This document shows positions 1 to 64,000 of a stretch of 64,000 bases of DNA, one piece after another. The stretch covers positions 128,001-192,000 of the forward strand of contig VMGC01000001.1 in NCBI GenBank assembly GCA_007376385.1, written 5' to 3'. A model generated the notes under the pieces. It was given only the letters and a program-made list of their open reading frames with translations, ran no database searches and was not told the origin of the DNA. The position numbers were made by a program, and so were the translations under genes. The stretch's first letter is position 1. Every line of letters begins with the position of its first letter. This stretch comes from Parcubacteria group bacterium Gr01-1014_8. GTDB lineage: Bacteria; Patescibacteriota; Minisyncoccia; Phycocordibacterales; UBA2100.

Positions 1-1129
1 GGATCTCGCCCACCATGATGACGTCTGGGTCCTGGCGAAGAGTCGAACGAAGACCCGAGGCGAACGTGTAGTCCCGCGAGACCTGGGTTTGCACGATGCC
101 GGGGAGGTGATACTCGATAGGGTCTTCGATAGTGACTATCTTAATGCCGGGATTATGCACTTTTCGGAGGAACGCATACAGCGTCGTCGTTTTACCAGAG
201 CCGGTGGGACCAGTGTTCAGTATCATGCCGTTCGGTTTCGCAATTTCTTTGTCAAAGATGTCCATCAGGTACTTATCAAAGCCGAGTTTTTCCATCGGGA
301 GTGCGATGGTAGAAGGATCCAAAATACGCATGACGCATGTTTCAGCGTATGCGCCGGGGAGTATTGAAGTACGAATTTCTATTTCTTTTTTATTTATGAC
401 GATAGAAAAGCGCCCGTCTTGGGCGGCATTCTTTATGTTCAGTTTTAATCCGGACAAGAGTTTAATGCGCGATGAAATGAGCGCGTATGTAGCGTGGTCG
501 AACATGGTCACTTCAATGAGAACTCCGTCGAGGCGATAACGCATACGCACTGCTTCATCTTCCGGTTCCAAGTGCACGTCGGATGCGCCGAGTGAGAGTG
601 CGCCTGCCATGATGACCTCAAGGACGCGAGAAATACGGTGTACGTCCTTGCTTCCCATGTGGCCTTTTATCTCAACGCCCACATCGGCCAACACTTTTAA
701 TTTTTCGAGCATTTCTTGAATGGTCTCGTTCGAGAGCGTCAAAACGCCTGCCTCTGTTTCTGTTGCGTAGGAAAGGTCGTGGTAGCGATCCCAGGCATGA
801 TCAAGCGATGCGCGCGAGACGATGAAACGGCGCGTCTCGTAGCCGAGCCGCTCAAGGGATTGAATGGCTTGAACGGAATCTTGCCGCTCGGGCGCACGCA
901 TTGCGACGAATAGTTTTTTATTGATCTTGCGGAATGCGGCAACCTCGGCAGCCCGTGCGTCTTTTTCCAGGATGAGGCGAAGCGAATCAGTGTCAATGGA
1001 TTTATTCGTAAGGTCTATATATTCAACGCCGTATTTTGTCGCGAGCATTTCTGCGAGCTGCTCTTCTTCTTTGCGGTGCAATTCTTCGAGTCTGTCTGCT
1101 TGTTTTTTATCATCTGTGAACTGAGCCAT
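1..1129 (-). CDS. pilB: Type IV pilus assembly / type II secretion ATPase, PilB/GspE family. The N-terminus is at 1129 and the C-terminal part runs off the window edge.
   Basis: The reverse-strand translation starts MAQFTDDKKQADRLEELHRKEEEQLAEMLATKYGVEYIDL (N1 domain). It continues through the Walker A motif GPTGSGKTTTLYAF and ...IEDPIEYHLPGIVQTQV. There is no stop before position 1. The plus-strand ORFs 89..367 and 132..539 are antisense artefacts. Confidence 0.8.
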   Translation of the reverse strand, partial: MAQFTDDKKQADRLEELHRKEEEQLAEMLATKYGVEYIDLTNKSIDTDSLRLILEKDARAAEVAAFRKINKKLFVAMRAPERQDSVQAIQSLERLGYETRRFIVSRASLDHAWDRYHDLSYATETEAGVLTLSNETIQEMLEKLKVLADVGVEIKGHMGSKDVHRISRVLEVIMAGALSLGASDVHLEPEDEAVRMRYRLDGVLIEVTMFDHATYALISSRIKLLSGLKLNIKNAAQDGRFSIVINKKEIEIRTSILPGAYAETCVMRILDPSTIALPMEKLGFDKYLMDIFDKEIAKPNGMILNTGPTGSGKTTTLYAFLRKVHNPGIKIVTIEDPIEYHLPGIVQTQVSRDYTFASGLRSTLRQDPDVIMVGEI

Positions 1130-1187
1130 TCCTCACATTGTACCCCATCGTATTATGTTATCGTGCCGTTATGCGCACTATTTTTAT

Positions 1188-3587
1188 ATGGCCAAAGGGT
1201 TAAAAAAAGATAAGAAATTGAAGCGGCTCGTTCTCCTTGATTCTCATGCGGTTCTGCACCGCGCATATCATGCGATACCGGATTTTGCGACATCGAAGGG
1301 AGAGCCGACCGGCGCTCTCTACGGGCTCGTCTCGATGCTCCTGAAGATGATAGCCGATCTTCAGCCAGACTATGTTGTTGCAGCGCGAGATCTGCCTGGG
1401 GGTACGCACCGTCATCAATTGTTCGAGGAATATAAGGCGACGCGAGCAAAAGCTGACGATGAATTGATCGCACAGCTCGAGAGGGCGCCGCGCGTATTCG
1501 AGGCGTTCGGCATACCCGTGTGTGAAGCGCCTGGATACGAAGCAGACGACGTTCTTGCGACCATCGTGAAGCAGCTCTCAAAGAAAGAAGATGTTGAGAT
1601 AATCATCGTGACAGGCGACATGGATACCTTGCAGCTTATAGATGATGAGCGAGTTCGCGTATACACGCTTAAGCAAGGAATATCAGATACTATTCTGTAT
1701 GATGAGGATAGGGTGAAGGAGCGATATGGTTTTGGGCCGGAGATGATACCGGATTATAAAGGCTTGCGCGGCGATCCGTCTGACAATATCAAAGGTATCG
1801 CCGGTATCGGCGAGAAAACAGCAACTGAGCTTATAGAGAAGTTCGGTTCGATAGATGACATCTATAAGGCACTGAAGAAAACACCAAAAGAATTTGAAGA
1901 GAGGGGAGTGAAACCACGAATCGTCCAGCTTCTTATCTCGGGGGAGAAAGATGCTAGATTCTCGAAAGAACTCGCCACGGTAAAATATGATGCCCCTGTT
2001 AATTTTCACATACCTAGAGAGGTATGGAGCCTGAAAGAGCATGCGCAGAGTATCGTGGCATTGTGCGAAGAGTTCGAATTCCGTTCCCTTGGAGAACGCG
2101 TCAAGGCACTTACTGAACAAAAAGCGGCAATCGAACAGGAAAAGATCCCCGTCGCGACCGTTCTTCCTGCTGACCTTCGCGAGGTCGCGATCGCGCTTTG
2201 GCTCATACGATCTGATGTTACAGACCCAAGCCTCGAAGATATCTTGCAATTCGCGAAGACCGATGATTTTGAGACAGCCCGAGAAATCATCTTCAAGACT
2301 CTGCGGAAGACCGGTTCTCTCGGCGAAGTTTTCGATGGGATAGAAAAGCCACTTATACCCCTCGTCGATAGGATGAACAGAACAGGAGTCGAGCTCGACA
2401 CGAAATACTTGAAAGAACTCTCTCGCGAATATACAAAAGAACTTGGCATCATCGCGGGCCGCATCTACTCGCATGCGGGCAGGGAGTTCAACATCAGTTC
2501 TCCAAAGCAGTTAGGGGTCATACTTTTTGACGAATTAAAACTCGCACTCCCGCGGCAAAAAAAGACAGCGACCGGCGCTCGAACCACGAAGGAAGAAGAG
2601 CTGGCAAAGATGAGCGACCAGCACCCGATCATTGCCGATGTGCTTGCGTTCAGAGAACTGCAGAAGCTGCTCTCGACGTACATTGAAAGCATGACCGAGT
2701 TTGTCGGAGATGACGGGAGACTGCACGCAGAATTTTTACAGGCAGGAACAACAACAGGAAGAATGTCGAGCAAGAATCCGAATATGCAGAATGTTCCTAT
2801 TCGCACGGAATATGGGAAAAGAATTCGTCGAGCATTCATCGCAAAAAAAGGCTTTGTTCTTTGCTCGCTCGATTACTCACAGATAGAGCTCCGCATTGCC
2901 GCCGGCCTTTCCGGCGATGAGAAACTCATCGGAGTTTTCAAGGAAGGAAAGGATATTCATGCAGCAGTAGCGGCTCAGGTATTTGCGGTTCCACCGGAAC
3001 TTGTGGATTATGAAATGCGCCGTCGCGCGAAAGTCATCAATTTCGGCATTATTTACGGCATGGGAGTGAATGCGCTTCGGCAAGCGCTTGGCGACAATGT
3101 AACGCGCGAGGAGGCTGCAAAATTCTTATCTGATTACTTCGCCAACTTTCCCGGCCTTGCTCGGTATATCGAACGCACAAAACAATCTGCGGCGAGTCTC
3201 GGATATACGGAAACATTGTACGGACGGCGACGATATTTTTCCGGGTTCAAATCGACGCTGCCGAGCCTCCGCGCGCAAGCGGAGCGCATGGCCATAAATG
3301 CACCCATACAAGGTACGCAATCCGACATCATCAAGCTTGCGATGGTGGAAGCGGACCAACTTATAGAAAAGAGAGACTGGCGAAACAAGGCGGCACTGGT
3401 GCTCCAAGTGCATGACGAGTTGGTGTACGAACTTAAGGAAGAGGAAGCGGAGATGATAGCCCGAGAGATAAAGAACATTATGGAATCTTCGCATGCGGAG
3501 GAAAAGTTAGGCGGCGTGCCTATCATTGCGGAAGCCTCCATCGGAAAGAATTGGGGCTCGCTTGAGAAGTTACCTCAGGAGGGATGA
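1188..3587 (+). CDS. polA: DNA polymerase I with a 5'-3' exonuclease domain and a polymerase domain, Taq-like in length. The 3'-5' exonuclease domain is apparently reduced.
   Basis: The N-terminus carries 5'-nuclease motifs (LLLDSHAVLHRAYHA, GYEADDVLAT). The C-terminus carries polymerase family A motifs (RRAAKVINFGIIYGM, LQVHDELVYE). The track ORF starts at 1155; an in-frame ATG at 1188 (MAKGLKKDK...) is the more likely start. Confidence 0.9.
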   Translation: MAKGLKKDKKLKRLVLLDSHAVLHRAYHAIPDFATSKGEPTGALYGLVSMLLKMIADLQPDYVVAARDLPGGTHRHQLFEEYKATRAKADDELIAQLERAPRVFEAFGIPVCEAPGYEADDVLATIVKQLSKKEDVEIIIVTGDMDTLQLIDDERVRVYTLKQGISDTILYDEDRVKERYGFGPEMIPDYKGLRGDPSDNIKGIAGIGEKTATELIEKFGSIDDIYKALKKTPKEFEERGVKPRIVQLLISGEKDARFSKELATVKYDAPVNFHIPREVWSLKEHAQSIVALCEEFEFRSLGERVKALTEQKAAIEQEKIPVATVLPADLREVAIALWLIRSDVTDPSLEDILQFAKTDDFETAREIIFKTLRKTGSLGEVFDGIEKPLIPLVDRMNRTGVELDTKYLKELSREYTKELGIIAGRIYSHAGREFNISSPKQLGVILFDELKLALPRQKKTATGARTTKEEELAKMSDQHPIIADVLAFRELQKLLSTYIESMTEFVGDDGRLHAEFLQAGTTTGRMSSKNPNMQNVPIRTEYGKRIRRAFIAKKGFVLCSLDYSQIELRIAAGLSGDEKLIGVFKEGKDIHAAVAAQVFAVPPELVDYEMRRRAKVINFGIIYGMGVNALRQALGDNVTREEAAKFLSDYFANFPGLARYIERTKQSAASLGYTETLYGRRRYFSGFKSTLPSLRAQAERMAINAPIQGTQSDIIKLAMVEADQLIEKRDWRNKAALVLQVHDELVYELKEEEAEMIAREIKNIMESSHAEEKLGGVPIIAEASIGKNWGSLEKLPQEG

Positions 3588-3600
3588 TAGAGTTGTGCAT

Positions 3601-4248
3601 ATGTTGTACGTGTATACGGGGACCGATAGAGAGAAAGCAAAAAGCGCCATGCAGAAAGAAGTAGAGCGTGTCGCGAAAAAAGAGAAGGCATCGATCGTGC
3701 GCATCAGCGATGCGCATACGATCGCAGATCTTCGTGCAGCGTTGCAAGGCGGCGGAATGTTCGGCGGGAAAAGAGTTGTTGTCTTGGAGGGAGTGTTAGC
3801 GAATGAAGATATGAACCCAATTCTTAGTGATGCATTTCCGTTACTCTCTGAGAGTGCAGACCCTTTTTTCATTTTCGAAGAAAGATTGGACGTTGCAACT
3901 CGTAAGCGCGTGGAAAAATATGCGAAGGAGTCAGAACGTTTCGATGCAGGAAAAAAGTGGGAAGATAGATCGGTGTTCTTGCTAGGAAATGCGCTGAAGA
4001 GGGAAGACAAAAAAGCGCTGTGGGTCGGATATCTAAGGGAGGTAGAAAAGGGAAGCGCGCCGGAGATGCTTCATGGAATTCTTTTCTGGGCGGCAAAATC
4101 AATGCTTCTTGCCGCGCGCGAGAGAAGCGCAGAACAGACGCGCGCGGCGCTTCTTGTTGGGCGACTTGCGGAGCTTCCGCATGAATCAAGAAGAAAAGGG
4201 ATGGACATGGAACTCGCGCTAGAGCACTTTGTGCTCTCCACGGCGTAG
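3601..4248 (+). CDS. holA: DNA polymerase III delta subunit-like protein (short CPR-type HolA); assignment tentative.
   Basis: Starts MLYVYTGTD and contains GGMFGGKRVVVLEG plus a helical C-terminus (ILFWAAKSMLLAARE). This weakly resembles the clamp-loader delta subunit. An AGGAGGG RBS lies at 3577-3583. The start could be the GTG at 3595 or the ATG at 3601. Confidence 0.45.
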   Translation: MLYVYTGTDREKAKSAMQKEVERVAKKEKASIVRISDAHTIADLRAALQGGGMFGGKRVVVLEGVLANEDMNPILSDAFPLLSESADPFFIFEERLDVATRKRVEKYAKESERFDAGKKWEDRSVFLLGNALKREDKKALWVGYLREVEKGSAPEMLHGILFWAAKSMLLAARERSAEQTRAALLVGRLAELPHESRRKGMDMELALEHFVLSTA

Positions 4249-4273
4249 CGGACGTGGTACGATACTGCTATCT

Positions 4274-5599
4274 ATGCGGGAGGCAGGGAAACGTATCCCG
4301 AGTATTCTTTTTTCAACTGGTGCGTTGGCGATTTCTCTGATTCTTATCCTGCCGTTGTTTGCTCATGCACAGTTCGGTTCAGGGAACGTAAAATATTGTA
4401 CCGGTATCGCGTGCCCATGCGACATGGGGCCCGGACCAAATTGCGCCTGCTGCAAGAAAACTCCCAGGCCAGCTGGTGGGGTTATAGGTTGTTATTGTGA
4501 AGAATCAGCGAATGGTAAAAAGTCGACAGGCACCTGCGTTGCGCCTGTGAATTGTAGTGCGTCGGCGTCGGAGGGATTGGGGGGCGACATGAAAGGTTTG
4601 ATGGATGCGTTGAAATTGCTTCAGGAGCTATTCAAGAAAAAAGAAGGTGGCGGAGGCGGAGGAGCCCCACCCCCGCCGCCTGGCGCACAAGAACCGCCGC
4701 CTTGCGTCGTAAATCCCGCAACAAAAACAAAGTCGCCGATTCCCTGCAAGGAAGCGAACGGGATGATCAATTATGGAGATGGAACCGACTTGAGCGGGTT
4801 TGGTTCTTCCGGCACGGGGTTAGGCGGGGATGGCAGTCTTGCCGATACACTCCTTAAAGCGCTCGGCGGCACCGTGTCGAGTTCGGGAGATGATTCGGAT
4901 GGAAGTAGCGAGGAGACATCGGATGACACGGGTGGTGCTGGGACCGGTGGTGGTAGCGCAGCCGGGGGTGGTGGTGCAAAGGCGGGAGGAAGCGCCGCAT
5001 TTGATCCGAAGAAATTGGAAGGCGATATTCGTGTCGGCGTTTCCGGTGGCACAATTTTTGCGCGCTCGCGTGACCCGGGCAGCAATACGGAAGTTGCGGG
5101 CTTTTTCGGAGGCAATGCGTTCAATGCAAATGCGTCGCGAAGCTTGGTCGGACGTCTTTGTGCTGCGCGCCCGTGGGCAGGCGGTATCATCGGGAGCATC
5201 ATCCCGCCTTCTTTCTTTGATGGATTGTGTAGGCGTGGTGGGTATCAGGTAGGTATAGTTGCTCTTCAGCCAGGTTCAGCAAAAGGCGGTAAAAAAGGCA
5301 CTATAACCATCACCGGCCAGAAGCAGCAGCGTCAAACGGTGGACTCGTCCACTATTGAAGCTGAAGTAGACATTTGGGCGGAGCCAGCGAGCGTACGTCT
5401 TGGCACACGGACATACATTTTCTGGACATCGAAAGGCGTCGAGTCATGCAAAGAGTCAGGTCCAAGCTTTTCGCAGAACAGTCCTTCCGGCGGCGCATCG
5501 ACTGTCCCGCTGTCGGGTAAAAGTATATTTACTATCGTCTGCTTGACTATAGCGAGCACAACAGTCGAAGATAGCGTCACGGTGAACTTGGCTTTATAG
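4274..5599 (+). CDS. Secreted Cys-rich protein with a poly-Gly/poly-Pro linker and a C-terminal Cys-framed beta domain (paralog family member 1).
   Basis: The signal peptide MREAGKRIPSILFSTGALAISLILILPLFAHA is followed by the Cys cluster CTGIACPCDMGPGPNCACCKK...GCYCEE...CVAPVNC. The linker is GGGGGGAPPPPPGAQEPPP. The C-terminal motif is W-TSKG-x-SC...FTIVCL...SVTV. Confidence 0.6.
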   Translation: MREAGKRIPSILFSTGALAISLILILPLFAHAQFGSGNVKYCTGIACPCDMGPGPNCACCKKTPRPAGGVIGCYCEESANGKKSTGTCVAPVNCSASASEGLGGDMKGLMDALKLLQELFKKKEGGGGGGAPPPPPGAQEPPPCVVNPATKTKSPIPCKEANGMINYGDGTDLSGFGSSGTGLGGDGSLADTLLKALGGTVSSSGDDSDGSSEETSDDTGGAGTGGGSAAGGGGAKAGGSAAFDPKKLEGDIRVGVSGGTIFARSRDPGSNTEVAGFFGGNAFNANASRSLVGRLCAARPWAGGIIGSIIPPSFFDGLCRRGGYQVGIVALQPGSAKGGKKGTITITGQKQQRQTVDSSTIEAEVDIWAEPASVRLGTRTYIFWTSKGVESCKESGPSFSQNSPSGGASTVPLSGKSIFTIVCLTIASTTVEDSVTVNLAL

Positions 5600-5609
5600 A
5601 ATTCTTAAG

Positions 5610-6080
5610 CTAGCGGTGCGTTGAAAAAAGAATGATTCCCGCTGCGACCGCGACGTTCAGGGATTCTTTAGAACCATGCATAGGAATTTCAATGAGAGTG
5701 TCGCAGGCGTTGCGGAGTTGCGATGAGATCCCCTTGATCTCGTTGCCAAAGATAAAGAATGTTTTTTTGCTCTGCTTGAAGCGACGGTAATCAATTGACC
5801 TTGTATCTTGTTCGACGCCGACGATGCGCCAGCCGTTCCTCTTGAGTTTTTTTATAAGGTGCGCAGGGGACGAACAGTATTTCCATGGGAGAGCATGCTC
5901 AGCGCCAAGCGCAGTTTTTGCGATATCTTTCCGTACGCGCCCAAAGCGGTCGATCGGCCTCGGCGTGTAGCCAGAAAGAAAAATGCGTTCAACGCCTGCT
6001 GCGTCAGCGCTGCGGAATATTGAACCGACATTATGGGTACTTCGAATGTTGTGAAGAAGAACCGCTCTCCTAGTTTTCAT
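5610..6080 (-). CDS. SpoU/TrmH-family RNA 2'-O-methyltransferase.
   Basis: SPOUT motifs are present: IRSTHNVGSIFRSADAAGVERIFL and FIFGNEIKGIS...LIEIPMHGSKESLNVAVAAGIILF. Confidence 0.8.
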   Translation of the reverse strand: MKTRRAVLLHNIRSTHNVGSIFRSADAAGVERIFLSGYTPRPIDRFGRVRKDIAKTALGAEHALPWKYCSSPAHLIKKLKRNGWRIVGVEQDTRSIDYRRFKQSKKTFFIFGNEIKGISSQLRNACDTLIEIPMHGSKESLNVAVAAGIILFSTHR

Positions 6081-6208
6081 AATGATCCCACTGTAATCTC
6101 TATGCCCTTCACTGTATACCCCGTGAGATAAAACAAGAATGACTTCCTTTAGAAATCTTTGATCGATGAATATTTTGCGCGTGCTGGGACATTTTCGCTA
6201 CCTATCTC

Positions 6209-6571
6209 ATGGGGTATACTGTCCGTATGCTGTCGCTTTTTCCAGAATTACTGTTTCTTGCGCCGTTCTCCGCGCTCGTCATTCGAGTAGCGGTTGCTGT
6301 CATCTTTGCGTTCAGTGCGTGGACGAGGATGCAAAGTGAGCAGACGCTATTGAAAGTCTTTGGAGCGATTGACGCGATACTTGCTGTCATGTTTCTCTCT
6401 GGCGGCTACACGCAGCTTGCCGCACTCATTGGCGCGGTGTGCGCGATTGCGTGGCTTTCTCGCACTTCGATACGGCCGCTTCCGGTGAGCACCGTGTGGC
6501 TCGCCCTTATAATGTGTATCTCCCTTCTCGTTACCGGTGCCGGTCCATTTGCGTTCGACCTGCCATTGTAA
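6209..6571 (+). CDS. Small polytopic membrane protein, DoxX-like; hypothetical.
   Basis: The 120-aa product has 3-4 hydrophobic helices. There is no catalytic motif. Confidence 0.45.
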   Translation: MGYTVRMLSLFPELLFLAPFSALVIRVAVAVIFAFSAWTRMQSEQTLLKVFGAIDAILAVMFLSGGYTQLAALIGAVCAIAWLSRTSIRPLPVSTVWLALIMCISLLVTGAGPFAFDLPL

Positions 6572-6777
6572 AGAACCCTGCGCCAGAGAACGTAGGGTGT
6601 TAAGAAACGTCTTTCAATGCAGGACCGGGAGACCTTTCCCGGAATAGGAACGACCCGCCGGTCGCACGTATTTGAAAGCGCGTCCATTCATTCTTGCGGT
6701 AAAGCGCAACGTTCTGGATGCGACCAGTAGGAAATTGCGATAGACGTTTCGCGCGCTGCCTGTTATAAGACTAGTAC

Positions 6778-6848
6778 CCCCTGGTAGCTCAATGGTAGAG
6801 CAGCTGCCTTTTAAGCAGTTGACGGAGGTCCGATTCCTCCCCGGGGGA
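6778..6848 (+). tRNA. tRNA-Lys, anticodon TTT.
   Basis: A hand-folded cloverleaf gives acceptor CCCCTGG/CCGGGGG, D-arm GCTC-AATGGTA-GAGC and anticodon stem-loop GCTGC-CTTTTAA-GCAGT. The T-arm is GGAGG-TCCGATT-CCTCC with discriminator A. No CCA is encoded. Confidence 0.85.
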
Positions 6849-7023
6849 AAGTTTTTTAAACTTCACACGGGAGAAGCGTGCAATGCACGCTTCGTGAAGA
6901 ATCGGACGCCGGAGCGATGTTTTGTCAGCAGACAAAACCGCGAGGCGGTGCCCAGACAAACTTTTGCGACGGCAAAAGTTTAGTCGCGGGAGATTCCTCC
7001 CCGGGGGAAAGTTTTTTAAACTT
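6849..7023 (+). repeat. tRNA-3'-linked conserved element, copy 1 (E1). It ends in a 32-nt duplicate of the tRNA-Lys T-loop-to-trailer sequence.
   Basis: GATTCCTCCCCGGGGGAAAGTTTTTTAAACTT occurs at 6832-6863 and again at 6992-7023. The intervening element carries core motifs identical to those at 21857-21944: ACGCCGGAGCGATGT at 6906-6920, ACCGCGAGGCGGTGCCCAGAC at 6937-6957 and AGTCGCGGGAGA at 6982-6993. Between the cores are hairpins that differ in sequence but retain pairing. Confidence 0.6.
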
Positions 7024-7081
7024 TGTATTCCGCGAAACGGGAATTTCCTATGCGAGCGTTAGCGAACAGGAAATAGGGATT

Positions 7082-8068
7082 TTAGTACACGTACGCATCA
7101 ACAGTTCGCCCGTCGTCATCAAGCAGCCGAACAACATCACGCTGGTCGCGCCAGAGTGCAGAGTCCGACTCCAGATACAAACGCCACGCCTCACGATCAA
7201 ATGAAGAGCGCATGTAGTGGCGATTCATGCATCCATTGTAGGAGAGTGTATTTTGCAAGAATGAGCGACACGCGGGGGATACAATCGATGGGACTTGCTT
7301 AGGAAACTCACACGTCGGAATGCTGTATATAAAATCGAAACACGCATCGCCATATTGGGAAAGATTTTCGGGCGTAAGCGGCAATTCACCGGAGGGGGAT
7401 GGGCAATTCAACGAGAGTGCTGGTTCAAATGTCTGGAACTGCGATATGTAACCGGTGCAAATATTTTCTCTGAAAGAAACGCCAACCGGGGAGGCGCCGC
7501 TTGCGATTATCGCGTACGCACCCGGTTCGAGCGATACCGAATTAACGGCGTTCACTGAGCCTCCTCGAAGTGGAGATGCGGCGGGAGGAAGTGCGATCCG
7601 AACCCCGGTAAGGGCGCTTTGCAAGGACCATCCTTCAAGTGAAATAGGGGTTGTGTTTTCGGCGCTTGCTTCGATGACAATATATTCGGCAGGTATGTCG
7701 GATGTTTGAGGATTTGAATATGCGCCAGAAATGTGCACGCTCCGGAAATACGGAGACGGGTCGCCGAATGTCATAACATCGTTAGGATTGCCGATGATCT
7801 CTCCGTACTGTCCTCCGGTATTTTCGGATGTTTGATCCGGGTTTGCGTTTGCCCCCGCGGCGTCCGGTCCAAATAAATCTTCTTCCTCAATGAATGAAAA
7901 AATGTTCGATGGCTGCCAGGGAAGTGCAAAATCCGTGGATGTCGAACCGGCGAAAGAGAAACTTTTTACCTGCGCGAAAATGCGTTGCGGGCCTTTATTC
8001 AATATCCATATGACAACGAGCGAGAGAATAATGAAGGCGAAGAGAGCAAGGATTATTTGCCGTATCAT
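7082..8068 (-). CDS. Membrane-anchored lamin-tail-domain (LTD) protein.
   Basis: An N-terminal TM segment (IILALFAFIILSLVVIWIL) is present. The C-terminal LTD-like pattern is IVIEASAENTTPISLEGWSLQS...EPGAYAII. Confidence 0.55.
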   Translation of the reverse strand: MIRQIILALFAFIILSLVVIWILNKGPQRIFAQVKSFSFAGSTSTDFALPWQPSNIFSFIEEEDLFGPDAAGANANPDQTSENTGGQYGEIIGNPNDVMTFGDPSPYFRSVHISGAYSNPQTSDIPAEYIVIEASAENTTPISLEGWSLQSALTGVRIALPPAASPLRGGSVNAVNSVSLEPGAYAIIASGASPVGVSFRENICTGYISQFQTFEPALSLNCPSPSGELPLTPENLSQYGDACFDFIYSIPTCEFPKQVPSIVSPACRSFLQNTLSYNGCMNRHYMRSSFDREAWRLYLESDSALWRDQRDVVRLLDDDGRTVDAYVY

Positions 8069-8072
8069 GCAC

Positions 8073-9338
8073 TTATACTACCGCACTCACGCCGCTCTTT
8101 TGCAGTTTCTCCAGCTCTTCCCTGGCAACTCCTGAATCGCTCCATGGTATTTTTGTTCCGCGCGGACCGTATATGCAGGGATCGGTACCTTTTCCTGTTA
8201 TAAGCACCGTATCGCTAGAGCGCGCGAGCTGGAGCGCATGCCTGATTGCTTCGCGGCGGTCCATACGAATTTCAGGAGACCTTTTCATGCCACGAGCAAG
8301 GCCCTCTACTATCGAGCGAGGATCTTCATCGCACGGGTCTTCGTTCGTCAAAATGACTGTTTCGCACATCCCATCAGCAATACTCCCCATCACGGGCCTT
8401 TTCCATATATCCCTGCCGCCGCCCATAGAACCGAGCACACAAATCTTTCGGCCGCGATATGCGCTGTAAATGGCGGCCAGGGAATCCGGCGTGTGCGCGT
8501 AATCAACAATGACGGTGAAATTTTGTCCTGCTTCCACGCGCTCCGCGCGCCCGGGTATATGCTTTAGCGAATCGAGGCCGCGAGCGATGACAGACGTTTT
8601 TATCTTCATAAGACGCGCCAGTGTCGCTGCCGCGAGGGCATTCGTTATGGAAAATGCACCGGGCAAATGTATGCGCAGTTCCTCTGTATCAAATTGGAAT
8701 ACGCCGCCGCGTTCATCCGTTGTCCATGAATCAAGAGAAGAAAGAGCGAATGGGATACAATGCTCTACTTGTAATCCCAGGAAACGAGAAGCCTGCGCGT
8801 CATCGGAGTTTGCCAGCATGTAGCGAGGTCTTTTGTGCGAACGTTCAAGCTGCAGTCCCAGCTGGAGTTTTGCATTGGCGTACTTTTGCAGTGACCCGTG
8901 GGATTCAATGTGTTCCGGTGCAAGGTTCAGAAAGATAAGCGCGTTCAGTTCGATTGCGCGATGACGATGTTGCCGGGCGCCTTCTGATGTCATTTCAATA
9001 AATGCAATGTTGCATCCTGCCCTCGATGCCAGGTAGAGGAATTTTTGGGTGAAAAAACGGCCCCCCATTGTCATGCGCATTAGATTCGGCTCAGAGTGCG
9101 AATCGATTTTCATTCTGATAGTGCTCACGAGCGCAGTTTTGTAGCCGGCTTCTTCAAAAATGGCGTTCAAAAATTCGATAGTGCTGGACTTGCCTTTCGT
9201 GCCAGTTACACCGACAACCATAAGTTCACGAGACGGAAACGCATACAGAGCGGCAGCGAACCACGCGAGAATGAAGTGATATGCAGAAAAAATTGGCGAT
9301 GGTATGACAGCGTGCAGGAGATTCTTCAAGGATCCCAT
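8073..9338 (-). CDS. murE: Mur ligase family protein, MurE-like UDP-N-acetylmuramoyl-tripeptide synthetase.
   Basis: Motifs include the P-loop GVTGTKGKSST, VDYAHTPDSL and LITGKGTD. The track ORF extends to 9524. The in-frame ATG at 9338 (MGSLKNLLHAV...) gives a typical N-terminus and a 4-nt gap to ruvA. Confidence 0.7.
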   Translation of the reverse strand: MGSLKNLLHAVIPSPIFSAYHFILAWFAAALYAFPSRELMVVGVTGTKGKSSTIEFLNAIFEEAGYKTALVSTIRMKIDSHSEPNLMRMTMGGRFFTQKFLYLASRAGCNIAFIEMTSEGARQHRHRAIELNALIFLNLAPEHIESHGSLQKYANAKLQLGLQLERSHKRPRYMLANSDDAQASRFLGLQVEHCIPFALSSLDSWTTDERGGVFQFDTEELRIHLPGAFSITNALAAATLARLMKIKTSVIARGLDSLKHIPGRAERVEAGQNFTVIVDYAHTPDSLAAIYSAYRGRKICVLGSMGGGRDIWKRPVMGSIADGMCETVILTNEDPCDEDPRSIVEGLARGMKRSPEIRMDRREAIRHALQLARSSDTVLITGKGTDPCIYGPRGTKIPWSDSGVAREELEKLQKSGVSAVV

Positions 9339-9342
9339 ACGT

Positions 9343-9915
9343 TTATGCTGAGCCCAATATCTTAAGCGCTTCGCGCAGACGCTCGTTTGATTTTTCAATG
9401 CTGGACGGGACTTTTCGGAGCGCATCTCGCGCCTCCTGCGTCGAATATCCAAGAGCGCGCATAGCATCGAGTGCTTCCTCGTCGCCTTTAAGAGAGGCGC
9501 TTGTGCTCTCTGTTGCGCTGCCAACCTTGTCCCGTAATTCGAGCACTATCTTTTCCGCTGTTTTTTTGCCGATGCCTGATACCTTCGTCATATATTCTGC
9601 TTTTCCATGGACGATTGCGGAGCGGAGCGTCTCTATGGATGCGACATCAAGGATGGCAAGGGCGGATTTAGGACCGATCCCAGAGACAGTAAGAAGCAGC
9701 TCAAAAAAACGAAGCTCTTCTTCTTGCTCAAAGCCGTACAGGTCTAACGCGTCCTCGCGCACCGCAAGGTGCGTCCATAGGGATGCCTTCGCGCCTACGG
9801 AGAGGAGGGAAAGTATCTGTTTTGTTGCGGCGACCTTATAGCCCACTCCTCCGACGGAAATAATGGCACGTCCATCTCGGAGCGCTTTCACGATGCCTTC
9901 AAGGTGAGCGATCAT
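9343..9915 (-). CDS. ruvA: Holliday junction DNA helicase subunit RuvA.
   Basis: The product starts MIAHLEGIVKALRDGRAIISVGGVGYKV. Helix-hairpin-helix motifs follow (LLTVSGIGPKSALAIL, VSGIGKKTAEKIVLEL). The start was refined to the ATG at 9915. Confidence 0.85.
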   Translation of the reverse strand: MIAHLEGIVKALRDGRAIISVGGVGYKVAATKQILSLLSVGAKASLWTHLAVREDALDLYGFEQEEELRFFELLLTVSGIGPKSALAILDVASIETLRSAIVHGKAEYMTKVSGIGKKTAEKIVLELRDKVGSATESTSASLKGDEEALDAMRALGYSTQEARDALRKVPSSIEKSNERLREALKILGSA

Positions 9916-9996
9916 AGTTGTAAGTATCGAGTATCGCACCGTAAGTATCAAGCAGGCATTGCAAGGTACAGTGATATTAGGTAGTATCCCGCTGTT

Positions 9997-10260
9997 ATGG
10001 CGATCACAAGTTCCGCAAAGAAAGCCCAGCGCTCATCCCTAAAGCGGCGCGTTTTTAACGCTCGCAGAAAGAAAGCAATGAAGGATGTCGTGAAGGATGT
10101 CGCCCAATTGGTATCGAAGAAGGACTTGAAAGAGATTGCGCTGCTTCTTCCGAAGGTGTACCAGAACATTGATAAAGCGGCAAAGCGCGGCGTCATCAAG
10201 GCGAACGCAGCTGCCCGCATCAAATCGCGTCTCTCAAAGCGTATCGCGGCACTCTCCTAG
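9997..10260 (+). CDS. rpsT: 30S ribosomal protein S20.
   Basis: MAITSSAKKAQRSSLKRRVFNARRKKAMKDVVKDV... shows the typical S20 basic helical pattern. Confidence 0.85.
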   Translation: MAITSSAKKAQRSSLKRRVFNARRKKAMKDVVKDVAQLVSKKDLKEIALLLPKVYQNIDKAAKRGVIKANAAARIKSRLSKRIAALS

Positions 10261-10285
10261 ATTTTTTGCGTGAGATAATAGGTGC

Positions 10286-11374
10286 GTGAAAATCAACAAA
10301 GCGCTTGTGGTGCTTATTTTGGTTTCGCTGCTCATTTTCTTGAGCGTTGCTCTCGTTGTGTTGGCGTTTTCGAATAAGGTTTCCATTGAGAGTTTCTTTA
10401 CTGGCAGAAAAGCATCAAAAGAGCTGAAAACAACGATCGCATCGTCGCAGCCGGAAAAGTGCCCGCAGGACTCTACACATTTCGAATGCCTTGAGCGCTA
10501 CTACAGTGCGCTCGTCACACTAAACGGTGTCACTGCTGCGTTTGATGATTTGCGCATGCGTCAAGAAAAAGACGAGTTCATACGAGACCAGTGTCATCCT
10601 CTTGCGCACGTGATAGGACGAGCGGCGGCGATGCTCTATCCTTCGGTGTGCGAAGCGTTCAATGACGGCGATGCAACGTGTTGGTCAGGTTATTACCACG
10701 GGGTGATGGAAACAACCGCAGAAAATATCGGACGAGACGGTATTGAACAGCAATTGAATGATATGTGCGCAGGAATTCCGCGCGATGGAAATAATTGGCT
10801 GCACTATTTTTACTGTGTCCATGGGCTTGGACATGACATCATGGCTATTTTAAATGACGAACTCTTCGAGTCGCTTGAAATATGCGACACATTGCGCGGT
10901 TCCTGGGAGCGGGATTCATGTGTAGGCGGTGCATTTATGGAAAATGTCATTGCCGATCATAGTGGCCACAAAACAAAATACTTAGACGCCGAGCGGCCGC
11001 TATATCCATGCACCGATGTACAGGAGCGATTCAAGGAGCAGTGTTATTTGAATCAAAGCTCGTACATGCTCAAGATACTTGGAGGAGATTTCGTGCAAGC
11101 CTTTGATCTATGTGGATCGGCGGGAGAACCGTATGCCAACAGGTGCTATGAATCGCTTGGGCGGGATGCCGTAAGTTACGGAAAAAGCGAGCCTTCACTT
11201 ATTTTTGAACTATGTGACAAGGCGATAACGGACGAGCAGCGTGCGCACTGCGTCATAGGAGTCGTCGATTTTCTTGTTACCTACGAACCTAAAGAACACG
11301 CGGAACAATTTTGCGCAATTTTTTTAGGCTCTTTGCAGAGCGAGTGTACGGCTCGCATCGAATCGCATCTCTGA
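10286..11374 (+). CDS. Membrane-anchored/secreted Cys- and His-rich repeat protein; hypothetical.
   Basis: An N-terminal TM segment is followed by about six degenerate repeats of C-[VWY]-x-G-x-x-[HM]. Examples are CHPLAHVIG, CWSGYYHGVM, CVHGLGHDIM, CVGGAFMENV, CYESLGRDAV and CVIGVVDFLV. Confidence 0.5.
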   Translation: MKINKALVVLILVSLLIFLSVALVVLAFSNKVSIESFFTGRKASKELKTTIASSQPEKCPQDSTHFECLERYYSALVTLNGVTAAFDDLRMRQEKDEFIRDQCHPLAHVIGRAAAMLYPSVCEAFNDGDATCWSGYYHGVMETTAENIGRDGIEQQLNDMCAGIPRDGNNWLHYFYCVHGLGHDIMAILNDELFESLEICDTLRGSWERDSCVGGAFMENVIADHSGHKTKYLDAERPLYPCTDVQERFKEQCYLNQSSYMLKILGGDFVQAFDLCGSAGEPYANRCYESLGRDAVSYGKSEPSLIFELCDKAITDEQRAHCVIGVVDFLVTYEPKEHAEQFCAIFLGSLQSECTARIESHL

Positions 11375-11433
11375 AAGCCCATGAAGCCTCTCTCGTGATT
11401 ATTTCTGAAAAAAGTCCGTGTTAGTGTGTTTAG

Positions 11434-12924
11434 GTGGTAACTTCAACGTTCGCGAAGTTTCGGCTTCCTCGCGTTGCGACGCTCGATGACCTTTTTGGCA
11501 TTGACGTTCGTTCATTGGCGCTTGTTCGTGTTTCGATAGGTGCGCTTATCCTCTACGATCTTTTTGTGCGGGCCATCTCCCTCACGGAACATTATGGAGA
11601 CAACGGCGTTTTTTCAAGTGCGCTCATCCAATCGTACTGGCCGTTCGAATATGCTTGGTCGCTTCATCTGCTGGCGGGCGGGCCGCTCGTCGTGGTCGTT
11701 ACATGTTTCATCGTACATGCATGCGCAACCGCGGCTCTCTTGGTGGGATATAAAACACGCATCGCAACATTTCTGACTTTCATGCTCCAAATATCGCTGT
11801 ACCACGCGAATCCGATACTTTTATACGGAGTAGACGATATCATTCGCACGGTTTTATTCGTTGGGATCTTTTTGCCGTGGGGCGCTGCGTACTCCTTCGA
11901 TAGTTACTTTCGGCAAACTGCCTCACCCCATAAGCGAGCGTTATCCATGTGGACGGCGGCTTTTTTGCTTCAACTCGGTTTTTATTACTTGTTCGCCGCG
12001 TCAACAAAAATTGGTCCCGAATGGCTAGACGGCAGCGCCGTCTATTACGCCCTTTCATTTATTCCGGACCAGACATCGCTCGGCGTCTTTATGATGCAGT
12101 TCCCACATCTGCTAACGCTTGCCACGTTCGGTGTTCTGATCCTGCAAAGCATCGCGCTCATTCTCTTATTCAGTCCTATTTTTACAATGTCGCTACGTTT
12201 GCTCGCTCTCGGAGCGCTTATCGGTATGCACGCCTCATTCGGCGTTTTACTTCAGCTCGGGATCTTTTCCTGGGTTGCGATAGCTGCGCTCCTTGCTTTC
12301 ATGCCCTCTTTTTTTTGGGATGCAATCGAACATTACCTCGGAAGAAACCCGCCAATAGCAAAAACTCTTAAAAGTGAGGAACAAAAAACGATTTTCCAGG
12401 CGTTATGTGAGGCGACAGCAGCTATGCTCGGCTTTTTATACATCGTGTACATTTTCACGTGGCAAGCGAGCAATTCCACTTTTTTTCAGTCAGATGTTCA
12501 TTTTCCGAATGGATTGGTTGTTGTTGCAAAAGTACTTAGAATCGATCAGACATCCGGACTTTTTGCTCCCTCCCCACCTCGTTCGAGCGGGTGGTATGTC
12601 ATTTCTGGACAATTGGCGGATGGCGAAGAAATTGATCTTCTTCGGGATGGTGCGCCGGCAACATATGAGCGCTCTGATAGCATGGAAGCTGTTCATCGAA
12701 CGTATCGAGTACAGTCGTTTATGTTGAACACCATGAGCTGGCGATATCCAGAGTATCGCCCAACGTACGCAGCATATTTGTGTAAAAAGTGGAATGAAAA
12801 TAATTTTGAGTCTCGAAGACTCCTGCAGGTAAAATTAATTTATATGGCAATCGAGACTCCGGAGCCGGGAATACCGCCGTCTCCCGTCGAGCGTGTAACA
12901 TTGTATGAACAGACGTGCAGTTAG
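11434..12924 (+). CDS. HTTM domain protein (vitamin K-dependent gamma-carboxylase-like transmembrane domain).
   Basis: The N-terminal pattern FGIDVRSLALVRVSIGALILYDLF and multiple TM helices fit HTTM proteins. There is an additional C-terminal soluble domain. Confidence 0.6.
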   Translation: MVTSTFAKFRLPRVATLDDLFGIDVRSLALVRVSIGALILYDLFVRAISLTEHYGDNGVFSSALIQSYWPFEYAWSLHLLAGGPLVVVVTCFIVHACATAALLVGYKTRIATFLTFMLQISLYHANPILLYGVDDIIRTVLFVGIFLPWGAAYSFDSYFRQTASPHKRALSMWTAAFLLQLGFYYLFAASTKIGPEWLDGSAVYYALSFIPDQTSLGVFMMQFPHLLTLATFGVLILQSIALILLFSPIFTMSLRLLALGALIGMHASFGVLLQLGIFSWVAIAALLAFMPSFFWDAIEHYLGRNPPIAKTLKSEEQKTIFQALCEATAAMLGFLYIVYIFTWQASNSTFFQSDVHFPNGLVVVAKVLRIDQTSGLFAPSPPRSSGWYVISGQLADGEEIDLLRDGAPATYERSDSMEAVHRTYRVQSFMLNTMSWRYPEYRPTYAAYLCKKWNENNFESRRLLQVKLIYMAIETPEPGIPPSPVERVTLYEQTCS

Positions 12925-13224
12925 GAACGCACCTCTCTGTGCAGTATTCTTGAATTAGTCCGAACGCACTTTTCCGAAAAAATCCTCCCGCGAAAATTCG
13001 GAAAGGCGGCGCCTGCCCGCCGAAGCCTCGGCGCAGGCGGGGAGCCGCACCGCTGTAGATTTTCTTGCGTAAAGTATATATCTCATATTGTTTGTGGATC
13101 AAGGATCAAAAAATTTTCTTCCCCCAAAATGCGAAACCGTGAATTTGTTTTTACCCCCAAAATCCAATACAAATTAGTCGCCGAGCGAAGCGAGGCGAAC
13201 CAAAACTCTTTGACTTTTCCTTTC

Positions 13225-13299
13225 TGGTGCCCTCGGCAGGAATCGAACCTGCATTTCTTCCTTCGCAGGGAAGTGTCCTATCCATTGAACGACGAGAGC
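13225..13299 (-). tRNA. tRNA-Arg, anticodon GCG, with genomically encoded CCA.
   Basis: The reverse-complement fold gives acceptor GCTCTCG/CGAGGGC and D-arm GTTC-AATGGATA-GGAC. The anticodon stem-loop is CTTCC-CTGCGAA-GGAAG and the T-arm is GCAGG-TTCGATT-CCTGC. Discriminator A is followed by CCA. It is the only tRNA here with encoded CCA. Confidence 0.65.
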
Positions 13300-13985
13300 G
13301 GAGCGCCAGCAATCTTTTCCTGAATCGCGTACGCAAAGCCGAGTATCTCCTTTCTTATACTGCTGTCAAGGTAACAGATAAAACAGAGACCCATGAAATT
13401 CTGTCGGAATTTCCTCATCTTACTTCTCGGTTTGATCCAAATCTTGCCAGTTTGAGATAGCGGAATTTTTGTTAGTTTTGACCAGTAGTTCTTCGTCTTT
13501 TCTATATCGTGGTAGTGATGGACATGAATCCGCAATCGTAACCTTTTTTCGTCGATCGTGTAACACTTTCGGAGCAAAGCCATGTAAAGGAATATCATTT
13601 TAGGATCGGTGTTTGCGAAGCGGAGTCCCGAAACCTTGTTGTGTTTTGTCCCCTCCGCCCAATACAGCATCGCAAGAAGAGATTTCATATATGTCATATC
13701 TTTGTGCGTGATTAGTTTTGCCATTTCTTTTCCGCGCAAAACATAAACCTTGTCACGTTTTTCTTTTGCGGCTCGTAGAGAAGAGGCCGAGATTGTACGG
13801 GCACGTTTGAGATGTTCCAAGCGCAATGTTTCGGTAAATACTCCGGGGTATTTATGACCAAGCCATGTACACAATGTGCTCCTTGGTATCGACAGTTCTC
13901 TTTGAATTTGCAAATATGATTTTCCACTTCTGCGCAATTTTGCGGCAGTTTCTTTTACTGCTTCAGAATAAAAAGTACCACGCAT
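13278..13985 (-). CDS. HTH plus LAGLIDADG-like homing endonuclease family protein.
   Basis: An N-terminal HTH (GKSYLQIQRELSIPRSTLCTW) is present. A single LAGLIDADG-like motif (LLAMLYWAEGTKH) is present. The region is AT-rich. The 3' end overlaps tRNA-Arg (13225-13299) on the same strand. Confidence 0.5.
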   Translation of the reverse strand: MRGTFYSEAVKETAAKLRRSGKSYLQIQRELSIPRSTLCTWLGHKYPGVFTETLRLEHLKRARTISASSLRAAKEKRDKVYVLRGKEMAKLITHKDMTYMKSLLAMLYWAEGTKHNKVSGLRFANTDPKMIFLYMALLRKCYTIDEKRLRLRIHVHHYHDIEKTKNYWSKLTKIPLSQTGKIWIKPRSKMRKFRQNFMGLCFICYLDSSIRKEILGFAYAIQEKIAGAPLSSFNG

Positions 13986-14109
13986 AAAAACAATACGCTT
14001 CCAATCGTACAGTATAGATACACTACAGGTCAGTATCTATATTCGTTCTTTGTGGATAGCTGCGGTTTCCACAGATGTTCATTGCGCGAGGAACTTGTAG
14101 GGCGCATCA

Positions 14110-15984
14110 TTGGGGCACATGTCCCCCGGGAACTCTCTTGTTGCTGGAGTTGTTTTGGTTGGCCTCTTGGGTTCTCTTGCGGTTGCGCTGCAATCTTCTA
14201 ATCCCAATGTAGAATCCGTCGAACAAGTGGCTGCAGCAAAGTTTGCTGAAGGTCCGCCTCCGGCGATCAAGACAAAAACCGGTGGGACACAAGTCGGAAA
14301 AATGGAACAATGTGATTCTGGGACCGAGCATCGAATTATCGAGACGGGGACAGGACAAGGGTATAGATTTGAGCGAAAAGTGACAGATGCACAGTTAAAA
14401 AAAGATTGCGAAGAGAAAAAAAAGACAGGAGATATTTGCAAAGGCACGGTTAAGTTTTGCCTTGATCCAAGATTGCAAGGCGATGCGAAAGCAAAATCTG
14501 ACGCGGGCAAGGGCCCCGAAGTTGATTGCGGCAATATTAATGAAAAATGTGTCCCAGGAGCAGCAATAAATCCGAATGAGGTACGAAAGAGTCACGCGCC
14601 GGGTGTTTTGAAGGATAATTACTTGGCAGCGGTGAAGGCCGGAGACAAACAGATGGCGGATGCAATTAAGACAGCTGCGCAAGCGAATCCGGAATATAGT
14701 AAAGTGCTCGATTCGTTTATAGATGAGGATATAAAAGCCGTCGATGAAGATAAGGGACTTAAAGTTAAAGATTTAAATAGCGTTGAAGAGCAGCTTGCTA
14801 ATCTTAACGCGCAAGCAAATTGTGCCGGCGAGACAACCGATGAAGGGTATTCGGCCTGCATGATGAAGCAAGGACAAATGAAAGATGATCTTTTGAAACA
14901 ACAGTCAGATCTCAAAAAGCAGATTGTGGATCTTGAAGAACAAAAGAAACGACTTGCTGAGGCAAAAGTTGCCTTAAAGGCGCCTGCTGCCCCTCAAAGT
15001 CCACAATCACCTCAGAGTCCTCAATCTCCGCAAAGTCCACAGGCTCCCCAGTCGCCGCAAAGTCCTCAGAGTCCTTACAATCCGCAGTCACCGCAAAGCC
15101 CTCAATCGACGTTCCCTCAGCAAGGACAGCAACCGCAGGCGGGAAAAGGCGGCCAGCAAAAAGGTGGAGGCGGTGGGAGCCAACCACAGCCGCGGCCAAA
15201 CCCTGTCCAGCAGTGCCAGCAAGGGCAATATCAGTCGGTACAACAACAGCAGTATTCGTATTGTACGAACGGCGAGAATGGTCCCGGGATATACACGTAC
15301 AACAGCTACACGTGTAAGTATCAACTCGCGCAGCAGTGCCCGTACGGCTGCGCCGGCGTCGGCTCCGCTTCGAATCCGACTTACTACGTGACCAATCCCG
15401 GCGGGCAAAGCAATTCCTGTGCGCCTGCTCCAAACACGCAACCGCAACAGCCGACTGCGGAATTGAAATGCGGCGGCTCGGGCAAGCGTGATGTGGGCAT
15501 GAAGGTGCCAATCTCGTATACGTGCGGCAATTCGGTGAAAGCAACGGCAAGCGGATTCACGATCTCGAGCGAGACGACTTTGTCGGGCTCTGCTGAGCCG
15601 GAAATCAAGAAGCCTCCGCGAGGAACGAACATTGTCACCTACGGGCTTACGTGCACATCTTCAAATGGTCAGACTGCGACCGGAAAATGTGACGTCGAGA
15701 TAAACGTTACGTCGCTCATTTTTGTCTCAAACCCACAGAAACTTGATCTAAGCGAAGATGAAGATGACAAGGCGTTACTCGGATGGGTTACCAAAGGTAT
15801 GAAATCATGCCATGTCAGCAGCGATGCGTTCTCTGAATTCACGCAGGAGAACGAGAGTAACGATAGTGTGTCAGGCACAGTGAAAACTCCTGTCTTGACG
15901 GGTGACGCAACATTTGAATTGACGTGCGAGACGAATGGCGGTCAAGAAAAGTCGATTGAGCTCACCATCGACGTCGAGGCGTAA
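14110..15984 (+). CDS. Secreted Cys-rich protein with a coiled-coil, an SPQ tandem-repeat linker and two C-terminal Cys-framed beta domains (paralog family member 2).
   Basis: The signal peptide is MGHMSPGNSLVAGVVLVGLLGSLAVALQSS. The Cys cluster is CDSG...DCEEKKKTGDICKGTVKFC...DCGNINEKC. A (PQS)n repeat follows. The C-terminal motifs LLGWVTKGMKSCHVSS...ATFELTCETNGG...IELTIDV match the C-terminus of the 4274-5599 protein. Confidence 0.6.
   Translation: MGHMSPGNSLVAGVVLVGLLGSLAVALQSSNPNVESVEQVAAAKFAEGPPPAIKTKTGGTQVGKMEQCDSGTEHRIIETGTGQGYRFERKVTDAQLKKDCEEKKKTGDICKGTVKFCLDPRLQGDAKAKSDAGKGPEVDCGNINEKCVPGAAINPNEVRKSHAPGVLKDNYLAAVKAGDKQMADAIKTAAQANPEYSKVLDSFIDEDIKAVDEDKGLKVKDLNSVEEQLANLNAQANCAGETTDEGYSACMMKQGQMKDDLLKQQSDLKKQIVDLEEQKKRLAEAKVALKAPAAPQSPQSPQSPQSPQSPQAPQSPQSPQSPYNPQSPQSPQSTFPQQGQQPQAGKGGQQKGGGGGSQPQPRPNPVQQCQQGQYQSVQQQQYSYCTNGENGPGIYTYNSYTCKYQLAQQCPYGCAGVGSASNPTYYVTNPGGQSNSCAPAPNTQPQQPTAELKCGGSGKRDVGMKVPISYTCGNSVKATASGFTISSETTLSGSAEPEIKKPPRGTNIVTYGLTCTSSNGQTATGKCDVEINVTSLIFVSNPQKLDLSEDEDDKALLGWVTKGMKSCHVSSDAFSEFTQENESNDSVSGTVKTPVLTGDATFELTCETNGGQEKSIELTIDVEA
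14992..15108 (+). repeat. Tandem 9-bp (Pro-Gln-Ser) repeat inside the CDS, about 13 units.
   Basis: cctcaaagt ccacaatca cctcagagt cctcaatct ccgcaaagt ... encodes PQSPQSPQSPQSPQSPQAPQSPQSPQSPYNPQSPQSPQS. The units show synonymous variation. Confidence 0.75.
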
Positions 15985-15990
15985 CTCTTT

Positions 15991-16467
15991 CTAGAAGCCA
16001 AAGAATTCCAGTATTTTGTGTGCGAGAGGCTCTTTCATCGGGACTTCAGGCGCGCGTTCGCGCAAATATGCGCGTATTTCCTCGGGGTTTGCGCCGCCGA
16101 TGGGTATGACGAGATTCGGCGACATGAATTTAACCGTATCAACAAGAAGAAGCGGCTCTTCTTCTTGGTTTTCGGTCTCGACCCAGAACGCAAGTATTTC
16201 TTCGTATGTGTGCAATGTAGAGCTGACCGTGATGCCGCGCTCCGATATCTCGAAATCATGCAATTCGGGCGGGGTCTGCGCGATAAGCGCGATAACGCCT
16301 GCCGCAACAATAATGAGAAGTGCAAAGAGAACATTTCCAAAGAGGAGAGAGGTTACTGCCGCACACACTGCTATGATACCGAGCGCCCAAAACCAATCGC
16401 TCGAGCGTTCGATGTGTTCGTGTTCATATGCGCTCCAGCGTATCGGAGAAGCGGAAGATTCCGGCAT
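15991..16467 (-). CDS. Hypothetical membrane protein with 2 TM segments plus a soluble domain.
   Basis: The 158-aa ORF contains WFWALGIIAVCAAVTSLLFGNVLFALLIIVAAGVIALI. No known motif was found. Confidence 0.45.
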   Translation of the reverse strand: MPESSASPIRWSAYEHEHIERSSDWFWALGIIAVCAAVTSLLFGNVLFALLIIVAAGVIALIAQTPPELHDFEISERGITVSSTLHTYEEILAFWVETENQEEEPLLLVDTVKFMSPNLVIPIGGANPEEIRAYLRERAPEVPMKEPLAHKILEFFGF

Positions 16468-16542
16468 GACAACATTGTACTATGAGAAAAATTCCTCTTT
16501 TGATGTTGGTGCCGAGAATGTGAGCATGGTACAACAATCCGT

Positions 16543-16628
16543 GGAGGGGTCGCATAGCGGTCTAGTGCAGCGGTCTTGAAAACCGCCAGGTCTAATAGGC
16601 CTCGCGAGTTCGAATCTCGCCCCCTCCG
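16543..16628 (+). tRNA. tRNA-Ser, anticodon TGA.
   Basis: The acceptor is GGAGGGG/CCCCTCC and the anticodon stem-loop is GCGGT-CTTGAAA-ACCGC. There is a long variable arm. The T-arm is GCGAG-TTCGAAT-CTCGC with discriminator G. Confidence 0.85.
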
Positions 16629-16638
16629 CAGAAAACGT

Positions 16639-17049
16639 ATGACCCGGATCATGGTGTTTGGAACTTTCGATATGGTCCACGAGGGCCATGTAAATCTTTT
16701 TCAGCAAGCACGCTCTCTTGCGCCTGCCCCATTCTTGATTGTTTCAGTCGCCCGTGATGCTGTCGCGACGCGTATCAAGGGCTTCGCGCCGCAGCACCTT
16801 GAAGATGAGCGTCGCGCCCTTGTCAAGAAAAATGTGCTCGTAGATAAAGCAGTTCTCGGAGATAAAAAAGGTTTCGTTGAACATATTGCGCATGAAACTC
16901 CAGACATTATTGCGCTCGGATATGACCAGAGCGGTGAATACGTCGACGGGCTTGAAGCAAAACTAGGAGAGATGGGACTTTTCCCAAAGATAGTTCGGTT
17001 GCAGCCGTACAAGCCGGAGACTTTCAAAACGTCTATACTTCGGCAATAG
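16639..17049 (+). CDS. Cytidylyltransferase-like nucleotidyltransferase (FAD synthase/RibL-like, HxGH motif).
   Basis: [25 protein letters not shown] carries the (T/H)xGH signature. The track ORF at 16576 overlaps tRNA-Ser; the ATG at 16639 is the likely start. Confidence 0.65.
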
Positions 17050-17057
17050 TATCGGGT

Positions 17058-17447
17058 ATGCGTTATCTTGGAATTGATTATGGGACGAAGGGCGTCGGGC
17101 TCGCAATCTCTGACGAGAGTGCGCAGTTTGCATTTCCATTCGCTGTTTTTCCGAATGATCAAAAACTCCTCGAAAATATCTTGGACGTTATACACGATAT
17201 GAATATCGCTCAGATAATTGTCGGCGACACTCGTGCGGAAGGCGGAGCTTCGAATAGGATAACTGAAGAAGCGGAACAATTCATGTCTGACCTTGCTGGT
17301 GCGATCAACCTTCAAGTGCACCGTGTGCGCGAGGCGTGGAGCTCTGTCGAAGCGTCTCGTTTTGCACCGAAGGGAAAAGAAAGAGATGATGCGGCTGCTG
17401 CCGCGATCATTCTTCAGCGATTTTTAGATGTCCACAAAGCAGTGTAG
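17058..17447 (+). CDS. ruvX: Holliday junction resolvase-like protein YqgF/RuvX.
   Basis: MRYLGIDYGTKGVGLAISDESAQFAFPFAV matches the RNase H-like YqgF N-terminus. Confidence 0.8.
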   Translation: MRYLGIDYGTKGVGLAISDESAQFAFPFAVFPNDQKLLENILDVIHDMNIAQIIVGDTRAEGGASNRITEEAEQFMSDLAGAINLQVHRVREAWSSVEASRFAPKGKERDDAAAAAIILQRFLDVHKAV

Positions 17448-17471
17448 CTACTTCCACTGTAGTGATACGAT

Positions 17472-18404
17472 GTGAGAGTGAAAACCGCATCGTCAGGGCG
17501 AGTGCTCTCGGCTCATGTGTGGGGTTTTGTATTGGTTGCCACAATCAGTGTCGTCTTGGGTGCAGCACTGATACGCAACACCGTTCAAGCCGCACCGGCG
17601 ACTACAGACCCAGGGGCAAAATGCGGGGACCCGAAGTTTACGATACCGGACCCTCCATCAATGGAGTTGGTGAACGATGAACACTACAGCAAGGCAAAAT
17701 GGAAAGAATGCATCAAAAAAAGTTGCGAGAAGAAGATAGAAGGAAATTCGGGCTGTTTTGATAAAGACAGTGCAAAATGCAAAGAATACTGTAATAACAA
17801 GTTGACAACGAAAGGCAAAATTACAGGGCAGTGTTGCTCTGAGGTGGTTGAGAAGGGTGGAAAGGATATATGTACCGACGGGCCATGCCAGCCGCCACCG
17901 GGCAAGAAAGCGGGAGGTGAAAAACCTCCGACTGGGGGCGGCAAACCGCCTCCGGGAGGAGGCGAAAAGAAACCTGGGGGAGGTGAAGAGAAACCGCCCG
18001 GCGGTTTACCAGAGATTCCCAAAGGTGGCGGAGAAAAGAAAGAGACGCCGCCTCAAACTACACCTCAAGACCCGTGCGCAGTCGGTGGGGTAGATTGGAG
18101 TACTTCTAAGTGTCGAAATACGGCGCTCGATAAATTAACGGATCTTGCCGGAGATGCCTCGTCTGCGGTCACAGAATCGGCAAAAAAACTTGGCATGATG
18201 ATCATTGGTCCGGTACAGCATTTGTTGACAGGCGATGGACAAAATACTGCGGAACCCGCAACGTACAATGACGTGCCGTTTGCAGGGGTAACGGGCTTTG
18301 GAAATACCGGGACGTCGGGGACGGATGAGAGTTTTCTGCAAAGCGTGGCGGCTAGCCTTAGCCAGCTCTACGGCGCTCTCAATGATCTGTTCACCTGGTT
18401 CTGA
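17472..18404 (+). CDS. Secreted or membrane-anchored Cys-rich protein with a Gly/Pro/Lys/Glu repeat linker (paralog family member 3).
   Basis: The start is GTG. The signal anchor is VWGFVLVATISVVLGAALI. The Cys cluster is KCGDP...KWKECIKKSCEKK...GCFDKDSAKCKEYCNN...GQCCSEV...DICTDGPCQ. The linker is PPPGKKAGGEKPPTGGGKPPPGGGEKKPGGGEEKPPGG. Confidence 0.55.
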   Translation: MRVKTASSGRVLSAHVWGFVLVATISVVLGAALIRNTVQAAPATTDPGAKCGDPKFTIPDPPSMELVNDEHYSKAKWKECIKKSCEKKIEGNSGCFDKDSAKCKEYCNNKLTTKGKITGQCCSEVVEKGGKDICTDGPCQPPPGKKAGGEKPPTGGGKPPPGGGEKKPGGGEEKPPGGLPEIPKGGGEKKETPPQTTPQDPCAVGGVDWSTSKCRNTALDKLTDLAGDASSAVTESAKKLGMMIIGPVQHLLTGDGQNTAEPATYNDVPFAGVTGFGNTGTSGTDESFLQSVAASLSQLYGALNDLFTWF

Positions 18405-18419
18405 TCGCTGGTTGTTTGT

Positions 18420-18752
18420 ATGGATGCCATACAGTACGAGGATTTTGCAAAGTTGGATATTAGAGTAGGAACGATACTTGCCGCAGAACGCGTCCCGGAG
18501 ACCGACAAACTTATTAAGTGCACCGTCGATCTCGGAGAGTTGGGCCAAAGAACGATCGTTTCCGGCATCGCACAATTTCGAACACCCGAACAATTGGTCG
18601 GCAAACAGTGTCCGTACATCGTGAATTTAGCGCCTAAAACTTTGCGGGGCATTGAAAGTGAGGGGATGCTGCTGGCGGCTGCGCCTGAAGGGATCGGTCT
18701 TGCACTTTTGCATCCTGATGTTCAGCTTCCTCCCGGCACGAAACTTCGATAG
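18420..18752 (+). CDS. tRNA-binding protein (CsaA/Trbp111/EMAP-II-like OB fold).
   Basis: LDIRVGTILAAERVPETDKLIKCTVDLGE...RTIVSGI is the characteristic tRNA-binding OB-fold sequence. Confidence 0.75.
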   Translation: MDAIQYEDFAKLDIRVGTILAAERVPETDKLIKCTVDLGELGQRTIVSGIAQFRTPEQLVGKQCPYIVNLAPKTLRGIESEGMLLAAAPEGIGLALLHPDVQLPPGTKLR

Positions 18753-18810
18753 AAAAAATACTGGGGATGAGAATATTTTGCGTGAGATGCGGCAGGTTAT
18801 AATCCACGGT

Positions 18811-19905
18811 ATGAATCTTACGCGCGGCCTAGCGCGGTGGTTCCCGACGCCCTCTCTTTTGGCACCACGCGCAGCAGGCATCGACATCACCGACGGTTCG
18901 ATCAAATGGGTCACGCTGGCCAAAATTCGCGGTGCGACGCGCGTTGCGTCGTATGGCTACGAGACGCTCTCGCCTGGCATTGTCGTGAACGGCGCAGTGC
19001 GCGACGTCAAAGCGCTCGCGTCGGCGCTTTCTGGGCTTAAAAAGAAGCTTGGTGCATCGCACGCGCACGCCGCACTTCCAGAAGAAGGTGCGTATGTTTT
19101 TAGCATGAGTGCAGCGGAGGGGTCCTCAAGGCGAGACATACGGAGCACTATCGAGTTTGAGCTCGAGGGACGGGTGCCGATTCCTATTTCGCAAGCAGTG
19201 TACGATTACGACCATATAGAAGATCATCATGATGGAAGCGGATCAGAAATTGCAGTTGCAGTTTTTCCGCGAGAACTTGCAGACGGGTATGCTGCCGCCT
19301 TTGAAGGAGCGGGCATCCACTTATCCTCGCTTGAAATAGAGGCGCGCTCCATCGGGCGGGCTATATCGGAAGGTGCAGGAGAACCGATAACGATGCTTGT
19401 TGACGCAGGCAAGGCGCGTACCGGCATTTCAATCCTTAAGCGAGGCATTCCGATCTTTACCTCTACTGTTGAAGTTGGTGGGGGAAACATGTCGGAAGTG
19501 ATCATGCAGACCCTCGCACTTTCCGAACCGGACGCAGAGAAATTCAAAAATGAGCAGGGTCTTATTGTGACAGACAAAAATAATGCAAAAGGTGCGGAAG
19601 CACTGGAGAAGATAGCTGCCGCGCTCGCGGCAGAAGTGGTTCGTCACTACCATTTTTGGGATACTCGCCGCAACGAACATGGAGAGAGGGTCACACCCAT
19701 CGAGCAAGTATTACTGGTCGGCGGGAGTGCGAACCTCAAAGGCATTACCGATTACATCGCGGGAAAGGTGCAAGCACCGACAGACCGCCCCAATGTGTGG
19801 CGTAACGTGTGTTCGTTTGATGACTATATTCCGCCGATAGATAGACGCGTATCTCTGCAATATGCGACATCCATCGGGCTCGCGCTTCGCGGTGTATCTG
19901 TATGA
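18811..19905 (+). CDS. pilM: Type IV pilus assembly protein PilM (actin-like ATPase).
   Basis: AGIDITDGSIKWVTL fits the PilM N-terminal motif. An actin/FtsA-like fold continues through LLVGGSANLKGITDYI. The track ORF at 18652 overlaps the previous gene; start ATGs at 18787 or 18811 are more likely. Confidence 0.75.
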   Translation: MNLTRGLARWFPTPSLLAPRAAGIDITDGSIKWVTLAKIRGATRVASYGYETLSPGIVVNGAVRDVKALASALSGLKKKLGASHAHAALPEEGAYVFSMSAAEGSSRRDIRSTIEFELEGRVPIPISQAVYDYDHIEDHHDGSGSEIAVAVFPRELADGYAAAFEGAGIHLSSLEIEARSIGRAISEGAGEPITMLVDAGKARTGISILKRGIPIFTSTVEVGGGNMSEVIMQTLALSEPDAEKFKNEQGLIVTDKNNAKGAEALEKIAAALAAEVVRHYHFWDTRRNEHGERVTPIEQVLLVGGSANLKGITDYIAGKVQAPTDRPNVWRNVCSFDDYIPPIDRRVSLQYATSIGLALRGVSV

Positions 19906-20432
19906 GTAACATTCTCCCTCCAGAAGCACTTGCTCGCATTCGCTCCAGTCTGTGGGTGAAGTTTATCCTTGCAACAGGCCTCGTTCTCTCCGGCGCCGCG
20001 GTTGCGGGCATCATTTCGCTCATGCCGGCGTTCTTTCTGGTTTATTTTCCTCACGTTGCGCCGGCCGAAGGACCGGCGAGCAGTACCGAAAATGAAACGC
20101 AACGGCGGGCAGACCAAGATACTGCGATGCGTATTCGGACGTTACTTACGGAAGTTACCGTCATCACTGACAAAAAAGTATCGCCGGTTGAAATGATTGC
20201 TGAAGCATATGCGCTTAAACCCGCGGGGGTGACTGTCGGCGGCGCAACGTACACCAAAGGTACGCCAAATACGATCACTCTCGTCGGCGTAGCAAAAACC
20301 AGGGATGATGTAGGGGCGTTTCGAGACGTTCTCGCGAAGGATGCACGTTTCGAGAAGGTTTCTGTTCCTGTTGCGGCCCTTGTCGGTGCGCTTGAAGGAA
20401 ATTTCACGATAACGATATCAGGACAATTTTGA
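19902..20432 (+). CDS. pilN: Type IV pilus assembly protein PilN-like.
   Basis: MSNILPPEA fits the PilN INLLP motif. A single TM segment follows. The start overlaps the pilM stop by 4 nt. Confidence 0.6.
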   Translation: MSNILPPEALARIRSSLWVKFILATGLVLSGAAVAGIISLMPAFFLVYFPHVAPAEGPASSTENETQRRADQDTAMRIRTLLTEVTVITDKKVSPVEMIAEAYALKPAGVTVGGATYTKGTPNTITLVGVAKTRDDVGAFRDVLAKDARFEKVSVPVAALVGALEGNFTITISGQF

Positions 20433-20433
20433 T

Positions 20434-20997
20434 ATGAGCAAACTATTCACATTGGCTTCGTGGGGGTCGTTTCTGCTCGCTATTTTGTTGTGGGCGGGAT
20501 ACGGTTATTTGATCATCAAGCTCGCGGACGAACGGACGCTGTTCTCTGCAACTGAAGTGGAAGCTATCCAAAGCGCGGAACGTAACGCCGCCTCGTCACG
20601 ACTCCACTCACTTATTCGCGATGTAAAATCGGAGCAGGAGCTCCTCGAAGAACTTGCGCGCACTGATGTCTTAACTGCAGTAAAGACGATAGAAGCGGCG
20701 GGAAAATCCGCTGGGGCAAAAGTTACGGTGAGTAATGCGACAGCGTCGCAGCTTGTGAACAAGGCGAACTCGCAATCGGTGAAGGACTTGCGCTCAGTTA
20801 CCGTTACGGTGAATGGAGAAGGTTCGTTTCAATCTTTGATCCGCGCCGCCAAACTTCTTGAAGCGCTTCCCTTTATTGCCTCGGTGCAGAATTTGCAGTT
20901 CGAGGAACTTCCGCTCTCTGCTGACGGTAAAAGAAGGGGAGATGCATGGCGCATGTCGGTCGGCATGCGCATTATTACGACGTCACCCGGCATATGA
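20434..20997 (+). CDS. pilO: Type IV pilus assembly protein PilO-like.
   Basis: An N-terminal TM segment and a coiled-coil/periplasmic domain are present. The gene sits directly after pilN. Confidence 0.5.
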   Translation: MSKLFTLASWGSFLLAILLWAGYGYLIIKLADERTLFSATEVEAIQSAERNAASSRLHSLIRDVKSEQELLEELARTDVLTAVKTIEAAGKSAGAKVTVSNATASQLVNKANSQSVKDLRSVTVTVNGEGSFQSLIRAAKLLEALPFIASVQNLQFEELPLSADGKRRGDAWRMSVGMRIITTSPGI

Positions 20998-21290
20998 GAG
21001 ATATTCATGTGAAATCATTGCGGGAGACGTACAGGCTTGCGCATGAACCAGAAAGCATGCGACGTCTCGCCGATGTGTATTGGCTGTTCATCGTCTGTAT
21101 AGGTACGCTTGCTATGCTTGGCAGCGTAGGGTACGGCATGTGGTTGCTCTTCGTGCCGCCGAGCCGGGAAGTGTCAGAAGCGGTTGTTGGCAGCGGTCGC
21201 ACATCCGGGTTTGATAAAGCGGAACTGCAAAAAGCTGTTCAGGAATTGCAGAAGCGGCAAGATGAGTTCAATGCGATGATGACAAACTAG
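20994..21290 (+). CDS. Small single-TM protein translationally coupled to pilO; hypothetical.
   Basis: An ATGA start/stop overlap lies at 20994-20997. The product MRDIHVKSL...YWLFIVCIGTLAMLGSVGYGMWLLF has a coiled C-terminus. Confidence 0.4.
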   Translation: MRDIHVKSLRETYRLAHEPESMRRLADVYWLFIVCIGTLAMLGSVGYGMWLLFVPPSREVSEAVVGSGRTSGFDKAELQKAVQELQKRQDEFNAMMTN

Positions 21291-21318
21291 GGTTAGAATT
21301 GAGTGTTATAATCCTCGG

Positions 21319-21627
21319 ATGCCATACAAATATCGAAAAGATTTGTACGCTGCTCAAAAGAGGCATCGTATACGAGTACGAGAAAAACTGCTCGGATTTC
21401 TTAGTACGAAACAGTGCATCGATTGCGGCGAGAAAGATCCAATTGTTTTGGATTTTGATCATATTGATAGAGCGAGTAAATCCAGAAATGTTGCGGGATT
21501 TTTATCGGGGCATTGGTCTTGGGAGTCTGTTCTAACAGAGATTCGTAAATGCGAAATCAGATGCGCCAATTGTCACCGGCGAAAAACCTATCATCAATTC
21601 GGTTCTTTTGGTAGAACTATCAAGTAG
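21319..21627 (+). CDS. HNH homing endonuclease, small and free-standing.
   Basis: CIDCGEKD...LDFDHIDRASKSRN...CANCHRRK is the HNH zinc-finger nuclease motif. The region is AT-rich. The stop abuts tRNA-Arg at 21627. Confidence 0.75.
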   Translation: MPYKYRKDLYAAQKRHRIRVREKLLGFLSTKQCIDCGEKDPIVLDFDHIDRASKSRNVAGFLSGHWSWESVLTEIRKCEIRCANCHRRKTYHQFGSFGRTIK

Positions 21628-21698
21628 CCCCCGTAGTTTAATGGATAAAACAGCGGACTTCTAAGCCGTTGATCGAGGTTCGATTCCTCGCGGGGGCA
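21627..21698 (+). tRNA. tRNA-Arg, anticodon TCT.
   Basis: The acceptor is GCCCCCG/CGGGGGC and the D-arm is GTTT-AATGGATA-AAAC. The anticodon loop is CTTCTAA. The T-arm is CGAGG-TTCGATT-CCTCG with discriminator A. Confidence 0.8.
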
Positions 21699-21720
21699 AA
21701 AAAATGTATAGTAGGAGTTC

Positions 21721-21793
21721 GGGCGGTTAGCTCAGTTGGTAGAGCAACCCCTTTACACGGGGAAGGTCACAGGTTCGAGTCCTGTATCGCCCA
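21721..21793 (+). tRNA. tRNA-Val, anticodon TAC.
   Basis: The acceptor is GGGCGGT/ATCGCCC and the D-arm is GCTC-AGTTGGTA-GAGC. The anticodon stem-loop is ACCCC-TTTACAC-GGGGA. The T-arm is ACAGG-TTCGAGT-CCTGT with discriminator A. Confidence 0.85.
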
Positions 21794-21960
21794 CAAAATA
21801 GTAAACTATTTTGTGGCGGTAAGTGCGCAAACTGATTTGCGCACGTCAGGACGAGAACGCCGGAGCGATGTCGCGCGAGGACGCGCGACCGCGAGGCGGT
21901 GCCCAGACCGAGGCGAGCGGCGGCGAGCGGAGAGTCGCGGGAGAGTCCTGTATCGCCCAC
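21794..21960 (+). repeat. tRNA-3'-linked conserved element, copy 2 (E2). It ends in an 18-nt duplicate of tRNA-Val positions 57-74.
   Basis: GAGTCCTGTATCGCCCAC occurs at 21777-21794 and again at 21943-21960. The element carries core motifs identical to E1: ACGCCGGAGCGATGT at 21857-21871, ACCGCGAGGCGGTGCCCAGAC at 21888-21908 and AGTCGCGGGAGA at 21933-21944. Confidence 0.6.
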
Positions 21961-22004
21961 TCTGGTTTGATAATGGTCCAGCGGTGTGTTACAGTCCTGG
22001 CCGT

Positions 22005-22451
22005 ATGGTTGCTAATAAAGTCGTTGTTTCTCCAGTCGACATGACCGCGCGAAAGGCGCTTGACGTGCGTCCGGGTGATACCGTGCGCGTGTTCCAAAAG
22101 ATAGAGGAGGAAAAGGGGAAGTACCGTCTTCAAGCGTTTGAAGGGTTGGTGTTGGCGCGAAAACACGGCACTGAAGCTGGCGCGACGTTCACTGTGCGAA
22201 AAGTGACAAGCGGTGTCGGTGTTGAAAAGATATTTCCGCTCTATTCTCCAATGATAGATAAAGTCGAGATAGTAAAGCGTGCTCGAGTGCGCCGTGCGAA
22301 GCTCTATTATATTCGAGACAAAGTTGCTCGCGAAGCGCGCCGACAACTTCGCCGCGCGAAAGTCGTGGTCCCGTTGCAAGGCGAAGTGGTTCTCGACGAT
22401 GCGGCCGAACCTGTCGCTGAAGAAGTTGGAACTCCAGAGAAAAGTGAGTAA
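22005..22451 (+). CDS. rplS: 50S ribosomal protein L19.
   Basis: VRPGDTVRVFQKIEEEKGKYRLQAFEGLVLARKHG...FTVRKVTSGVGVEKIFPLYSP is the L19 signature. The track ORF 21669..22451 has a spurious N-terminal extension across tRNA-Val. The real start is the ATG at 22005 (MVANKVVV). Confidence 0.85.
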   Translation: MVANKVVVSPVDMTARKALDVRPGDTVRVFQKIEEEKGKYRLQAFEGLVLARKHGTEAGATFTVRKVTSGVGVEKIFPLYSPMIDKVEIVKRARVRRAKLYYIRDKVAREARRQLRRAKVVVPLQGEVVLDDAAEPVAEEVGTPEKSE

Positions 22452-22521
22452 TCAGGGGGCCTCTTTTTATTTGTCCACAACTGGTAGACGCTATATACTT
22501 GAGTTATGTTATATTTGTGCG

Positions 22522-23199
22522 ATGGGGAAGCGAGGACCCAAGCCTGGATTCAAAATTACACGTCGTGTCTCAGAGAAATGGACGCCGGAATTAGCATATG
22601 CGATCGGGCTTCTTGCGACAGACGGTTGTCTTGCGCGGCACCAGTCGCTAATTGATCTGACGTCAAAAGATCAGGAGCAATTGAAGAATTTCTCAAAGTG
22701 TATTGGAATTCCACTTTTCATCGGCACGAAATTTGGTAGTCACCATAAGGGCGTATATTACAGAGTTCAATTTAAGAATCTCATCTTCTATAACTTTCTC
22801 CTCTCCGTTGGTCTGACGCCGGCAAAATCGAAAACGATGGGAGCGCTTGGGGTTCCGAAAGAATATTTCTGGGACTTTCTTCGCGGATCTTACGATGGTG
22901 ATGGATGTTCATATTCATATTGGGATCCACGATGGAAATCGAGTTTTATGTTTTACACGAGTTTTGTTTCCGCGAGTCGAGAGCATATTGATTGGTTGCA
23001 AAAAGAGATTTTTGCGCGGCTCAAAATCACTGGGCACATCACGCAGGCTAAAAGAAATATCTTGTACCAACTTAAGTACGCAAAAAGTGATTCCCTGAAG
23101 TTACTGAAAAAAATGTATCACTCGAGTAAAGTTATTTGTCTTTCGCGAAAAAGATTGAAAATAGAGCGAATTTTGAGTACAGTTAGCGAGAAGCTGTAA
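22522..23199 (+). CDS. LAGLIDADG homing endonuclease, double-motif and free-standing.
   Basis: Two LAGLIDADG motifs are present: YAIGLLATDGCL and FLRGSYDGDGCS. The region is AT-rich. The gene ends 10 nt before tRNA-Leu. Confidence 0.75.
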   Translation: MGKRGPKPGFKITRRVSEKWTPELAYAIGLLATDGCLARHQSLIDLTSKDQEQLKNFSKCIGIPLFIGTKFGSHHKGVYYRVQFKNLIFYNFLLSVGLTPAKSKTMGALGVPKEYFWDFLRGSYDGDGCSYSYWDPRWKSSFMFYTSFVSASREHIDWLQKEIFARLKITGHITQAKRNILYQLKYAKSDSLKLLKKMYHSSKVICLSRKRLKIERILSTVSEKL

Positions 23200-23208
23200 A
23201 GCTTTGAT

Positions 23209-23293
23209 GCGCAGGTGGCGAAATTTGGTACACGCACTACCTTGAGGTGGTAGCGCCCTAACGGGCATGGGAGTTCGAGTCTCCCCCTGCGCA
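23209..23293 (+). tRNA. tRNA-Leu, anticodon GAG.
   Basis: The acceptor is GCGCAGG/CCTGCGC and the anticodon stem-loop is CTACC-TTGAGGT-GGTAG. There is a long variable arm. The T-arm is GGGAG-TTCGAGT-CTCCC with discriminator A. Confidence 0.85.
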
Positions 23294-23476
23294 CAGAATT
23301 GGACTCTTTGAGTATTTTTCTCGAATCTGTCGTTGTTTTGCGGCGTTTTTTGGCGGTTCTAACATCGTCTAATCCACAGGAGGTTGAAAATTGCAACTTT
23401 TTGAAAATAGCCCCAACTATAAAAGTGTTTGGGCGGTTCTAACTGTCTTGGCAGATTTCCTATAAGATATCTAAGT

Positions 23477-24301
23477 ATGGGGTTCTTTGTTGTTGGTCTA
23501 ATTCTTGTGGCAGGGTCATGGTTTTTGGCATGGACGCAGATATCTCCTATCGCGGTGTATCATTTCCCGCCTTTGTGGCTTGGCTACATTCTCACTGTAA
23601 ATGGACTATGCGAATTGTTGTTTAAGGACTCCACAATTCGGCGAATGGGGCGGGGATTTCTTCTGCTGTTCATTTTTTCTATCCCACTATGGTGGTTTTT
23701 TGAATATCTAAATACCATTGTCCAAAACTGGTATTATGTATTTCCTCAGGACTGGTCGCAACCAACTCAGATTTTCTTGAAAACTATTAGTTTCTCAACT
23801 GTTATTCCCGCCGCATATTCGAGCGCCTTTTTTGTCTACCAGCTTTTAAAAAATACATTGAGTGCTTGGAGTACCCGCATCTTGCTCAATCGATCTTTAA
23901 TTTTTGGAATGGGCATTTTTACTTTTCTGCTTATAGTTTTGTATCCAAAATTGTTCTTTCCGCTTGTTTGGATTGCGCCATTACTGATGCTTGAAGCCTT
24001 TAACAGCCGGTTTGGATTTTACTCTCTACTGGACGAGCTTAAAGAAGGTAAATGGTCTATGATTGTCGCATTTTCTCTAGGCACTCTACTAACGGGTTTC
24101 TTTTGGGAAATGTGGAACTTCTACGCATTTCCAAAATGGTATTACACAATTCCACTTTTCGATTTTTGGAGGGTCTTTGAAATGCCAATACTCGGGTATG
24201 GCGGATACCTGCCGTTTGGGCTTTTTGTTTTTACCTTTTCAGCCACGGCCGCTGGTTTACTGCGAAAAATTGGAGTTCAGTCGATAATCCCGCGGTTCTA
24301 A
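23477..24301 (+). CDS. Polytopic aromatic-rich membrane protein; hypothetical.
   Basis: About 8 predicted TM helices are very rich in F/W/Y (FWEMWNFYAFPKWYYTIPLFDFW). The region is AT-rich. The stop overlaps a GCGGTTCTAAC motif. Confidence 0.5.
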   Translation: MGFFVVGLILVAGSWFLAWTQISPIAVYHFPPLWLGYILTVNGLCELLFKDSTIRRMGRGFLLLFIFSIPLWWFFEYLNTIVQNWYYVFPQDWSQPTQIFLKTISFSTVIPAAYSSAFFVYQLLKNTLSAWSTRILLNRSLIFGMGIFTFLLIVLYPKLFFPLVWIAPLLMLEAFNSRFGFYSLLDELKEGKWSMIVAFSLGTLLTGFFWEMWNFYAFPKWYYTIPLFDFWRVFEMPILGYGGYLPFGLFVFTFSATAAGLLRKIGVQSIIPRF

Positions 24302-24334
24302 CTTCGCTCATGATGATATGTTACACTGTGAGCT

Positions 24335-24544
24335 ATGAAAGTTGAATTTGAAAAAGAGACGGATGGTCGCTGGATCGCAGAAATACCGGAGTTGCCAGGA
24401 GTTATGGCGTATGGCAAGACAAAACAGGAAGCTCAGCGAAAAGTGTATGCCGTGGCTTTACGCACCCTCGCCGATACGGTAGAGCGTGGCACTACTCCGG
24501 CACCTGTCTCTCGAATCTTCAAGTATGGAATGGCCAGCCGTTAA
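24335..24544 (+). CDS. hicB: HicB-family antitoxin (UPF0150/RNase H-like fold).
   Basis: MKVEFEKETDGRWIAEIPELPGVMAYGKTKQEAQRKVYAVAL matches the HicB N-terminal domain. It overlaps the hicA start by about 20 nt. Confidence 0.6.
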   Translation: MKVEFEKETDGRWIAEIPELPGVMAYGKTKQEAQRKVYAVALRTLADTVERGTTPAPVSRIFKYGMASR

Positions 24545-24734
24545 GGCTTCGAAGGTTCTTAAGGCGCTTATTAATCTCGGCTGGAACATCAAGCGACAGA
24601 AAGGCTCACATCGGATTTTAGGAAAGTCGGGCTGGAAAGATATTACGTTTGCTTTTCATGATAGAGAAGAAATAGGGCCGCGTATGCTCGCCCGTATTGC
24701 AAAACATACTGACTTAACACCGGAAGATTTATAA
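24525..24734 (+). CDS. hicA: HicA-family mRNA interferase toxin.
   Basis: KASKVLKALINLGWNIKRQKGSHRILGKSGW matches the HicA/YcfA dsRBD-like motif (xxLxxxGWxxxRQKGSH). Confidence 0.7.
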   Translation: MEWPAVKASKVLKALINLGWNIKRQKGSHRILGKSGWKDITFAFHDREEIGPRMLARIAKHTDLTPEDL

Positions 24735-25002
24735 AACGTTTACAACTTACTCAAAAGTCTGCACATTGGTGATTTCTCACTTCGTTCATTAATCCGCACC
24801 AAATGTAACTTGTTCGGAAATGACTGCTCCGCGCGGCGGCTTCCTTAGTTCCGTTCAAAGTAGGTTCGCGCAAAGTGTATAATTACAGCACAAAAAGATA
24901 AGCGTTGCCGTCGTTTGCTATGATTGCGTCATGGCACTCTTTACCCCGGTTAGATAGCTTCGCATCTAATGGGGCAGGCGGGGGAAAGGGTTTTACATTT
25001 TT

Positions 25003-25560
25003 ATGGCGTTATTTACCGGCAAAGGCGATCAGGGCACAACGAAACTCTTTGATACGCAATCTGGTGCGCGGGTGTCGAAAGCGTCGCCAATTTTTGAGAC
25101 GTTGGGGATGCTCGATGAGTTGAACACGCTGGTCGGGTGGTGCAAGGTAGCCGTCCCTGACGATTTTGTTGTGCAGGGACGTACGGTGAAAGAGAGGCTA
25201 CACGAAGTACAGGATTTTTTGTTCACGATACAGGCGGAAGTTGCCGGCGCTGGGAAATTTGTCCCGCAAGAAAGTGTTGATGCGCTAAGCATGTTTATCA
25301 ACGAGATTGAAAAAGAATTGCCTCCTATCAAAACCTTTTTAGTTCCCGGCGGGACGGAATTATCTGCGCGGTTTGATGTAACACGTGCAGTGTCGCGCAG
25401 AGCGGAGAGGCGGCTGGTGAATGTCCACGAATCAGGCGAGAGAACTGTTTCAGGATCAAGTCGCGCATATGCAAACAGGCTTTCCTCTTTATTCTATGCG
25501 CTTACGAGACTTACAAATCATCGAGCGGGCGTCAGCGAAAGTCCTCCACATTACAAATGA
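25003..25560 (+). CDS. ATP:cob(I)alamin adenosyltransferase, PduO/MMAB type.
   Basis: MALFTGKGDQGTTKLFDTQSGARVSKASPIFETLGMLDELNTLVGW is the PduO-type N-terminal signature. Confidence 0.75.
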   Translation: MALFTGKGDQGTTKLFDTQSGARVSKASPIFETLGMLDELNTLVGWCKVAVPDDFVVQGRTVKERLHEVQDFLFTIQAEVAGAGKFVPQESVDALSMFINEIEKELPPIKTFLVPGGTELSARFDVTRAVSRRAERRLVNVHESGERTVSGSSRAYANRLSSLFYALTRLTNHRAGVSESPPHYK

Positions 25561-26654
25561 TACGACGCTATCTACCAAGAAGTACGGAAGAACTCATATC
25601 GTGGTACGAACGATATATTTCGCCATTTTCTCTCTTGGTGGGATTCACCATAGATAATCTTGCGATACGTCAAATAGATCTGTGGCTCTCAAGTTTGGTG
25701 CTCGCAGGGTATCTTTCGCTTGCTGCTATCGGGACCATACTCATCAATCTTGTTGGATCGGGGAGATTGCGGCATCAAGTCGCTCTTACTGTCGCTCCAT
25801 TTATTCCAGTCGTTGTGCAATTCGCTTTCGGAGGGCTCTTTAGTGGTTTTGTGATCCTCTACTCACGCAGTGCAGCGATCGCAGTAAGCTGGGTCTTCGT
25901 AGTTCTTCTTGCAGCACTGCTCTTAGGGAACGAGCGTTTTCGCACATTTTATACCCGCTTTCCTTTCCAAATAGGGATCCTCTTTTTCGGCTTGCTCTCG
26001 TTCATGATATTTTATGTGCCGTTCATCACGAAAACGATAGGTCCGTGGATGTTTGTCATCAGTGGTGCGGTCAGCGTTACGCTGATAGCACTCTATTTAT
26101 ACATATCCTCGTTTTATATCCGCGAGCTTGTAAAAGAGACACGCACTACGGTTGCACGGACGATAGCCGGCATATTCTTTTTCATCATGATCCTTTATTT
26201 TCTCGGCGCTATTCCGCCGCTCCCTCTCTCCCTTCGAGATGTTGGCGTGCTCCACTCGATCCAGAGGACAGGCGATACATATGCAGTCACGTATGAATCC
26301 AGAACATGGTACGAAATGTATTTTCGTTACAAACAGGTGTACCATCTTGCGCCCGGCGAGGTTGTGTACGTGTACACCGCTATTTTTGCACCCAGTGGTA
26401 TATCTACCGGCATCGTCCATGAGTGGCAGAAATACGATGCGCTGAAGGGCAGTTGGGTCACTGAACATGTGCTCACCTTTCCAATACAGGGTGGTCGTGA
26501 AGGGGGTTACCGTGGGTACTCTCTAAAACGGGATGTAAGCCCGGGGGAATGGCGTGTGAATGTGATGACGGACTATGGGCAGCTGATCGGCCGTGTTGGG
26601 TTCCGAGTCGAAAAGGTTGATGCTCCCGTGGCTCTACAGAGCGATAAGTTCTAA
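25557..26654 (+). CDS. Membrane protein with a C-terminal extracytoplasmic domain; hypothetical.
   Basis: About 7 TM helices are followed by a soluble C-terminus. No catalytic motif is present. Confidence 0.5.
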   Translation: MIRRYLPRSTEELISWYERYISPFSLLVGFTIDNLAIRQIDLWLSSLVLAGYLSLAAIGTILINLVGSGRLRHQVALTVAPFIPVVVQFAFGGLFSGFVILYSRSAAIAVSWVFVVLLAALLLGNERFRTFYTRFPFQIGILFFGLLSFMIFYVPFITKTIGPWMFVISGAVSVTLIALYLYISSFYIRELVKETRTTVARTIAGIFFFIMILYFLGAIPPLPLSLRDVGVLHSIQRTGDTYAVTYESRTWYEMYFRYKQVYHLAPGEVVYVYTAIFAPSGISTGIVHEWQKYDALKGSWVTEHVLTFPIQGGREGGYRGYSLKRDVSPGEWRVNVMTDYGQLIGRVGFRVEKVDAPVALQSDKF

Positions 26655-26807
26655 CCCCCTCCTGTACACCTGCATATCTTGACGCTGTTGTAGGGGGGTT
26701 CACAATCAATCCAGGTCGACGTATTGGAGCGGCAGTAGATTGCACATGTTGCGATTCCGAATTCCAATATTGGTTACATTTTAATAACATAAAGACATAT
26801 AACCAGT

Positions 26808-27197
26808 ATGGTTCAGACACTTGCGTGGGTTTTCGGGGTCGTTTTGACACTTGTCGGTGTTCTCGGATTCGTTCCGGGCATCACGAGTGATGGGATGCTT
26901 CTCGGTATCTTCATGGTGGATGGATTGCACAGTGTGATACACCTTGTCTCCGGTCTCGCAGCGCTCGCTGCAGCGTGGGGCATATGGAGTACACGTATGT
27001 ATTTCCAGGTGTTCGGTGTCATCTACGGTCTTGTAACTGTCATTGGATTCCTTCAGGGGGATACGGTGCTCGGCCTCATTGGAATTAACATGGCGGATAA
27101 CGTGCTTCATCTTTTGATAGCTGCAGTCGCGCTTTATGCGGGCTTCGGTATGAAAGAAGACGGTATGGGTATGAGTACGCCTCGGCCGGCGATGTAG
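26808..27197 (+). CDS. DUF4383-family small membrane protein.
   Basis: MVQTLAWVFGVVLTLVGVLGFVPG...LLGIFMVDGLHSVIHLVSGL matches the DUF4383 pattern. Confidence 0.55.
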   Translation: MVQTLAWVFGVVLTLVGVLGFVPGITSDGMLLGIFMVDGLHSVIHLVSGLAALAAAWGIWSTRMYFQVFGVIYGLVTVIGFLQGDTVLGLIGINMADNVLHLLIAAVALYAGFGMKEDGMGMSTPRPAM

Positions 27198-27326
27198 CCT
27201 CTCTGCGAAAGGTTAGTATACACACCGCCCAGGAAGGGCGGTGTTGTCGTAGGGAGCACACGCACGATTGTGGTATATCCACAAGTATATGTAGTAATCG
27301 ATGGTACTTGGAGGAATAATTAATGA

Positions 27327-27824
27327 GTGGCTCTTCTGAACTGCATTGTATGTGACAAGGAATTCAAAAGAAAACCTTTTCTCATACGCCGCAGTGGAGG
27401 TAAATATTGCTCAAATACTTGCCATTATTCGGATGCCCGCACTGGTAAAAAGATTTCCTGCTCAACTTGCGGCAAAGAGGTCTACAGGACTCCACGCAGA
27501 CTTAAACTCTCAAAAAGTAAAACTTATTTTTGCAACAAATCCTGCCAAACGTTATGGCGGAATCAATACTTTGTTGGGCGGAGACATAAGAACTGGATCC
27601 ATGGACGTGCTGCGTATCGCACAGTGCTCGCTCGAATAGGCCGAGAGAAAATATGCGAATCGTGTAAGACAAAAGATACTCGTGTTCTTGCAATTCATCA
27701 TATTGATCGAGTAAGAACGAACATTGATCCAAGCAATCTGGTGTGGCTTTGCCATAATTGCCATTTCCTCCTTCATCATTATGATGTGGGACGAGAGCGT
27801 GGTTTACTGAGATCGCATTCTTGA
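27327..27824 (+). CDS. HNH homing endonuclease with N-terminal zinc ribbons, free-standing.
   Basis: CxxC pairs are present (CIVCDKEF, CSTCGKEV). The HNH core is CESCKTKDTRVLAIHHIDR...NLVWLCHNCH. The gene ends 4 nt before tRNA-His. Confidence 0.75.
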   Translation: MALLNCIVCDKEFKRKPFLIRRSGGKYCSNTCHYSDARTGKKISCSTCGKEVYRTPRRLKLSKSKTYFCNKSCQTLWRNQYFVGRRHKNWIHGRAAYRTVLARIGREKICESCKTKDTRVLAIHHIDRVRTNIDPSNLVWLCHNCHFLLHHYDVGRERGLLRSHS

Positions 27825-27828
27825 TGAT

Positions 27829-27902
27829 GGTGGTCGTAGCTCAACTGGTAGAGCTCCTGGTTGTGGTCCAGGCGGTTGTGGGTTCAAGTCCCATCGATCA
27901 CC
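27829..27902 (+). tRNA. tRNA-His, anticodon GTG, with encoded G-1.
   Basis: G-1 is paired with discriminator C. The acceptor is GTGGTCG/CGATCAC and the anticodon stem-loop is CCTGG-TTGTGGT-CCAGG. The T-arm is GTGGG-TTCAAGT-CCCAT. Confidence 0.85.
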
Positions 27903-28033
27903 CTGATATTGGTGAAAGAAATATGAAGCGGGAGCGTCTGTACACACGGACACTTTTACCGTTCTGCTATAATGGGGTCAAATAGTGGCCCTAATCGTAG
28001 CCTTATAAATTATTAAGCTTATATAATTACTCT

Positions 28034-28852
28034 ATGGAACCAGACAAAAAAGAGATACGCATAATGCCGCCGGACTTGATAGTCAAAGTAGGCGCTACAG
28101 CTCTCGGTATGCTTGCGCTGTTTCTCCTCGTCATGACCGTCTCTCAATTAAAAGAATTTCGATATATTGGAAGCGGCGTGACTGCGACAAATACAATCAG
28201 TGTTTCGGGCATGGGCGAGGTTTTTGCGATACCTGATACCGCGACATTCACTGTGTCAGTGCATGAAGAAGCCGAAACAGTGACGTTTGCTCAAGAAGAA
28301 GCGGCAAAAAAGATAAACGCCATTAAAGCGTATCTATTGGAGGCCGGAGTAGAGGAGAAAGATATCAAGACTGTCTCATACAACGTGAATCCCAAGTATG
28401 AGTGGGAAACTGTTGCGTGTCGTGAAGGTTATTGCCCGGGAGGAAAGCAGACACTCATCGGATTTGAGGTCTACCAATCTTACTCGGTGAAAGTGAAAGA
28501 TACGAAAAAGGCCGGGGAACTTCTCTCGGGTGTTGGAGGGAAAGGCGCATCCGATGTAAGCGGTCTCTCATTTACGATCGAGGACGAAGATACGTTGAAG
28601 GCGGAGGCGCGTAAGCAGGCGATACAGGAGGCGCAAGTGAAGGCGGACGCACTCGCTTCGCAGCTTGGCGTCAAAATCGCCCGCGTCGTAGGATTCTATG
28701 AAGATAGCGGCGGTTACCCACCGCCGTACGCATACGGCATGGGAGGGGACGCAGCAATGTCGAGAGTGGAATCAGCAAAGGTGGCGCCAGAGTTACCTGT
28801 CGGTGAGAACAAGATAGTATCGAACGTGAACGTGACATACGAGATACGCTAA
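28034..28852 (+). CDS. SIMPL-domain (DUF541) periplasmic/secreted protein.
   Basis: After an N-terminal TM segment comes VSGMGEVFAIPDTATFTVSVHEEAETVTFAQEEAAKKINAIKAYL. A C-terminal repeat follows. Together these are typical of SIMPL/BP26. Confidence 0.65.
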   Translation: MEPDKKEIRIMPPDLIVKVGATALGMLALFLLVMTVSQLKEFRYIGSGVTATNTISVSGMGEVFAIPDTATFTVSVHEEAETVTFAQEEAAKKINAIKAYLLEAGVEEKDIKTVSYNVNPKYEWETVACREGYCPGGKQTLIGFEVYQSYSVKVKDTKKAGELLSGVGGKGASDVSGLSFTIEDEDTLKAEARKQAIQEAQVKADALASQLGVKIARVVGFYEDSGGYPPPYAYGMGGDAAMSRVESAKVAPELPVGENKIVSNVNVTYEIR

Positions 28853-28884
28853 AAGCAAAAGCGAAAGTAAAAACAAACAGAAGC

Positions 28885-28919
28885 AACCGCCTCATTTTTC
28901 TGAAATGAGGCGGTTTTTC
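28885..28919 (+). terminator. Rho-independent terminator after the SIMPL gene.
   Basis: The stem is AACCGCCTCAT / ATGAGGCGGTT, followed by TTTTT. Confidence 0.6.
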
Positions 28920-28925
28920 GGGATA

Positions 28926-28982
28926 TTGACGTTTATCGCCTTGTGAGTACAATGACCGGCATAAGCCCCGCAAGGGGTTTTT
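28926..28982 (+). promoter_or_regulatory. Sigma70-like promoter (TTGACG-16-TACAAT) immediately followed by a CCCC-GCAA-GGGG hairpin plus T-run; possible attenuator upstream of secE-nusG-rplK.
   Basis: TTGACG lies at 28926-28931 and TACAAT at 28948-28953. The hairpin plus TTTTT lies at 28966-28982. Confidence 0.35.
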
Positions 28983-29048
28983 AGATTGGAGTGATTAACT
29001 CATGGGATATAGGGTAAAGAAAACGCGCTAAACCTAGCATAAACGTAT

Positions 29049-29315
29049 ATGTCATTTCTACAATATTTGAAGGATACAAGGGGTGAGTTGCATCACGTAG
29101 CGTGGCCTACGAGAGTTCAGACCATCGTCTATACGGCGCTTGTAATGGCGCTCTCTATAGGTGTCGCTCTTTACCTCGGTGTATTCGATTATTTGTTTAC
29201 GACTGGGCTTAGCAAGAGCTTGGAAATGCTTCCGCAGCAGGAGAGCGGCATTCAGCTTAACAGCGATCTTGACTTCCAGCCGAACCTCGTCGTTTCTACC
29301 ACGACGACTGAGTAG
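29049..29315 (+). CDS. secE: Preprotein translocase subunit SecE.
   Basis: The product has ELHHVAWPTRVQTIVYTALVMALSIGVALYLGVFD with a single TM segment. It sits directly upstream of nusG. Confidence 0.7.
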   Translation: MSFLQYLKDTRGELHHVAWPTRVQTIVYTALVMALSIGVALYLGVFDYLFTTGLSKSLEMLPQQESGIQLNSDLDFQPNLVVSTTTTE

Positions 29316-29320
29316 TTTTT

Positions 29321-29866
29321 ATGGCGAAACAAACCTATGGAACAGAACGGCAGTGGTATGCAGTGCACACATACTCCGGGTACGAGGATGCCGTTGCGCG
29401 CAACTTAAAGCAGCGCGTCGAGTCCTTTGGCATGCAAGACAAGATATTCAACGTCGTCGTGCCGACTGAAAAGAAGATAAAGATAAAAGGAGGCCGCAAG
29501 ACAGAAGTTCGCGAGAAAACATTTCCCGGTTACGTTCTCGTCGACATGATAGCAACGGATGATGCATGGAGCGTTGTTCGGAACACGCCGCAAGTAACTG
29601 GTTTTGTGGGGACAGCGAATCAGGCCGTGCCGCTTTCACCGGAAGAAGTGGAACAAATATTGAAGCGAGCGGGGGGAGAGACCGTACGACACGCGATTGA
29701 TCTCTCCGAAGGGGATGCGGTCATCATCATTGACGGGCCGTTCAAAGACTTGGAAGGTAAGGTTGGAGAGATTGACGAAGAGCGCGGAAAGGTTAAGGTA
29801 TTGGTTCCGATGTTCGGACGCGAGACTCCAGTAGAACTCGAGGCCGATCAAGTACAGCGAGTATAA
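29321..29866 (+). CDS. nusG: Transcription termination/antitermination factor NusG.
   Basis: WYAVHTYSGYEDAV forms the NGN domain. The C-terminal KOW is GDAVIIIDGPFKDLEGKVGEID. Confidence 0.9.
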   Translation: MAKQTYGTERQWYAVHTYSGYEDAVARNLKQRVESFGMQDKIFNVVVPTEKKIKIKGGRKTEVREKTFPGYVLVDMIATDDAWSVVRNTPQVTGFVGTANQAVPLSPEEVEQILKRAGGETVRHAIDLSEGDAVIIIDGPFKDLEGKVGEIDEERGKVKVLVPMFGRETPVELEADQVQRV

Positions 29867-29870
29867 ATTC

Positions 29871-30003
29871 GAAGCACGAAGCACGAAGCACGAAATCCGA
29901 AAAAATATGAAATCCAAAATTAAAAATCGAACGAATTCAGAGTCATTTAGTTGTTTAAAATTTAGTGCTTTTTCGAATTTCGAATTTCGAATTTCGAATT
30001 TTT
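29871..30003 (+). repeat. Tandem heptamer repeats in the nusG-rplK spacer: (CGAAGCA)x3 and (TTCGAAT)x4.
   Basis: cgaagcacgaagcacgaagcacgaaat lies at 29871-29897. tttcgaatttcgaatttcgaatttcgaattttt lies at 29968-30000. The two blocks are partly inverted relative to each other. Confidence 0.6.
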
Positions 30004-30012
30004 CATAAATTT

Positions 30013-30435
30013 ATGGCAAAAGCAGTCGCAAAACTCATAAAATTACAGCTTCCTGCGGGGCAGGCCACGCCAGCTCCGCCGGTAGGAACAGTTCTTGGAC
30101 CAGCAGGCGTGAATATTGGCGAGTTCGTCAATCAGTTCAACAGCCAAACACGGGACAAAATGGGCAGCATTCTTCCGGTTCTTATGACCGTCTACACGGA
30201 CCGAACGTTCACGTTCGTCATCAAGAAGCCGCCGGCATCGCGTTCGATCTTGAAAATATTGGGCCTTGAAAAAGGCTCCGGCACGCCGCATTCGAGCAAA
30301 GTAGGGAAGCTCTCAAAACAGCAGCTTGAACAGCTCGCAACGGACAAAATGGAAGACTTGAATGCGAACGATTTGGAACAAGCAAAGAAGATAATCGCAG
30401 GAACAGCGCGGTCAATGGGCGTGGATGTGGGATAA
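30013..30435 (+). CDS. rplK: 50S ribosomal protein L11.
   Basis: [43 protein letters not shown] is the L11 N-terminal signature. The start was refined to the ATG at 30013. Confidence 0.9.
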
Positions 30436-30500
30436 GGAACATCCACGAGCCGGAGGCTGACGAGCCGAGGCGGGCTCGCACAAATTTTCAGGAGAAAAGT

Positions 30501-31199
30501 ATGCGTGGGTCGACACAGAATCCTAAAACTATGAAGATCGATGTCATCTTCTTACGCTCTGACGTCGACTTCACGGCAAAAGAAAAATCTGAGATCCAAC
30601 GGGCCCTTGTACCGCATGTTAGAAGAGCTGCAAAAATCCTGCGCTACAGTCCGCGAACCTTCACGATTACGATTCACCCTAGTTGGCCACGACGAGACCG
30701 GCAAGGAATGCCCGCCTATACTCAATTGAGAGACTGGATTTGGATAGCCGTCAATCATAGGCAATTCCGTTCGAGCAAACATCACGCGCGACTCATGGAG
30801 CGGCTCAAGTACCTTGCATACCACGAAACACACCATGCGGCGCGTGATTATGCGGGCTTCTTGTCGGGGAAGCGTCATCACATACTGCTTAACTCCGTCG
30901 TATCCGAAGGGTTGGCCGACACATTTGCACTCGAACAATACCCGAGTGATTACGTTTGTTCATATGTGATTTATGACGAGTACGAAGCGCGGCGTTGGTT
31001 CAAGAAGATGAAGAAAATGCACCAGACAGAATATCCATCATCGTGGCTTTTCGGAGGGGATGGGAAACCGAAGTTCGTGGCGTACAAAGTAGGGCGCTAC
31101 ATTGTTGCCGAAGCGAAAAAACGATATCCGAAATTAAATGCCACAAAGTTGCTTCATGTAGACTATAGGCGCGTGATAAGACTCGCGGGTCTGAAATAA
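30501..31199 (+). CDS. Putative zinc-dependent peptidase (HExxH motif, DUF2268-like); tentative.
   Basis: YHETHHAARD contains HETHH, a metallopeptidase-like motif. There is no other strong match. Confidence 0.35.
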   Translation: MRGSTQNPKTMKIDVIFLRSDVDFTAKEKSEIQRALVPHVRRAAKILRYSPRTFTITIHPSWPRRDRQGMPAYTQLRDWIWIAVNHRQFRSSKHHARLMERLKYLAYHETHHAARDYAGFLSGKRHHILLNSVVSEGLADTFALEQYPSDYVCSYVIYDEYEARRWFKKMKKMHQTEYPSSWLFGGDGKPKFVAYKVGRYIVAEAKKRYPKLNATKLLHVDYRRVIRLAGLK

Positions 31200-31242
31200 A
31201 TTTTGGGGGCGGCGCTTTCTATGCTCCCGAATCAGGGGCATA

Positions 31243-31869
31243 ATGCGCTCTATGAAGGGCTTATTCATTGTTATCGACGGTCTTGGCGGATCCGGCAAAA
31301 CGACGCAGCTCGCACTCTTGAAAAAGCGTTTTGGAAAGAATGCGCTCTTCACGCATGAGCCGGGGGGTGCACCACGTGCTGAACGAATCAGAAACATCCT
31401 CAAAAGCGGCAAAGGGCCAAAACCAGACCCGCTTACAGATTTTTTCCTTTTTTGGGCGGCTCGTGCTGAACATATGAGCAGAGGAATTGTGCCCGCGCTC
31501 CGGAAGGGAAAACTTGTTATTTGTGATCGTTTTGATTCTTCGACATTTGCGATGCAGATTCGTGGGGACGAGCAAAAAAATTCGGAGAAACTGTTCTGGC
31601 AATGTCGTGAACATACCCTTGCCGATAATAAGCCCAATCTGTATATAATTCTTGATACGCCAGCTGCTCTTGCACGTTCTCGCCGCAAAAGTAGGAGAGG
31701 AGAGGATAGATTCGACGAGAGAAAGGGCACGTACCAAAGACGTGTGCGAACAGGATATTTGGAATTTGCGAAGCGCATGGGCACGCGTGCCATTGTTGTA
31801 GATGCGTCGATGCCTGTCCTCGAAGTTCACGAGAAGATATTGGAACTGATCCAGAAGGTGCGTTCATAG
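31243..31869 (+). CDS. tmk: Thymidylate (dTMP) kinase.
   Basis: LFIVIDGLGGSGKTTQ is the P-loop. DRF and the lid region RRKSRRGEDRFDER are typical of Tmk. Confidence 0.85.
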   Translation: MRSMKGLFIVIDGLGGSGKTTQLALLKKRFGKNALFTHEPGGAPRAERIRNILKSGKGPKPDPLTDFFLFWAARAEHMSRGIVPALRKGKLVICDRFDSSTFAMQIRGDEQKNSEKLFWQCREHTLADNKPNLYIILDTPAALARSRRKSRRGEDRFDERKGTYQRRVRTGYLEFAKRMGTRAIVVDASMPVLEVHEKILELIQKVRS

Positions 31870-31883
31870 CATACAATTAGTGC

Positions 31884-33557
31884 ATGGATCCAGTTTTAAA
31901 CGTTCGAGAGAAGTTAGTTGATGCTCTGAAAGACATCGGCGTTTCGATAACAGTTACTGATATCACGCTGGGGCTCACCGATAATCTGTCGTTTGGCGAC
32001 TACGCGACGAGCGTTGCTCTCGCATATGCGAAAGAGGCGGGGGTAAAACCGCGCGAGCTTGCAGAAAAACTTGTTGCATCGATGGGATCAGTTGAGGGAA
32101 TCTCAAAGATTGATATTGCGGGGCCGGGGTTCATAAATTTTACTCTCGACCCTCGATTCGTATACAAGTCGCTCGAAGCGGGTCTTATGCAGGAAGAGCA
32201 ATGGGGGAGCGGACTTTCGCGAAAAGGAAAGAAGATGATGATCGAATACACTGACCCGAACCCGTTCAAGGAATTTCACATTGGCCACCTTGTTCCGAAT
32301 ACGCTTGGAGAAAGCATCTCGCGATTGCTAATGTTTTCCGGGGCGGAGGTAAAGCGCGCGAACTATCAGGGCGATGTCGGTATCCATGTCGCAAAGTCCC
32401 TTTTCATTCAGTTGGAGAAGGGTATTACAGACCCGACAATCGAGGACCTTGCAAGCGCCTATCCTGAGGGCTCGCGCCGATACGATGAGGACCCTGAAGC
32501 GAAAAAAGCCATTGATGAGCTGAACAAAAAGATTTACGACAAGAGCGACGAGAAGATCAATGCGTTGTACGCAAAGGGAAGAGCGCTCTCTCTCGCGCAC
32601 TTTGAGGAGTTATACAAAGTTCTTGGAACAACATTCGATTACTATTTTTTCGAAAGCGAGACGGGACCGATCGGCGTGAAGGAAGTGCGGGCGCATCCGG
32701 ACGTGTTCGAAGAAAGCGAAGGCGCCGTTGTGTTCAAGGGGGAGAAGTACGGCTTGCATACGCGTGTATTCATCAACAAGCTTGGGCTCCCGACGTACGA
32801 AGCAAAAGAACTCGGGCTCGCGCGAATGAAGGCAGAGAAATATCAATTCGATCTTACGCTCACAATAACCGCAAATGAGCAGGCGGAATACTTCAAGGTG
32901 GTCATGAAAGCCATGGAACTTTCGCTTCCTGACCTTCGCGGCAAACTCGCGTTCAAGACAAATGGTTTGCTTCGTTTTGCTGACGGAAAAATGTCATCAC
33001 GCCTTGGCAATATCATTACCGGGGAGGAGTTGATAGGCGACCTGAAAGAGAAGGCCATGGAACGCGCATCAAAGAGCAGGGCTACGGACGCGCAAAAACT
33101 GGCTGGTGAAGTTGCGGTTGGTGCCATCAAATATCAAATACTCAAGCAAGGGTTTGGGAAAGATATTATTTTCGACAGAGAACGGGCGCTCTCGCTAGAG
33201 GGCGATTCCGGTCCATACCTTCAGTACGCACATGCCCGAACGAGTGCAATTGTTGAAAAAGCGAGGGGGACGGGCATCGTCGTGAAATTCGATACTGCGA
33301 GCGGTGCGAGCGAACTCGTACGCCGCTTATACCGATTCAACGAGATTGTTATGCGCGCGACAGACGAGCTTGAGCCGCATCTTGTTGCCACCTACCTCAT
33401 CAATCTTGCGGCGGCATTCAATAGCTGGTACGCGAATGAGCAGATACTCGATGGAACACTTGGTGCGTCTCACAAAGTTGCGATAACTGATATCACGAGG
33501 CAGACGCTCAAAAATGGACTTTGGCTCCTCGGTATTCCGGCGCCGGAAAAGATGTGA
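31884..33557 (+). CDS. argS: Arginyl-tRNA synthetase.
   Basis: The class I HIGH motif is present (FHIGHLVPN). The N-terminal additional domain and DALR-like C-terminus are also present. Confidence 0.9.
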   Translation: MDPVLNVREKLVDALKDIGVSITVTDITLGLTDNLSFGDYATSVALAYAKEAGVKPRELAEKLVASMGSVEGISKIDIAGPGFINFTLDPRFVYKSLEAGLMQEEQWGSGLSRKGKKMMIEYTDPNPFKEFHIGHLVPNTLGESISRLLMFSGAEVKRANYQGDVGIHVAKSLFIQLEKGITDPTIEDLASAYPEGSRRYDEDPEAKKAIDELNKKIYDKSDEKINALYAKGRALSLAHFEELYKVLGTTFDYYFFESETGPIGVKEVRAHPDVFEESEGAVVFKGEKYGLHTRVFINKLGLPTYEAKELGLARMKAEKYQFDLTLTITANEQAEYFKVVMKAMELSLPDLRGKLAFKTNGLLRFADGKMSSRLGNIITGEELIGDLKEKAMERASKSRATDAQKLAGEVAVGAIKYQILKQGFGKDIIFDRERALSLEGDSGPYLQYAHARTSAIVEKARGTGIVVKFDTASGASELVRRLYRFNEIVMRATDELEPHLVATYLINLAAAFNSWYANEQILDGTLGASHKVAITDITRQTLKNGLWLLGIPAPEKM

Positions 33558-33595
33558 AGCGTTTCAGCGGAGCATATTTCTGTTAGGATGTCGAA

Positions 33596-36500
33596 ATGGC
33601 CGAACAAAACTCACAAGAAAAGAGCGAGACTGCAAAACGAGAAGAGGAGGTGTTGAAGTTTTGGAAAGAGAACACTATCTTCGAGAAATCGCTCAAAAAG
33701 AGAGCTCCGAAAGGCGAGTTTGTTTTTTATGATGGACCTCCGTTTGCGACTGGCTTGCCGCATACGGGTTCGCTCCTTTCATCCATCATCAAAGATGTCG
33801 TGCCGCGCTATAAAACAATGCGGGGATACGTGGTGCAGAGGCGCTGGGGATGGGATTGCCATGGGCTTCCTATCGAGAGCCTTATCGAAAAACGTCTGAA
33901 CTTAAAGACGAAGAAAGACATCCTTGATATCGGCATCGACACATTCAACGAGGCTGCACGGGCGAGTGTGATGGAATTTGAGCACGAGTGGGAAAAGTAT
34001 GTCGACCGTGTCGGCCGATGGGTCGACTTCAAGAATTCCTACAAAACGATGGATAACTCGTACATCGAGAGCGTATGGTGGGCTTTGAAGCAGTTGTATG
34101 AAAAATCGCTGTTGTATGAAGGCAATAAAGTACTCATGTATTGTCCTCACTGCGAGACGCCGCTTGCGAAAGCGGAGATAGCGATGGACCATACGTACAA
34201 AGACATTACAGAAGAGGCGGTCACTGTCCGGTTCAAGATAAAACGTCCGTCGCGCTACGGACTTCCCGAGAATACTCACTTCCTTGCGTGGACGACAACA
34301 CCGTGGACATTGCCGGGCAACGTCGGTCTTGCAGTCGGTCCTGGCATTAGTTATGTTCTTGTGCCGGAATCCGGCGGGATGGCCATCGTTGCCAAGGATC
34401 GCCTCGACATCTTGAAAAAAAGTGCACGTCCGCGGGTAAGCGTCGACATGGGCAGGGAATATAAAGGTTCGGAGCTTGTCGGGATGGAATATGAGCCTTT
34501 GTATGACGTTGTTTCGGTCATCAGACATGGGGGCAATAAACACGTTGTACTCCCTGCGGATTTTGTGTCGACGGAAGAGGGAACGGGCGTCGTGCACACG
34601 GCAGTGATGTACGGAGAAGATGACTTCGCACTGGGGCAAAAAGAAAATCTGCCCAAAGTGCAACTACTCAATCCGAATGGCACATACAACAAAGAAGCGC
34701 CAGCATTTTTACAAGGAAAATATATCAAGGAAGCAGAGAGAGATATTAAACGCGATCTCGAATCGCGCGGACTCCTTTTTGAACGCGAGAATCATACGCA
34801 CTCATATCCGCATTGCTATCGATGCGGGACGCCATTAATTTACAATGCTGTCGCGTCGTGGTTCATCAATATTCAGAAAGTGAAGGACAAAATGCTTTCA
34901 GAGAACGAAAAAGTACAGTGGGTACCGGAACATCTGAAGCACGGGCGCTTCAAGAATATCGTGGAGAATGCGCCAGATTGGACAATTTCGCGCAATCGCT
35001 TTTGGGCGTCGCCGCTTCCTATCTGGAAAGAGAAGAAAGGGAATCGCGTGATGGTTGTCGGTTCACTCGACGAGATAAAGAAAAAGTCGAAGAAAAGCGG
35101 TAATAAATATTTTGTGATGCGGCATGCGTGGTCAACCGGGAATGAGAATGGCACGCTGAGTTCAGACAAGGATGCGGACATCGGTCTGACAGAGAAAGGG
35201 ATCGCGGACGCTCGCGCATCCCTGCGAGCATTCGGAACGAAAGTGGATATCATCTATACGTCGTCCTTTAAACGAACCCGCGAGACTGCAGATATAGCAG
35301 CGGAGGTGCTTGGCGTGCCAAAGGAACATATCAAATCTGATGATAGATTAGGAGAATGCAATTTTGGTCCATACAGCGGGAAGACGCTTGAGGAGTACCA
35401 CGCGGCATTCCCGGAAAAGGCAGAGCGATTCAGTAAAGGCCCTGAAGGTGGGGAGACGTACGTAGAAATTCGTCGACGTATGATGTCGGTTCTGTCCGAA
35501 TTGGAAAAAAGTGAGAAAGGCAAAAATATCCTTATCATCTCGCACGGCACGCCGCTCTGGCTTCTCTGTGCATCTGCGAGAGGGCTCTCTCGCGAAGAGG
35601 CGCTCTCGACTCGCGAGACGGATTATCCGAAACAAAGTGTTATCACCGAACTCTCGTTCGTACCGCTTCCCTATAACGCCGACTATGAATTGGACCTTCA
35701 TCGACCGTATACGGATTCATTGACGCTCCTCGATGAAGAGGGGCGAGAATACGAACGAATTCCGGAGGTCGTGGACTGCTGGGTCGAGTCCGGCTCCATG
35801 CCCTTTGCGGAACAGCACTATCCATTCGAGAATAAATCGGTATTTGAAAAGAGAGCGCCGGGCGATTTTATCGCTGAATATATAGCTCAAACGAGGACGT
35901 GGTTCTACTATATGCACGCGATGGGCGTTCTCCTATTCGGAAGGCTCGCATTCCGAAATGTTGTTTCGACGGGAACCATTCTTGCGGCAGATTCATCTAA
36001 AATGTCGAAGTCGAAGGGAAACTACACGGACCCTTTGGTTGTTATGGACCGCTATGGCGCGGATGCGTTGCGCTTCTATTTGATGGGAAGCGTCGTGATG
36101 CAGGCAGAGGATCTGAATTTTCGCGATGAGGATGTTCGCGATACGCATAATCGCGTTATGGGGCTTTTGTGGAATACATATAAATTCTATGAGCTCTACA
36201 AAAAAGAATACGAAGGAAAAGCTTTTGCGAAAAGAAGCACGAATTTGTTGGACCAATGGGTCATCGCACGGCTTAATGAAACTGTGCGCACAGTTACAAA
36301 TGCGCTTGATGCGTTCAATATGCCGCCTGCAGCACGGGCCATACGAGATTTCGTTGAAGATTATTCCACGTGGTATGTGCGCCGCTCCAGGGAGCGCGTG
36401 AAGGGTTCTGATAAGGCGGATAAACAATTCGCGCTTGCGACGCAAAGAGAAGTACTGCTCGATGTTGCGAAAATGCTCGCGCCCATTGCTCCTTTCATAG

Positions 36501-37093
36501 CCGAGAGCGTGTACAGAGGTGTAGGAGGAGCGCTTGAAAGCGTGCACTTGGAAGAATGGCCGAGTGGGATTTCAAGAGGATTTTTCTCTCGATTATTTGG
36601 CCGCGACAAGAGCAAAGAATCTTTAGCAAACATGGCAGCGGTGAGAGCTGCCGTATCACGTGCACTTGAAGCTAGAGAGAGGGCACGTATGAAAATACGC
36701 CAGCCGCTCTCGGCATTGATCCTTAACGGTGAACGCTTCCCCATCAAGGAAAGCGGGCTCCTTGATATCATCAAAGAAGAAGTGAACGTGAAGCGTGTTG
36801 ACGTTGGGGACATAACGGACGACGTATGGTTGGATACTGCGCTCACTCCTGAATTGAAGCGAGAAGGCCTCATTCGCGAGGTCTCGAGAACGGGACAGGC
36901 GGAGAGGAAGCTTTTGAAGCTGAGTCCGGAAGACAGGCTTTTCAGGGTCATCGTGCGCGGAACAAACGATACGATCCTCGCTGTTAAGGAACACGAATCA
37001 TACTTGCGGGAATCACTGAAAACCGATGTTTTGATGACCGAAGTAGATGAGTCTGGCAAAGAGCCTATGCGCGTTTCCATCGAGAAAAGATGA
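33596..37093 (+). CDS. ileS: Isoleucyl-tRNA synthetase (type 2), 1165 aa. It carries an internal histidine-phosphatase-like domain of about 200 aa.
   Basis: HIGH-region motifs are PFATGLPHTGS and WDCHGLP. KMSKS is present (KMSKSKGN). The insert at about 35095-35690 (VMRHAWSTGNENG, IYTSSFKRTRETAD, IISHGTPLWLL) lies between IPIWKEKKGNRVMVVGSLDEI and DLHRPYTD. Confidence 0.9.
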   Translation: MAEQNSQEKSETAKREEEVLKFWKENTIFEKSLKKRAPKGEFVFYDGPPFATGLPHTGSLLSSIIKDVVPRYKTMRGYVVQRRWGWDCHGLPIESLIEKRLNLKTKKDILDIGIDTFNEAARASVMEFEHEWEKYVDRVGRWVDFKNSYKTMDNSYIESVWWALKQLYEKSLLYEGNKVLMYCPHCETPLAKAEIAMDHTYKDITEEAVTVRFKIKRPSRYGLPENTHFLAWTTTPWTLPGNVGLAVGPGISYVLVPESGGMAIVAKDRLDILKKSARPRVSVDMGREYKGSELVGMEYEPLYDVVSVIRHGGNKHVVLPADFVSTEEGTGVVHTAVMYGEDDFALGQKENLPKVQLLNPNGTYNKEAPAFLQGKYIKEAERDIKRDLESRGLLFERENHTHSYPHCYRCGTPLIYNAVASWFINIQKVKDKMLSENEKVQWVPEHLKHGRFKNIVENAPDWTISRNRFWASPLPIWKEKKGNRVMVVGSLDEIKKKSKKSGNKYFVMRHAWSTGNENGTLSSDKDADIGLTEKGIADARASLRAFGTKVDIIYTSSFKRTRETADIAAEVLGVPKEHIKSDDRLGECNFGPYSGKTLEEYHAAFPEKAERFSKGPEGGETYVEIRRRMMSVLSELEKSEKGKNILIISHGTPLWLLCASARGLSREEALSTRETDYPKQSVITELSFVPLPYNADYELDLHRPYTDSLTLLDEEGREYERIPEVVDCWVESGSMPFAEQHYPFENKSVFEKRAPGDFIAEYIAQTRTWFYYMHAMGVLLFGRLAFRNVVSTGTILAADSSKMSKSKGNYTDPLVVMDRYGADALRFYLMGSVVMQAEDLNFRDEDVRDTHNRVMGLLWNTYKFYELYKKEYEGKAFAKRSTNLLDQWVIARLNETVRTVTNALDAFNMPPAARAIRDFVEDYSTWYVRRSRERVKGSDKADKQFALATQREVLLDVAKMLAPIAPFIAESVYRGVGGALESVHLEEWPSGISRGFFSRLFGRDKSKESLANMAAVRAAVSRALEARERARMKIRQPLSALILNGERFPIKESGLLDIIKEEVNVKRVDVGDITDDVWLDTALTPELKREGLIREVSRTGQAERKLLKLSPEDRLFRVIVRGTNDTILAVKEHESYLRESLKTDVLMTEVDESGKEPMRVSIEKR

Positions 37094-37094
37094 C

Positions 37095-37670
37095 ATGTAC
37101 GCAAAGTATCAAACAGAGGCGGTTGTCTTAGGGAGCCGGAATATGAACGAAGCGGACAAGATAGTGGCGCTCTTTACGCGCGACTTTGGTCTCGTGCAGG
37201 CGAAGGCCACGGCTGTGCGTTCGGAGGGTTCGAAGATGCGCTACGCTCTGCAGAATTTCTCTCGCGCGCAAGTCGCGCTTATTAAGGGAGCGAGTGGCTG
37301 GCGAGTGGCTGGCGCTGTATCCATTTCCAATACGCCTGATGCTGGTGGCGAAGCACTCGCGGCACTCGCACGCGTCTCGCAGCTTGTGCTGCGGCTCATC
37401 AAAGGGGAGGAGCGAAACGAATATCTGTTCGCAGCACTCGCGGATGCGCATGCGGCGCTTGTGCAAAAACCCTGCGACGCTTGGGCAACCATTGAATTGA
37501 TGTGCGTTGCCCGCATCCTGTATTCGCTCGGATACTTGTCTTTTGAGGCGTTCGAGACCGCTCTCTTCTCGCACACTGCATACGTAGGGGAGCATTTGAA
37601 GGAAGCTGAAAAACTTAGGGAAAAGCTTTTGGCGTCGGTTAATCGAGCAATGGGGGAGACGCATCTTTAA
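37095..37670 (+). CDS. recO: DNA repair protein RecO.
   Basis: MYAKYQTEAVVLGSRNMNEADKIVALFTRDFGLV forms the OB fold. A helical C-terminus follows. The start is the ATG at 37095, just after the ileS stop. Confidence 0.7.
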   Translation: MYAKYQTEAVVLGSRNMNEADKIVALFTRDFGLVQAKATAVRSEGSKMRYALQNFSRAQVALIKGASGWRVAGAVSISNTPDAGGEALAALARVSQLVLRLIKGEERNEYLFAALADAHAALVQKPCDAWATIELMCVARILYSLGYLSFEAFETALFSHTAYVGEHLKEAEKLREKLLASVNRAMGETHL

Positions 37671-37683
37671 TTAAGAATTACGT

Positions 37684-38355
37684 ATGAAATTTGCTACTGT
37701 TGTTTTTGATTTCGACAGTACTCTCGTTGATGTAGAGACGCTTGAGTCAGTGAGTGAGATTGCACTGCAAGGAAGAAAAGATTTCGCTGCCGTGACGGCG
37801 CAGATACGCACCATTACAGAACGCGGCTTGCAGGGAACGATGGCGTTTGATGAATCGCTCGCTCGCCGCATGGCGCTCATTGCCCCGCGCAGAGAGGATG
37901 TTCAGAGAGTCGCGGGCGGGCTTGTCGAGCACATTACGCCGTCAGTGTTGCAGCACAGGGATTTTTTTGCGCACAACGCAGAATGTGTATTCATCGTATC
38001 TGGCGGGTTTGATGAATTGATATTTCCGGTATCAGACACGCTGGGTATTCTTAGGAAGAATGTATTTGCAAATGCCTTTGTGTACGATGAACGCGGTGTT
38101 GCGGTCGGCGTCGACACAACCCGCCCGCTCTCACAGCATCTCGGTAAGGTGAAAGCGTTGAGAGCGGAGAATTTAAAGAGACCGCTTGCGATGGTCGGCG
38201 ATGGTTACACAGATTATGAAGTCAAAGCGCATGGCGAGGCGGATGTCTTTATTGCGTATGTTGAGCATACGCATCGCGACGCAGTCGTGGAACATGCGGA
38301 TAATGTCGCGCTGTCATTCAGCGATGTGCGTCGGTATTTGGAAATGATGTTGTGA
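37684..38355 (+). CDS. HAD-superfamily phosphatase, phosphoserine phosphatase (SerB)-like.
   Basis: VVFDFDSTLVD is HAD motif I. VGDGYTDYE is the GDGxxD motif. Confidence 0.65.
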   Translation: MKFATVVFDFDSTLVDVETLESVSEIALQGRKDFAAVTAQIRTITERGLQGTMAFDESLARRMALIAPRREDVQRVAGGLVEHITPSVLQHRDFFAHNAECVFIVSGGFDELIFPVSDTLGILRKNVFANAFVYDERGVAVGVDTTRPLSQHLGKVKALRAENLKRPLAMVGDGYTDYEVKAHGEADVFIAYVEHTHRDAVVEHADNVALSFSDVRRYLEMML

Positions 38356-38365
38356 GCATCTGGAG

Positions 38366-39169
38366 TTAGAGAGACAGTACGTATTGCAGGCGTCGAACGA
38401 GCGCATCATGGATATCGCGAGTGGTGCGAACTTGATTCGTGATCTTGAAATCCACGCCTGTTCGCAAGCGCTCGGAGTAAGAGTTGTGCGTGGCGAGTCG
38501 TTCTGGTGTTGCAACGTAATCGCTCGATGAATGCTGTTTGGCTTCTTGGCCGCAGCGAAGTGCATAGGTATATAGTCGATGTAGCATCTCTGTGCCCTGC
38601 GGGCCGTCGAATTCCCGCAACATTTTTCTCGCTTTGTTCTTGACGAGCTTTTTTTGATCGTCCGTGAGCCACGTGTATCTACTGCCAACTGTATCGGAAG
38701 GAGTGCCCGCGACGTCGATCAAAAATTCAAAATTTCCTGGGATGTCAAAGTTATATATTTGTCCGTCGCTGATGGAATAGTTTTGCAACACGTGAAGGCC
38801 TCTGTCGCCTATGCCAAAGACAACGGCGAGAATAAACATATCTGACTCCGCGACATCTATTTCTGTTGCTGAAGGTTGTCTTTGCCCTCTTTCTGGTGCG
38901 GCCATTGAATAGAAGTTGCCGCGGACTTTGTCATATACTACGGGGCATTGGTTTATGGCTTTCTCGAGAAGCAATGACGTAAAAAATTGTCGTACGGGTT
39001 TGTCGAGCACGAGGTAGAATTTTCTTCCGCTCTCATCTTCAAAAATAGGGTACCCGTAATCTGGTTCATTAGCGATCTTTCGCAGATCCTCACCTTCGAG
39101 AATGGCCCGCGAGTGCGGTATATCATCGGGTGTCGCGTTCGATACTATGTCCTCGTGAGCCATCATCAT
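38366..39169 (-). CDS. Hypothetical protein, divergent from the surface-protein gene.
   Basis: The track ORF runs to 39433. A likely ATG triplet lies at 39163-39169 (MMMAHEDIV...). No confident family was found. Confidence 0.4.
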   Translation of the reverse strand: MMMAHEDIVSNATPDDIPHSRAILEGEDLRKIANEPDYGYPIFEDESGRKFYLVLDKPVRQFFTSLLLEKAINQCPVVYDKVRGNFYSMAAPERGQRQPSATEIDVAESDMFILAVVFGIGDRGLHVLQNYSISDGQIYNFDIPGNFEFLIDVAGTPSDTVGSRYTWLTDDQKKLVKNKARKMLREFDGPQGTEMLHRLYTYALRCGQEAKQHSSSDYVATPERLATHNSYSERLRTGVDFKITNQVRTTRDIHDALVRRLQYVLSL

Positions 39170-39230
39170 ACATCGTGGCAGTAAGTATACTGCCGGCGGG
39201 TACGCGGCACTACGTGGTATTATTTTTGGG

Positions 39231-41195
39231 ATGCCGACGAATGGTTCTCCTTCACACGAAGACGAGCGAATTGACCGCTTGCGGCGCGCGATGTACTCGC
39301 GTTCGCTTTCTCCTAACATCAAGGATAAGCCGCGCCGTGAGATGCGCCCCGAGAAAAATCCCGTCGGAGAAGATTGGCAGAGGGCAGAGCCGAAGATACC
39401 AGGCTCGCTCATTGCCCCGCGCGGCATCGGCATGATGCGGCTTGTGATGAAATGGCTTGTCGCGGCTGCGGTAGCATTCTTTGTAGGTGCGCTTGGTTTT
39501 TTTGCATATTATTTCATCCTTGGCGGGGGGAGTTCTCCAGCGTCCCCCGGGAACATCGATATCTCGATCTCGGGCCCGCTGCAAATTGCAAGCGGCGAGC
39601 CGGCCGAATTGCAGGTTGCAATCGTCAATCGAAACCGAACATCATTACAGCTTGCAGACCTCGTCGTAAAATATCCGAATGGAACTCGCTCGCCGACGGA
39701 CCTTCTCACGTCGCTTCCTGATCAACGCATTCCACTCGGGACAATAGAACCCGGAGGGAGGAGACAAGGAACAGTGTCAGCTGTATTTTCCGGTGTTGAA
39801 GGCGAGCACGCGGACATCGCCGTTGAGTTGGAATATCGTCTTGAGAATTCGAGCGCCATCTTTGTTGCGACATCCCAATATCAATTTTTGTTTGCTTCTT
39901 CGCCACTCTCAATTTCTATCGAAGGTAATGATGAGACAGTGTCCGGACAGCCTATTGAGCTCAAGGTGACAATAGCGTCGAACTCTGACACGCCAGTCAA
40001 AGATGTCCTGTTCACGGGGAGCTATCCTTTCGGGTTCACGTTCGGCTCGGGCGAGCCGTCGCCAACGAAGATAGGCGGGGGAAATATGTGGTCGCTCGGA
40101 GATATATTTCCTGGACAAAAACGCACGATCATTTTGCAAGGCACTCTCGCAGGAGAATCCGGAGATGAGCGGGTCTTTCGTTTCAGTGCGGGGACGCGCA
40201 AGTCGAAGACGGACCAGACGATATCTACAACGCTTGCTGACTATGCGCATCATATAACCGTCTCAAAACCATTCCTGGGACTTGCTGTCCTGATCAATAA
40301 AGAAGCGGGTGGGAACACCACTGTCGCTCCTGGAGATTCTGTGACCGTGTCAGTCACGTATCAGAACAATCTTCAAACTGCTATTGCCGACGCGGTCATC
40401 GTCGCGCGTCTTTCGGGCGCTGAGATTGACGGCACGACGGTGCGCTCAACGGACGGATTCTATCGCTCCGCTGATAATGTTGTGCTCTGGGACAAATCAA
40501 CGACGAACGGCAGTTTGGCCACCATCGCGCCCGGGGCGAAGGGGACGGTTAGCTTTTCATTCGTCGTGCCGAAAGATGAAGCGATGCAGGCGCTCCGCAA
40601 CCCTCGGCTCGACATAACTGTGCACGCGGCGGGAAAACGAGTATCGCAAACGGGAGTACCGGAAACTCTGCAGGCGAGCGCGTCGCAAACTCTCCGCTTC
40701 GCAAGCGACTTGCAACTCGCGGCGCAAGGCCTCTATTACACGAATCCTTTCGGGTCGACCGGGCCAATGCCTCCGAAGGCTGGCACGGAGACGACATACG
40801 CGATAGTTTTCAACGTTACCAATACGACAAATAAAGTAGAGAATGCAACTGTACGAGCCACACTGCCGCCGTATGTTCGATGGGTAGGCGTCTACAGTCC
40901 GTCGACGGAAAAGTTGGTGTTCAATCCCAACGATTCGTCCGTGACCTGGCACATAGGCACGATAGAGCCGGGTGCCGGCATCGGCGGCGCTCTGCCGCGT
41001 CAGGCCGCCATCGCGATCGGTTTTACGCCATCCACAAGTCAGATAGGCCAGCAGCCGGCGCTCATACGGAGCATCTCGCTTTCTGGCACGGATGCATCCA
41101 CTCATGTGTCAGTGACGAAAACGACAACTGATATCACGACGAATATAGTCGGCGACCCTGGATTTTCTGCAGCGAACGCGACGGTCGTCAAATAA
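39231..41195 (+). CDS. TM-anchored large surface protein with repeated beta-sandwich (CARDB/DUF11-like) domains.
   Basis: An alternative start lies at 39432 (MMRLVMKWLVAAAVAFFVGALGFFAYYFIL, a TM anchor). Repeated Thr/Ser/Val-rich beta domains follow. Confidence 0.5.
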   Translation: MPTNGSPSHEDERIDRLRRAMYSRSLSPNIKDKPRREMRPEKNPVGEDWQRAEPKIPGSLIAPRGIGMMRLVMKWLVAAAVAFFVGALGFFAYYFILGGGSSPASPGNIDISISGPLQIASGEPAELQVAIVNRNRTSLQLADLVVKYPNGTRSPTDLLTSLPDQRIPLGTIEPGGRRQGTVSAVFSGVEGEHADIAVELEYRLENSSAIFVATSQYQFLFASSPLSISIEGNDETVSGQPIELKVTIASNSDTPVKDVLFTGSYPFGFTFGSGEPSPTKIGGGNMWSLGDIFPGQKRTIILQGTLAGESGDERVFRFSAGTRKSKTDQTISTTLADYAHHITVSKPFLGLAVLINKEAGGNTTVAPGDSVTVSVTYQNNLQTAIADAVIVARLSGAEIDGTTVRSTDGFYRSADNVVLWDKSTTNGSLATIAPGAKGTVSFSFVVPKDEAMQALRNPRLDITVHAAGKRVSQTGVPETLQASASQTLRFASDLQLAAQGLYYTNPFGSTGPMPPKAGTETTYAIVFNVTNTTNKVENATVRATLPPYVRWVGVYSPSTEKLVFNPNDSSVTWHIGTIEPGAGIGGALPRQAAIAIGFTPSTSQIGQQPALIRSISLSGTDASTHVSVTKTTTDITTNIVGDPGFSAANATVVK

Positions 41196-41245
41196 CGCGG
41201 TTCCATTTTCCCGAGGGAAGCTTTTAAGGTACACTCCAATTTCAT

Positions 41246-42628
41246 ATGACCGAATCACTCATGGAAAAGATAGTCTCGCTCGCTAAACGGCGTGGGTTCG
41301 TCTATCAAGGTTCGGAAATATACGGCGGCCTTGCGGGTACATGGGACTATGGGCCCCTCGGTGTTGCCCTCAAGAAGAATATCGAGAATTTGTGGTGGAA
41401 GAGATTCGTCTTGGATCGCGAGGATATGTATGGCATCGATGCGGCGCTTCTCATGAATCCTAATGTCTGGAAAGCGAGCGGGCATGTGGATGGGTTTGCT
41501 GACCCGCTTGTCGAGGACGTGAAGACACATAGAAGATACAGAGCGGATCACTTGCTTGAGGAAGCGGGGGTTGACCCTAAGGGAATGACTGCGGCACAGA
41601 TGGACCAGACCCTTAAGGAGAAGGGAATAAGGAGTCCGGATGGCAATACGCTCGGCGATGTGAAGCAGTTCAACATGATGTTCAAGACGAGCATCGGGGC
41701 CTCCGGCGATGAGTCATCAATATCGTATCTTCGGCCGGAAACAGCGCAGGGCATGTTCGTCAACTTTAAGAACGTCATGGATACATTCCATCCTAAATTG
41801 CCGTTTGGCATGGCGCAGATAGGGAAAGCCTTCCGCAATGAGATAGCGCCGAGGGATTTCATCTTTCGAGTGCGAGAACTCGAACAGATGGAAATAGAAT
41901 ATTTCGTGAGACCGGAGGACTGGCGGAAACACTTCGACTACTTTTTAAACGAACAAAAGGATTATCTTACGAAGGATCTGGGGCTGCCGGAACAATATAT
42001 TCACTCTGTTGAGGTTCCTGCGGTCGATAGAGCGCATTATTCCAAGCACAGCGTGGACACAGAGTTCGACTTTCCGTTCGGCCAGAAAGAACTCTTGGGA
42101 CTTGCGTACCGCACAGACTTCGACCTTGGGGCGCATGCAAAAGCGTCCGGCGTTGACCTTTCTTACTATGATGAAGAGACGAAGGAGCGGTTCACTCCGC
42201 ATTGCATCGAGCCGACGTTCGGTGTTGGGCGGCTATTCTTGGCTATTCTATCGGGTGCGTATGCTGAAGATGAGAAGAACGGAGAAGTGCGGACATTCCT
42301 TAAATTCTCTTCTAATGTTGCGCCGGTGAAAGCGGCTGTGTTCCCACTCCTTAAGAACAAGCCGGAACTTGTGGCAAAGGCCAGGGAAGTATATGTGGAC
42401 CTTAAAGTGCAGATACCGCAGCTTATGTGGGATGACAACGGTAACATCGGCAAGCGCTATCGCCGGCAAGATGAGATCGGGACTCCGTACTGCATCACCA
42501 TAGACTTCGATACCCTGGGGGAGAGCGGCGATGAGAAAAAAGATACCGTGACCGTACGGGAGAGAGATACTGGCGAACAGACACGATTGCCCATCAGCGA
42601 GCTCGCAAAAAAAGTGAACGGTTCATGA
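41246..42628 (+). CDS. glyS: Glycyl-tRNA synthetase (class II, alpha2 type).
   Basis: The product starts MTESLMEKIVSLAKRRGFVYQGSEIYGGLAGTWDYGPLGV. Class II motifs and an anticodon-binding C-terminus are present. Confidence 0.9.
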   Translation: MTESLMEKIVSLAKRRGFVYQGSEIYGGLAGTWDYGPLGVALKKNIENLWWKRFVLDREDMYGIDAALLMNPNVWKASGHVDGFADPLVEDVKTHRRYRADHLLEEAGVDPKGMTAAQMDQTLKEKGIRSPDGNTLGDVKQFNMMFKTSIGASGDESSISYLRPETAQGMFVNFKNVMDTFHPKLPFGMAQIGKAFRNEIAPRDFIFRVRELEQMEIEYFVRPEDWRKHFDYFLNEQKDYLTKDLGLPEQYIHSVEVPAVDRAHYSKHSVDTEFDFPFGQKELLGLAYRTDFDLGAHAKASGVDLSYYDEETKERFTPHCIEPTFGVGRLFLAILSGAYAEDEKNGEVRTFLKFSSNVAPVKAAVFPLLKNKPELVAKAREVYVDLKVQIPQLMWDDNGNIGKRYRRQDEIGTPYCITIDFDTLGESGDEKKDTVTVRERDTGEQTRLPISELAKKVNGS

Positions 42629-42672
42629 AAGGTTTCAAACCCCGGGGCAAGCCGCGGGGTTTTGAACCTTTG
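42629..42672 (+). terminator. Long hairpin with a U-rich 3' side after glyS; putative intrinsic terminator.
   Basis: The stem is AAGGTTTCAAACCCCGGGG-caag-CCGCGGGGTTTTGAACCTTT. Confidence 0.45.
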
Positions 42673-42770
42673 CTGCCTGCGCCGCTCGGGAATGCAAAAC
42701 TGCGCTTGTGCGTTTTTCTCGCTATCCTCGACAGATAAAAAAAGAGGCCATTGTGCTACCATAAGAACAT

Positions 42771-43832
42771 ATGCCGAATGCGACATTTTCCATCTCTACG
42801 GGCACCATCGTCAAAACGCTTGTTGTTCTTGCGGGTGCGTGGCTTTTATTCCAGCTTCGCGACCTCGTTCTCGTCATACTAACGGCAGTTGTCATAGCAT
42901 CAGCTATCGAGCCGGGCATCCGCACGCTTTCAAGGTATCGCATTCCGCGTCTTCTTGCAGTTATCTTTATCTATCTTTTTCTCATTACGCTCTTCTTAGG
43001 CATATTCTATTTCTTTCTCCCGCTCGTTCTAGAAGATTTTGCAACATTCCTCACAGCGCTTCCGAGTTACTTGGATACATTCAGTAACGTAGGCGCTTTC
43101 GATGAGTACTCGCGCATACTAGGGATTCCGGCCCCTGCAGAGATATCGTCGTCTGCTCTGATGGAACAAGTGCAAAATGGCCTTAATTTGAGCGGTTTTT
43201 TCGGCAATGCACTCGGTGCAGCGTCGAGCATATTCGGCGGCGTGCTCTCCTTTGTTCTCATCATCGTTTTTTCCTTCTACTTTGCGGTGAATGAGACTGG
43301 TATTGCAGATTTCTTGCGCTTCATTGTGCCGAGAAAGTACGAATCATACGTCTTGGATCTTTGGAAACGCTCTCAGCACAAAATAGGACTTTGGATGCAG
43401 GGCCAGCTCATCCTTGGATTTTTCATGGGAGTATTCGTGTGTCTCGGTCTTCTTATCATCGGCGTGAAGCACGCGCTTCTTCTCGCTGTCATTGCGGCGC
43501 TCTTTGAATTGATCCCGGTCTTTGGCCCGACGCTTGCCGCTGTTCCTGCCATTGTGATTGGTTTTGCTGATGGCGGTTTCACGGTCGGTGTGCTGGTCAT
43601 CGCGCTTTACGTCATTCTGCAACAGTTCGAAAATCACTTGCTGTACCCTGGAGTCGTAACAAAGGTTGTCGGTGTGCCGCCGCTTCTCGTTATCCTCGCG
43701 CTCATCATCGGGGCGAAGCTCGCCGGATTCTTAGGAATACTCTTGTCGGTTCCTATGGCAGCTGCACTGCAGGAATTTGTTCGGGATATCGAACAGAGGA
43801 GAAAATTTGCAGTGGACGACGAGGGCGTGTAG
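42771..43832 (+). CDS. AI-2E family transporter (PerM/UPF0118).
   Basis: The 8-TM topology is present. The motif LIPVFGPTLAAVPAIVIGF is typical of AI-2E. Confidence 0.8.
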   Translation: MPNATFSISTGTIVKTLVVLAGAWLLFQLRDLVLVILTAVVIASAIEPGIRTLSRYRIPRLLAVIFIYLFLITLFLGIFYFFLPLVLEDFATFLTALPSYLDTFSNVGAFDEYSRILGIPAPAEISSSALMEQVQNGLNLSGFFGNALGAASSIFGGVLSFVLIIVFSFYFAVNETGIADFLRFIVPRKYESYVLDLWKRSQHKIGLWMQGQLILGFFMGVFVCLGLLIIGVKHALLLAVIAALFELIPVFGPTLAAVPAIVIGFADGGFTVGVLVIALYVILQQFENHLLYPGVVTKVVGVPPLLVILALIIGAKLAGFLGILLSVPMAAALQEFVRDIEQRRKFAVDDEGV

Positions 43833-43841
43833 CCTCACCTC

Positions 43842-45275
43842 ATGGGCAAGTCCTTTTATTTGACAACAACGCTCCCGTACGTGAATGCCGACCCTCACAT
43901 CGGTTTTGCGCTCGAGCTTGTGCATGCGGATATTCTGGCGCGCTATCGTCACTCCTTGGGCGATGATGTGTTCTTTAATACTGGAACAGACGAGCATGGC
44001 TTGAAGATATATCGCAAGGCACAGGAGGAGGGAAAGAAGCCGCAAGCGTATACGGACGAGTACGCAGCAAAGTTCAAGGACTTGAAAGGAAAGCTCGATC
44101 TATTTCCTGGTATCCATTTCATTCGGACGACCGACGCGAACCATAAGAAAGCTGCGCAGGAATTGTGGCGGAGGTGTCTCGCAAAAGGAGATATTTACAA
44201 GAAAAAATATAAAGGCTTGTATTGCGTCGGTGATGAAGCTTTCATCAAGGAAAGCGAATTAGTGAACGGAAGGTGTTCGAATCATCCGACAATGGAAGTC
44301 ATAGAAATAGAGGAAGAGAATTATTTCTTCAGATTGAGTGCGTATCAAGAAAAATTGCTTGTCTACCTTAACCAGGAAGGAGTTATTGTGCCCGAATGGC
44401 GAAGGAAGGAGGCAATTCAGTTCGTCGAACGAGGCCTGGAGGATTTCAGCATCTCCCGCGTAAAAGAGAAGATGCCGTGGGGTGTCGCAGTTCCGGATGA
44501 TGAGAACCAAGTAATGTACGTATGGTTTGATGCTCTGACCAACTACATCTCGACCTTGGGTTGGCCGGAGGATAGAGAGGGCCTCTACAAAAAGTTCTGG
44601 GAGGGTGGCGAGACTGTTCAGCTTGCAGGCAAAGACCAAGTTCGCTTTCAATCCATTATGTGGCAGGCGATGTTGATGTCCGGCGGACTTGCGACGACAA
44701 AAAAGATCGTATATCACGGCTTTATCACGAGCGGAGGACAAAAAATGTCTAAATCCGTCGGGAATGTCATCGACCCCTTGGCAATTGTTGATGAATACGG
44801 CGTGGATGCACTCCGCTATTTTCTCGCGCGGCACGTGCATCCGTTTGAAGATTCAGATTTTACGATGGAGCGGTTCAAGGAGGCTTATAATGCCGATCTT
44901 GCAAATGGGATCGGAAATGCTGCAGCGAGAATTATGACTCTTGCGGAAAAGCATCTCGACAAACCGGTGGAGGTGTCTCCGGCAGAGTTCGCAGATTATT
45001 TCATTGAGAGTATGAATAAATATGAATTCAACGAGACCGTTGCTCACGTAACGGCCTTTGTTGTTGCTCTCGATGAACTCATTACAAGTAAGGAACCATT
45101 CAAACTTGTAAAATCGGACCCAGAAAGTGCCAAAACTGTAATCACTGACGGGGTTCGCATGTTGTGGAGTCTGAATTATCATCTCCAAATATTTATGCCG
45201 GACACTGCGCAGAAGATTCAACAGGCGATAAAAGAGAATAAAAAGCCCGAGAATCTTTTCCCGCGTAAAGAATAA
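43842..45275 (+). CDS. metG: Methionyl-tRNA synthetase, short form.
   Basis: TTTLPYVNADPHIGFALE is the HIGH region. KMSKSVGN is the KMSKS motif. Confidence 0.9.
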   Translation: MGKSFYLTTTLPYVNADPHIGFALELVHADILARYRHSLGDDVFFNTGTDEHGLKIYRKAQEEGKKPQAYTDEYAAKFKDLKGKLDLFPGIHFIRTTDANHKKAAQELWRRCLAKGDIYKKKYKGLYCVGDEAFIKESELVNGRCSNHPTMEVIEIEEENYFFRLSAYQEKLLVYLNQEGVIVPEWRRKEAIQFVERGLEDFSISRVKEKMPWGVAVPDDENQVMYVWFDALTNYISTLGWPEDREGLYKKFWEGGETVQLAGKDQVRFQSIMWQAMLMSGGLATTKKIVYHGFITSGGQKMSKSVGNVIDPLAIVDEYGVDALRYFLARHVHPFEDSDFTMERFKEAYNADLANGIGNAAARIMTLAEKHLDKPVEVSPAEFADYFIESMNKYEFNETVAHVTAFVVALDELITSKEPFKLVKSDPESAKTVITDGVRMLWSLNYHLQIFMPDTAQKIQQAIKENKKPENLFPRKE

Positions 45276-45277
45276 AC

Positions 45278-46102
45278 ATGAAATATTTTGACGCTCACAC
45301 GCACGTGAATTTTGTTGCGTTCAATGAGGACCGCGAGGCGACGATTCTGCGCGCGGAAGACGCAGGAGTTGCGATGAATGTTGTGGGGACGCAGCAGGAT
45401 ACGTCGCGCGCGGCAGTCGAGCTTGCGGAAAAGTACGACAACGTCTATGCGACCATCGGGCTTCATCCGGTGCATACGAGCAAGTCGTATCATGATGAAA
45501 AAGAATTGGGGGAGGGAGGAAAGGCGTTCACATCGCGAGGAGAACAATTTGACGCTGCCGTATACGAGCAAATTGCAGCGTCAAAGAAGGTCATCGCGAT
45601 AGGCGAATGCGGGCTCGACTACTATCGCCTTGAAGAAGACTCGAAGAAAAAACAGGAAGAGGCGTTCATTCAGCATATCGAACTTGCGAATACATTACAG
45701 AAGCCTTTGATGCTTCACATTCGGAATGCATATGCGGACGCACTGCGCGTTCTCAAGACTCATGCAAAAGTAAGAGGCGACGTGCACTTCTTTGCAGGCT
45801 CCTGGGATGAGGCGAAACGATTTCTTGACCTTGGTTTTACACTCTCATTCACCGGCGTCGTAACATTCACGCATGATTACGATGAGGTCATCAAAAACAC
45901 GCCGCTCGACATGCTCCTTTCAGAAACCGACGCGCCATACGTCTCCCCAGTGCCGTACAGAGGGAAGCGCAATGAGCCCAGCTTTGTTGTCGAGGTTGTG
46001 CGAAGGATTGCCGACATACGAGGCGAGAGCCACGAAAGCGTCGCAGCTCAGTTACTTCTGAATGCTGAACACGTTTTTGGCCTCAACCTGCGTGCGAAGT
46101 GA
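45278..46102 (+). CDS. tatD: TatD-family metal-dependent hydrolase/DNase.
   Basis: MKYFDAHTHVNF is the N-terminus. IGECGLDY and the conserved His/Asp pattern are present. Confidence 0.85.
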   Translation: MKYFDAHTHVNFVAFNEDREATILRAEDAGVAMNVVGTQQDTSRAAVELAEKYDNVYATIGLHPVHTSKSYHDEKELGEGGKAFTSRGEQFDAAVYEQIAASKKVIAIGECGLDYYRLEEDSKKKQEEAFIQHIELANTLQKPLMLHIRNAYADALRVLKTHAKVRGDVHFFAGSWDEAKRFLDLGFTLSFTGVVTFTHDYDEVIKNTPLDMLLSETDAPYVSPVPYRGKRNEPSFVVEVVRRIADIRGESHESVAAQLLLNAEHVFGLNLRAK

Positions 46103-46114
46103 TATTATTTCCCT

Positions 46115-46456
46115 ATGACAGTTACGCCGCCGCCAGGGAATAAAAAAGATCCGTATCGAGAAGATCACGGCTTGGATGCGGCAAAGAAGAAGCTTGATGA
46201 GATAACCGGCAGGCCATTTGATGTGATCCAGGTCCTTGCAACGCATAGGGCGAAAGAGGAGCGTGGCAGGGAAAAGGAGAAGGAAATACAACATACACTA
46301 GAGACGACCATCGAAAAGGCACGACGAAAGCGCCAGGAAAAAGAGGCGCGCCAAGCAGAGGAGAATAAGCGTGCGACCATGGAAAGAGAACTTCGGGATA
46401 TTAAGCGCCGGGAGATGAAACTACCAAGGCCAGAAGAAAATAAACCTAAAGAGTGA
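46115..46456 (+). CDS. Hypothetical highly charged (K/E/R-rich) protein.
   Basis: The 113-aa product has low complexity (EKEKEIQ, RRKRQEKEARQAEENKR). Confidence 0.35.
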   Translation: MTVTPPPGNKKDPYREDHGLDAAKKKLDEITGRPFDVIQVLATHRAKEERGREKEKEIQHTLETTIEKARRKRQEKEARQAEENKRATMERELRDIKRREMKLPRPEENKPKE

Positions 46457-46498
46457 TTTGTTGCGACTGATAGTGAGTCATGCTAGAGTGCGTGCCAC

Positions 46499-47014
46499 AT
46501 GATTGCGGAAGAGAAGAATACTACTGATGATAGGGAGGTCACAACTCGTATTTACGAGATCGGTTATCACGTTGCTGCAAGCGTGAAAGAAGAGGATGTT
46601 GAGAAAGTTGTTTCCTTGATCCGAGAAACCATCGAAAAATCCGGTGGCTCTTTCATTGCGGAAGGCGCTCCGTCGTTGATGAAGCTTGCGTATCCTATGA
46701 CTGTTCGTGAAGGGGAAAAGAAAATTGAACATGACCGCGCCTATTTTGGATGGCTCAAGTTCGAGGCGGCAACCGAAAGTACTGAAGCCCTTGAGAACTC
46801 GCTCAAGTTGAATCCGTCCATCGTTCGTTCCATCGTCTTTAAGACAGTGCGTGAAGATACCCGTGCAAAGATGAAAGCGCCGCAGCTCCGCGAAGTGAAG
46901 CGAACCGACACTATCAAGTCTACACCGAAACGAGCCGTAGCCGAAGAAGCAGGGAAAGCACCAATCTCTGAAGAGAAGTTGGATAAGGCACTTGAAGAGC
47001 TCACGACTGAATAG
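46499..47014 (+). CDS. rpsF: 30S ribosomal protein S6 with a C-terminal extension.
   Basis: YEIGYHVAASVKEEDVEKVVSLIRETIEKSGGSF...MKLAYPM matches S6. S6-SSB-S18 synteny is present. Confidence 0.75.
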   Translation: MIAEEKNTTDDREVTTRIYEIGYHVAASVKEEDVEKVVSLIRETIEKSGGSFIAEGAPSLMKLAYPMTVREGEKKIEHDRAYFGWLKFEAATESTEALENSLKLNPSIVRSIVFKTVREDTRAKMKAPQLREVKRTDTIKSTPKRAVAEEAGKAPISEEKLDKALEELTTE

Positions 47015-47036
47015 CGTAGCGTGGTAGACTGTTCGT

Positions 47037-47483
47037 ATGTACCTAAACAAGGTAATGCTATACGGCAACTTGACGCGCGACCCAGAACTCCGCGCGCTGC
47101 CCTCCGGCATGAATGTCGTGAATTTCAGCGTTGCGACGAATCGTGTGTTTCGCGACCGAGACGGCAAGAAGCAAGAACAAACAGAATTTCACAATGTCGT
47201 TGTGTTTGGGAGGCAAGCGGATACGGTTAATCAATATCTCAAAAAGGGAAGCGCTGTGTTTGTCGAGGGCCGCATGCAGACGAGAAGTTGGGAAGGAAAA
47301 GACGGCGAGAAGAAATATCGTACTGAAGTGGTCGCTGAACGCGTGCAGTTTGGTCCGCGCGCGGGAGGCGGAGGCGGAGGCGCGCGAAAACAGGCGGATG
47401 AGCCGGCCACGGATGAATCTTCAGGGGGCGCAGGCATTGACTACCCGAAAGACGACATCAATCCCGAGGATATTCCTTTTTAA
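47037..47483 (+). CDS. ssb: Single-stranded DNA-binding protein.
   Basis: MYLNKVMLYGNLTRDPELRALPSGMNVVNFSVATNR forms the OB fold. A Gly-rich tail and acidic DDINPEDIPF C-terminus follow. Confidence 0.85.
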   Translation: MYLNKVMLYGNLTRDPELRALPSGMNVVNFSVATNRVFRDRDGKKQEQTEFHNVVVFGRQADTVNQYLKKGSAVFVEGRMQTRSWEGKDGEKKYRTEVVAERVQFGPRAGGGGGGARKQADEPATDESSGGAGIDYPKDDINPEDIPF

Positions 47484-47690
47484 TAGAAAAATAAGGAGCC
47501 AGGCGACTATATTTTTCATTACCCAGTTAAATCCCGCCTACGGCGGGATGACTTGAAATCAAGAGCGAGAAAGGGTATATTGCTCCAACTTACGAAAGAA
47601 TGAGTCAACAAGTTTCAAGGAGATTCAAGTCGTATTTAACAGGGTGTAAGTTGTTTCTAAGCTCGCCTACGCTCACTAAGAAAAACTAAC

Positions 47691-47891
47691 ATGACCAACA
47701 ATATTTTGACGCAAAATGATATTCAGCACGTCGACTATAAGGACGTGGACCTTTTGAAGCAGTTCATCAACCCGCACGGTCGGGTATTGGGGCGCAAGAG
47801 AACAGGACTTACTGCAAAGCAACAGCGAGCAGTTGAGGCGGCAGTGAAGAGGGCCCGCTTCATGGGGCTTCTCCCGTATATTCAAAAATAG
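47691..47891 (+). CDS. rpsR: 30S ribosomal protein S18.
   Basis: [50 protein letters not shown] is the S18 signature. Confidence 0.85.
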
Positions 47892-47904
47892 AGAAATCTG
47901 TAAA

Positions 47905-47931
47905 AAACCCTGGCGATACGCCGGGTTTTTT
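47905..47931. terminator. Bidirectional intrinsic terminator between rpsR (+) and efp (-).
   Basis: The hairpin CCCTGGCG-ata-CGCCGGG is flanked by an A-run upstream and a T-run downstream. Confidence 0.55.
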
Positions 47932-47941
47932 GCTGTGTACC

Positions 47942-48502
47942 TTATACTCGCTCGACGTATTCTCCCGTTTCCGTATTAATGCGGATTATATCGCCTTGTT
48001 TTACGAACATTGGGACGTTGATAGAGGCACCCGTCTCAAGCTCCACGATCTTCGAGCCGCCCTGGGCCGTATTTCCTCGGACGTCGGGCGGGGCCTCGGT
48101 CACCTTGAGTTCTACCTTGATGGGGAGCTTCACACTGAATATCTTGCCGTCGAAAGACAGTGTCTCTATCTCGGTGTTGTCTTTGAGAAATTTACCGGCT
48201 TCACCCATCATTTCCTCGGGGACGGTAAAGCGCTTAGACTTGTCTTTGATATCATGAAAAAACCACTCGCCATTCCTCTCGTAAATAAATATTGCAGATT
48301 TCTTCTCTATTTCTGCCTCGTTCAATTTATCCGACTGCTGGAACGAATATTCTATGACGTTACCGCGAATAAGGTGGCGGAGTTTCGTTTGGTTCACCGG
48401 ACGGCGCTGCTGCTTCTGCATGATGTTATTCCACGTACAGACGTAGGGCTCGCTTTCGACGAGTACCGCAACTCCCGGCTTCACTTCGTTATATGACAAC
48501 AT
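47942..48502 (-). CDS. efp: Elongation factor P.
   Basis: MLSYNEVKPGVAVLVESEPYVCTWNN...VKQGDIIRINTETGEYVERV matches EF-P. The track ORF starts at a TTG 7 codons upstream; the ATG M8 start is used here. Confidence 0.85.
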   Translation of the reverse strand: MLSYNEVKPGVAVLVESEPYVCTWNNIMQKQQRRPVNQTKLRHLIRGNVIEYSFQQSDKLNEAEIEKKSAIFIYERNGEWFFHDIKDKSKRFTVPEEMMGEAGKFLKDNTEIETLSFDGKIFSVKLPIKVELKVTEAPPDVRGNTAQGGSKIVELETGASINVPMFVKQGDIIRINTETGEYVERV

Positions 48503-48525
48503 AGTCGGGTATTCTATGCGCAATT

Positions 48526-49068
48526 TTGGTTTTGTCCACCCGAATATATACTAGCGAGGTGGAACTCATCAGACCTTCGATAGAATACCGCGCTTCTTTT
48601 TTGGAAGCGGTCAGGGAATATCGCGCCGACGGCAAGCCGATACGATTTGATTTCGACATGGCGGAAAGTGATTTTCCGCGCTTTGTAAAAGAGTTGAATG
48701 AGCATGCGGAAGGTTTGCATATGCCGGAAGACTATGTTCCCGAGACGATATTCTGGCTCGTTGACGGAGGGGAATATATCGGGCAAATAAATATTCGGCA
48801 CTATCTGAACGGCCATTTGCTCACGATCGGCGGACACATCGGGTACGATATTCGCCCGTCTAGGCGAAATCGCGGCTATGGGACGAAACAACTGCAGATG
48901 GTTCTGCCAAAAGCAAAAGAACTTGGCATTGACAGGGTTCTCGTGACATGTGATGTGAGCAATGTCGGCTCGCGGAAGATCATAGAACACGGCGGCGGAT
49001 TCTTAGAGAATCAAGTGCCGAATCCGGATACAGGAGAGGATAAGTTGCGATTTTGGATAAACTTATGA
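48526..49068 (+). CDS. GNAT-family N-acetyltransferase.
   Basis: The acetyl-CoA binding motif is RNRGYGTKQL...VLVTCDVSNVGSRKIIEHGG. Confidence 0.7.
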   Translation: MVLSTRIYTSEVELIRPSIEYRASFLEAVREYRADGKPIRFDFDMAESDFPRFVKELNEHAEGLHMPEDYVPETIFWLVDGGEYIGQINIRHYLNGHLLTIGGHIGYDIRPSRRNRGYGTKQLQMVLPKAKELGIDRVLVTCDVSNVGSRKIIEHGGGFLENQVPNPDTGEDKLRFWINL

Positions 49069-49410
49069 TTGTTTTTCTTTCTTTATTTTTCTCTCAATTA
49101 TACCCGCCTCGATACACTGGTTTACCGCTCTGCGCAGGGCAGTGACATGTTGGCTCAAGCTTGGGATACTCTCGAACCTTAATCGTAATCGATTCACAGC
49201 ACGTTCGAGTGTGAATGGCGATTTATGCTCGTCGTGACGTACCGCTTTCGCTTGTTTGCGTACGATGTCCAATACTTTCTTTAGTTCATCTTGAACGTTA
49301 GATTCAGCTGCATGGTGAAAGTTAAGTATGGCAGTCTCTAAAATGTGTTCCGGGTCTTGATTTTCAACTTGTGAGATGGCACGTTCGATTCTTTCAGATT
49401 CGGAACCCAT
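49063..49410 (-). CDS. Small helical protein downstream of recA; possible RecX-like regulator.
   Basis: The 115-aa product is predicted helical. Its position immediately 3' of recA matches recA-recX synteny. Sequence similarity is weak. Confidence 0.3.
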   Translation of the reverse strand: MGSESERIERAISQVENQDPEHILETAILNFHHAAESNVQDELKKVLDIVRKQAKAVRHDEHKSPFTLERAVNRLRLRFESIPSLSQHVTALRRAVNQCIEAGIIERKIKKEKQS

Positions 49411-49419
49411 ACACGTACA

Positions 49420-50487
49420 TCATTCGTCTGCTTCGCTCTTGCTCCGCGCGAGAATTGTTGCTCCGTCGAGGTTTTTCCGGATATCTTTCATTATTTGATT
49501 GAGGACAGTCTTGTTCTCACGCAAGAATGTGCGTGCAGCGTCGTAGCCGCGACCCATTTTTGTTTCGCCGTATGAATATGCACCGGTGCCGGCCTTTTCT
49601 ACGACGCCCAATTTCTCGCCGAGCGCGAGCGCCTCTCCTTCTCGTGAGATTCCTTCTCCGTACAACATGTCGAACTCAGTTTGCCTGAATGGCGCCGCAA
49701 CTTTGTTCTTCACTATCTTCACGCGGTGGCGCCCGCCCATCACCTCGTCGCCTTTCTTTATCTGTGCGATGCGGCGGATGTCGATGCGCACCGACGTGTA
49801 AAATTTCAGAGCTTTTCCTCCAGGTGTTGTTTCTGGATTTCCGAACATCACGCCTATCTGCATGCGAATCTGGTTGATGAAGATGATGACCGTTTTAGTT
49901 TTTGAGACGATGGCGGTTAGTTTACGAAGCGCCTGACTCATGAGTCTGGCCTGTTTGCCAACGTGCTGTGCTCCCATGTCGCCCTCTATCTCATCTTTCG
50001 GCGTGAGCGCTGCGACGGAGTCAATGACGATAACGTCTATTTTCCCGCTTCTGACGAGCGATTCCACTATCTCGAGTGCTTGTTCTCCTGTATCTGGCTG
50101 TGAGACTAAAAGGGAAGCGATATCAACGCCGAGTTTTTTTGCGTATTCCGGGTCGAGCGCGTGTTCGGCGTCGATGAACGCACACACGCCTCCCTTCTTC
50201 TGTGCTTCCGCAATTACATGGAGCGAGAGCGTCGTTTTGCCCGAACTTTCGGGGCCGAATACTTCGATGATGCGGCCTCGGGGGAGACCGCCGATGCCAA
50301 GCGCCCAGTCGACTCCGATGGAGCCGGTTGAAATGGCGTTTACGTCCACTTTCGGCTGCGCGCCGAGCATCATGATGGACTCATCGCCGAATTTTGTCTT
50401 AATGTCGGAAATTGCGCGCTCGATGTCCTTGTCGGAACCTGTTCCCGTTTGTTTTGGCGGCGCTTTTTCTTTTTTTCCGAATTTCAT
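49420..50487 (-). CDS. recA: Recombinase RecA.
   Basis: [38 protein letters not shown] carries the Walker A motif. The L2 loop is [28 protein letters not shown]. Confidence 0.95.
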
Positions 50488-50511
50488 AATACAGGGAAGT
50501 ATACCGCTTTC

Positions 50512-50955
50512 TTATTCAGGTGCCACATCCTTGGTGGACGTCCCCGACGATGTTTTATTCTCTGTGTTTGATGATGCGTTGCCGTTTGCGATGTAGATGA
50601 TCTCCAGACTTTTTTGCGTTGTTCTTCCGTATTTGTCTGTTGCATCGAGAACGATGCGATTCTCTCCTTGCATCAAAAGATAGGGCTCTTCAAAAACGCC
50701 ATCTTCGGTCACCGATACTGGAGTGCCGTTGAGTTTGAGTTCAGAAATGTTGGTAGCACGCCCTCGAACAAGCATGAATACTTCGTGTACGACTATTGAG
50801 TCTGACGGCACTGAGATGCGCGGACCAAAGAGCATTGCCTGCGCTTCGTAGTATCCGTAGCCGACGAGAAAAAGAAAAAAAACTACCAGTGTGATCTTTA
50901 CGAATCTGCTGTCGCGATACGGGAGCATAAGGATGTGAGTTATGAAAACAGGCAA
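50512..50955 (-). CDS. Membrane-anchored hypothetical protein with an Ig-like soluble domain.
   Basis: An N-terminal TM segment (VVFFLFLVGYGYY) is followed by a beta-rich domain. Confidence 0.4.
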   Translation of the reverse strand: MPVFITHILMLPYRDSRFVKITLVVFFLFLVGYGYYEAQAMLFGPRISVPSDSIVVHEVFMLVRGRATNISELKLNGTPVSVTEDGVFEEPYLLMQGENRIVLDATDKYGRTTQKSLEIIYIANGNASSNTENKTSSGTSTKDVAPE

Positions 50956-50962
50956 AGAGCGC

Positions 50963-53182
50963 TCATACCTTTTCCTCTTCCGAGTCGCCGTTCTCTGGTT
51001 CCGCCGCGAGTTCGTCTGCGTTTCCTGCGCCTATTACTTCGCGTGGTTTTGCTCCGTCTCCCGGTCCGATGACGCCACGCTCTTCAAGAGTGTCTATCAT
51101 TCTTGCGGCGCGTGCGTAGCCTACGCCTAATTTTCTTTGCAGATATGACGTTGATGCTTTTCCGGCTTCGAGAACAGCTCGTTTTGCCTCCGGGTACAGA
51201 TCGTCCTCGTTTTCATCGGACATCGAGGCGAAAATCGGGTCGGTCCCGCCTCCGTTCGCTTGTTTATCGGTGAAGTTTATCTCACTCGGCATCGTGCCCT
51301 CGTTCGTACGCGCTATATATGCAACAACGCGTTTAACCTCGCTTTCCGACGTAAATGGCGCTTGCAATCGACGGGGCTTCGACATCTCACCGGAAATAAA
51401 GAGCATGTCTCCGGCCCCAAGGAGTTTTTCGGCTCCTCCAGTATCCAGGATAGTCCGGGAATCTATTTGCGAAGAAACCTGCAGTGCAACACGAGCGGGG
51501 ATATTCGCTTTAATGAGCCCGGTGATGACTTTCACGCTTGGCCGCTGTGTCGAGAGGATGAGATGGATGCCGACCGCACGGCTCATCTGTGCGAGCCTGA
51601 CGATGCCAGCTTCAAGCTCGCGTGGATACGAGGACATGATATCTGCCAATTCATCAATGATGACCACAATGTATGGCATTGCTTCAGGCAAAGCACCCTC
51701 CGCCTCTTTTGCTCTGGCCTCTTTAAGCGCAGGTCCGAAAACGTTTTCATGATACGACGCGATGTCGCGCACTTTTTCGGTCTCCAAAATGTTGTATCGC
51801 CGTTCCATTTCTTTTGCGAGCCACTTGATCGCTTCAATCGCCTTTCGTGCGTCGGTTATGACGGGAGTAAGAAGGTGGGGGATTGTGTTATACATTGTCA
51901 GTTCGACTCTTTTTGGGTCAACCATAATGAATCGAAGGCGTTCGGGTCCGCAGCGGTAGAGAAGTGAAATAATGAAATCATGAATTGCTACGGATTTTCC
52001 AGCACCCGTTGCACCCGCGACCAGCATGTGAGGCATGCGGCTCAGGTCTGCAAAGTGAGCTCCACCGGAAATGCTTCGTCCGAGTCCTACGAGAAGCGGT
52101 TTATCGGATTGAGAAAATTGAGGATCTCCGAGAAGTGGAGCAAGTCCGAGCGTCGTACGGGAAATATTCGGCACTTCGATACCAACGAGAGATTTTCCGG
52201 GTATCGGCGCTTCGATGCGGACAGGGGAGGCTGCGAGTGCGAGTTCCAAATTGCTCTGGAGCGCGACTATTTTCGAGAGACGCACGCCCTCGGCAGGTTT
52301 CATCGCGTAGCGTGTCACCGTTGGGCCGATAGAGACCTCGTCCATCTCAACTTGGATGCCGAAATTCTGGAGTGTGCGTTTGATGATGTTCATGTTCGCC
52401 TTCACGTCCCCTACCTCCGGTTTTCCTTTATTTTTTCCGAGGAGCGATAGTGGTGGAGGAATGTATTCGGAATATGTTGCTGCAATAATAGGAAACCCTC
52501 CGGGTGATGTAATCTCTTCTCTTTCCGGTTTCATTAGCTGCGGCTCGCTATCAGGCGCAACCTCTTCTTCTACTTCTTCGGTAGCCTCTTCGTCCATGCC
52601 CTGCATTTCTGCAATTGCTACATCATCCTCTTCGCCGATTCCAGCGTCAGACGGCTCTGACTTGAGTCTCTCGCGCAATCCTTTCACTATAAGACCAAGG
52701 TGGATGTCGAAGGCGACGATAAGTGCTGCGATAATGAATGCAAGCAAAAAGACGATCGTGGCTGCCGTGTCCACGGTCGCAATCAAGGGTTTCGATATGA
52801 GTGAACCAAGGAGTCCGCTCCTTCCTGGGAAGCCTATGTTTATGAGCCCAAGGCTTGCAAGCAAAAAGACGACGACGCTGCCAATTTGCACGACCCCAAA
52901 GCTCTTCTCGAAGGAGCGCAAAATGGCAACCGCTAAGATAAGGAGTGATAGGGGGAAGAGCATATAGCCAATGCCGAGGAGCCATGTCAGAGCCTTGAAA
53001 AGCTGTTCGCCCACAGTGCCCCCGATATCAAATGCTGCGAGGACCAAAAATACGGCCGTTGCAATCAAGAGAACTGCTCCCACGCCCCGCAGTGCCTCAG
53101 AGCTGATAGAGGGCCTATACTCTGTCTCGTCCTTTTCCTTTCGCTCTCTTTTTCCATTCTTTTTTGTTCCATTTCGAGCCAT
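50963..53182 (-). CDS. ftsK: DNA translocase FtsK/SpoIIIE.
   Basis: N-terminal TM helices are present. The Walker A motif is GATGAGKS. The motor domain is LIVVIIDELADIM. A winged-helix gamma domain lies at the C-terminus. Confidence 0.9.
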   Translation of the reverse strand: MARNGTKKNGKRERKEKDETEYRPSISSEALRGVGAVLLIATAVFLVLAAFDIGGTVGEQLFKALTWLLGIGYMLFPLSLLILAVAILRSFEKSFGVVQIGSVVVFLLASLGLINIGFPGRSGLLGSLISKPLIATVDTAATIVFLLAFIIAALIVAFDIHLGLIVKGLRERLKSEPSDAGIGEEDDVAIAEMQGMDEEATEEVEEEVAPDSEPQLMKPEREEITSPGGFPIIAATYSEYIPPPLSLLGKNKGKPEVGDVKANMNIIKRTLQNFGIQVEMDEVSIGPTVTRYAMKPAEGVRLSKIVALQSNLELALAASPVRIEAPIPGKSLVGIEVPNISRTTLGLAPLLGDPQFSQSDKPLLVGLGRSISGGAHFADLSRMPHMLVAGATGAGKSVAIHDFIISLLYRCGPERLRFIMVDPKRVELTMYNTIPHLLTPVITDARKAIEAIKWLAKEMERRYNILETEKVRDIASYHENVFGPALKEARAKEAEGALPEAMPYIVVIIDELADIMSSYPRELEAGIVRLAQMSRAVGIHLILSTQRPSVKVITGLIKANIPARVALQVSSQIDSRTILDTGGAEKLLGAGDMLFISGEMSKPRRLQAPFTSESEVKRVVAYIARTNEGTMPSEINFTDKQANGGGTDPIFASMSDENEDDLYPEAKRAVLEAGKASTSYLQRKLGVGYARAARMIDTLEERGVIGPGDGAKPREVIGAGNADELAAEPENGDSEEEKV

Positions 53183-53415
53183 ACGACAGCAAATGATACC
53201 ACGCTCCTCGTCAATTTTTCGTTATTTCATACCCCAGAAAGTATGTTTTGCCTGCATGGTAGCGTTTCGTGATGAGACAAAAAGCAGACGCGATAGGCGC
53301 GGGGAATAATGCGATGGTATAAGGGCTTCTTAGAGCGACATTTCCGGGTCGTCATGGACATCGTAGCTTTGCACGTGTTGCAGCACTCATATGTACGTAC
53401 TTCTCTATTGCTTAA

Positions 53416-54285
53416 TTGGATGTCCCTTATGTATACTTCATCTATATGCCGTCGGATCGACAAGATCCTCAAAAGGAATCTTCAAGGACATCATCTCAAT
53501 CAGAATCAATTCCCGTAACGGACATAAGACAAAGGACAGATATATCCATATTTTTAGACCCTGCATTACGGACAAACCCATTTGGCCATAATATATCTGC
53601 GGAGCATATCTATCGGAGGGCGGAGCGAATTGCAGCTGCGGTTCACTTACTCACGGGACACATGCCAAATGCTGAGCCCGTTCGAGATCTTGCCCGAAAA
53701 GAGAGCATTGCACTTCTCAATCATGCGCTCGGGTTACGCAGTGAATTGCGTGCTGCGGGCTCGGAATCATTCAAGCAGACACAAGCATCAATACGGAAAC
53801 TTATTTCTCTCATAAGACTACTCGGGATTTCTGGATACACATCAGCGCAAAATACAGAAACACTTGTGGATGCTCTCGATGAACTTGGGGCGCTTCTGAC
53901 CTCGTCCCAGCGCTCTCAGCTTGCAGAAGATACGTTCCTTACGCGTGATGAACTTACACCAAGGAGAAGTGAACCGGCTCGAGATTCTCAGACAATATCG
54001 TCACGTTCGTCACAACGTAGAGAGGTGCGCATGAAAGTAAGCGGGGTTTCTATAAAGGACAGACTCATAAGGGACACAGGTGTTGATGGCAGAAGCGCTG
54101 GAGCACGAGCCGAACGAATCGTAGACATCTTGCGCTCTGGGGGGATATTGGGAATCAAGGACATAGCGTCAAATTTGCCTGAATATAGCGAAAAAATGAT
54201 ACAGAGGGAACTTGCCGCATTGGTCGAAAGGAATACGGTCAAGAAACTAGGAGCAAAACGATGGAGTAAATATACACTTCTCTAG
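53416..54285 (+). CDS. Hypothetical protein with a C-terminal winged-helix (DeoR-like) DNA-binding domain.
   Basis: The C-terminus is IVDILRSGGILGIKDIASNLPEYSEKMIQRELAALVERNTVKKLG. The start is uncertain. Confidence 0.4.
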   Translation: MDVPYVYFIYMPSDRQDPQKESSRTSSQSESIPVTDIRQRTDISIFLDPALRTNPFGHNISAEHIYRRAERIAAAVHLLTGHMPNAEPVRDLARKESIALLNHALGLRSELRAAGSESFKQTQASIRKLISLIRLLGISGYTSAQNTETLVDALDELGALLTSSQRSQLAEDTFLTRDELTPRRSEPARDSQTISSRSSQRREVRMKVSGVSIKDRLIRDTGVDGRSAGARAERIVDILRSGGILGIKDIASNLPEYSEKMIQRELAALVERNTVKKLGAKRWSKYTLL

Positions 54286-55047
54286 GCCAATAAACAGCGG
54301 GCTATACGAGGGGAGCGCCCAAAATAACATGCTTTAGAGCGGGATAATGAGCGCACGTTAAATTAGTGCGACCGGAGGGCCGCTTCTATTTCGGGGAGGG
54401 TTCCCCGGTCCTGTGCAGTTGCACAGGGTTCTTTACAGACAAAGCAGATGCTTTTGAAGTAAGAAAGCCGGTTGACTTCGAGGGGGGTCAATTGTATTCT
54501 CAGGCCCGTAGCTAGCGGCCAGGCGCCAATAGGGAATGGTCCGTTTTATCCTCTAGTTATCCACAAAACAGGAAATCACGATTCAACTCGTGCTCTCGTC
54601 CTCATATATAATTGCCAGATGCTTCCTGTGCGTAACAGGTAGGCGTTTCGCAACTGGACGACACCCTGTCTCTGGTTGACTGCTCTTTGACAGAACATAT
54701 AAGGAAAGGAACGGGACACAGGGAATTACCCTATGTTCAGACTAAACTCACATTCATCCGAAAGATGAAAGAAACAACATGCATTGTGCGTCTATGAATA
54801 TAGACCATAAGCGTGCGCATACTGAAATGGCAGAACTTACCCGGATACGGACGAACGAAAGAATTCTGAATTACTTTCTTGGCGCTACCCCCTGATTCTC
54901 TTCTATTAGTAATGAGTCGGGGTTAGCCAATTATTAGTTGTCTGCTTCTGGCAGGCACACACAAATTGCATTCGCGGTTACGTCGAACTTCCGCGCATGC
55001 ATCCAACTCTTCCAATTAGGGAGAGATGGAAAAGGTCAAAATAAACT

Positions 55048-58000
55048 ATGAGTTTAACAACAAAGAATATCGCGACAGTGTTCGTAGGCTTGGGCCTCGT
55101 CCTTGCGCTTTCGTTTGCAGTCGTCACACCGGCGAAAGCAGACATGCTCTCGGATCTTCAGGCACAAGTACAGGCACTGCTCGCACAAATTGCAATGCTT
55201 TCAGGTGGTACAACCACCGGCGGCTCATGCAACACGTTCACGCGTACTCACCAGATGGGTGATTCAGGCGGGGAGGTGATGTGGGTCCAGCAATTCCTTA
55301 ACAGTCATGGTTCCCAGGTATCGGCAACGGGTGCCGGTTCTCCTGGCAATGAATCATCGTACTACGGCGCAAAGACGAAGGCGGCGGTCGCTAAGTGGCA
55401 GGCTGCAAACGGAGTCGCTCCGGCAGCAGGTTACTGGGGTCCGATAACTCGGGCTAAGGCGAACTCGATGTGCGTAAGCACGCCGGGCATACCAGGTGTT
55501 CCGGGCGTCCCAGTGACTGGAAACGGTCTCAAGGTCATGCTCGCATCTGATTCACCGACAAACACAGCGTTGGTCCAGGGACAAGCGATCGCAGAACTTG
55601 CAAAGTTCACGTTCTCGAACCCAACGGGTTCCGAGATCACGGTCACCAACCTCGGCTTCAAGCGTGTTGGCGTGTCGTCTGATTCGACGCTCGCAAACGT
55701 CTACCTCTTCCAGGGGAAGAAGCGCATTACCGATTCCGCTGGAGTCAGTAACACAGCGTTCAACTTCAACGATCCGTCGGGGATCTTCAAGGTACCCGCG
55801 GGTGGCATGGTCACGATCTCTGTCAGCTCGGATATTGCTGCGTCTACGAACGGTCAGCAGGTGGGCGCACAGTTGGTATCGATAGCGTCGTCAGGAGTCC
55901 TCGACTCTTCCGTCGTGCTTCCGATCACCGGCTCGTCGCTCCTCATTTCTTCAGCGACACTCGCGACTGTAGACTTCAACACGACAACGACTCCTGCAGC
56001 GAATACTAACCTGACTCCCCAGAACGATTATCCGCTCTGGCAGAACAACGTCTCGATTGGTACGCGCGCGGTCTGGTTGCAGTCGTTCCAACTTCGTAAC
56101 CTCGGCTCTGTCGGGCTCAACGACATCAGAAACTTCCGTCTCTATGTAGACGGCGTTCAAATCGGTGCGACAATTCCGAACATGTCAGCGGGTGAGGCTT
56201 CCGTTGCATGGGATCTCTCGGCTACCCCGCTCCGTTTGGAAACGGGTACTCGTGTCGTCAAGGTAGTCGCCGACATTGTTGGCGGCTCAAGCCTAACAGC
56301 TCAGCTTTCTCTTCGACGCGCAGCAGACGCTCGTGTCGTCGACACTGAACTTGCTCAGCCTATTCTTGCGACGGCGAATGGAAGTGCATTCTCCGCTCGT
56401 ACGTCAGGTCTGCAGACTATCGGTGCTGCGGCAGTCTCGGTCACGAAGGCGAACACCTCGCAATCGTCGAACGTTGCTGTTGGCGCGTCTAACGTTAAGT
56501 GGGCAACCTTCGAAGTCCGCGCTTCTGGCGAGGACGTGAAGATCGAGTCCCTCGACGTTCAGGCGAATACCTCGCTCGATCGAGGCCTCGACAACGGTAA
56601 AGTGTTCGTCAACGGCGTGCAGGTCGGATCCACCAAGGATCTTACCGACGCGACAGACGTGAACTTTACCTTCGGCTCATCCTTCATCGCGAAGGCGGGC
56701 GCAGTCGAGATCGTCGACATCTATGCTGACGCAAAGTCAACAACGGGTGCGGCATTCTCTGACGCTCATACCGCGGCGATCACGCTCGGCACAGGTTCCT
56801 CGAACGCGTTTGGGCAAGTTTCGCTCAACTCAGTGAACGTTCCTGGCTCCGACGTGACGGCGAACACGGTCACCATCTCGTCTTCAAGCCTCACGGCGAC
56901 GAAGTACTCGGGATATGGTAACCAGACGATGATTGCGGGTACGAACAATGCCCGCCTCGGTTCCTTCACACTCTCATCCGGTTCAACGGAAGGCGTGAAC
57001 GTGAACACCATCGTGGTTGACGTCTCATCCGATGAAGCAGCAACGATCACTGACCTCCGGCTCGTGAATCACGCGACGGGCGCTGCGATCGGCACTGCAA
57101 AAGCGTCACCGTCAACGTCCAACTCGTTCTCGGTGAACGTGAACATCCCGGTTTCGTCGACTCTCACGGTTGACGTCATCGGAAACATCAAGTCTGGCTC
57201 GAACGCAGGTTCGTGGATCGCAGACATTGACACTTCTACTGGTGGAACGGGTCTCTCGACGGGCAACTCCGTCACGATCGGAAGCGACCTCTCGCTCCAG
57301 ACCATCACGGTCGGCTCGGGCTCGATCACGGTCACCAGGGACCCAGGCACGCCAGTTAACTCGAACGTCGTTGCAGGTCTATCCAGCGTACACGTTGGTA
57401 AATTCGACTTCGCAGCGGTAAGCTCTTCGTACACAGTGCAAGAACTCAAGGTCAAGGTTCCGGCTGATGCCGCAACCTCGGTCTCGCAGATCACACTGAA
57501 GTACAAGAACTCTGCAGGTGTTGAACAGACGGTCTCGCAGGCGCTTGCGCTCTCTTCGGGCGCTCTGACGCACGCGACCGCGACGTTCACCGGCCTTACG
57601 TTCTTCGTTCCGGAAAACGATTCAGCTGATATCGATGTCTACGTCGACACGCCGACAATTGCTTCAGGTGGTAAATCTGGCGCAGCTATCTCGGTCTTGC
57701 TCGACGGCGACGAGGGCTTCAAAGCGATCGACTCGTCAGGCGCTTCTGACACGACGCTCGCCGGCTCCTCGACAGACGTCAACTCAGCCGCTTCGACCGG
57801 CTACGGCTCGAAGTACTTGAAGAAGACAGTTCCGACCCTTGCTCGTTTGAGCACTGGCTACACGACAAACACGGTGGCCAACGGTACCGGACTGTTCCGC
57901 TTCACAATGACAGCTGACGCTGCAGGTTCGGTGGACTGGAGAGAGATCTCATTCGAGATCACTACTGCAGGCACCGCGACCGACAGCTACAAGACGTGGA

Positions 58001-58404
58001 CACTCCATGACGTCACAGGCACTGCCGTTCAAGTGAACGACACCGCAGTCGACGTTTCGGGCACCACGATTGCAGTCTGTCCTGGCGTCTCATGCGTAAT
58101 CGGTGAAGCACAGCAGATTGGTGCTGGTTCATCGAAGACGTATGAGCTTCGCTCGGGCGCAGTCACTGGTTGGGGTAGTGCTGGAGACTCAATCAGCATT
58201 AACTTCACTGAGGACTCCAACGATCCTATTACGAACGCAGCCGCATCCAGCCTCCACTCGGGAGATGCCTTTGTCTGGTCTGATCGCTCCGCGAACAGCC
58301 ACACCACGACAACGACTGACTGGACGAACGGTTACCTCGTGAAGGACGTGGACAACGACACTCGCCAGTGTCAGTTCGGAACAGCGACAACCTGTACTCC
58401 GTAA
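55048..58404 (+). CDS. Giant secreted surface (S-layer-like) protein, 1118 aa. It has an N-terminal coiled-coil, a peptidoglycan-binding domain and many beta-repeat domains.
   Basis: The signal peptide is MSLTTKNIATVFVGLGLVLALSFAVVTPAKA. The coiled-coil is LSDLQAQVQALLAQIAML. The PG_binding_1-like region is GDSGGEVMWVQQFLNSHG...GAKTKAAVAKWQAANGVAPAAGYWGPITRA. A long Thr/Ser/Val-rich repeat region follows. Confidence 0.65.
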   Translation: MSLTTKNIATVFVGLGLVLALSFAVVTPAKADMLSDLQAQVQALLAQIAMLSGGTTTGGSCNTFTRTHQMGDSGGEVMWVQQFLNSHGSQVSATGAGSPGNESSYYGAKTKAAVAKWQAANGVAPAAGYWGPITRAKANSMCVSTPGIPGVPGVPVTGNGLKVMLASDSPTNTALVQGQAIAELAKFTFSNPTGSEITVTNLGFKRVGVSSDSTLANVYLFQGKKRITDSAGVSNTAFNFNDPSGIFKVPAGGMVTISVSSDIAASTNGQQVGAQLVSIASSGVLDSSVVLPITGSSLLISSATLATVDFNTTTTPAANTNLTPQNDYPLWQNNVSIGTRAVWLQSFQLRNLGSVGLNDIRNFRLYVDGVQIGATIPNMSAGEASVAWDLSATPLRLETGTRVVKVVADIVGGSSLTAQLSLRRAADARVVDTELAQPILATANGSAFSARTSGLQTIGAAAVSVTKANTSQSSNVAVGASNVKWATFEVRASGEDVKIESLDVQANTSLDRGLDNGKVFVNGVQVGSTKDLTDATDVNFTFGSSFIAKAGAVEIVDIYADAKSTTGAAFSDAHTAAITLGTGSSNAFGQVSLNSVNVPGSDVTANTVTISSSSLTATKYSGYGNQTMIAGTNNARLGSFTLSSGSTEGVNVNTIVVDVSSDEAATITDLRLVNHATGAAIGTAKASPSTSNSFSVNVNIPVSSTLTVDVIGNIKSGSNAGSWIADIDTSTGGTGLSTGNSVTIGSDLSLQTITVGSGSITVTRDPGTPVNSNVVAGLSSVHVGKFDFAAVSSSYTVQELKVKVPADAATSVSQITLKYKNSAGVEQTVSQALALSSGALTHATATFTGLTFFVPENDSADIDVYVDTPTIASGGKSGAAISVLLDGDEGFKAIDSSGASDTTLAGSSTDVNSAASTGYGSKYLKKTVPTLARLSTGYTTNTVANGTGLFRFTMTADAAGSVDWREISFEITTAGTATDSYKTWTLHDVTGTAVQVNDTAVDVSGTTIAVCPGVSCVIGEAQQIGAGSSKTYELRSGAVTGWGSAGDSISINFTEDSNDPITNAAASSLHSGDAFVWSDRSANSHTTTTTDWTNGYLVKDVDNDTRQCQFGTATTCTP

Positions 58405-58593
58405 TGTCCTAACCCTCGGGCACACCTTTCGGCGCTTCACATGAAGTTGCCGGAAGCACAAGCCTCCAGCTGGGGAATTCGGCCCAGCAAAGCAAGCCCT
58501 CGGAGAGAAATCTCCGGGGGTTTTGCTTTTGAAAACCTGTCAGATGCAGCGCGGTTTTTGGTTGCGCGGAAGATGGTGTATACTTTTCTACCT

Positions 58594-59289
58594 ATGGAAA
58601 ATTCGAATAAAAACGTGCGGATCGGCATTATTGTAACGATTATTGCGATCATCGGACTAGGGCTTTGGTATTACTCGCAAAACCAGAATCCGCTTCCCGT
58701 TCAATCGGGAGACTCAATCGAATCGTGGAATTTCCAAGGTTCTTATAACGACGATGGTCCTAATGAGCAAAAAGCGAGAGATGAAATTGCGCGTCTTGAA
58801 GAAGGGCTCAAAGATGCAGAAACAGAGCCGACGGACTACGCGCTTTATGTATCGCTCGCGAACCAGTACACGCTCCTGGGAGACGGAAAAGCGGCGTACG
58901 AGAATCTCGGGCGAGCGGTAGAGATCGATTCAGAGAAAACAGGTATGGCTTGGCATAATATGGGCGCCTTGATGGAACGCCTCGGCGCATTTGAGACGGC
59001 GCGGGTGGCGTATGGAAAGGCTGTTGCCGCACAGCCCCATCTCGATATCTACCACTTGGCGAATCTCGAATTTCTGATGAAGCACTTCCCGGACGATGTA
59101 GAAGCGATCGAAGATGCGTTTGATGCGAGTGAAAAGCAGTTCAACGCTCCTGCGCCGACGCTGCAGTTAAAAATTCAATGGCTCGAAAGTGTGGGAAGAG
59201 CGGATGAAGCGGAAAACTTGAGGGGCCAGATGAAAGCTGCCCCAGAAACAAGTGGCGAGCCAGAGAGCAATGTGATAACTGTCGAGTAA
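58594..59289 (+). CDS. TM-anchored TPR-repeat protein.
   Basis: An alternative start lies at 58573. The TM segment is IGIIVTIIAIIGLGLWYY. TPR-like helices follow (YVSLANQYTLLGDGKAAYENLGRAVEID). Confidence 0.5.
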   Translation: MENSNKNVRIGIIVTIIAIIGLGLWYYSQNQNPLPVQSGDSIESWNFQGSYNDDGPNEQKARDEIARLEEGLKDAETEPTDYALYVSLANQYTLLGDGKAAYENLGRAVEIDSEKTGMAWHNMGALMERLGAFETARVAYGKAVAAQPHLDIYHLANLEFLMKHFPDDVEAIEDAFDASEKQFNAPAPTLQLKIQWLESVGRADEAENLRGQMKAAPETSGEPESNVITVE

Positions 59290-59290
59290 T

Positions 59291-61510
59291 ATGGGGCGAG
59301 GCGTAGAGCGGATGGTGTCGTGGATGTTGCTACTTCCAGCGGCGCTTCCTCTTATCTACATTAGCGGGCTTTTGTACCCGTACGTTGCGCCGAAGACGCT
59401 CCTACTCCGTTCACTCGCCATCGTCTTAGCCGCGCTTTTCGCTTTTCTTATCCTCTCAAATCGGCCGCTCTATTGGCAGAGGCTGCGGCAGAAAGGCACG
59501 TGGCTTCCCAGCGCACTTCTCGTCGTCGCGTATGTCACGTCGTACTTTGGGATCGATTTCTACCACAGCTTCTGGTCAATCTTTGATCGCGGCGATGGGC
59601 TACTAACCCTTACCGCGCTCGCCCTGTTTTTCTACGGCACGCTTTTGTACGCGGATGCGCCCCTCTTTCGGCGTCTCCACGTTTTTGTCGTGTGGACTGC
59701 ATCGCTCGTCGCCCTGTATGCGCTCCTGCAATGGCTGCAGGCGGCGCTCGGAGTCGATCTGCCCCTCATTTCAGAGCCGCGTGGCAGGTTTGGCTCCACG
59801 TTCGGGAATGCTGCGTACCTCGCGAGCTATCTGGGGCTCACGCTCTTTCTCACGATCGGACTCCTTTGCGAAAACTTTGGGCCGCGTGACGTTACAAGGA
59901 GAAATGCGCTATACATTGGTCTCGCACTCCACATTCTCGCGATACTACTCGCCGCGACGCGCGGCACGTTGCTTGCGCTCGCATTCGTATCTGCCCTCAC
60001 GCTTCTGTATTTCTCGTGGCTGGGCAGCGGGCGGATACGGATCTACTCGCGAGCTGCAATCGCCATCGGACTTGTTGCCGCCGGTTTATTTTTCATGTTC
60101 CGCGCGCAGTTTGCACAGGTGCCAATAGAATTCGTGAGCCGCGTGGCGACGATTTCTTTACGCGATGCGACGGTTGAGAGCCGCCTGTTTATCTGGCGCA
60201 ACATGATCACCGAAAGCCTGCATAGTCCGTTTATGGGATACGGCGCAGAGCATATCGATGTTTTGTTCAATCGCTTCTATGATCCGGTGGCGATTGTCGA
60301 GCAATGGTTCGATCGCTCGCACAACGCGTTCTTTGATTATCTTATCCAGTATGGTTTTGCCGGCCTTCTGCTCTATGTAGGTCTCATCGTGTCGTTTGGC
60401 TACACAGCATATAGGCGATTTGTGCGCGGGGACAAGAACGCGGGTCTCTTAATTCTACTTGCGATTACGTATGCGATTCAAAATGTCTTTGTGTTTGACA
60501 CCGCCTCGACGCTCTGGCTTTTCCTTATATTGTTCGCAGGAATGTTTATTTCTGATCAACGGGCGACGGGGTCTCAGCGCATCCCGAGATTGCCTCGCTA
60601 CACTCCAGCTGCGATCTCGCTGTCTATACTTGTACTTCTCTTTCCTGTTTCAATCCAGCCTCTTCGCGCTAATCTGTATCTCGCGGAAGGATACCTCTAT
60701 CATGTCGTAGATATCGATCGAGCTACCGCCGCGTTAGAGAAGGGGCTCGCGCTCGGCACATATGCTGATCTTGAATATGGGTACCAGGAATATCAAATGT
60801 ATATTGAGCAGCAGCAAACTATGCTTGAGGGGGATAATCGCGTTAAAGCATATCGATTTGCGGTAAACACACTTGGCAATAATGCCGATAGGTATCCGTA
60901 CGACGCGCGTACGCTTACGTATCTTGGGCACGTCTTGAACGACGTGCCGCCCGAGATAGAGGCAAACGAAGATGAGGTGCGCCACGTGCTCGCGCGTGCG
61001 ATAGAGCTGACGCCAAAGAGATTGCAGCCGTGGTACCTCTTAGCGAACGTCGACATAAAGAAAGCGGACGCCATGTCTCCCGGGAAAGCTCGCGATGAAC
61101 TGTACTTGAGGGGGATAGAAACGCTTAAGGAATATGCTGTTGTCGTGCCGAATTCCGCGGAGCCGCGCTTCATCATTGCGACTTTGTATCAGGTAGTGGG
61201 CGATCGCGACGAGGCTAGAAAGTGGGCAGACGAAGGGCTGCCGCTGTATAAGCGGGATCATAATGTTGCAAAACGTGCAGCACGGTACTACGTAACGGCA
61301 GAAGATTGGGGGAATGCACGCTTCTTTTTGCAAGAGCTTACCGAAATTGATTCGAGCGACTATGAAGTCATGTACGATCTTGCCAAAGCCGAATTTCTAA
61401 ACGGCAACGTCGAAGAAGCAGTGCGCATCGTCGAAAGGCTGCGTGTCGATTCCCCCGGCCTTGTCGAAACCGACCCCGCATTTTTGTCCGCTTTAGAGGG
61501 AGGGGAGTGA
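59291..61510 (+). CDS. O-antigen ligase (Wzy_C) family membrane protein with a C-terminal TPR domain.
   Basis: At least 10 TM helices are present. The Wzy_C motif is RSHNAFFDYLIQYGFAGLLLYVGLIV. C-terminal TPR repeats follow. Confidence 0.7.
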   Translation: MGRGVERMVSWMLLLPAALPLIYISGLLYPYVAPKTLLLRSLAIVLAALFAFLILSNRPLYWQRLRQKGTWLPSALLVVAYVTSYFGIDFYHSFWSIFDRGDGLLTLTALALFFYGTLLYADAPLFRRLHVFVVWTASLVALYALLQWLQAALGVDLPLISEPRGRFGSTFGNAAYLASYLGLTLFLTIGLLCENFGPRDVTRRNALYIGLALHILAILLAATRGTLLALAFVSALTLLYFSWLGSGRIRIYSRAAIAIGLVAAGLFFMFRAQFAQVPIEFVSRVATISLRDATVESRLFIWRNMITESLHSPFMGYGAEHIDVLFNRFYDPVAIVEQWFDRSHNAFFDYLIQYGFAGLLLYVGLIVSFGYTAYRRFVRGDKNAGLLILLAITYAIQNVFVFDTASTLWLFLILFAGMFISDQRATGSQRIPRLPRYTPAAISLSILVLLFPVSIQPLRANLYLAEGYLYHVVDIDRATAALEKGLALGTYADLEYGYQEYQMYIEQQQTMLEGDNRVKAYRFAVNTLGNNADRYPYDARTLTYLGHVLNDVPPEIEANEDEVRHVLARAIELTPKRLQPWYLLANVDIKKADAMSPGKARDELYLRGIETLKEYAVVVPNSAEPRFIIATLYQVVGDRDEARKWADEGLPLYKRDHNVAKRAARYYVTAEDWGNARFFLQELTEIDSSDYEVMYDLAKAEFLNGNVEEAVRIVERLRVDSPGLVETDPAFLSALEGGE

Positions 61511-61687
61511 GTTCATTTCTGGGTGCCTACTGCTACAGGATAGGTCAGACTTATCCCCAACGCGGGGTTGGAATTGAGGGGAGTTTCGAGTGCCGGTGTA
61601 TACTGCAGTTGTCAGGCGTGTGCACTGCACCGTTCTGTTGGGAGTCGATTTAATTTAGCATAATTCCTATCAATGGTATCTGAAGAT

Positions 61688-62548
61688 ATGAAGAATCTCA
61701 CATTTATTAAGGATGGTGGGTGGCTTTCGATGACCATTGCGGTTGTTGTTGGCGTGTTTGCGGTTGTAGGGCTTGTTCAAGCAGCGACGACGATCTCAAC
61801 CAATGTAAGCACGGACGGCAACTTATCTGTTACCGGAACTGCGTCAGTGACCGGCCTTACGACGCTCGGTCAGGCCTCTTCAACGAGGTTGTCGGTGACA
61901 GACACGGCATACTTTGGCGGCACAGCAACGACGACCATTACATCCGCAGGTAACGTCAGTGTCGCAGGCACGCTCACGGTTACCGGGGCGGGCACCCACA
62001 CCGGTCTTGCCTCGTTCGTCCAGGCATCCTCGACGCGATTCTCGGTATTCGATACGGCATATTTTGGCGGGTCGGCAACATCGACGTTCTCGTCCACGGG
62101 TGCTCTAACGCTTATTACCGATCTAACACTCCAAAATGGTGAGGTTATCTCAAATAGCACCAATGGGACCGTTTCGATTGGAGGTGCAAGCGACATACTA
62201 AAGATTCTTGGCACCGCAAGTACATCGGCTCTTAAAGTTGGGGACGAGCCGGCAGCTCCTACCATTAACGGTATGGTTATCGGCTACTGTTCGTTCTCGG
62301 ATGTGGCGAGCTTTACGGCTTCCACGACAAAATATTTCGATTGCACAACAACGCCGGCTGGCGCGCTCATTTCTGGAGATCGGGTCTTTGTGCAGGCTAC
62401 GAGTTCCTTTGATTCGCCTTTCATTATTCAGGCTGCGTCAACGACTGGCGTAAGCACGATCAATCTGCGGGTCTTGAATACCGGAATGGACGGTGCAGCG
62501 GACACAACCCTCGGCGGTACCTCGATTAACTTCTGGGCTGTTCGCTAA
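61688..62548 (+). CDS. Secreted/anchored Thr/Ser-rich repeat surface protein; hypothetical.
   Basis: The product starts MKNLTFIKDGGWLSMTIAVVVGVFAVVGL. Two ~45-aa repeats are present (LSVTDTAYFGGTATTTI / FSVFDTAYFGGSATSTF). Confidence 0.45.
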   Translation: MKNLTFIKDGGWLSMTIAVVVGVFAVVGLVQAATTISTNVSTDGNLSVTGTASVTGLTTLGQASSTRLSVTDTAYFGGTATTTITSAGNVSVAGTLTVTGAGTHTGLASFVQASSTRFSVFDTAYFGGSATSTFSSTGALTLITDLTLQNGEVISNSTNGTVSIGGASDILKILGTASTSALKVGDEPAAPTINGMVIGYCSFSDVASFTASTTKYFDCTTTPAGALISGDRVFVQATSSFDSPFIIQAASTTGVSTINLRVLNTGMDGAADTTLGGTSINFWAVR

Positions 62549-62588
62549 AGTAATGTAGCTGGATTATTATCAGCACAGCGAACTGTTC

Positions 62589-63578
62589 ATGAAGAAGATT
62601 CTCAAAGGAATAGCGTTCGCCCTTCTGATACCTGGGCTTGCCGTTGCCGCGTTTAATGATGTCACGCTAACCACTGACGTCGTTCTCTCGAGCAATAGCA
62701 TTTCGCTTTCCGTGTATGGCTCCAGCGCAGTGTTGGAGTCGATTGAAGTTGGTAGTGGGAGTTTTACGGTGACAATGCCCAGCGGTTCATCCATAGAAGT
62801 GCGTTCCACAGATCGTAAGGTCATTGAAGTGAGTAACGCTAGTTACATCACGACCAATGTCTGCAGCACAAGCGAATCACGCGTGAGGCTTGAGAACTCG
62901 GGCACGACCGCCACAATTACGGTGACGCCCTCAAGCAGTACCTGCATAGGTTCTGCGAACACGGCAAGTGGCGGCGGAGGCGGAGGTCCGGCTCCTCAAT
63001 GTGAAGACAGTATCGATAACGACAAGGATGGGCTGATAGACATAAAAGATCCAGGCTGTGAAAATGCAGCTGATACCGATGAGACAAATTCGGCTGCTGC
63101 AACCACAGGTACTGCTACCACCACTGTACCAATTGCGACAAGCGCCGCGACAACTACTCTGACAATAAGCACACAAGCAGCGATTTCGACGCAGACGAAT
63201 CAGACTTCTGCAGCGGTGAGTGCGCTTGTTGCGCAATTGAAGACGCTTATTGCTCAGTTAAAAGCGCTCGGCGGCACTGTTTCTCCGAGCCTTGAGGCGA
63301 CAGTGAGCGCGCTTGAGGGTGGGGCCACGCTCCCCGGCGCGACATTTACGCGTGATCTGAAACTCGGCTCGACCGGGGCAGATGTGAAAGCGCTCCAGGT
63401 GTGGCTGAATGCGAATGGATATATGGTATCAGCATCGGGTCCCGGTTCAGTTGGGAATGAGACAATGATGTTCGGTTCGGCTACACGCGCGGCGCTCATT
63501 AAATTCCAAAAGGCAAAAGGCATTACGCCTGCAGCCGGATATTTTGGACCGAAGACTCGCGCAGCATTAGGGATGTAA
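62589..63578 (+). CDS. Secreted protein with a C-terminal peptidoglycan-binding (PG_binding_1) domain.
   Basis: The signal peptide is MKKILKGIAFALLIPGLAVAA. The coiled-coil is VSALVAQLKTLIAQLKAL. The C-terminal domain is GADVKALQVWLNANGY...GSATRAALIKFQKAKGITPAAGYFGPKTRAAL. Confidence 0.6.
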   Translation: MKKILKGIAFALLIPGLAVAAFNDVTLTTDVVLSSNSISLSVYGSSAVLESIEVGSGSFTVTMPSGSSIEVRSTDRKVIEVSNASYITTNVCSTSESRVRLENSGTTATITVTPSSSTCIGSANTASGGGGGGPAPQCEDSIDNDKDGLIDIKDPGCENAADTDETNSAAATTGTATTTVPIATSAATTTLTISTQAAISTQTNQTSAAVSALVAQLKTLIAQLKALGGTVSPSLEATVSALEGGATLPGATFTRDLKLGSTGADVKALQVWLNANGYMVSASGPGSVGNETMMFGSATRAALIKFQKAKGITPAAGYFGPKTRAALGM

Positions 63579-63760
63579 ATCGGCCCTTTCGAGACCGCAG
63601 GGCGTTTGCCGATTTCTGGCTCCTCGGCTCGGAGATGCAAAAACTGAGTTTTTCTATCTCGCTCGTTCTACGTCGCCAGTAAGAAAAGTAGAGCGTGTAT
63701 AATGCACAGTTTTGAAACAGCGGCGCCCTTTGGGCGCCGCTGTTCTCATATAATGTCAAG

Positions 63761-64000
63761 GTGAAGCGGATCGAGACATGTATTTCTGCATGTGCCGCGT
63801 TCTTTATTTTCTACGCGACTTGTTTTTCGGTTGCATCAGCATTAGAAAGTCCGAAACAGATCGGTTATTTCTGCGATCCAGATACGCAAAGTATTGTTGA
63901 GGGACAGTATTATCTGCCGCAGCAGAACGTATGCGTCTATCAATCGTCAAGCATTGGCGGGTCCGGAATTTTCCGCGTAGGCGACATGTATCGCGGTACG
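63761..64000 (+). CDS. Partial CDS truncated by the window end: secreted hypothetical protein.
   Basis: The start is GTG at 63761. The product is VKRIETCISACAAFFIFYATCFSVASALE... (signal peptide). There is no stop before position 64000. It is preceded by a TGTATAAT box at about 63693 and a hairpin at 63711-63745. Confidence 0.35.
   Translation, partial: MKRIETCISACAAFFIFYATCFSVASALESPKQIGYFCDPDTQSIVEGQYYLPQQNVCVYQSSSIGGSGIFRVGDMYRGT

Follow-up and report, generated by a model that had tools for sequence, protein, structure and literature searches.

Three open reading frames in the window (the whole stretch of 64,000 nucleotides analysed here) encode exported, cysteine-rich proteins of similar layout. 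The question raised by this locus is whether they derive from one ancestral gene, as proposed in a first-pass annotation that described them as three paralogous proteins. The source organism is a tiny Parcubacteria (CPR) bacterium. The reading frames at 4274–5599, 14110–15984 and 17472–18404 are all present in the ORF listing, and the genes are referred to here as A, B and C:

4274–5599, forward strand: gene A, 441 amino acids, a secreted modular protein (ORF listing)
14119–15984, forward strand: gene B, 621 amino acids when started at the ATG at 14119, a stalk protein anchored at its N-terminus and carrying two Ig-like end domains
17472–18404, forward strand: gene C, 310 amino acids, a lineage-restricted exported Cys-rich protein, between ruvX and a tRNA-binding-domain gene

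Proteins identical to A (441 residues) and C (310 residues) are recorded at NCBI under Parcubacteria group bacterium Gr01-1014_8. The number of cysteines is even in each protein (16 in A, 20 in B and 12 in C), and cysteine content is 3.6%, 3.2% and 3.9%, respectively, compared with medians of 0.45–0.74% for 53 window genes. Within the window this enrichment is confined to exported proteins. Each protein has a single N-terminal hydrophobic segment, consistent with the signal peptide or anchor noted previously, and the low-complexity linkers are evident in all three on inspection of the sequences and, for B, as DNA repeats. Pfam and NCBIfam contain no match for A, B or C, in keeping with the earlier remark that no family could be named, and PDB sequence searches with the three proteins were empty. 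Scans of 120 A-family and 10 B-family members likewise assigned the shared architecture to no Pfam family. The three genes probably encode independent modular proteins, exported to the surface of a Kaiserbacteria-related Parcubacterium and rich in disulfides, and do not form a paralogous family of three members.

Relationships among the three proteins

A and B show detectable similarity to one another by BLASTP (E = 9e-5) and HMM search (E = 3.5e-6), and their family profiles align with an hhalign probability of 89.8%. For the C-terminal domain, the last ~80 residues, this rises to 96.9% (E = 1.9e-10). The C-terminal motif reported as common to A and B is thus real and homologous. Its reported duplication in B is less clear, as the copy at residues 446–535 is only weakly similar to the others (hhalign, 20.7% to the domain of A and 39% to the last domain of B). 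Neither A nor B matches C, with BLASTP E-values of 2 or more and hhalign probabilities of 0.1–0.3%. The Cys modules of the three proteins do not match one another either (hhalign probability <1%), and the description of their cysteines as closely spaced fails for B, where the eight that precede the linker are spread over ~180 residues including a helical stalk. HMMs of the A modules matched nothing further in a six-frame translation of the window. Judged from these comparisons, the sole module common to A and B is one Ig-like domain, and C is unrelated to either.

Derivation by duplication from a single ancestral gene for a secreted Cys-rich protein would account for the same order of elements in all three proteins (export segment, Cys module, Gly/Pro-rich linker, C-terminal part) and for the homologous terminal domain of A and B. 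By eye, A and C also share a Cys pair after the linker, behind which comes a short L-x-D-x-L motif of helix-like character, and the last four cysteines of the module in A (CxC-x12-C-x5-C) resemble those in C (CC-x11-C-x4-C). However, BLASTP, HMM and profile–profile comparisons find no similarity beyond the one Ig-like domain, and A and B each belong to a separate orthologous family in other genomes. C is an insertion missing from close relatives, its slot being empty in CP066682.1 and JACRFI010000006.1. Linker composition varies even between orthologues; in B the window has PQS repeats, CP066682.1 has GT repeats, and JACRFI010000006.1 has GGNP/GGSP repeats. A common origin of all three genes is therefore very improbable, and paralogy is largely refuted at the sequence level. 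The common layout of anchor, Cys module, linker and C-terminal domain is instead a convergent 'beads on a string' design. What survives of the original observation is the set of Cys-rich exported reading frames, their linkers and the motif shared by A and B; of its interpretation, the extracytoplasmic, Cys-rich character and the lack of a named family stand, and the paralogous family does not.

Modules of A and C

At least 142 homologues place A in a large family of Kaiserbacteria and related Parcubacteria. In the window, JACRFI010000006.1 and CP066682.1 it directly follows polA and a holA-like gene. Its parts are as follows:

4274–4369, forward strand: Sec signal peptide, residues 1–32, ending ...LPLFAHA↓QF, with the family-conserved motif P-x-x-[ATV]-x-A
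4397–4555, forward strand: N-terminal Cys module, residues 42–94, 10 Cys
4586–4747, forward strand: helix, Gly6-Ala-Pro5 hinge and disulfide-framed hairpin C144...C158, from conservation and pLDDT
5006–5263, forward strand: alpha/beta core domain, residues 245–330, 85 amino acids, with the invariant pair C296/C319
5357–5596, forward strand: C-terminal Ig/PKD-like beta-sandwich, residues 362–441, with invariant C392/C423, the only element in common with B

The N-terminus is predicted to be a textbook Sec signal peptide. It is the least conserved part of the protein (20% pairwise identity, compared with 53–65% for the domains), and the signal peptidase I motif is conserved while the surrounding sequence varies, with P at -6 in 73 of 87 sequences, A, T or V at -3 in 78 of 92, and A at -1 in 79 of 94. 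Twelve cysteines are 93–100% conserved across the family. Six of the ten in the N-terminal module are family-conserved (C42, C49, C60, C75, C88 and C94), and residues 74–99 are predicted by AlphaFold2 to form a three-stranded sheet (pLDDT 83–88). The linker reads GGGGGGAPPPPP. In the segment of helix, hinge and hairpin, G126 and G128 are nearly invariant, conservation reaches at least 90% for C144, P157 and C158, and residues 141–160 have an AlphaFold2 pLDDT of ~90. Further invariant residues of the core domain are E273, F277, R299, W301, D316 and G323.

The NCBI record identical to A (P0001) bears the name 'TrbL protein'. Reading A as a TrbL/VirB6-type part of a type IV secretion system is almost certainly wrong; nothing other than this label favours it. 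TrbL/VirB6 proteins are polytopic and encoded in secretion clusters, whereas A is a soluble secreted protein, its one N-terminal hydrophobic segment being a cleavable signal peptide, and lies beside polA and the holA-like gene. A has no Pfam match at E ≤ 1, none of 120 family members matches TrbL, and no VirB4 or other secretion-system gene occurs in the conserved neighbourhood. Topology and profile searches thus refute this identity. The likeness extends to a Gly/Pro-rich low-complexity stretch and nothing more, and this stretch is probably the source of the label.

C is far more restricted. A word-index search recovered only the protein itself, and among 1.84 billion representative proteins there is one relative (P0124, E = 2.1e-13), which occupies the same slot after RuvX. 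The two proteins align with eight of ten cysteines and the GGG and PPP runs conserved. That an orthologue sits in the same slot and keeps the cysteines indicates that C is a real gene. Its distinctive region is:

17622–18071, forward strand: 10-Cys Lys-rich module (residues 51–139), then a Gly/Lys/Pro spacer (residues 140–200)

The spacer is built of GGGxKPP-like units. Signal peptidase I probably cleaves C at VQA↓A, and its relative at VEA↓D. From its sequence, C is predicted to be a small Sec-exported Cys-rich protein, close to an orphan and known from two genomes only.

Gene B and type IV pilins

The longest reading frame of B begins with TTG at 14110. The ATG at 14119, giving MSPGNS, is most likely the start, because orthologues begin MSRGNS. 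Relatives occur in 26 species-representative genomes, and the family is syntenic 3' of rpsT in the window, CP066682.1, JACRFI010000006.1 and a further locus (L001). The elements of B and of its surroundings are:

14119–14208, forward strand: conserved hydrophobic helix at the N-terminus, its junction resembling that of prepilins, MSPG↓NSLVAGVVLVGLLGSLAVAL
14602–14985, forward strand: charged alpha-helical, possibly coiled-coil, stalk, residues 165–292, inferred from sequence
14986–15204, forward strand: low-complexity spacer of PQS-like triplets, then a Gln/Gly-rich stretch
15205–15444, forward strand: Gln-rich six-Cys module (QQCQQGQY...CPYGCA), conserved in the B family and unrelated to the modules of A and C
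15445–15981, forward strand: two Ig-like domains, residues 446–535 and 536–624, the last homologous to the C-terminal domain of A
15991–16467, reverse strand: DUF5673-like protein, two membrane segments, in convergent orientation right next to the stop codon of B (Pfam E = 2.2e-4, short of the curated cutoff)
2–1129, reverse strand: type IV pilus ATPase resembling PilB, truncated at the window edge (Pfam T2SSE, E = 2.6e-64)
18652–20432, forward strand: PilM and PilN-like gene, 250 bp 3' of C (PilM_2, E = 3.3e-30; PilN, E = 0.006, weak)

Charged residues make up 34% of the stalk, Pro and Gly are scarce, the hydrophobic periodicity is 3.6, and its matches to coiled-coil proteins are weak and sub-threshold. 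The 13 PQS-like triplets of the spacer correspond to DNA repeats of 9, 18 and 36 bp at 14992–15105. Some relatives carry extra modules after the Ig-like domains that vary between species; one (L030) has an appended Inhibitor_I9 and Peptidase_S8, this subtilase being the sole significant Pfam match among the scanned members. The DUF5673-like neighbour also occurs at three other loci (L001, L005 and L006), and the position of the PilB-like ATPase is likewise occupied in relatives.

A tentative possibility is that B, alone among the three, is a type IV pilin-like protein, giant and modular, that lacks Glu5. The prepilin peptidase would cut its short basic leader after an invariant Gly, and its helix would be seated at the pilus tip, as for GspK/PilK and S. 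sanguinis PilA. The stalk, the Ig-like domains and the subtilase of one relative would then be pilus-borne adhesive or effector modules, comparable to PilB and PilC. The N-termini of 17 species give the consensus [KR]-G↓[YAVNLS]-S-[IVL]-[LI]-[AG]-[AGS]-L-V-x-V-[AG]-x-L-[GS], with G in 17 of 17, S or T at +2 in 17 of 17, and G or S at +14 in 16 of 17, and the helix aligns in register with a canonical Kaiserbacteria pilin (RG↓FTLIELLVVIAIIGLLASIV). In contrast to a Sec signal peptide the helix is conserved, equally so with the rest of the protein (40% and 33% pairwise identity). A canonical pilin gene lies ~0.95 kb downstream of B in nine of 21 loci with sufficient flanking sequence, and PilB, PilM and PilN genes flank the region. 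Modular and Glu5-less pilins (PilB, PilC and PilA of S. sanguinis, and the GspK/PilK tip subunits) resemble B in their short basic leader, whose last residue is an invariant Gly, and in a hydrophobic helix of ~20 residues with S/T at +2 and G/S at +14. Large non-pilin modules behind the helix and type IV pilus genes nearby are further common features, and Glu5 is missing from GspK/PilK and S. sanguinis PilA as well. Modular pilins are reported to bear bulky modules, Glu5-less pilins to cap the pilus tip, and the degenerate class III signal peptides of the latter to be missed by detection tools (PMC9934059).

However, Pfam N_methyl and NCBIfam TIGR02532 matched none of 15 B N-termini while matching a control pilin, and an HMM of the B N-terminus reached canonical pilins with E-values of 2.5–8.5 at best. 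Glu5 is found in no member of the family, +5 being A, G or S, and no pilin-type alpha/beta globular domain is recognised after the helix. Basic residues followed by a hydrophobic stretch are a feature of any N-in signal anchor. The neighbouring pilin and pil genes belong to a wholly syntenic, mostly housekeeping block, and the window genome has no pilin gene beside B. B-family proteins, at 600–1200 amino acids, are also far larger than known modular pilins and lie outside a minor-pilin operon.

Possible roles at the cell surface

For three separate exported proteins, the most likely role predicted from sequence is disulfide-stabilised surface display or adhesion; an adhesin or effector role is plausible. 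A would leave the cell through Sec, with signal peptidase I releasing it at P-x-x-[ATV]-x-A. About six conserved disulfides would hold the small modules strung along the mature protein: the six-Cys module, the Gly-rich hinge, the Cys-closed hairpin, a disordered acidic Ser/Thr spacer, the 85-residue core and the Ig-like domain. Members of the B family would be retained at the cell by the conserved hydrophobic helix, beyond which would follow the charged helical stalk, the fast-evolving low-complexity spacer, the Gln-rich Cys module and the two Ig-like domains. In all three proteins the cysteines may form disulfides after export that rigidify the small modules, and the low-complexity stretches may span the wall as flexible spacers. 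Display of the distal Ig-like and add-on modules would serve adhesion to host or partner cells or action on external substrates. No LPXTG, SLH or other recognisable wall anchor occurs in any of the three sequences, and A and C may therefore just be released. The synteny partners of the three genes are housekeeping genes (polA, rpsT and ruvX), so synteny carries no functional information.

A structural function is less probable: the three proteins could be wall-spanning scaffolds or an S-layer-like coat, part of the core housekeeping surface architecture and not host-directed adhesins or effectors. A and B each occur as one syntenic copy per examined relative, and their families recur in many related genomes, a pattern expected of core structural genes more than of host-interaction genes, which evolve fast. 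The core and Ig-like domains of A are 53–65% identical across the family, and Foldseek matches the Ig-like domain best to the PKD domain from a surface-layer protein of an archaeon. However, SLH, PG_binding and other wall-binding modules are absent, while PG_binding_1 is found in other window proteins. The spacers and C-terminal add-ons of B vary strongly between species, which is more typical of interaction proteins, and C is nearly an orphan.

The Ig-like fold is itself generic, occurring in adhesins, plain spacers, enzymes and SoxY. Comparison with Ig-like/PKD proteins (invasin/intimin, the Lap adhesin extender, RbmA, collagenase PKD and archaeal S-layer PKD) shows long tandem arrays in the surface proteins but one or two domains in A and B, which no Pfam model matches, PKD and Big included. 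The known surface proteins have no counterpart to the Cys modules or to the core domain of A. This core, with its invariant E273, R299 and D316, is the most conserved part of A, and a fold search with it gave no match; it could be enzymatic rather than adhesive.

Relationships among the Cys-rich proteins

The proteins A, B and C, together with a fourth Cys-rich product, are encoded at the following positions.

Cys-rich proteins encoded in the window
4274–5599, + strand: protein A, ORF of 441 aa with 16 Cys
14110–15984, + strand: protein B, longest ORF of 624 aa with 20 Cys
17472–18404, + strand: protein C, ORF of 310 aa with 12 Cys
10286–11374: fourth Cys-rich exported protein, 362 aa with 17 Cys (4.7%) and an N-terminal anchor

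A, B and C have export-type N-termini and a Cys content of 3.2–3.9%, against a median of 0.45–0.74% (53 window genes). The descriptive layout in the first-pass annotation holds: the ORFs, the high Cys content, one N-terminal hydrophobic segment and one low-complexity linker are found in each. Cys enrichment is restricted to exported-type proteins, and Cys pairs are conserved. Among the other window genes only the 10286–11374 protein reaches a comparable Cys content, and it shows no relationship to A, B or C by HMM. NCBI has identical copies of the A and C proteins, both from a 407,897-bp contig. The true start of B is likely the ATG at 14119, because its orthologues begin MSRGNS.

A, B and C are not paralogues, as they had been taken to be; homology across them does not extend beyond one C-terminal domain of A and B. 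The sole pairwise BLASTP link joins residues 384–425 of A to residues 559–608 of B (E = 9e-5), and comparison of C with either protein gives E ≥ 2. By hhalign, C matches the A and B families with probabilities of 0.1–0.3%, and the Cys modules of the three proteins match one another with probabilities below 1%. Across all six reading frames of the translated window, the HMM of the A-family C-terminal domain found B (E = 3.5e-6), and the A-family HMMs for the Cys module, mid hairpin and core domain found no other match. When the profile of the A family, built on 120 sequences, is compared with that of the B family, the last 81 columns alone align (89.8%, E = 1.8e-6). The shared C-terminal beta-domain proposed earlier therefore stands for A and the last domain of B (hhalign 96.9%, E = 1.9e-10). 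The second copy proposed in B, its penultimate domain, shows only weak similarity (20.7% to the domain of A, 39% to the last domain of B), and C lacks the domain.

Given that profile homology ends at this one domain, the common order of anchor, disulfide module, spacer and distal domain is, judged from sequence, a convergent design. Spacer composition differs among B orthologues, with PQS repeats in the window, GT in CP066682.1 and GGNP/GGSP in JACRFI010000006.1. The possibility that C is a diverged copy of the N-terminal half of A was also considered; the layouts are alike by eye, but hhalign lends this no statistical support. The result is ordinary in kind, as it concerns modular surface proteins, so far uncharacterised, in a CPR bacterium; it mainly corrects an over-reading.

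Families and genomic context

At E ≤ 0.001 a homologue search with A recovers at least 142 proteins. Most come from MAGs of Kaiserbacteria and Parcubacteria, and all 142 lack a Pfam domain. Twelve Cys are 93–100% conserved in the family (six in the N-terminal module, C144/C158, C296/C319 and C392/C423); the Gly run is conserved too. The core domain (GD-x-VG...TEVAGFFGG...GRLC-x-RPW...FFDGLC...GYQVG) has 53% identity across the family and the terminal domain 65%. The signal peptide is variable (20% pairwise identity), with a signal-peptidase I motif that is nonetheless kept: P at -6 in 73/87, A/T/V at -3 in 78/92 and A at -1 in 79/94. A and C both carry a predicted Sec signal peptide of n-h-c pattern, with small residues at -3/-1. 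AlphaFold2, run on the 120-sequence alignment, models residues 70–100, 141–170, 245–330 and 362–441 of A with confidence and leaves the linkers disordered. A fold search with full-length A matches the Ig-like domain only, and the core domain has no fold match.

The window, the complete genome CP066682.1 and JACRFI010000006.1 share one gene order: T2SSE (PilB-like)–polA–holA-like–A–...–SpoU–LTD protein–Mur ligase–ruvA–rpsT–B. The 240-aa gene upstream of A is holA-like on our own reading of its sequence, and a Pfam scan of it gives no match. The spacing between it and A is 25 bp. Promoter-like sites show no enrichment (15 against 13.8 expected), so the operon claim is limited to this tight spacing. 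A LAGLIDADG-like gene directly follows the A orthologue in CP066682.1. In the window a tRNA-Lys (6778–6848) is followed ~160 bp downstream, at ~6990–7025, by a 32-bp exact copy of its 3' end and downstream T-run (gattcctccccgggggaaagttttttaaactt), which looks like an att-type remnant of an integration or excision event. The LTD (lamin-tail) protein (7082–8068, - strand) has an N-terminal anchor and scores just under the Pfam cutoff (E = 1.4e-7); its position is kept in all related loci examined.

NCBI names A 'TrbL protein', a label that should be corrected. VirB6/TrbL is a polytopic membrane protein (PMC12102498). It is encoded with T4SS genes, whereas A has a single, cleavable hydrophobic segment and adjoins polA and the holA-like gene, with SpoU as a further neighbour, in the window and both relatives. 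T4SS genes are absent from this neighbourhood, and no profile supports the name: Pfam gives no hit on A at E ≤ 1 and no TrbL match in 120 family members.

A word-indexed search with B finds only two relatives; synteny and a pattern-based genome scan find orthologues in 26 species representatives. All are ordered in the same way: an N-terminal helix, a Cys-containing region, a charged helical stalk (in B, 34% charged residues with a hydrophobic periodicity of 3.6), a variable spacer, a Gln-rich six-Cys module and two Ig-like domains. Extra C-terminal modules occur in some relatives, and distal modules are swapped between species. One addition of this kind is listed here.

Protease-bearing relative of B
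CAYRHX010000013.1 (locus L030), 2162–5794: ~1211 aa, with an Inhibitor_I9 propeptide and a Peptidase_S8 subtilase behind the Ig-like domains (E = 5e-46)

A different extra C-terminal domain of ~130 aa (...LWLVD...GxYxWTLP...DLVAGRxYxIxAxLYTP...) is common to five other loci (L010, L013, L019, L020 and L028). With its fixed order and variable C-terminal additions, the architecture of B appears to behave as a display stalk. The gene at 15991–16467 (- strand), for a DUF5673-like product with two membrane segments, converges on B and borders on its stop codon throughout the relatives examined; nine species have a canonical pilin gene behind it. Upstream, rpsT and B are separated in the window by a block at 10286–12924, a tRNA-Arg (13225–13299) and an ORF (13278–13985). 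The block holds the fourth Cys-rich protein and an adjoining polytopic membrane protein with an HTTM (vitamin-K-carboxylase-like) domain (Pfam E = 8.9e-12). On a related contig (L001) B comes directly after rpsT, and the block is missing.

Protein C has a much narrower distribution. A word-indexed search returns nothing beyond C itself, and phmmer, run on the full set of 1.84 billion representatives, returns one relative, P0124 (E = 2.1e-13, 37% identity). The gene for P0124 directly follows ruvX on another metagenomic contig, the same slot as that of C. P0124 keeps 8/10 module Cys, the Gly/Pro spacer, the DPC...C pair and the C-terminal Y-x-A...L...F tail, and the putative signal-peptidase site of C (VQA↓A) aligns with VEA↓D. 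In CP066682.1 and JACRFI010000006.1 a tRNA-binding gene stands immediately behind ruvX and C is absent. From this placement C is evidently a real gene and a lineage-restricted insertion. Nearby, a tRNA-Ser (16543–16629) overlaps the 5' end of the longest cytidylyltransferase-like ORF (16576–17049), whose true start is therefore further downstream.

The earlier statement that none of the three belongs to a named family is borne out. Pfam and NCBIfam scans at E ≤ 1 give no usable result. Family-wide Pfam searches of 120 A and 10 B members give spurious matches only, save for the subtilase fused in one B relative, and PDB sequence and profile searches with A, B and C return only low-complexity or coiled-coil noise (E ≥ 0.24). 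The modelled C-terminal domain of A and B superposes on Ig or PKD domains, and is thus predicted to be an Ig-/PKD-like beta-sandwich. It falls in no curated family (PKD, Big_x and the like): A has no Pfam or NCBIfam hit, and B has just Arch_flagellin at E = 0.17. In the window and 33 further loci the domain matches A and B orthologues alone. A role as a sorting or anchoring signal, comparable to T9SS C-terminal domains, was rejected because the domain is internal in several B relatives, with further modules behind it. CPR bacteria are not known to possess an outer membrane, and this also counts against a T9SS-like signal.

The N-terminus of B and type IV pili

The N-terminus of B may be a class III signal peptide with a pilin-like helix, a reading we regard as possible but doubtful. 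In 17 species a basic leader is followed by Gly and then by [YAVNLS]-S-[IVL]-[LI]-[AG]-[AGS]-L-V-x-V-[AG]-x-L-[GS]. Counted from a putative cleavage behind this Gly, position -1 is Gly in 17/17 (preceded by Arg in 10/17), Ser or Thr is invariant at +2, Gly or Ser occupies +14, and +3 to +20 are hydrophobic. B has the short basic leader, the Gly at -1 and a hydrophobic helix of ~20 residues, in register with the canonical pilin of its own lineage (RG↓FTLIELLVVIAIIGLLASIV). In contrast to the signal peptide of A, this segment is conserved no less than the remainder of the protein (40% vs 33%). However, Glu at +5 is absent from the B family, where the position holds Ala (13), Gly (3) or Ser (1). 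Pfam N_methyl (PF07963) and NCBIfam TIGR02532 recognise 0/15 B N-termini but 1/1 control pilin (E = 7.4e-10 and 4e-10), an HMM of the B N-terminus gives no significant match to pilins (E = 2.5–8.5), and no pilin globular domain is evident.

Pilins without Glu5, such as GspK and S. sanguinis PilA, occupy the tip of the pilus; prediction tools miss the degenerate class III signal peptides of such pilins, and modular pilins bear bulky adhesive modules (PMC9934059). B resembles these two tip subunits in lacking Glu5. A canonical pilin gene lies ~0.95 kb downstream of B in 9 of the 21 loci with sufficient flanking sequence, and genes for PilB, PilM and PilN are on the flanks of the region. However, the neighbourhood of B is syntenic as a whole block, so that adjacency to pil genes is weak evidence. 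It would be a further and rather improbable step to regard the B family as a new class of very large modular pilins without Glu5, capping type IV pili in Parcubacteria of the Kaiserbacteria type and showing Ig-like modules, or in some species protease modules, to a host. B would then be a host-contact device of presumed episymbionts, and A a secreted partner or a competitor for the same ligand. According to two reports, episymbiosis of Saccharibacteria is driven by type IV pili (PMC9894109, PMC12206443). If real, the pilin-like N-terminus of B, one lead worth testing, would connect such pili with a specific adhesin or protease module on display, and would do so in another CPR lineage.

Surface display and other features of the window

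Within the preferred scheme of display, A and C would be released by signal peptidase I, and B would be held by its N-terminal helix in the membrane, or possibly in a pilus. Disulfides would rigidify the modules and flexible spacers separate them, so that they may be presented outside the membrane for binding, or for catalysis in the protease-bearing relative. A purely structural role in the envelope is an unlikely alternative for the three proteins; LPXTG is absent from their sequences, and Pfam gives no SLH or PG_binding hits. Parcubacteria are uncultivated. The A and B families recur in Kaiserbacteria and related Parcubacteria, at the same chromosomal positions in the relatives examined. 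Both are of the exported type and absent from Pfam, and the core of A matches no known fold, which makes the two families sensible candidates for work on structure and localisation.

Further envelope genes, whose products are not Cys-rich, occur at 55048–58404, 62589–63578, 39231–41195 and 59291–61510. They encode two PG_binding_1 proteins (1118 and 329 aa), one protein with DUF11 and one of the Wzy_C type (O-antigen-ligase-like) that has TPR repeats. Free-standing HTH or LAGLIDADG-like ORFs are found in the window at 13278–13985 (- strand) and 22279–23199 (+ strand), and at 11315–12058 of a related locus (L005). HNH/TRASH zinc-ribbon ORFs occupy 27327–27824 of the window.

Follow-up and report, generated by a model that had tools for sequence, protein, structure and literature searches.

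Among described systems, the RtT RNA of E. coli (rttR at tyrT-tyrV, Rfam RF00391) is the only known thing comparable to the uncatalogued, tRNA-linked family that we describe here from Patescibacteria, referred to below as the CPR family. Like the CPR elements, RtT directly follows a tRNA gene on its 3' side, in the same orientation, and comes as tandem units. At the end of each unit stands a direct copy of tRNA-Tyr from the T-loop to the 3' end (AATCCTTCCCCCACCACCA, positions 59-76), as the CPR units end in a copy of their own tRNA, and an internal antisense segment, GGGGAAGGAT, pairs with the tail copy and closes a branched fold, a part played in the CPR family by similar arms. The two nevertheless differ in several respects. 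RtT serves one tRNA in enterobacteria, whereas the CPR family accompanies ~40 tRNA species with matched flanks; the RtT copy includes the CCA and leaves the acceptor strand single-stranded, whereas in the CPR elements the acceptor strand and the trailer are paired with the arms as well; and RtT holds a small ORF, tpr, whereas no ORF lies within the CPR elements. The likeness is one of layout only, with no detectable homology. Specifically, the Rfam RtT model gave no match in the 64-kb window (the whole stretch of DNA analysed here) or in six CPR loci and found four copies in an E. coli control locus, and our CPR model R1 reached at most 5.5 bits on the E. coli RtT locus. RtT has been assigned a role in the processing of the tyrT transcript and possibly in the stringent response (bioRxiv 10.1101/2024.07.17.603846).

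Integrative elements that target tRNA genes share with the CPR family a direct repeat of the tRNA 3' segment that begins in the T-loop, a regenerated tRNA gene with the displaced copy at the far end, and the use of these sites as reusable slots subject to turnover. A T-loop class of tRNA att sites, at which genomic islands and prophages are said to integrate, was reportedly recognized by Williams in 2002. Unlike these integrative elements, the CPR insert measures only about 130-170 nt and has no integrase or other gene, its conserved part is a covarying single-strand fold accompanied by an inverted copy of the target, and one family matches many different tRNAs. MITEs and REP-type repeats resemble the CPR elements in being short, non-coding, multi-copy, strongly folding and intergenic, and in occurring as decayed, tandem or nested copies. 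Here, too, the differences are substantial, and a MITE or transposon was rejected as an identification: there are no constant terminal inverted repeats, the inverted "ends" being copied from, and varying with, each host tRNA; the direct repeat ranges from 5 or 10 nt up to 64 nt (mode 17-21), unlike a fixed short target duplication; and near-identical copies within a genome are lacking. Finally, the group I introns of Patescibacteria are likewise RNA elements tied to tRNA genes in the same phylum. They sit in the anticodon loop (position 35/36), exceed 200 nt, need splicing, are recognized by the Rfam group I models and are for the most part without homing-endonuclease genes (PMC13011429). E1 and E2, the two CPR elements of the window, differ from them in following intact tRNAs, in being dispensable for the tRNA, and in matching no Rfam intron model, and a group I intron was rejected on these grounds.

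E1 and E2 are the only matches to the covariance model of the family in the 64 kb, at 119.9 and 100.8 bits, respectively, and their host tRNAs, tRNA-Lys and tRNA-Val, are intact at 68-70 bits under the Rfam tRNA model (Table 1). The original prediction had described a perfect 32-nt repeat bracketing E1, three core blocks shared between the two elements, and a set of hairpins that keep their pairing while changing their sequence, and these components are all present. Specifically, GATTCCTCCCCGGGGGAAAGTTTTTTAAACTT forms both S1 and S2 of E1 and starts at tRNA position 57; each core block occurs exactly twice in the window and in identical order, where shuffles expect 0.00 matches of 21 nt; the 16-nt hairpins TTTGTC-AGCA-GACAAA and CGCGCG-AGGA-CGCGCG are both in the sequence; and each element carries the predicted GC hairpin upstream of core 1 (9 bp, here hp0) and the AT palindrome after the tRNA. 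The proposal that the crossover lies at position 57 stood in part, in that it describes the repeats of both E1 and E2, but across the family the distal copy starts anywhere from 56 to 60. Outside the flanks, E1 and E2 are only 66% identical.

Table 1. Host tRNAs, elements and element parts in the 64-kb window.
Feature	Positions	Strand	Basis
tRNA-Lys(UUU), host of E1, intact	6778-6848	+	ARAGORN; Rfam tRNA 70 bits
T-loop of tRNA-Lys, TCCGATT, C at position 55	within 6778-6848	+	
S1 of E1, proximal repeat copy (tRNA positions 57-73 + 15 nt of trailer)	6832-6863	+	
E1, whole element	6849-7023	+	
"Cap" of E1, AT palindrome of the trailer	6849-6863	+	
hp0 of E1, 9-bp hairpin GAAGCGUGC-AAU-GCACGCUUC	6873-6893	+	
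Antisense arm of E1, GAAGAATCGGAC	6896-6907	+	Reverse complement of tRNA-Lys 53-64, 11/12 match
P2 arm of E1	6907-6947	+	RNAalifold, pair counts, MFE fold
P3 arm of E1	6950-6990	+	RNAalifold, pair counts, MFE fold
S2 of E1, distal direct copy (tRNA-Lys 57-73 + identical 15-nt trailer)	6992-7023	+	
tRNA-Val(UAC), host of E2, intact	21721-21794	+	ARAGORN; Rfam
E2, whole element	21795-21960	+	
Cap hairpin of E2, AAAAUAG-UAAA-CUAUUUU	21795-21812	+	
Acceptor antisense arm of E2, GUGGCGGUA	21813-21821	+	MFE fold; family statistics
hp0 of E2, GUGCGCAAA-CUGA-UUUGCGCAC	21823-21844	+	
T-arm antisense arm of E2, CAGGACGAGAAC	21847-21858	+	
P2 arm of E2, hp1 included	21858-21898	+	
P3 arm of E2, hp2 included (hp2 a G·A-rich variant)	21902-21941	+	
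S2 of E2, distal direct copy of tRNA-Val 57-74, GAGTCCTGTATCGCCCAC, 18 nt	21943-21960	+	

To these components we add antisense copies of the T-loop and T-stem of the tRNA, immediately 5' of core 1, and, in E2, a further antisense copy of the acceptor 3' strand, neither of which had been noted before. In E1, the arm GAAGAATCGGAC forms a helix, P1, with the distal copy (3' strand at 6992-6999), and its GGAC end tracks the unusual TCC T-loop of tRNA-Lys; a recognizable acceptor antisense arm 5' of hp0 is absent from E1 (family alignment A2). The stretch from 6834 to 6848 together with the T run that follows is terminator-like by score. In E2, where tRNA-Val position 73 corresponds to 21793, GUGGCGGUA pairs with UAUCGCC-CAC of either the tRNA 3' strand or the distal copy, and within CAGGACGAGAAC the segment CAGGAC pairs with GUCCUG (positions 60-65) and AAC is antisense to GUU (53-55). 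The antisense arms make the element a hairpin-like mimic of the tRNA acceptor/T-arm helix. Gene callers place spurious ORFs across the element, for example one of 260 aa at 21669-22451.

The cores form the junction and inner helices of a three-way junction with two arms, P2 capped by hp1 and P3 capped by hp2. Reading inward in E1, P2 passes from CGCC:GGCG through an internal loop (GGA/GA) to GCG:CGC, an AU bulge and hp1 (6919-6938), and it holds core 1 and the first half of core 2; P3 passes from CCC:GGG through an internal loop (A/GC) to GAC:GUC and hp2 (6958-6981, loop GACG), and it holds the rest of core 2 together with most of core 3. Covariation was tested on 118 aligned family members with RNAalifold and pair counts, using shuffles and slid alignments as controls. 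Paired cells made up 93.1% of the total (shuffles, 73.2%; slid controls, 35-49%); the covariation score was 0.537 against 0.172 when shuffled; and the 855 double-change cells were equalled by none of 500 shuffles. The loops and junctions are nearly invariant and the helices covary heavily, with compensatory changes even inside the "invariant" cores (for example, CGCC:GGCG to CAGC:GCUG or UGGC:GCCA). On the tRNA-sense strand of the core, G·U outnumbers A·C by 47 to 21. Identical cores combined with compensatory stems thus argue for selection on a nucleic-acid fold rather than recent duplication, and the covariation across the family upholds this part of the original prediction. The suggestion that core 2 (CCGCGA) also pairs with core 3 (UCGCGG) in an alternative fold did not survive, as the relevant C of core 3 is C or A about half the time without compensation and lies in the internal loop of P3. 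A mutual-information scan for pseudoknots or tertiary pairs detected nested helices only. A conserved junction closed by a helix would be compatible with a riboswitch-like aptamer. A resemblance by eye of GAACGCCGGAGCG and the ACGAAGUGA cap motif to 5S rRNA is treated as chance, since the Rfam 5S model gives no match.

The family comprises 193 HMM matches in 152 Patescibacteria sequences, and the tRNA linkage first seen at two genes holds throughout: 168 of the 193 copies directly follow a tRNA on the same strand, located no more than 450 nt upstream, 14 more lie at a contig edge, and the host tRNAs span ~40 isoacceptor types. The exact 21-mer of core 2 is present in 31 Patescibacteria contigs, and a degenerate pattern search recovered at least 120 metagenome loci. 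Some sites, tRNA-Pro(UGG) among them, are occupied in many lineages, and most tRNA genes bear an element in some of the loci examined, including all five tRNAs of locus L006. The layout is constant, running from an intact tRNA through a short spacer, often a palindrome, terminator-like hairpin or GNA-triloop mini-hairpin, to the arm or arms, the core and the distal copy, over about 150-190 nt in all. The core is conserved almost to the base across classes, and alternative core types keep the identical layout; because all loci were detected via the core, its greater conservation relative to the flanks is in part an ascertainment effect. Eleven copies have no detectable tRNA. Four of these sit after a GGTTCGAAC...CGCAG motif, and another copy lacking a detectable tRNA, at L080, follows an apparent tRNA 3' half preceded by extra sequence, which we would guess to be an intron. 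Rfam, whether searched at gathering score or at E<=10, returned only tRNA and chance matches, and no known family accounts for the element; a cmscan of 6700-7100 at E<=10 gave tRNA and chance matches to two unrelated short models only. A full-text search of the literature found no description of the element.

The flanks follow the host gene closely. The arm 5' of core 1 is the reverse complement of positions 53-65 of its own tRNA and occurs far above control; in type I elements a second arm, complementary to 66-75, lies across the conserved hairpin hp0 at a fixed position; it is exact in 21% of elements, compared with 0.8% for the control. The distal copy repeats tRNA positions 56/57-74 in direct orientation and ends mostly at the tRNA end plus 0-2 nt. 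Where the two strands of a tRNA stem can be told apart, 8 of 10 informative acceptor stems, and 15 T-stems against 5, show an arm that is the reverse complement of the 3' strand, and G·U pairs of the tRNA turn Watson-Crick in the arm. Further, the arm runs on into the genomic trailer in 21 of 35 copies, by 1-23 nt, and matches the discriminator plus CC or CCA in only 1 of 35, which also led us to reject a retroelement-type primer-binding site for mature tRNA. At points of disagreement between the proximal and distal copies, the arm agrees with the real tRNA in 71 cases and with the distal copy in 7. Three features of the arms, namely a match to the trailer in place of CCA, Watson-Crick pairs where the tRNA has G·U, and agreement with the real tRNA, show that the tRNA-derived flanks are templated on the resident gene or primary transcript, not on the mature tRNA. 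Arm integrity and distal-copy integrity show no association, the two flanks decaying independently of each other, and no coupling was found between distal-copy integrity and terminators. A terminator is absent between the tRNA and the element in 57 of 84 copies, many of which have one after the element, and a terminator-like hairpin precedes the element in about a third of copies. A faithful tRNA mimic for synthetases was considered and rejected, since the arm complements the 3' strand with Watson-Crick pairs, which turns G3:U70 of tRNA-Ala into A:U, and since positions 73-75 are usually paired, leaving no free discriminator or NCCA end. ARAGORN found no tmRNA.

We found no gene that travels with the element. 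ORF clustering at ~150 loci returned syntenic housekeeping genes and spurious ORFs only, with no recurrent linked protein, and the element has no linked transposase, integrase or reverse transcriptase. The insert does lie between direct repeats of the tRNA 3' segment, as in an integrative element, but no integrase or recombinase was found in or beside it, whether at the ~150 loci or among the neighbours of E1 and E2 (a SpoU methylase, a Mur ligase and L19), for which Pfam gave nothing relevant. Viral contigs, phages and plasmids yielded no matches. Known self-cleaving ribozymes (hammerhead, HDV-like, twister, twister-sister, pistol, hatchet and hairpin) were rejected, with no Rfam model match in 6700-7100.

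Comparison between related genomes reveals considerable turnover, with orthologous tRNA sites holding different subtypes, swapped modules, tandem arrays, remnants or nothing, and with many copies truncated or nested. Orthologous tRNA sites differ between L006 and L111, as does the tRNA-Val/rplS site between the window, L154 and L153/L155, and orthologous copies of L006 and L111 show compensatory differences. The same loci hold other duplications of the tRNA tail, starting from the anticodon loop (L005, L104) or position 49 (L111). Among near-identical contigs, no filled and empty allele pair was found, so insertion is inferred from more distant comparisons; the one length difference, between L061 and L097, proved to be a GIY-YIG gene inserted at the tRNA 5' end. 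Copies are no more alike within a genome (identity 0.75) than between genomes (0.72), and there is thus no sign of recent transposition bursts, an explanation that the low identity of E1 and E2 outside the flanks also led us to reject. E1 and E2 are two old copies of the family.

The explanation that we prefer, tentatively and with a little less than even confidence, is that of a non-autonomous element of the insertion type, resident at tRNA-gene 3' ends and working as a folded single strand, probably an RNA co-transcribed with the tRNA. We propose that the element enters, or is copied into, the tRNA-gene segment between the T-loop and the 3' end, and that the insertion process duplicates this segment, whereby the host tRNA would stay functional; the same process would re-template the arm on the new target tRNA. 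The conserved junction may be the part recognized by the machinery that propagates or maintains the element. The element would act with tRNA-sense polarity, most probably as RNA made by read-through from the tRNA, and in the transcript the arm and distal copy would close the junction as a long helix resembling the stack of acceptor and T-arm. The turnover at tRNA sites fits insertion, and elements that integrate into tRNA genes typically show a repeat spanning T-loop to tRNA end. Against this insertion reading, a perfect core in old copies within deletion-prone mini-genomes looks more like purifying selection in place, and therefore like host function, and the filling of sites such as tRNA-Pro(UGG) in many lineages also counts against it. 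Further, we know of no mechanism that yields both a direct and an inverted target copy with a conserved hairpin inserted in the inverted one. An improbable extension of the idea is an altogether new class of mobile RNA or single-stranded DNA, protein-less and guide-bearing, that homes to the tRNA T-loop and 3' end and has its arm rewritten for each target, with the junction as a small ribozyme or a handle for a host enzyme and the direct and inverted target copies as the footprint of a new insertion chemistry.

The strongest competitor, unlikely in our judgement though by no means negligible, holds that tRNA operons of the host encode a non-coding RNA of their own, co-transcribed with the tRNA and analogous in function to E. 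coli RtT. Its 5' end would be freed by tRNA 3' processing, the helix between arm(s) and distal copy would close and stabilize it, the three-way junction would bind a conserved protein or ligand, and copies would spread and be homogenized only via duplication and gene conversion between tRNA loci. The identical layout of tyrT-tyrV-rttR speaks for this, as do the compensatory differences between L006 and L111, the full occupancy of the L006 locus, the many copies with no terminator before the element and one after it, and the excess of G·U over A·C on the tRNA-sense strand. The core has also stayed invariant while all variable stems turned over, both between E1 and E2 and among paralogues, which on this host-RNA account implies long purifying selection. 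It is harder to reconcile with a host RNA that the corresponding tRNA of close relatives is bare or bears another subtype or an unrelated insert, that truncated and nested copies are many, that a terminator-like hairpin so often precedes the element, and that the strands of the closing helix decay independently and without compensation, with the arm tracking the real tRNA. The tRNA-like helix is, moreover, unfaithful, as the altered tRNA-Ala pair and the paired discriminator demonstrate. The same independent decay bears on a cis-acting RNA switch over maturation of the upstream tRNA, in which a ligand or protein at the junction would decide whether the arm pairs with the real tRNA 3' half, blocking folding or processing, or with the distal decoy, forming P1 and closing an aptamer-like junction. 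The sense-antisense-sense order suits such a switch, since the antisense strand doubles as the 5' strand of the junction-closing helix, and so do the complementarity of the arm, which is fuller with the real tRNA (53-75) than with the distal copy (57-74), and the sharing of one core by several tRNAs per genome. However, the distal copy is often decayed where the arm is kept, and the reverse, with no association between them, a state in which the tRNA would be under permanent attack or the switch out of action; the arm often has a terminator before it, the tRNA folds before the arm is synthesized, and the switch comes with no known ligand or expression logic. We regard it as very unlikely.

Two further readings give the T-loop boundary itself the central place, and both strike us as highly improbable. 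In one, developing the original prediction's alternative of an att end, the element is a remnant or miniature of a classical double-strand integrative element with no RNA role; recombination at the T-loop would be the work of a tyrosine integrase from another locus, with the repeats as attL and attR and the core blocks as arm sites for protein binding. The extent of the direct repeat, T-loop to tRNA end, matches the T-loop class of att sites in tRNA genes, and the tRNA-tail duplications with other start points at L005, L104 and L111 and the turnover at tRNA sites likewise suit this reading. Yet double-strand protein sites need neither covarying hairpins nor a strand bias of G·U over A·C, and the antisense arms are left unexplained; one core beside ~40 tRNA species, each with matching flanks, could not come from a fixed attP; the element measures only about 150-190 nt, with no integrase near the ~150 loci; and viral contigs, phages and plasmids are without matches. 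In the other, the element is a miniature mobile insertion of the ribozyme type, a "T-loop mini-intron", whose arm serves as an internal guide over the 56/57 junction (GAAC pairing with 53-56 and the remainder with 57-72), aligning the tRNA 5' body with the distal tail so that the three-way junction could catalyse cleavage and ligation or reverse splicing. Its guide-like arm does span both sides of the repeat boundary and follows T-loop variants (GGAC with TCC), the junction brings the ends of the unit together, the junction and loop nucleotides are highly conserved, and there is no linked protein. But the tRNA needs no splicing to be whole, and the distal copy has often been lost; the search at E<=10 brought up no known ribozyme family, and the scan for pseudoknots and tertiary covariation was negative; genomic fixation would call for a reverse transcriptase, and none is linked; and the template of the arm is the gene or primary transcript rather than the mature tRNA.

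Patescibacteria have tiny, streamlined genomes, and it is in these that tRNA genes bear a roughly 170-nt appendage with a near-invariant core. If the element is a host RNA, it would be a phylum-wide structured RNA missing from Rfam, and it would supply a large set of analogues for studying the long-unexplained RtT of E. coli. If it is a parasite, it would be a gene-less mobile element whose host tRNA is kept alive by duplication of the tail, with an antisense arm templated on the target that, to our knowledge, no known mechanism of transposition or integration explains. On either reading, the family affects the annotation of tRNA genes and bears on how the 3' ends and terminators of CPR tRNAs are read.

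E1 and E2, the elements directly 3' of tRNA-Lys and tRNA-Val and the only ones on the seven tRNA genes in the window (2/7), belong to a phylum-wide, ORF-less family that is fixed to the 3' ends of tRNA genes and whose flanks were copied with the host's own tRNA gene as template. The original prediction had described three core blocks shared by both elements, and each of these indeed occurs twice and in identical order (the 21-mer that forms core 2 is expected 0.00 times in shuffles of the window); the small hairpins, the AT palindromes and the 32-nt repeat of E1, GATTCCTCCCCGGGGGAAAGTTTTTTAAACTT, were likewise found as described. Outside the flanks, identity between E1 and E2 is only 66%. A match to a known Rfam family had been raised as a possible explanation, and Rfam searches returned the tRNAs as the only matches, at gathering thresholds and at E<=10. 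The genes beside E1 and E2 are a SpoU methylase, a Mur ligase, L19 and a LAGLIDADG-like ORF; no recurrent protein family adjoined the elements across loci. In two relatives (L153 and L155; L-numbers denote the other sequences compared), gene callers placed a 234-aa "gene" over the counterpart of the 260-aa ORF listed across tRNA-Val, E2 and rplS, and a LAGLIDADG-like gene of 223 aa, syntenic with that of the window, is present.

Coordinates of the features in the window and in the sequences compared
Sequence	Feature	Position	Remark
Window	tRNA-Lys(UUU)	6778-6848	E1 directly 3'
Window	T-loop of tRNA-Lys	6829-6835	TCCGATT, C at position 55
Window	GATTCCTCCCCGGGGGAAAGTTTTTTAAACTT, first copy	6832-6863	tRNA-Lys positions 57-73 plus 15 nt of trailer
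Window	E1	6849-7023	
Window	GATTCCTCCCCGGGGGAAAGTTTTTTAAACTT, second copy	6992-7023	
Window	ORF as listed (+)	21669-22451	260 aa, spanning tRNA-Val, E2 and rplS
Window	tRNA-Val(UAC)	21721-21794	E2 directly 3'
Window	E2	21795-21960	
Window	End of E2	21943-21960	18-nt copy of tRNA-Val 57-74
Window	L19 (rplS)	22005-22451	only real part of the 260-aa ORF
Window	LAGLIDADG-like ORF (+)	22279-23199	306 aa, between rplS and tRNA-Leu(GAG); as called, overlaps rplS 3' end by ~170 nt
L153	Inverted tRNA-Val(UAC)	1570-1642	
L155	Inverted tRNA-Val(UAC)	1534-1606	
L080	Element 3' of a tRNA 3' half	~1250-1390	half not called by ARAGORN
L097	~335-nt insert	~195-528	5' end of tRNA-Thr(UGU)
L003	GGTCCTGTAAGGA-ending insert	~1066-1090	
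L062	GGTCCTGTAAGGA-ending insert		upstream of element
L147	GGTCCTGTAAGGA-ending insert	~790-812	
L005	Partial tRNA duplication	~1755-1850	anticodon loop to 3' end
L104	Partial tRNA duplication		anticodon loop to 3' end; between tRNA-Ala and element
L111	tRNA-Pro duplication 49-73	~9165-9330	after an unrelated 70-nt insert
L152 (E. coli NC_000913.3 1286000-1288200)	Fourth RtT unit (Rfam)	1364-1495	between tyrT and tyrV

Beyond the window, the exact 21-mer was present on 31 contigs of a one-genome-per-species collection, all from Patescibacteria MAGs (Saccharibacteria, Paceibacteria and relatives) except for two contigs of one MAG labelled Bdellovibrionales. A degenerate core pattern matched at least 120 metagenome loci and no viral contigs, and BLAST against phage and plasmid collections returned no match. 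Across the 152 sequences collected, an HMM of the core identified 193 copies, of which 168 follow a tRNA on the same strand at a distance of up to 450 nt, so that the predicted tRNA association extends to the family; 14 others are located at contig edges, and for the remaining 11 no tRNA could be detected. About 40 isoacceptor types carry the element, which is borne by 153 of 282 tRNAs in this biased sample of loci and by all five tRNAs of L006. Four tRNA-less copies (L029, L093, L100 and L148) share the motif GGTTCGAACATC(C/G)T(C/T)CA...CGCAG about 60-120 nt upstream, which on the opposite strand reads (E/N)D(V/I)RT in otherwise unrelated short ORFs, and which may be a tRNA-Gln-like gene of aberrant form, a further element or part of a coding region. 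In L080, extra sequence preceding the tRNA half might be a group I intron of the type known from position 35/36 of Patescibacteria tRNAs.

The element fold is selected and forms in a single strand. Specifically, an alignment of 118 copies yielded a three-way junction closed by helix P1. P2 runs from CGCC:GGCG through an internal loop (GGA/GA), GCG:CGC and an AU bulge to hp1, a fully variable 6-bp hairpin; J2/3 is a GU junction; and P3 runs from CCC:GGG through an internal loop, A/G(C or A), and GAC:GUC to the variable hp2, with loop GACG. The "cores" thus correspond to the junction together with the inner helices and the loops of these. In this fold, 93.1% of cells are paired (73.2% in shuffles, 35-49% with partners slid), the covariation score is 0.537 (0.172 and 0.07-0.12, respectively), and 855 cells changed on both sides, a level reached in 0 of 500 shuffles, which bears out the compensatory pairing originally proposed. 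Compensation reaches even into the "invariant" blocks of divergent copies, where CGCC:GGCG becomes CAGC:GCUG (34-47 sequences) or UGGC:GCCA, CCC:GGG becomes CCU:AGG, and GAC:GUC becomes GAG:CUC. G·U exceeds A·C in the core (47 vs 21), which indicates that the folded strand is the tRNA-sense strand, and the minimum-energy structure of E2 alone is the whole model. A mutual-information scan of the aligned copies revealed no pseudoknot, and the suggested alternative fold, in which core 2 would pair with core 3, fails: the core 3 position concerned has C and A at similar frequency, and this variation is uncompensated.

Directly 5' of core 1, each copy carries the reverse complement of host tRNA positions 53-65, which had escaped the original prediction. 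This T-arm antisense arm tracks T-loop variants, being AATCGGAC with TCCGATT tRNAs and AATTGAAC with TTCAATT tRNAs, and faces TCCGATT with GGAC, not GAAC. Position 55 of tRNAs is a near-universal U (pseudouridine); besides the tRNA-Lys of the window, the TCCGATT T-loop occurs in L006 tRNA-Gly genes and L019 tRNA-Arg. Type I elements have a conserved hairpin, hp0 (about GCAAGCNAACUGCUUNGCUUGC), 5' of this arm. Directly before hp0, with constant spacing, they carry a stretch complementary to the acceptor 3' strand; the complementarity is perfect in 21% of copies (0.8% of permuted controls), and 45% (12%) have at most one mismatch. Where the real acceptor stem has a wobble or mismatch, this acceptor arm complements the 3' strand by Watson-Crick pairing instead of repeating the 5' strand (8 of 10 informative cases), such that G3:U70 of tRNA-Ala becomes A:U in the element helix, and T-stems likewise favor the 3'-strand complement (15 vs 5). 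Complementarity extends 1-23 nt into the genomic trailer in 29/35 copies, and the three bases beside the arm correspond to genomic positions 73-75 in 21/35 and to discriminator plus CC in 1/35; the match to trailer rather than CCA implies that the gene or primary transcript served as template for the arm, and that mature tRNA did not. The two arms, hp0 and the distal copy (the tRNA-tail copy at the far end) look like a tRNA acceptor/T-arm stack in which hp0 replaces the D and anticodon arms and a 105-nt junction replaces the T-loop. A faithful tRNA mimic was rejected, as the arms and trailer complementarity argue against it. Between tRNA and arm, the spacer often forms a palindrome that continues the arm helix, and it is frequently a terminator-like hairpin (27/84 copies by a simple scan); other spacers are GNA-triloop mini-hairpins, such as GCGAAGC or ACGAAGU.

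Distal copies start at positions 56-60, end mostly 0-2 nt past the tRNA end, and are frequently shortened or interrupted. Where they differ from the proximal copy, the tail of the real tRNA, the arm fits the real tRNA 71 times, the distal copy 7 times and neither 9 times; distal-copy integrity showed no association with arm integrity or with a terminator in the spacer. On the simplest reading, both the arm and the distal copy reproduced the resident tRNA exactly when the element copy arose and later decayed independently while the tRNA stayed fixed, so that the upstream tRNA with its proximal tail is the working gene. An obligatory intron was rejected on this ground.

Occupancy of tRNA sites has turned over between related genomes. 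Comparing five orthologous tRNAs of L006 and L111, we found near-identical Gly(UCC) elements with compensatory differences; Arg(UCG) elements with cap, hp0 and P3/hp2 modules exchanged for paralogue versions; a type I element at Pro(UGG) in one genome and, in the other, 70 nt of unrelated inserted sequence with a tail copy of positions 49-73 behind it; and, at Arg(CCG), a degenerate type I element versus one with another type of core. At the site of E2 between tRNA-Val and rplS, L154 has two other subtypes in tandem, and L153 and L155 have an inverted tRNA-Val and no element; this tRNA-Val, opposite in orientation to that of the window and L154, has its 3' end only 11 nt from tRNA-Arg. Tandem arrays (L036, L040, L047, L048 and L106) and nested remnants (L138, L015 and L030) also occur. 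Other core types keep the order sense, spacer, antisense, core, sense, and some match the type I model weakly (27-38 bits), suggesting that they are probably distant relatives. There was no sign of a recent burst, paralogues of one locus being no closer than copies between loci (0.75 vs 0.72), and no filled/empty pair was found among near-identical contigs.

Inserts of other kinds were also observed. The L097 insert, lacking in L061 (95-99% identical elsewhere), has a 10-nt duplication, GCCACCTTAG, and appears from its sequence to encode a small GIY-YIG-type nuclease. Another short insert, ending GTAC(T/A)GGTCCTGTAAGGA(CC), lies within TTCGA sequences that resemble T-loops, among them the antisense arm or distal copy of elements, so that T-loop DNA seems to be the target of more than one kind of insertion. 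The partial tRNA duplications of L005, L104 and L111 resemble traces left in tRNA genes by other insertions.

We tentatively favor, at somewhat less than an even chance, non-autonomous insertion-type elements with tail-duplicating entry and arm rewriting. The element would enter, or be copied into, the T-loop-to-3'-end segment; tail duplication would keep the tRNA intact, the same process would rewrite the arm on its target, and the junction would be the part kept by selection, working as RNA transcribed through from the tRNA. Between tRNA and element, 57/84 copies have no terminator; E2 has none, and 3' of it lies a promoter-like site for rplS. Site turnover, the competition of different subtypes for one slot, arrays and remnants, flanks decaying as relics, and a repeat like those left by tRNA-integrating elements all speak for this. 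Against it stand the age and divergence of copies whose cores are nonetheless perfectly preserved in genomes prone to deletion, the lack of a burst and of an enzyme, and chemistry: we know of none that gives one direct and one inverted copy of the target, with hp0 lying within the inverted one.

A host tRNA-operon ncRNA, which would be processed and stabilized by the tRNA-tail helix, is a possible though rather less likely account, and a switch on tRNA maturation is improbable. A classical integrase att remnant, which the original prediction had entertained, accounts for the repeat but leaves the covarying fold, the arms and 40 matched tRNA species unexplained, and we consider it very unlikely; a guide-bearing mini-ribozyme at the 56/57 junction seems just as doubtful.

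The nearest known system is RtT of the E. coli tyrT-tyrV-rttR locus, which is alike in design: its units are 178 nt long, have tRNA-Tyr 59-76 as their last segment and include GGGGAAGGAT, whose pairing with the tRNA-Tyr copy closes a branched fold. Because the Rfam RtT model matches E. coli only and the element model has no match there, RtT is an analogue, not a member of the family. Besides the unit between tyrT and tyrV, three units follow tyrV, and the record annotates only one as rttR. The function of RtT is unsettled (bioRxiv 10.1101/2024.07.17.603846). Patescibacteria tRNA genes also harbor group I introns at anticodon position 35/36 (PMC13011429), which are distinct from the elements, and our literature searches returned no description of the family. 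The feature is real; it represents a new family with an unusual architecture, the only analogue found being one poorly understood example, and the biology of the family, be it function or mobility mechanism, is directly testable.

What the first reader, a model, noticed from the sequence alone, without database searches (positions are those of the whole stretch)
13225..27902. All four free-standing homing endonucleases sit immediately 5' of, and co-oriented with, a tRNA gene (HE-tRNA tandem modules)
Four modules show the same arrangement:
- LAGLIDADG-like 13278-13985 (-) overlaps and precedes tRNA-Arg(GCG) at 13225-13299 (-).
- HNH 21319-21627 abuts tRNA-Arg(TCT) at 21627, which is followed by tRNA-Val.
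- LAGLIDADG 22522-23199 ends 10 nt before tRNA-Leu at 23209.
- HNH 27327-27824 ends 4 nt before tRNA-His at 27829.

That is four of four endonucleases, from two unrelated nuclease families, in the same arrangement, all in AT-richer DNA than their surroundings. This is unlikely to be chance.

Three explanations are possible. The region just upstream of tRNA genes may be a preferred homing target. The endonucleases may exploit tRNA promoters or processing, with the tRNA cleaved from the 3' end of the endonuclease transcript by RNase P. Or the modules may be mobile as units.
Basis: partly seen in the sequence, partly recalled or inferred. Interest (0 to 1): 0.7.

Follow-up and report, generated by a model that had tools for sequence, protein, structure and literature searches.

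The report
Homing endonucleases parked before tRNA genes
In this ultra-small (Patescibacteria/CPR) bacterium and its relatives, selfish DNA-cutting-enzyme genes from several unrelated families sit exactly at the front edge of particular tRNA genes. They apparently use the disposable tRNA leader as a harmless landing site, a habit known in outline from phage T4 but not described for bacterial chromosomes.

Summary
All four nuclease ORFs (two HNH, one two-motif LAGLIDADG, one HTH plus single LAGLIDADG-fold domain) end between +9 and -22 nt of the 5' end of a co-oriented tRNA. No other endonuclease gene or remnant was found in the 64 kb.

In 80 syntenic loci of related Paceibacteria the tRNAs are fixed but the nucleases are sporadic. 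28 of 36 nuclease ORFs abut a tRNA 5' end, against 4.4% of other ORFs.

Each family keeps to one tRNA: HE2 to Arg(TCT), HE3 to Leu(GAG), HE4 to His, HE1 to Arg(GCG). Diverged clades have switched to other tRNAs. For HE1, 73 of 80 metagenomic loci show the arrangement, and in 62% of those the stop codon lies inside the tRNA. Promoter-like sites are enriched upstream of HE1 ORFs, not between ORF and tRNA.

Best reading: free-standing homing endonucleases target tRNA 5' boundaries and live in the pre-tRNA leader. This is a chromosomal, multi-family variant of T4 SegB-type intronless homing. Cleavage, co-transcription and RNase P release are inferred, not shown. Movement of HE and tRNA as one unit is not supported.

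The parts
13278..13985 (-). HE1: 235-aa protein with an N-terminal HTH and a single LAGLIDADG-fold domain (motif MLYWAEGTK). Its last 22 nt, including the TAG stop, lie inside tRNA-Arg(GCG).
13225..13299 (-). tRNA-Arg(GCG), partner of HE1
   Evidence: Rfam 63.7 bits. It occupies the same syntenic position in related genomes that lack HE1.
14011..14039 (-). Promoter-like site (TAGATA-17-TATACT) 26 nt upstream of the HE1 start codon. It is a candidate promoter for the HE1-tRNA transcription unit.
   Evidence: Such sites are enriched upstream of HE1 homologues. The upstream motif is shared with the HE-less alleles L001 and L006.
21304..21312 (+). Extended -10 element TGTTATAAT, ending 6 nt before the HE2 ATG. 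This implies a leaderless or near-leaderless HE2 mRNA.
   Evidence: Read directly from the sequence. Function is inferred.
21319..21627 (+). HE2: 102-aa HNH endonuclease. The last base of its TAG stop is base 1 of tRNA-Arg(TCT).
   Evidence: PHROG HNH 2e-23. The family has at least 1017 clusters, with top hits from Patescibacteria. All homologues examined lie 5' of tRNA-Arg(TCT).
21627..21698 (+). tRNA-Arg(TCT), partner of HE2. It is followed by tRNA-Val at 21721-21794.
22471..22499 (+). Promoter-like site (TTGTCC-17-TATACT) upstream of HE3, between rplS and HE3
22522..23199 (+). HE3: 225-aa LAGLIDADG endonuclease with two motifs, inserted between rplS (22005-22451) and tRNA-Leu(GAG)
   Evidence: PF14528 25.8 bits. 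PHROG 4e-27. Catalytic D/G residues are invariant in 17 homologues. The family has at least 3358 clusters.
23155..23183 (+). Promoter TTGAAA-17-TACAGT embedded in the last codons of HE3, 26 nt before tRNA-Leu
   Evidence: It is conserved in 9 of 15 HE3 genes through fixed synonymous choices (TTG AAA ... NNT AYA GTN).
23209..23294 (+). tRNA-Leu(GAG), partner of HE3
   Evidence: In genomes without HE3 it lies 15-190 nt after rplS.
27269..27279 (+). Extended -10-like element TGTGGTATATC upstream of HE4. It sits at the distance from the preceding terminator hairpin at which HE-less alleles carry the tRNA-His -10 box.
   Evidence: (comparison with L002 and L004). This is an inference.
27327..27824 (+). 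HE4: 165-aa zinc-ribbon plus HNH endonuclease, ending 5 nt before tRNA-His
   Evidence: PHROG HNH 5e-21. Four CxxC pairs and the HNH residues are invariant. Homologues lie 5' of tRNA-His or tRNA-Ser(TGA).
27830..27903 (+). tRNA-His(GTG), partner of HE4 (G-1 at 27829)

Best explanation
The four ORFs are free-standing homing endonuclease genes. Each one's landing site is the 5' boundary of one specific housekeeping tRNA gene.

Proposed mechanism:
1. Each enzyme recognises a long site anchored in the conserved 5' part of its cognate tRNA gene.
2. It cuts alleles that lack the ORF.
3. Repair from an ORF-bearing DNA copy (probably taken up by transformation) writes the cassette in. The cassette lands between the tRNA's promoter or upstream gene and tRNA position +1.
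4. The ORF then forms, or replaces, the pre-tRNA 5' leader. It is transcribed together with the tRNA, and RNase P removes it from the tRNA, so the insertion costs the host little.
5. Some lineages (HE3) instead carry a replacement tRNA promoter in their last codons.
6. Copies later decay, and sites are re-invaded.

Shown here:
- the anatomy of the modules;
- nuclease family and fold, and conservation of catalytic residues;
- sporadic presence at fixed tRNA loci;
- tRNA specificity of families and clades;
- junctions at tRNA +1, with stop codons often inside the tRNA;
- where promoter-like sites lie.

Inferred: DNA cleavage, the recognition site, the route of transfer, co-transcription and RNase P release.
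For: - Window anatomy and family assignment.
- Enrichment in related genomes: in 80 syntenic rplS loci, 28 of 36 nuclease ORFs end within -45 to +40 nt of a co-oriented tRNA 5' end, against 65 of 1474 other ORFs (Fisher 4e-29).
- Low occupancy per tRNA: Leu 15 of 73, His 7 of 62, Arg(TCT) 4 of 57, Ser(TGA) 4 of 43.
- Filled against empty alleles: L034 has 735 nt where L030 has 41 nt, with the right edge 7 nt before tRNA-Leu. L016 has 1384 nt where L014 has 89 nt, with the right edge 3 nt before tRNA-His.
- HE1 family: 73 of 80 metagenome loci have a co-oriented tRNA directly after the ORF, and in 45 of those 73 the stop codon lies inside the tRNA.
- HE1 tree: the tRNA partner is clade-specific. 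Fitch parsimony needs 15 changes, against a mean of 39.7 and a minimum of 32 in permutations.
- Unselected validation: 5 of 6 HNH or LAGLIDADG ORFs that happened to lie in the HE1 loci sit 4-15 nt 5' of tRNA-Ser or tRNA-His.
- A further nuclease superfamily: GIY-YIG ORFs lie 3 nt before tRNA-Val and tRNA-Ser.
- Repeated invasion: tandem HE4 pairs are only 40-43% identical.
- Decay: HE1 fragments in L016 and HE3 3' remnants in L005, L006, L029 and L075.
- Foreign composition: low GC.
- Promoter-like sites: upstream of the HE1 ORF 58% against 13% in controls (p 2e-14); within its last 75 nt only 15% against 6%.
- No intron or ribozyme in the region.
- Precedent: T4 SegB recognises a tRNA-gene motif and is co-transcribed with tRNAs (PMC2330249).
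Against: - There is no biochemical or transcript evidence.
- No near-identical nuclease copies were seen in divergent genomes (HE3 pairs are at most 72% identical). Recent horizontal transfer is therefore inferred from patchiness, not observed.
- HE2 is unusually conserved (65-78% identity over the best 120 of >=1017 clusters). This could mean a host-beneficial role.
- The test for immunity polymorphisms in tRNAs was inconclusive and is confounded by phylogeny. L034 (filled) and L030 (empty) have identical tRNA-Leu.
- The window-wide count of promoter-like sites does not exceed shuffled controls (19 against 17.5).
- Some HE1 copies sit divergently next to tRNA-Val or after a tRNA.
- The enrichment statistics treat related genomes as independent.
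Confidence: 0.7

Rival explanations
1. The ORFs are domesticated or host-beneficial genes linked to tRNA function, and they were inherited vertically with repeated loss. For example, HE1 could be a WhiA-like DNA-binding regulator of the tRNA operon, or the nucleases could serve tRNA-gene maintenance or defence. On this view they are not mobile.
Against: - Three unrelated nuclease superfamilies share the same position.
- Occupancy is only 5-20% at conserved tRNA loci.
- The ORFs have low GC relative to the host.
- There are pseudogenes, remnants and tandem invasions.
- HE1 keeps the catalytic Glu-Gly of the LAGLIDADG motif, which WhiA lacks. The WhiA point is from my own knowledge.
- Clades have switched between tRNAs.
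Confidence: 0.12
2. The nuclease and its tRNA move together as one cassette, so the tRNA gene is cargo. This is the first reader's third option, and resembles SegB spreading neighbouring tRNA genes.
For: L016 carries two HE4 copies, and its tRNA-His differs markedly from that of its roughly 90%-identical relative L014. Its downstream flank also differs. SegB co-converts flanking tRNA genes.
Against: - The tRNAs occupy the same syntenic positions in genomes with and without the nuclease.
- tRNA-Leu identity does not track HE3 identity once host distance is removed (partial r -0.14, permutation p 0.81).
- L034 and L030 have identical tRNA-Leu although one is filled and the other empty.
Confidence: 0.08
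3. There is no site-specific targeting. Nuclease genes land anywhere, and in these compact genomes only insertions into pre-tRNA leaders are harmless enough to survive. The pattern is then a survivorship filter plus vertical descent.
For: The genomes are gene-dense, and tRNA leaders are removed by RNase P whatever their length (established knowledge). Eukaryotic retrotransposons show that tRNA upstream regions are safe havens in compact genomes (PMC5006619).
Against: - Clades are tied to a single tRNA identity across distant genomes and different gene neighbourhoods.
- Distinct lineages re-invaded the same junction.
- Junctions are precise to a few nt.
- Homing endonucleases are site-specific by nature.
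Confidence: 0.08

Closest known systems
Phage T4 SegB, a free-standing GIY-YIG homing endonuclease in the T4 tRNA gene cluster (PMC2330249)
   Same: - It is a free-standing endonuclease gene lying among tRNA genes.
- It recognises a conserved tRNA-gene motif.
- It is absent from related genomes.
- It is transcribed as part of the tRNA precursor.
   Different: - SegB is a phage gene of the GIY-YIG family. It recognises the T-psi-C region at tRNA 3' ends with relaxed specificity.
- Here the genes are chromosomal and belong to HNH and LAGLIDADG families (GIY-YIG ORFs occur only in two related loci).
- Each is tied to one housekeeping tRNA and placed exactly at its 5' end, often with the stop codon inside the tRNA.
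HNH endonuclease genes inside phage and mycobacterial tRNA gene arrays (PMC6409571, PMC6582537)
   Same: The HE4-type zinc-ribbon HNH family is also tRNA-associated in viral contigs: 66 of 109 homologues lie within 150 nt of a tRNA.
   Different: In phages all orientations occur (23 downstream co-oriented, 16 upstream co-oriented, 15 and 12 anti-oriented), within dense accessory tRNA arrays. In the Patescibacteria the ORF is upstream of and co-oriented with a single essential tRNA. The LAGLIDADG relatives in phages are not tRNA-linked (1 of 94).
Intron-encoded homing endonucleases of Patescibacteria rRNA and tRNA genes (PMC11270868, PMC13011429)
   Same: The host phylum is the same, the nuclease families (LAGLIDADG, HNH) are the same, and the targets are conserved RNA genes.
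   Different: Those nucleases sit in self-splicing introns inside the gene. Here no intron or ribozyme is present, the tRNAs are uninterrupted, and removal would depend on ordinary RNase P leader processing. Neither paper mentions nucleases upstream of tRNAs.
Eukaryotic retrotransposons that integrate upstream of tRNA genes, such as Ty1/Ty3 and Dictyostelium TRE5-A (PMC5006619, PMC6101501)
   Same: Selfish elements in compact genomes use the region just upstream of tRNA genes as a safe site.
   Different: The mechanism is entirely different: reverse transcription with targeting through RNA polymerase III factors, against DNA cleavage and recombinational repair. This is analogy only.
WhiA, a LAGLIDADG-derived transcription factor with an HTH domain
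   Different: WhiA has two degenerate LAGLIDADG domains and a C-terminal HTH. HE1 has an N-terminal HTH, one domain, and an invariant Glu-Gly at the motif end, like the second motif of I-DmoI.

Membership tests
LAGLIDADG homing endonucleases (HE3, 22522-23199) | Profile match above the curated threshold | tested here: met
   PF14528 scores 25.8 bits against a cutoff of 22.5. phrog_4645 endonuclease 4e-27.
LAGLIDADG homing endonucleases (HE3, 22522-23199) | Two LAGLIDADG motifs, each ending in a conserved acidic residue plus Gly | tested here: met
   The motifs are LLATDG and FLRGSYDGDG. G29, D34, G35, G122, D125 and G128 are invariant in 17 homologues.
LAGLIDADG homing endonucleases (HE1, 13278-13985) | Profile match to a LAGLIDADG family | tested here: not met
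   Pfam gives only weak HTH hits. NCBIfam and PHROGs give none. A PDB profile search matches only HTH domains. hhalign against the HE3 family gives E 0.04 over the motif helix only.
LAGLIDADG homing endonucleases (HE1, 13278-13985) | LAGLIDADG fold with a catalytic acidic residue at the end of the motif helix | tested here: met
HNH endonucleases (HE2, 21319-21627; HE4, 27327-27824) | Profile match above the curated threshold | tested here: inconclusive
   Pfam HNH and HNH_3 scores are below their cutoffs: 17.0 and 15.9 against 21.4, and 20.2 against 24.8. PHROG HNH families match strongly: 2e-23 and 5e-21. Related tRNA-linked ORFs pass the Pfam cutoff.
HNH endonucleases (HE2, 21319-21627; HE4, 27327-27824) | Conserved His-Asn-His catalytic core with Cys zinc ligands | tested here: met
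   In HE4, H124, H125, N132/N137, N144, H146, H150 and four CxxC pairs are invariant. HE2 has DFDHID...CANCH.
Free-standing homing endonuclease genes (intronless homing, T4 Seg/Mob type) | The ORF is not inside an intron or intein, and the neighbouring gene is intact | tested here: met
   Rfam finds only intact tRNAs (50-68 bits) and no intron or ribozyme in 12500-28500.
Free-standing homing endonuclease genes (intronless homing, T4 Seg/Mob type) | Presence or absence at the same locus among related genomes | tested here: met
   Filled and empty pairs: L034 with L030, and L016 with L014.
Free-standing homing endonuclease genes (intronless homing, T4 Seg/Mob type) | The enzyme cleaves the ORF-less allele near the insertion point and drives gene conversion | not testable with these tools
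   This needs a cleavage assay and a genetic cross.
Free-standing homing endonuclease genes (intronless homing, T4 Seg/Mob type) | Co-conversion of flanking markers | tested here: inconclusive
   HE3 and tRNA-Leu do not co-vary. L016 and L014 differ in tRNA-His next to the insert.
SegB-like tRNA-gene-targeting endonucleases | Co-transcription with the tRNA genes | not testable with these tools
   Indirect evidence only: the ORF overlaps or abuts the tRNA, and promoter-like sites are enriched upstream of the ORF.
SegB-like tRNA-gene-targeting endonucleases | GIY-YIG catalytic domain | tested here: not met
   The four window ORFs are HNH or LAGLIDADG. GIY-YIG ORFs in the same position occur only in L036 and L028.

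The most novel reading that the evidence does not exclude
The pre-tRNA 5' leader is a general 'splicing-free' niche for homing endonucleases in Patescibacteria, with host RNase P doing the job that self-splicing introns or inteins do elsewhere. Thousands of genes from at least five families would live there, including a large unnamed HTH-LAGLIDADG family. Many of these ORFs have their stop codon inside (or beyond) the tRNA. RNase P cleavage would therefore turn the message into a non-stop mRNA, so endonuclease output would be throttled by competition between translation and tRNA maturation.
Probability: 0.35. Interest if true: 0.78.

Novelty: new variant of a known kind. Interest (0 to 1): 0.62.

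Why it matters
- **How these genes persist.** It would explain how homing endonuclease genes survive in tiny, gene-dense bacterial chromosomes without introns or inteins. They would occupy the one kind of transcribed sequence that every cell already trims off precisely.
- **An unnamed family.** It defines a very large protein family (HE1 type, thousands of members, no Pfam model). Genomic position predicts both its function and its DNA target, namely the 5' part of a named tRNA gene.
- **New enzymes.** It offers many natural meganucleases and nickases whose likely targets can be read from the genome.
- **Evidence of DNA exchange.** It gives markers of DNA exchange among uncultivated Patescibacteria.
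- **Annotation.** ORFs that overlap tRNA genes are easily discarded as artefacts.

Tried and rejected
- **Exact look-up of HE2:** the protein is not on record.
- **HE1 against the PDB by sequence:** both the single-sequence and the profile search gave only HTH hits.
- **Self-immunity polymorphisms in tRNAs next to nucleases:** there are suggestive D-stem differences. For example, all 4 HE2-linked tRNA-Arg(TCT) genes carry an A-T or T-A pair where the consensus has C13-G22. The result is confounded by phylogeny, and the L034/L030 pair contradicts it, so I make no claim.
- **A conserved internal promoter in HE1:** weak (15% against 6%, p 0.03) and limited to the closest relatives.
- **Unit mobility (Mantel-type test):** negative.
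- **Intron or ribozyme context:** none found.
- **Other nucleases or remnants in the window, including upstream of tRNA-Lys and tRNA-Ser:** none found.
- **Whole-genome census of the source genome:** not possible, because only 10 kb flanks can be fetched.
- **Literature:** no paper in the library describes endonuclease genes at tRNA 5' ends in Patescibacteria. Absence from this library is not proof of absence.

Full report
**Source and observation**

The window comes from Parcubacteria group bacterium Gr01-1014_8; the first ORF is 100% identical to a protein of that MAG. ARAGORN finds seven tRNAs, and Rfam confirms those in the region with 50-68 bits.

| Module | ORF | tRNA partner | ORF end to tRNA 5' end |
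|---|---|---|---|
| HE1 | 13278-13985 (-) | Arg(GCG) 13225-13299 (-) | -22 nt; the TAG stop is in the D-loop |
| HE2 | 21319-21627 | Arg(TCT) 21627-21698 | -1 nt; shares one base |
| HE3 | 22522-23199 | Leu(GAG) 23209-23294 | +9 nt |
| HE4 | 27327-27824 | His 27830-27903 | +5 nt (+4 if G-1 is counted) |

tRNA-Lys (6778) and tRNA-Ser (16543) have no such neighbour.

**Are they nucleases?**

- HE3 passes Pfam LAGLIDADG_3 (25.8 bits, cutoff 22.5). It has two motifs whose acidic and Gly residues are invariant in 17 homologues.
- HE2 and HE4 fall below the Pfam HNH cutoffs but match PHROG HNH families at 2e-23 and 5e-21. HE4 homologues keep every HNH residue and four CxxC zinc ribbons.
- The invariant HE1 motif MLYWAEG resembles the second motif of I-DmoI. 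That comparison is from my own knowledge.

So the family labels hold, with HE1 at fold level only. No fifth nuclease gene or remnant exists in the window. The four ORFs have GC 0.41-0.43 against an ORF mean of 0.50 (sd 0.034), and are among the six lowest in the window.

**Comparison with relatives**

I fetched 80 loci (1.16 Mb) around rplS from other Paceibacteria. The order tRNA-Arg(GCG), Ser(TGA), Arg(TCT), Val, rplS, Leu(GAG), His is conserved.

An iterated profile search with the four proteins against all ORFs of these loci found 36 relatives. Of these, 28 end within -45 to +40 nt of a co-oriented tRNA 5' end. Only 65 of 1474 other gene-like ORFs do so (4.4%; Fisher 4e-29). The genomes are related, so this p-value overstates independence.

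The families track tRNA identity:
- HE2 is always before Arg(TCT).
- HE3 is before Leu(GAG) (14 loci), and two distant relatives are before Ser(TGA).
- HE4 is before His, and distant relatives are before Ser(TGA).
- HE1 is before Arg(CCG). In four loci it sits divergently beside tRNA-Val.

Most genomes lack the ORF at each tRNA:

| tRNA | Loci with the nuclease |
|---|---|
| Leu(GAG) | 15 of 73 |
| His | 7 of 62 |
| Arg(TCT) | 4 of 57 |
| Ser(TGA) | 4 of 43 |

Small GIY-YIG ORFs (PF01541) lie 3 nt before tRNA-Val (L036) and tRNA-Ser (L028). They add a third nuclease superfamily to the pattern.

**Filled and empty sites**

- L034 has 735 nt where L030 has 41 nt. Homology resumes 7 nt before tRNA-Leu.
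- L016 has 1384 nt, with two HE4 genes, where its roughly 90%-identical relative L014 has 89 nt. Homology resumes 3 nt before tRNA-His.
- The tandem HE4 genes in L016 and L054 are only 40-43% identical to each other. They therefore record separate invasions of the same junction.
- Decay is visible. HE1 is split into fragments in L016. Several 'empty' tRNA-Leu alleles (L005, L006, L029, L075) retain the last 50 nt or so of an HE3 gene.

**Wider sampling**

- *HE1.* A metagenome scan found at least 583 relatives. Of the best 80 loci, 73 have a co-oriented tRNA directly after the ORF: Arg(GCG) 32, Arg(TCT) 26, Arg(CCG) 4, Trp 3, Gln 3, Ala 2, and single cases for other tRNAs. In 45 of those 73 the stop codon lies inside the tRNA or beyond it. 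The commonest overlap is 10 nt for Arg(TCT), where the TAG comes from tRNA bases 8-10.
- *HE1 tree.* On a neighbour-joining tree the tRNA partner is clade-specific. Fitch parsimony needs 15 changes, against a mean of 39.7 and a minimum of 32 in 2000 permutations.
- *HE1 family size.* A profile search of 1.84 billion representatives gives 3,648 proteins at E<=1e-10.
- *Incidental hits.* In the HE1 loci, six HNH or LAGLIDADG ORFs turned up by chance, and five lie 4-15 nt 5' of tRNA-Ser(TGA) or tRNA-His.
- *HE2.* The family has at least 1017 clusters at 65-78% identity among the best 120, and every source name given is patescibacterial. Three members at 13 places all precede tRNA-Arg(TCT), even where the upstream gene differs.
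- *HE3.* The family has at least 3358 clusters. Four members at 6 places were examined; five places show rplS-HE3-tRNA-Leu(GAG) with gaps of 2-9 nt, and the sixth contig ends 37 nt after the ORF.

**Controls in viral contigs**

Relatives of HE4 are often in phage tRNA arrays: 66 of 109 lie within 150 nt of a tRNA. They occur in every orientation. Relatives of HE3 are almost never near a tRNA (1 of 94). The strict 'upstream, co-oriented, single housekeeping tRNA' geometry therefore belongs to the patescibacterial chromosomal copies.

**Expression**

With overlaps or gaps below 10 nt there is no room for a promoter or terminator between ORF and tRNA.

- For HE1, sigma-70-like sites are strongly enriched in the 110 nt upstream of the ORF: 58% score at least 9 of 12, against 13% in control windows inside the ORF (p 2e-14). 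They most often end 24-29 nt before the start codon. In the last 75 nt before the tRNA the enrichment is weak (15% against 6%).
- In the window, promoter-like or extended -10 elements lie upstream of all four ORFs: 14039-14011 (-), 21304-21312, 22471-22499 and 27269-27279.
- HE-less alleles carry their tRNA -10 box 9-20 nt before the tRNA. Upstream of tRNA-Arg(GCG), the window shares the motif 'tgtggaaa...caaagaa' with L001 and L006. In those two loci a -10 box and a 9-nt leader follow; in the window the HE1 cassette follows. This fits insertion into the pre-tRNA leader.
- HE3 differs. Nine of 15 genes carry TTGAAA-N17-TAYAGT within the codons for R-L-K-I-x-K-x-L-x-I/T-V, with fixed synonymous choices. 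In the window this element is at 23155-23183. The cassette thus supplies a promoter for tRNA-Leu, and the remnants kept in 'empty' alleles cover exactly this part.

Co-transcription and RNase P release remain inferences. The precedent is T4 segB, which is made as part of the tRNA precursor.

**Unit mobility**

tRNA-Leu similarity does not follow HE3 similarity once rplS similarity is removed (partial r -0.14, p 0.81). The tRNAs stay in place in genomes without nucleases. HE3 similarity is only weakly tied to host similarity (rho 0.25). The one hint of co-conversion is the divergent tRNA-His in L016.

**Comparison with what is known**

- *T4 SegB.* This is the closest system: a free-standing GIY-YIG endonuclease in a phage tRNA cluster that recognises the T-psi-C motif at tRNA 3' ends (PMC2330249).
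- *HNH genes in tRNA arrays.* These are noted in phage and mycobacterial arrays (PMC6409571, PMC6582537).
- *Patescibacterial introns.* Work on introns in rRNA and tRNA genes of this phylum concerns nucleases inside self-splicing introns. It does not mention tRNA-flanking ORFs.
- *Literature searches.* Seven searches found no description of the present arrangement.

I therefore rate it a new variant of a known kind. It is chromosomal and spans several families. Each family is specific to one tRNA and sits exactly at its 5' boundary, and thousands of members share the arrangement.

**Verdict**

Confidence in the homing-into-the-leader model is about 0.7. The missing evidence is biochemical and transcriptomic.

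Noticed in passing
window 6849-7008 (after tRNA-Lys) and 21795-21960 (after tRNA-Val; 18-nt repeat at 21777-21794 and 21943-21960); also 18 tRNAs in L003-L078: 20 of 355 tRNAs are followed by a GC-rich element that ends 78-261 nt downstream (mostly 145-200 nt) in an exact repeat of the tRNA's own 3' end (15-22 nt in 19 cases, 43 nt in one). The layout is: a terminator-like hairpin; a copy of the T-stem 5' strand; about 90 nt with two hairpins and conserved strands (GCCGGAGCG ... CGAGGCGGGGTCGCGG ... CTGTGAC); then the T-stem 3' strand plus the acceptor 3' strand. RNAalifold on 10 copies gives 22 pairs, 18 of them with compensatory changes. There is no Rfam match. It could be a small element integrated at tRNA 3' ends that carries a structured RNA, or a tRNA-derived RNA gene. 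It is unexplained.
   Followed up: partly
window 13225-13299 and every related locus (L001-L160): The CGN-reading arginine tRNA has anticodon GCG throughout this clade, and no ACG tRNA was seen. To my knowledge bacteria normally use ACG edited to ICG by TadA, so these genomes may lack that editing.
   Followed up: no
window 23429-24734: Directly 3' of tRNA-Leu lie a low-GC (0.41) 290-aa ORF with no Pfam family and a HicB-like/HicA toxin-antitoxin pair (PF21748, PF07927). None of the three has a homologue in the 80 related loci. This is probably a separate insertion on the 3' side of the tRNA.
   Followed up: partly
L016 5275-6307 and L054 5723-6716: Two HE4-type HNH genes lie in tandem before tRNA-His. 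They are only 40-43% identical within a locus, while the tRNA-proximal copies of the two loci are 58% identical. This points to successive invasions of one junction.
   Followed up: yes
L016 6314-6386: The tRNA-His next to the double HE4 insert has an aberrant T-loop (AGCATAA instead of TTCGAnT). It differs strongly from that of the roughly 90%-identical genome L014, and 2.9 kb around it is replaced. It could be a resistant or decaying tRNA, or a co-converted one.
   Followed up: partly
L016 1512-2346 against L014 9073-9211; also L033, L046, L047, L157: A clade of HE1 sits divergently, 52-126 nt from the 5' end of tRNA-Val(TAC). Between L014 and L016 the tRNA-Val gene is inverted (100% identical over 77 nt) with a fragmented HE1 gene beside it. 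tRNA-Val orientation flips repeatedly across the 80 loci.
   Followed up: partly
L005 about 6316-6501; L006, L029, L075 upstream of tRNA-Leu: Alleles without HE3 keep the last 50 nt or so of an HE3 gene. This is the part that carries the embedded TTGAAA-N17-TAYAGT promoter, as if the remnant survives because it now drives tRNA-Leu.
   Followed up: partly
window 21304-21321: The HE2 start codon lies 6 nt after a perfect extended -10 element (TGTTATAAT), with no ribosome-binding site in between. This suggests a leaderless mRNA.
   Followed up: no
proteins P0399, P0432, P0443, P0450, P0473: Some HE1-family representatives are 440-576 aa long with two or three matched stretches. They may be fused or tandem HE1 domains, or merged gene calls.
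   Followed up: no
window 18652-21290: The genes just upstream of the HE2 module encode PilM (Pfam). Homologous loci also encode PilN and PilO. This is type IV pilus machinery of the kind linked to DNA uptake, a possible route for donor DNA.
   Followed up: no
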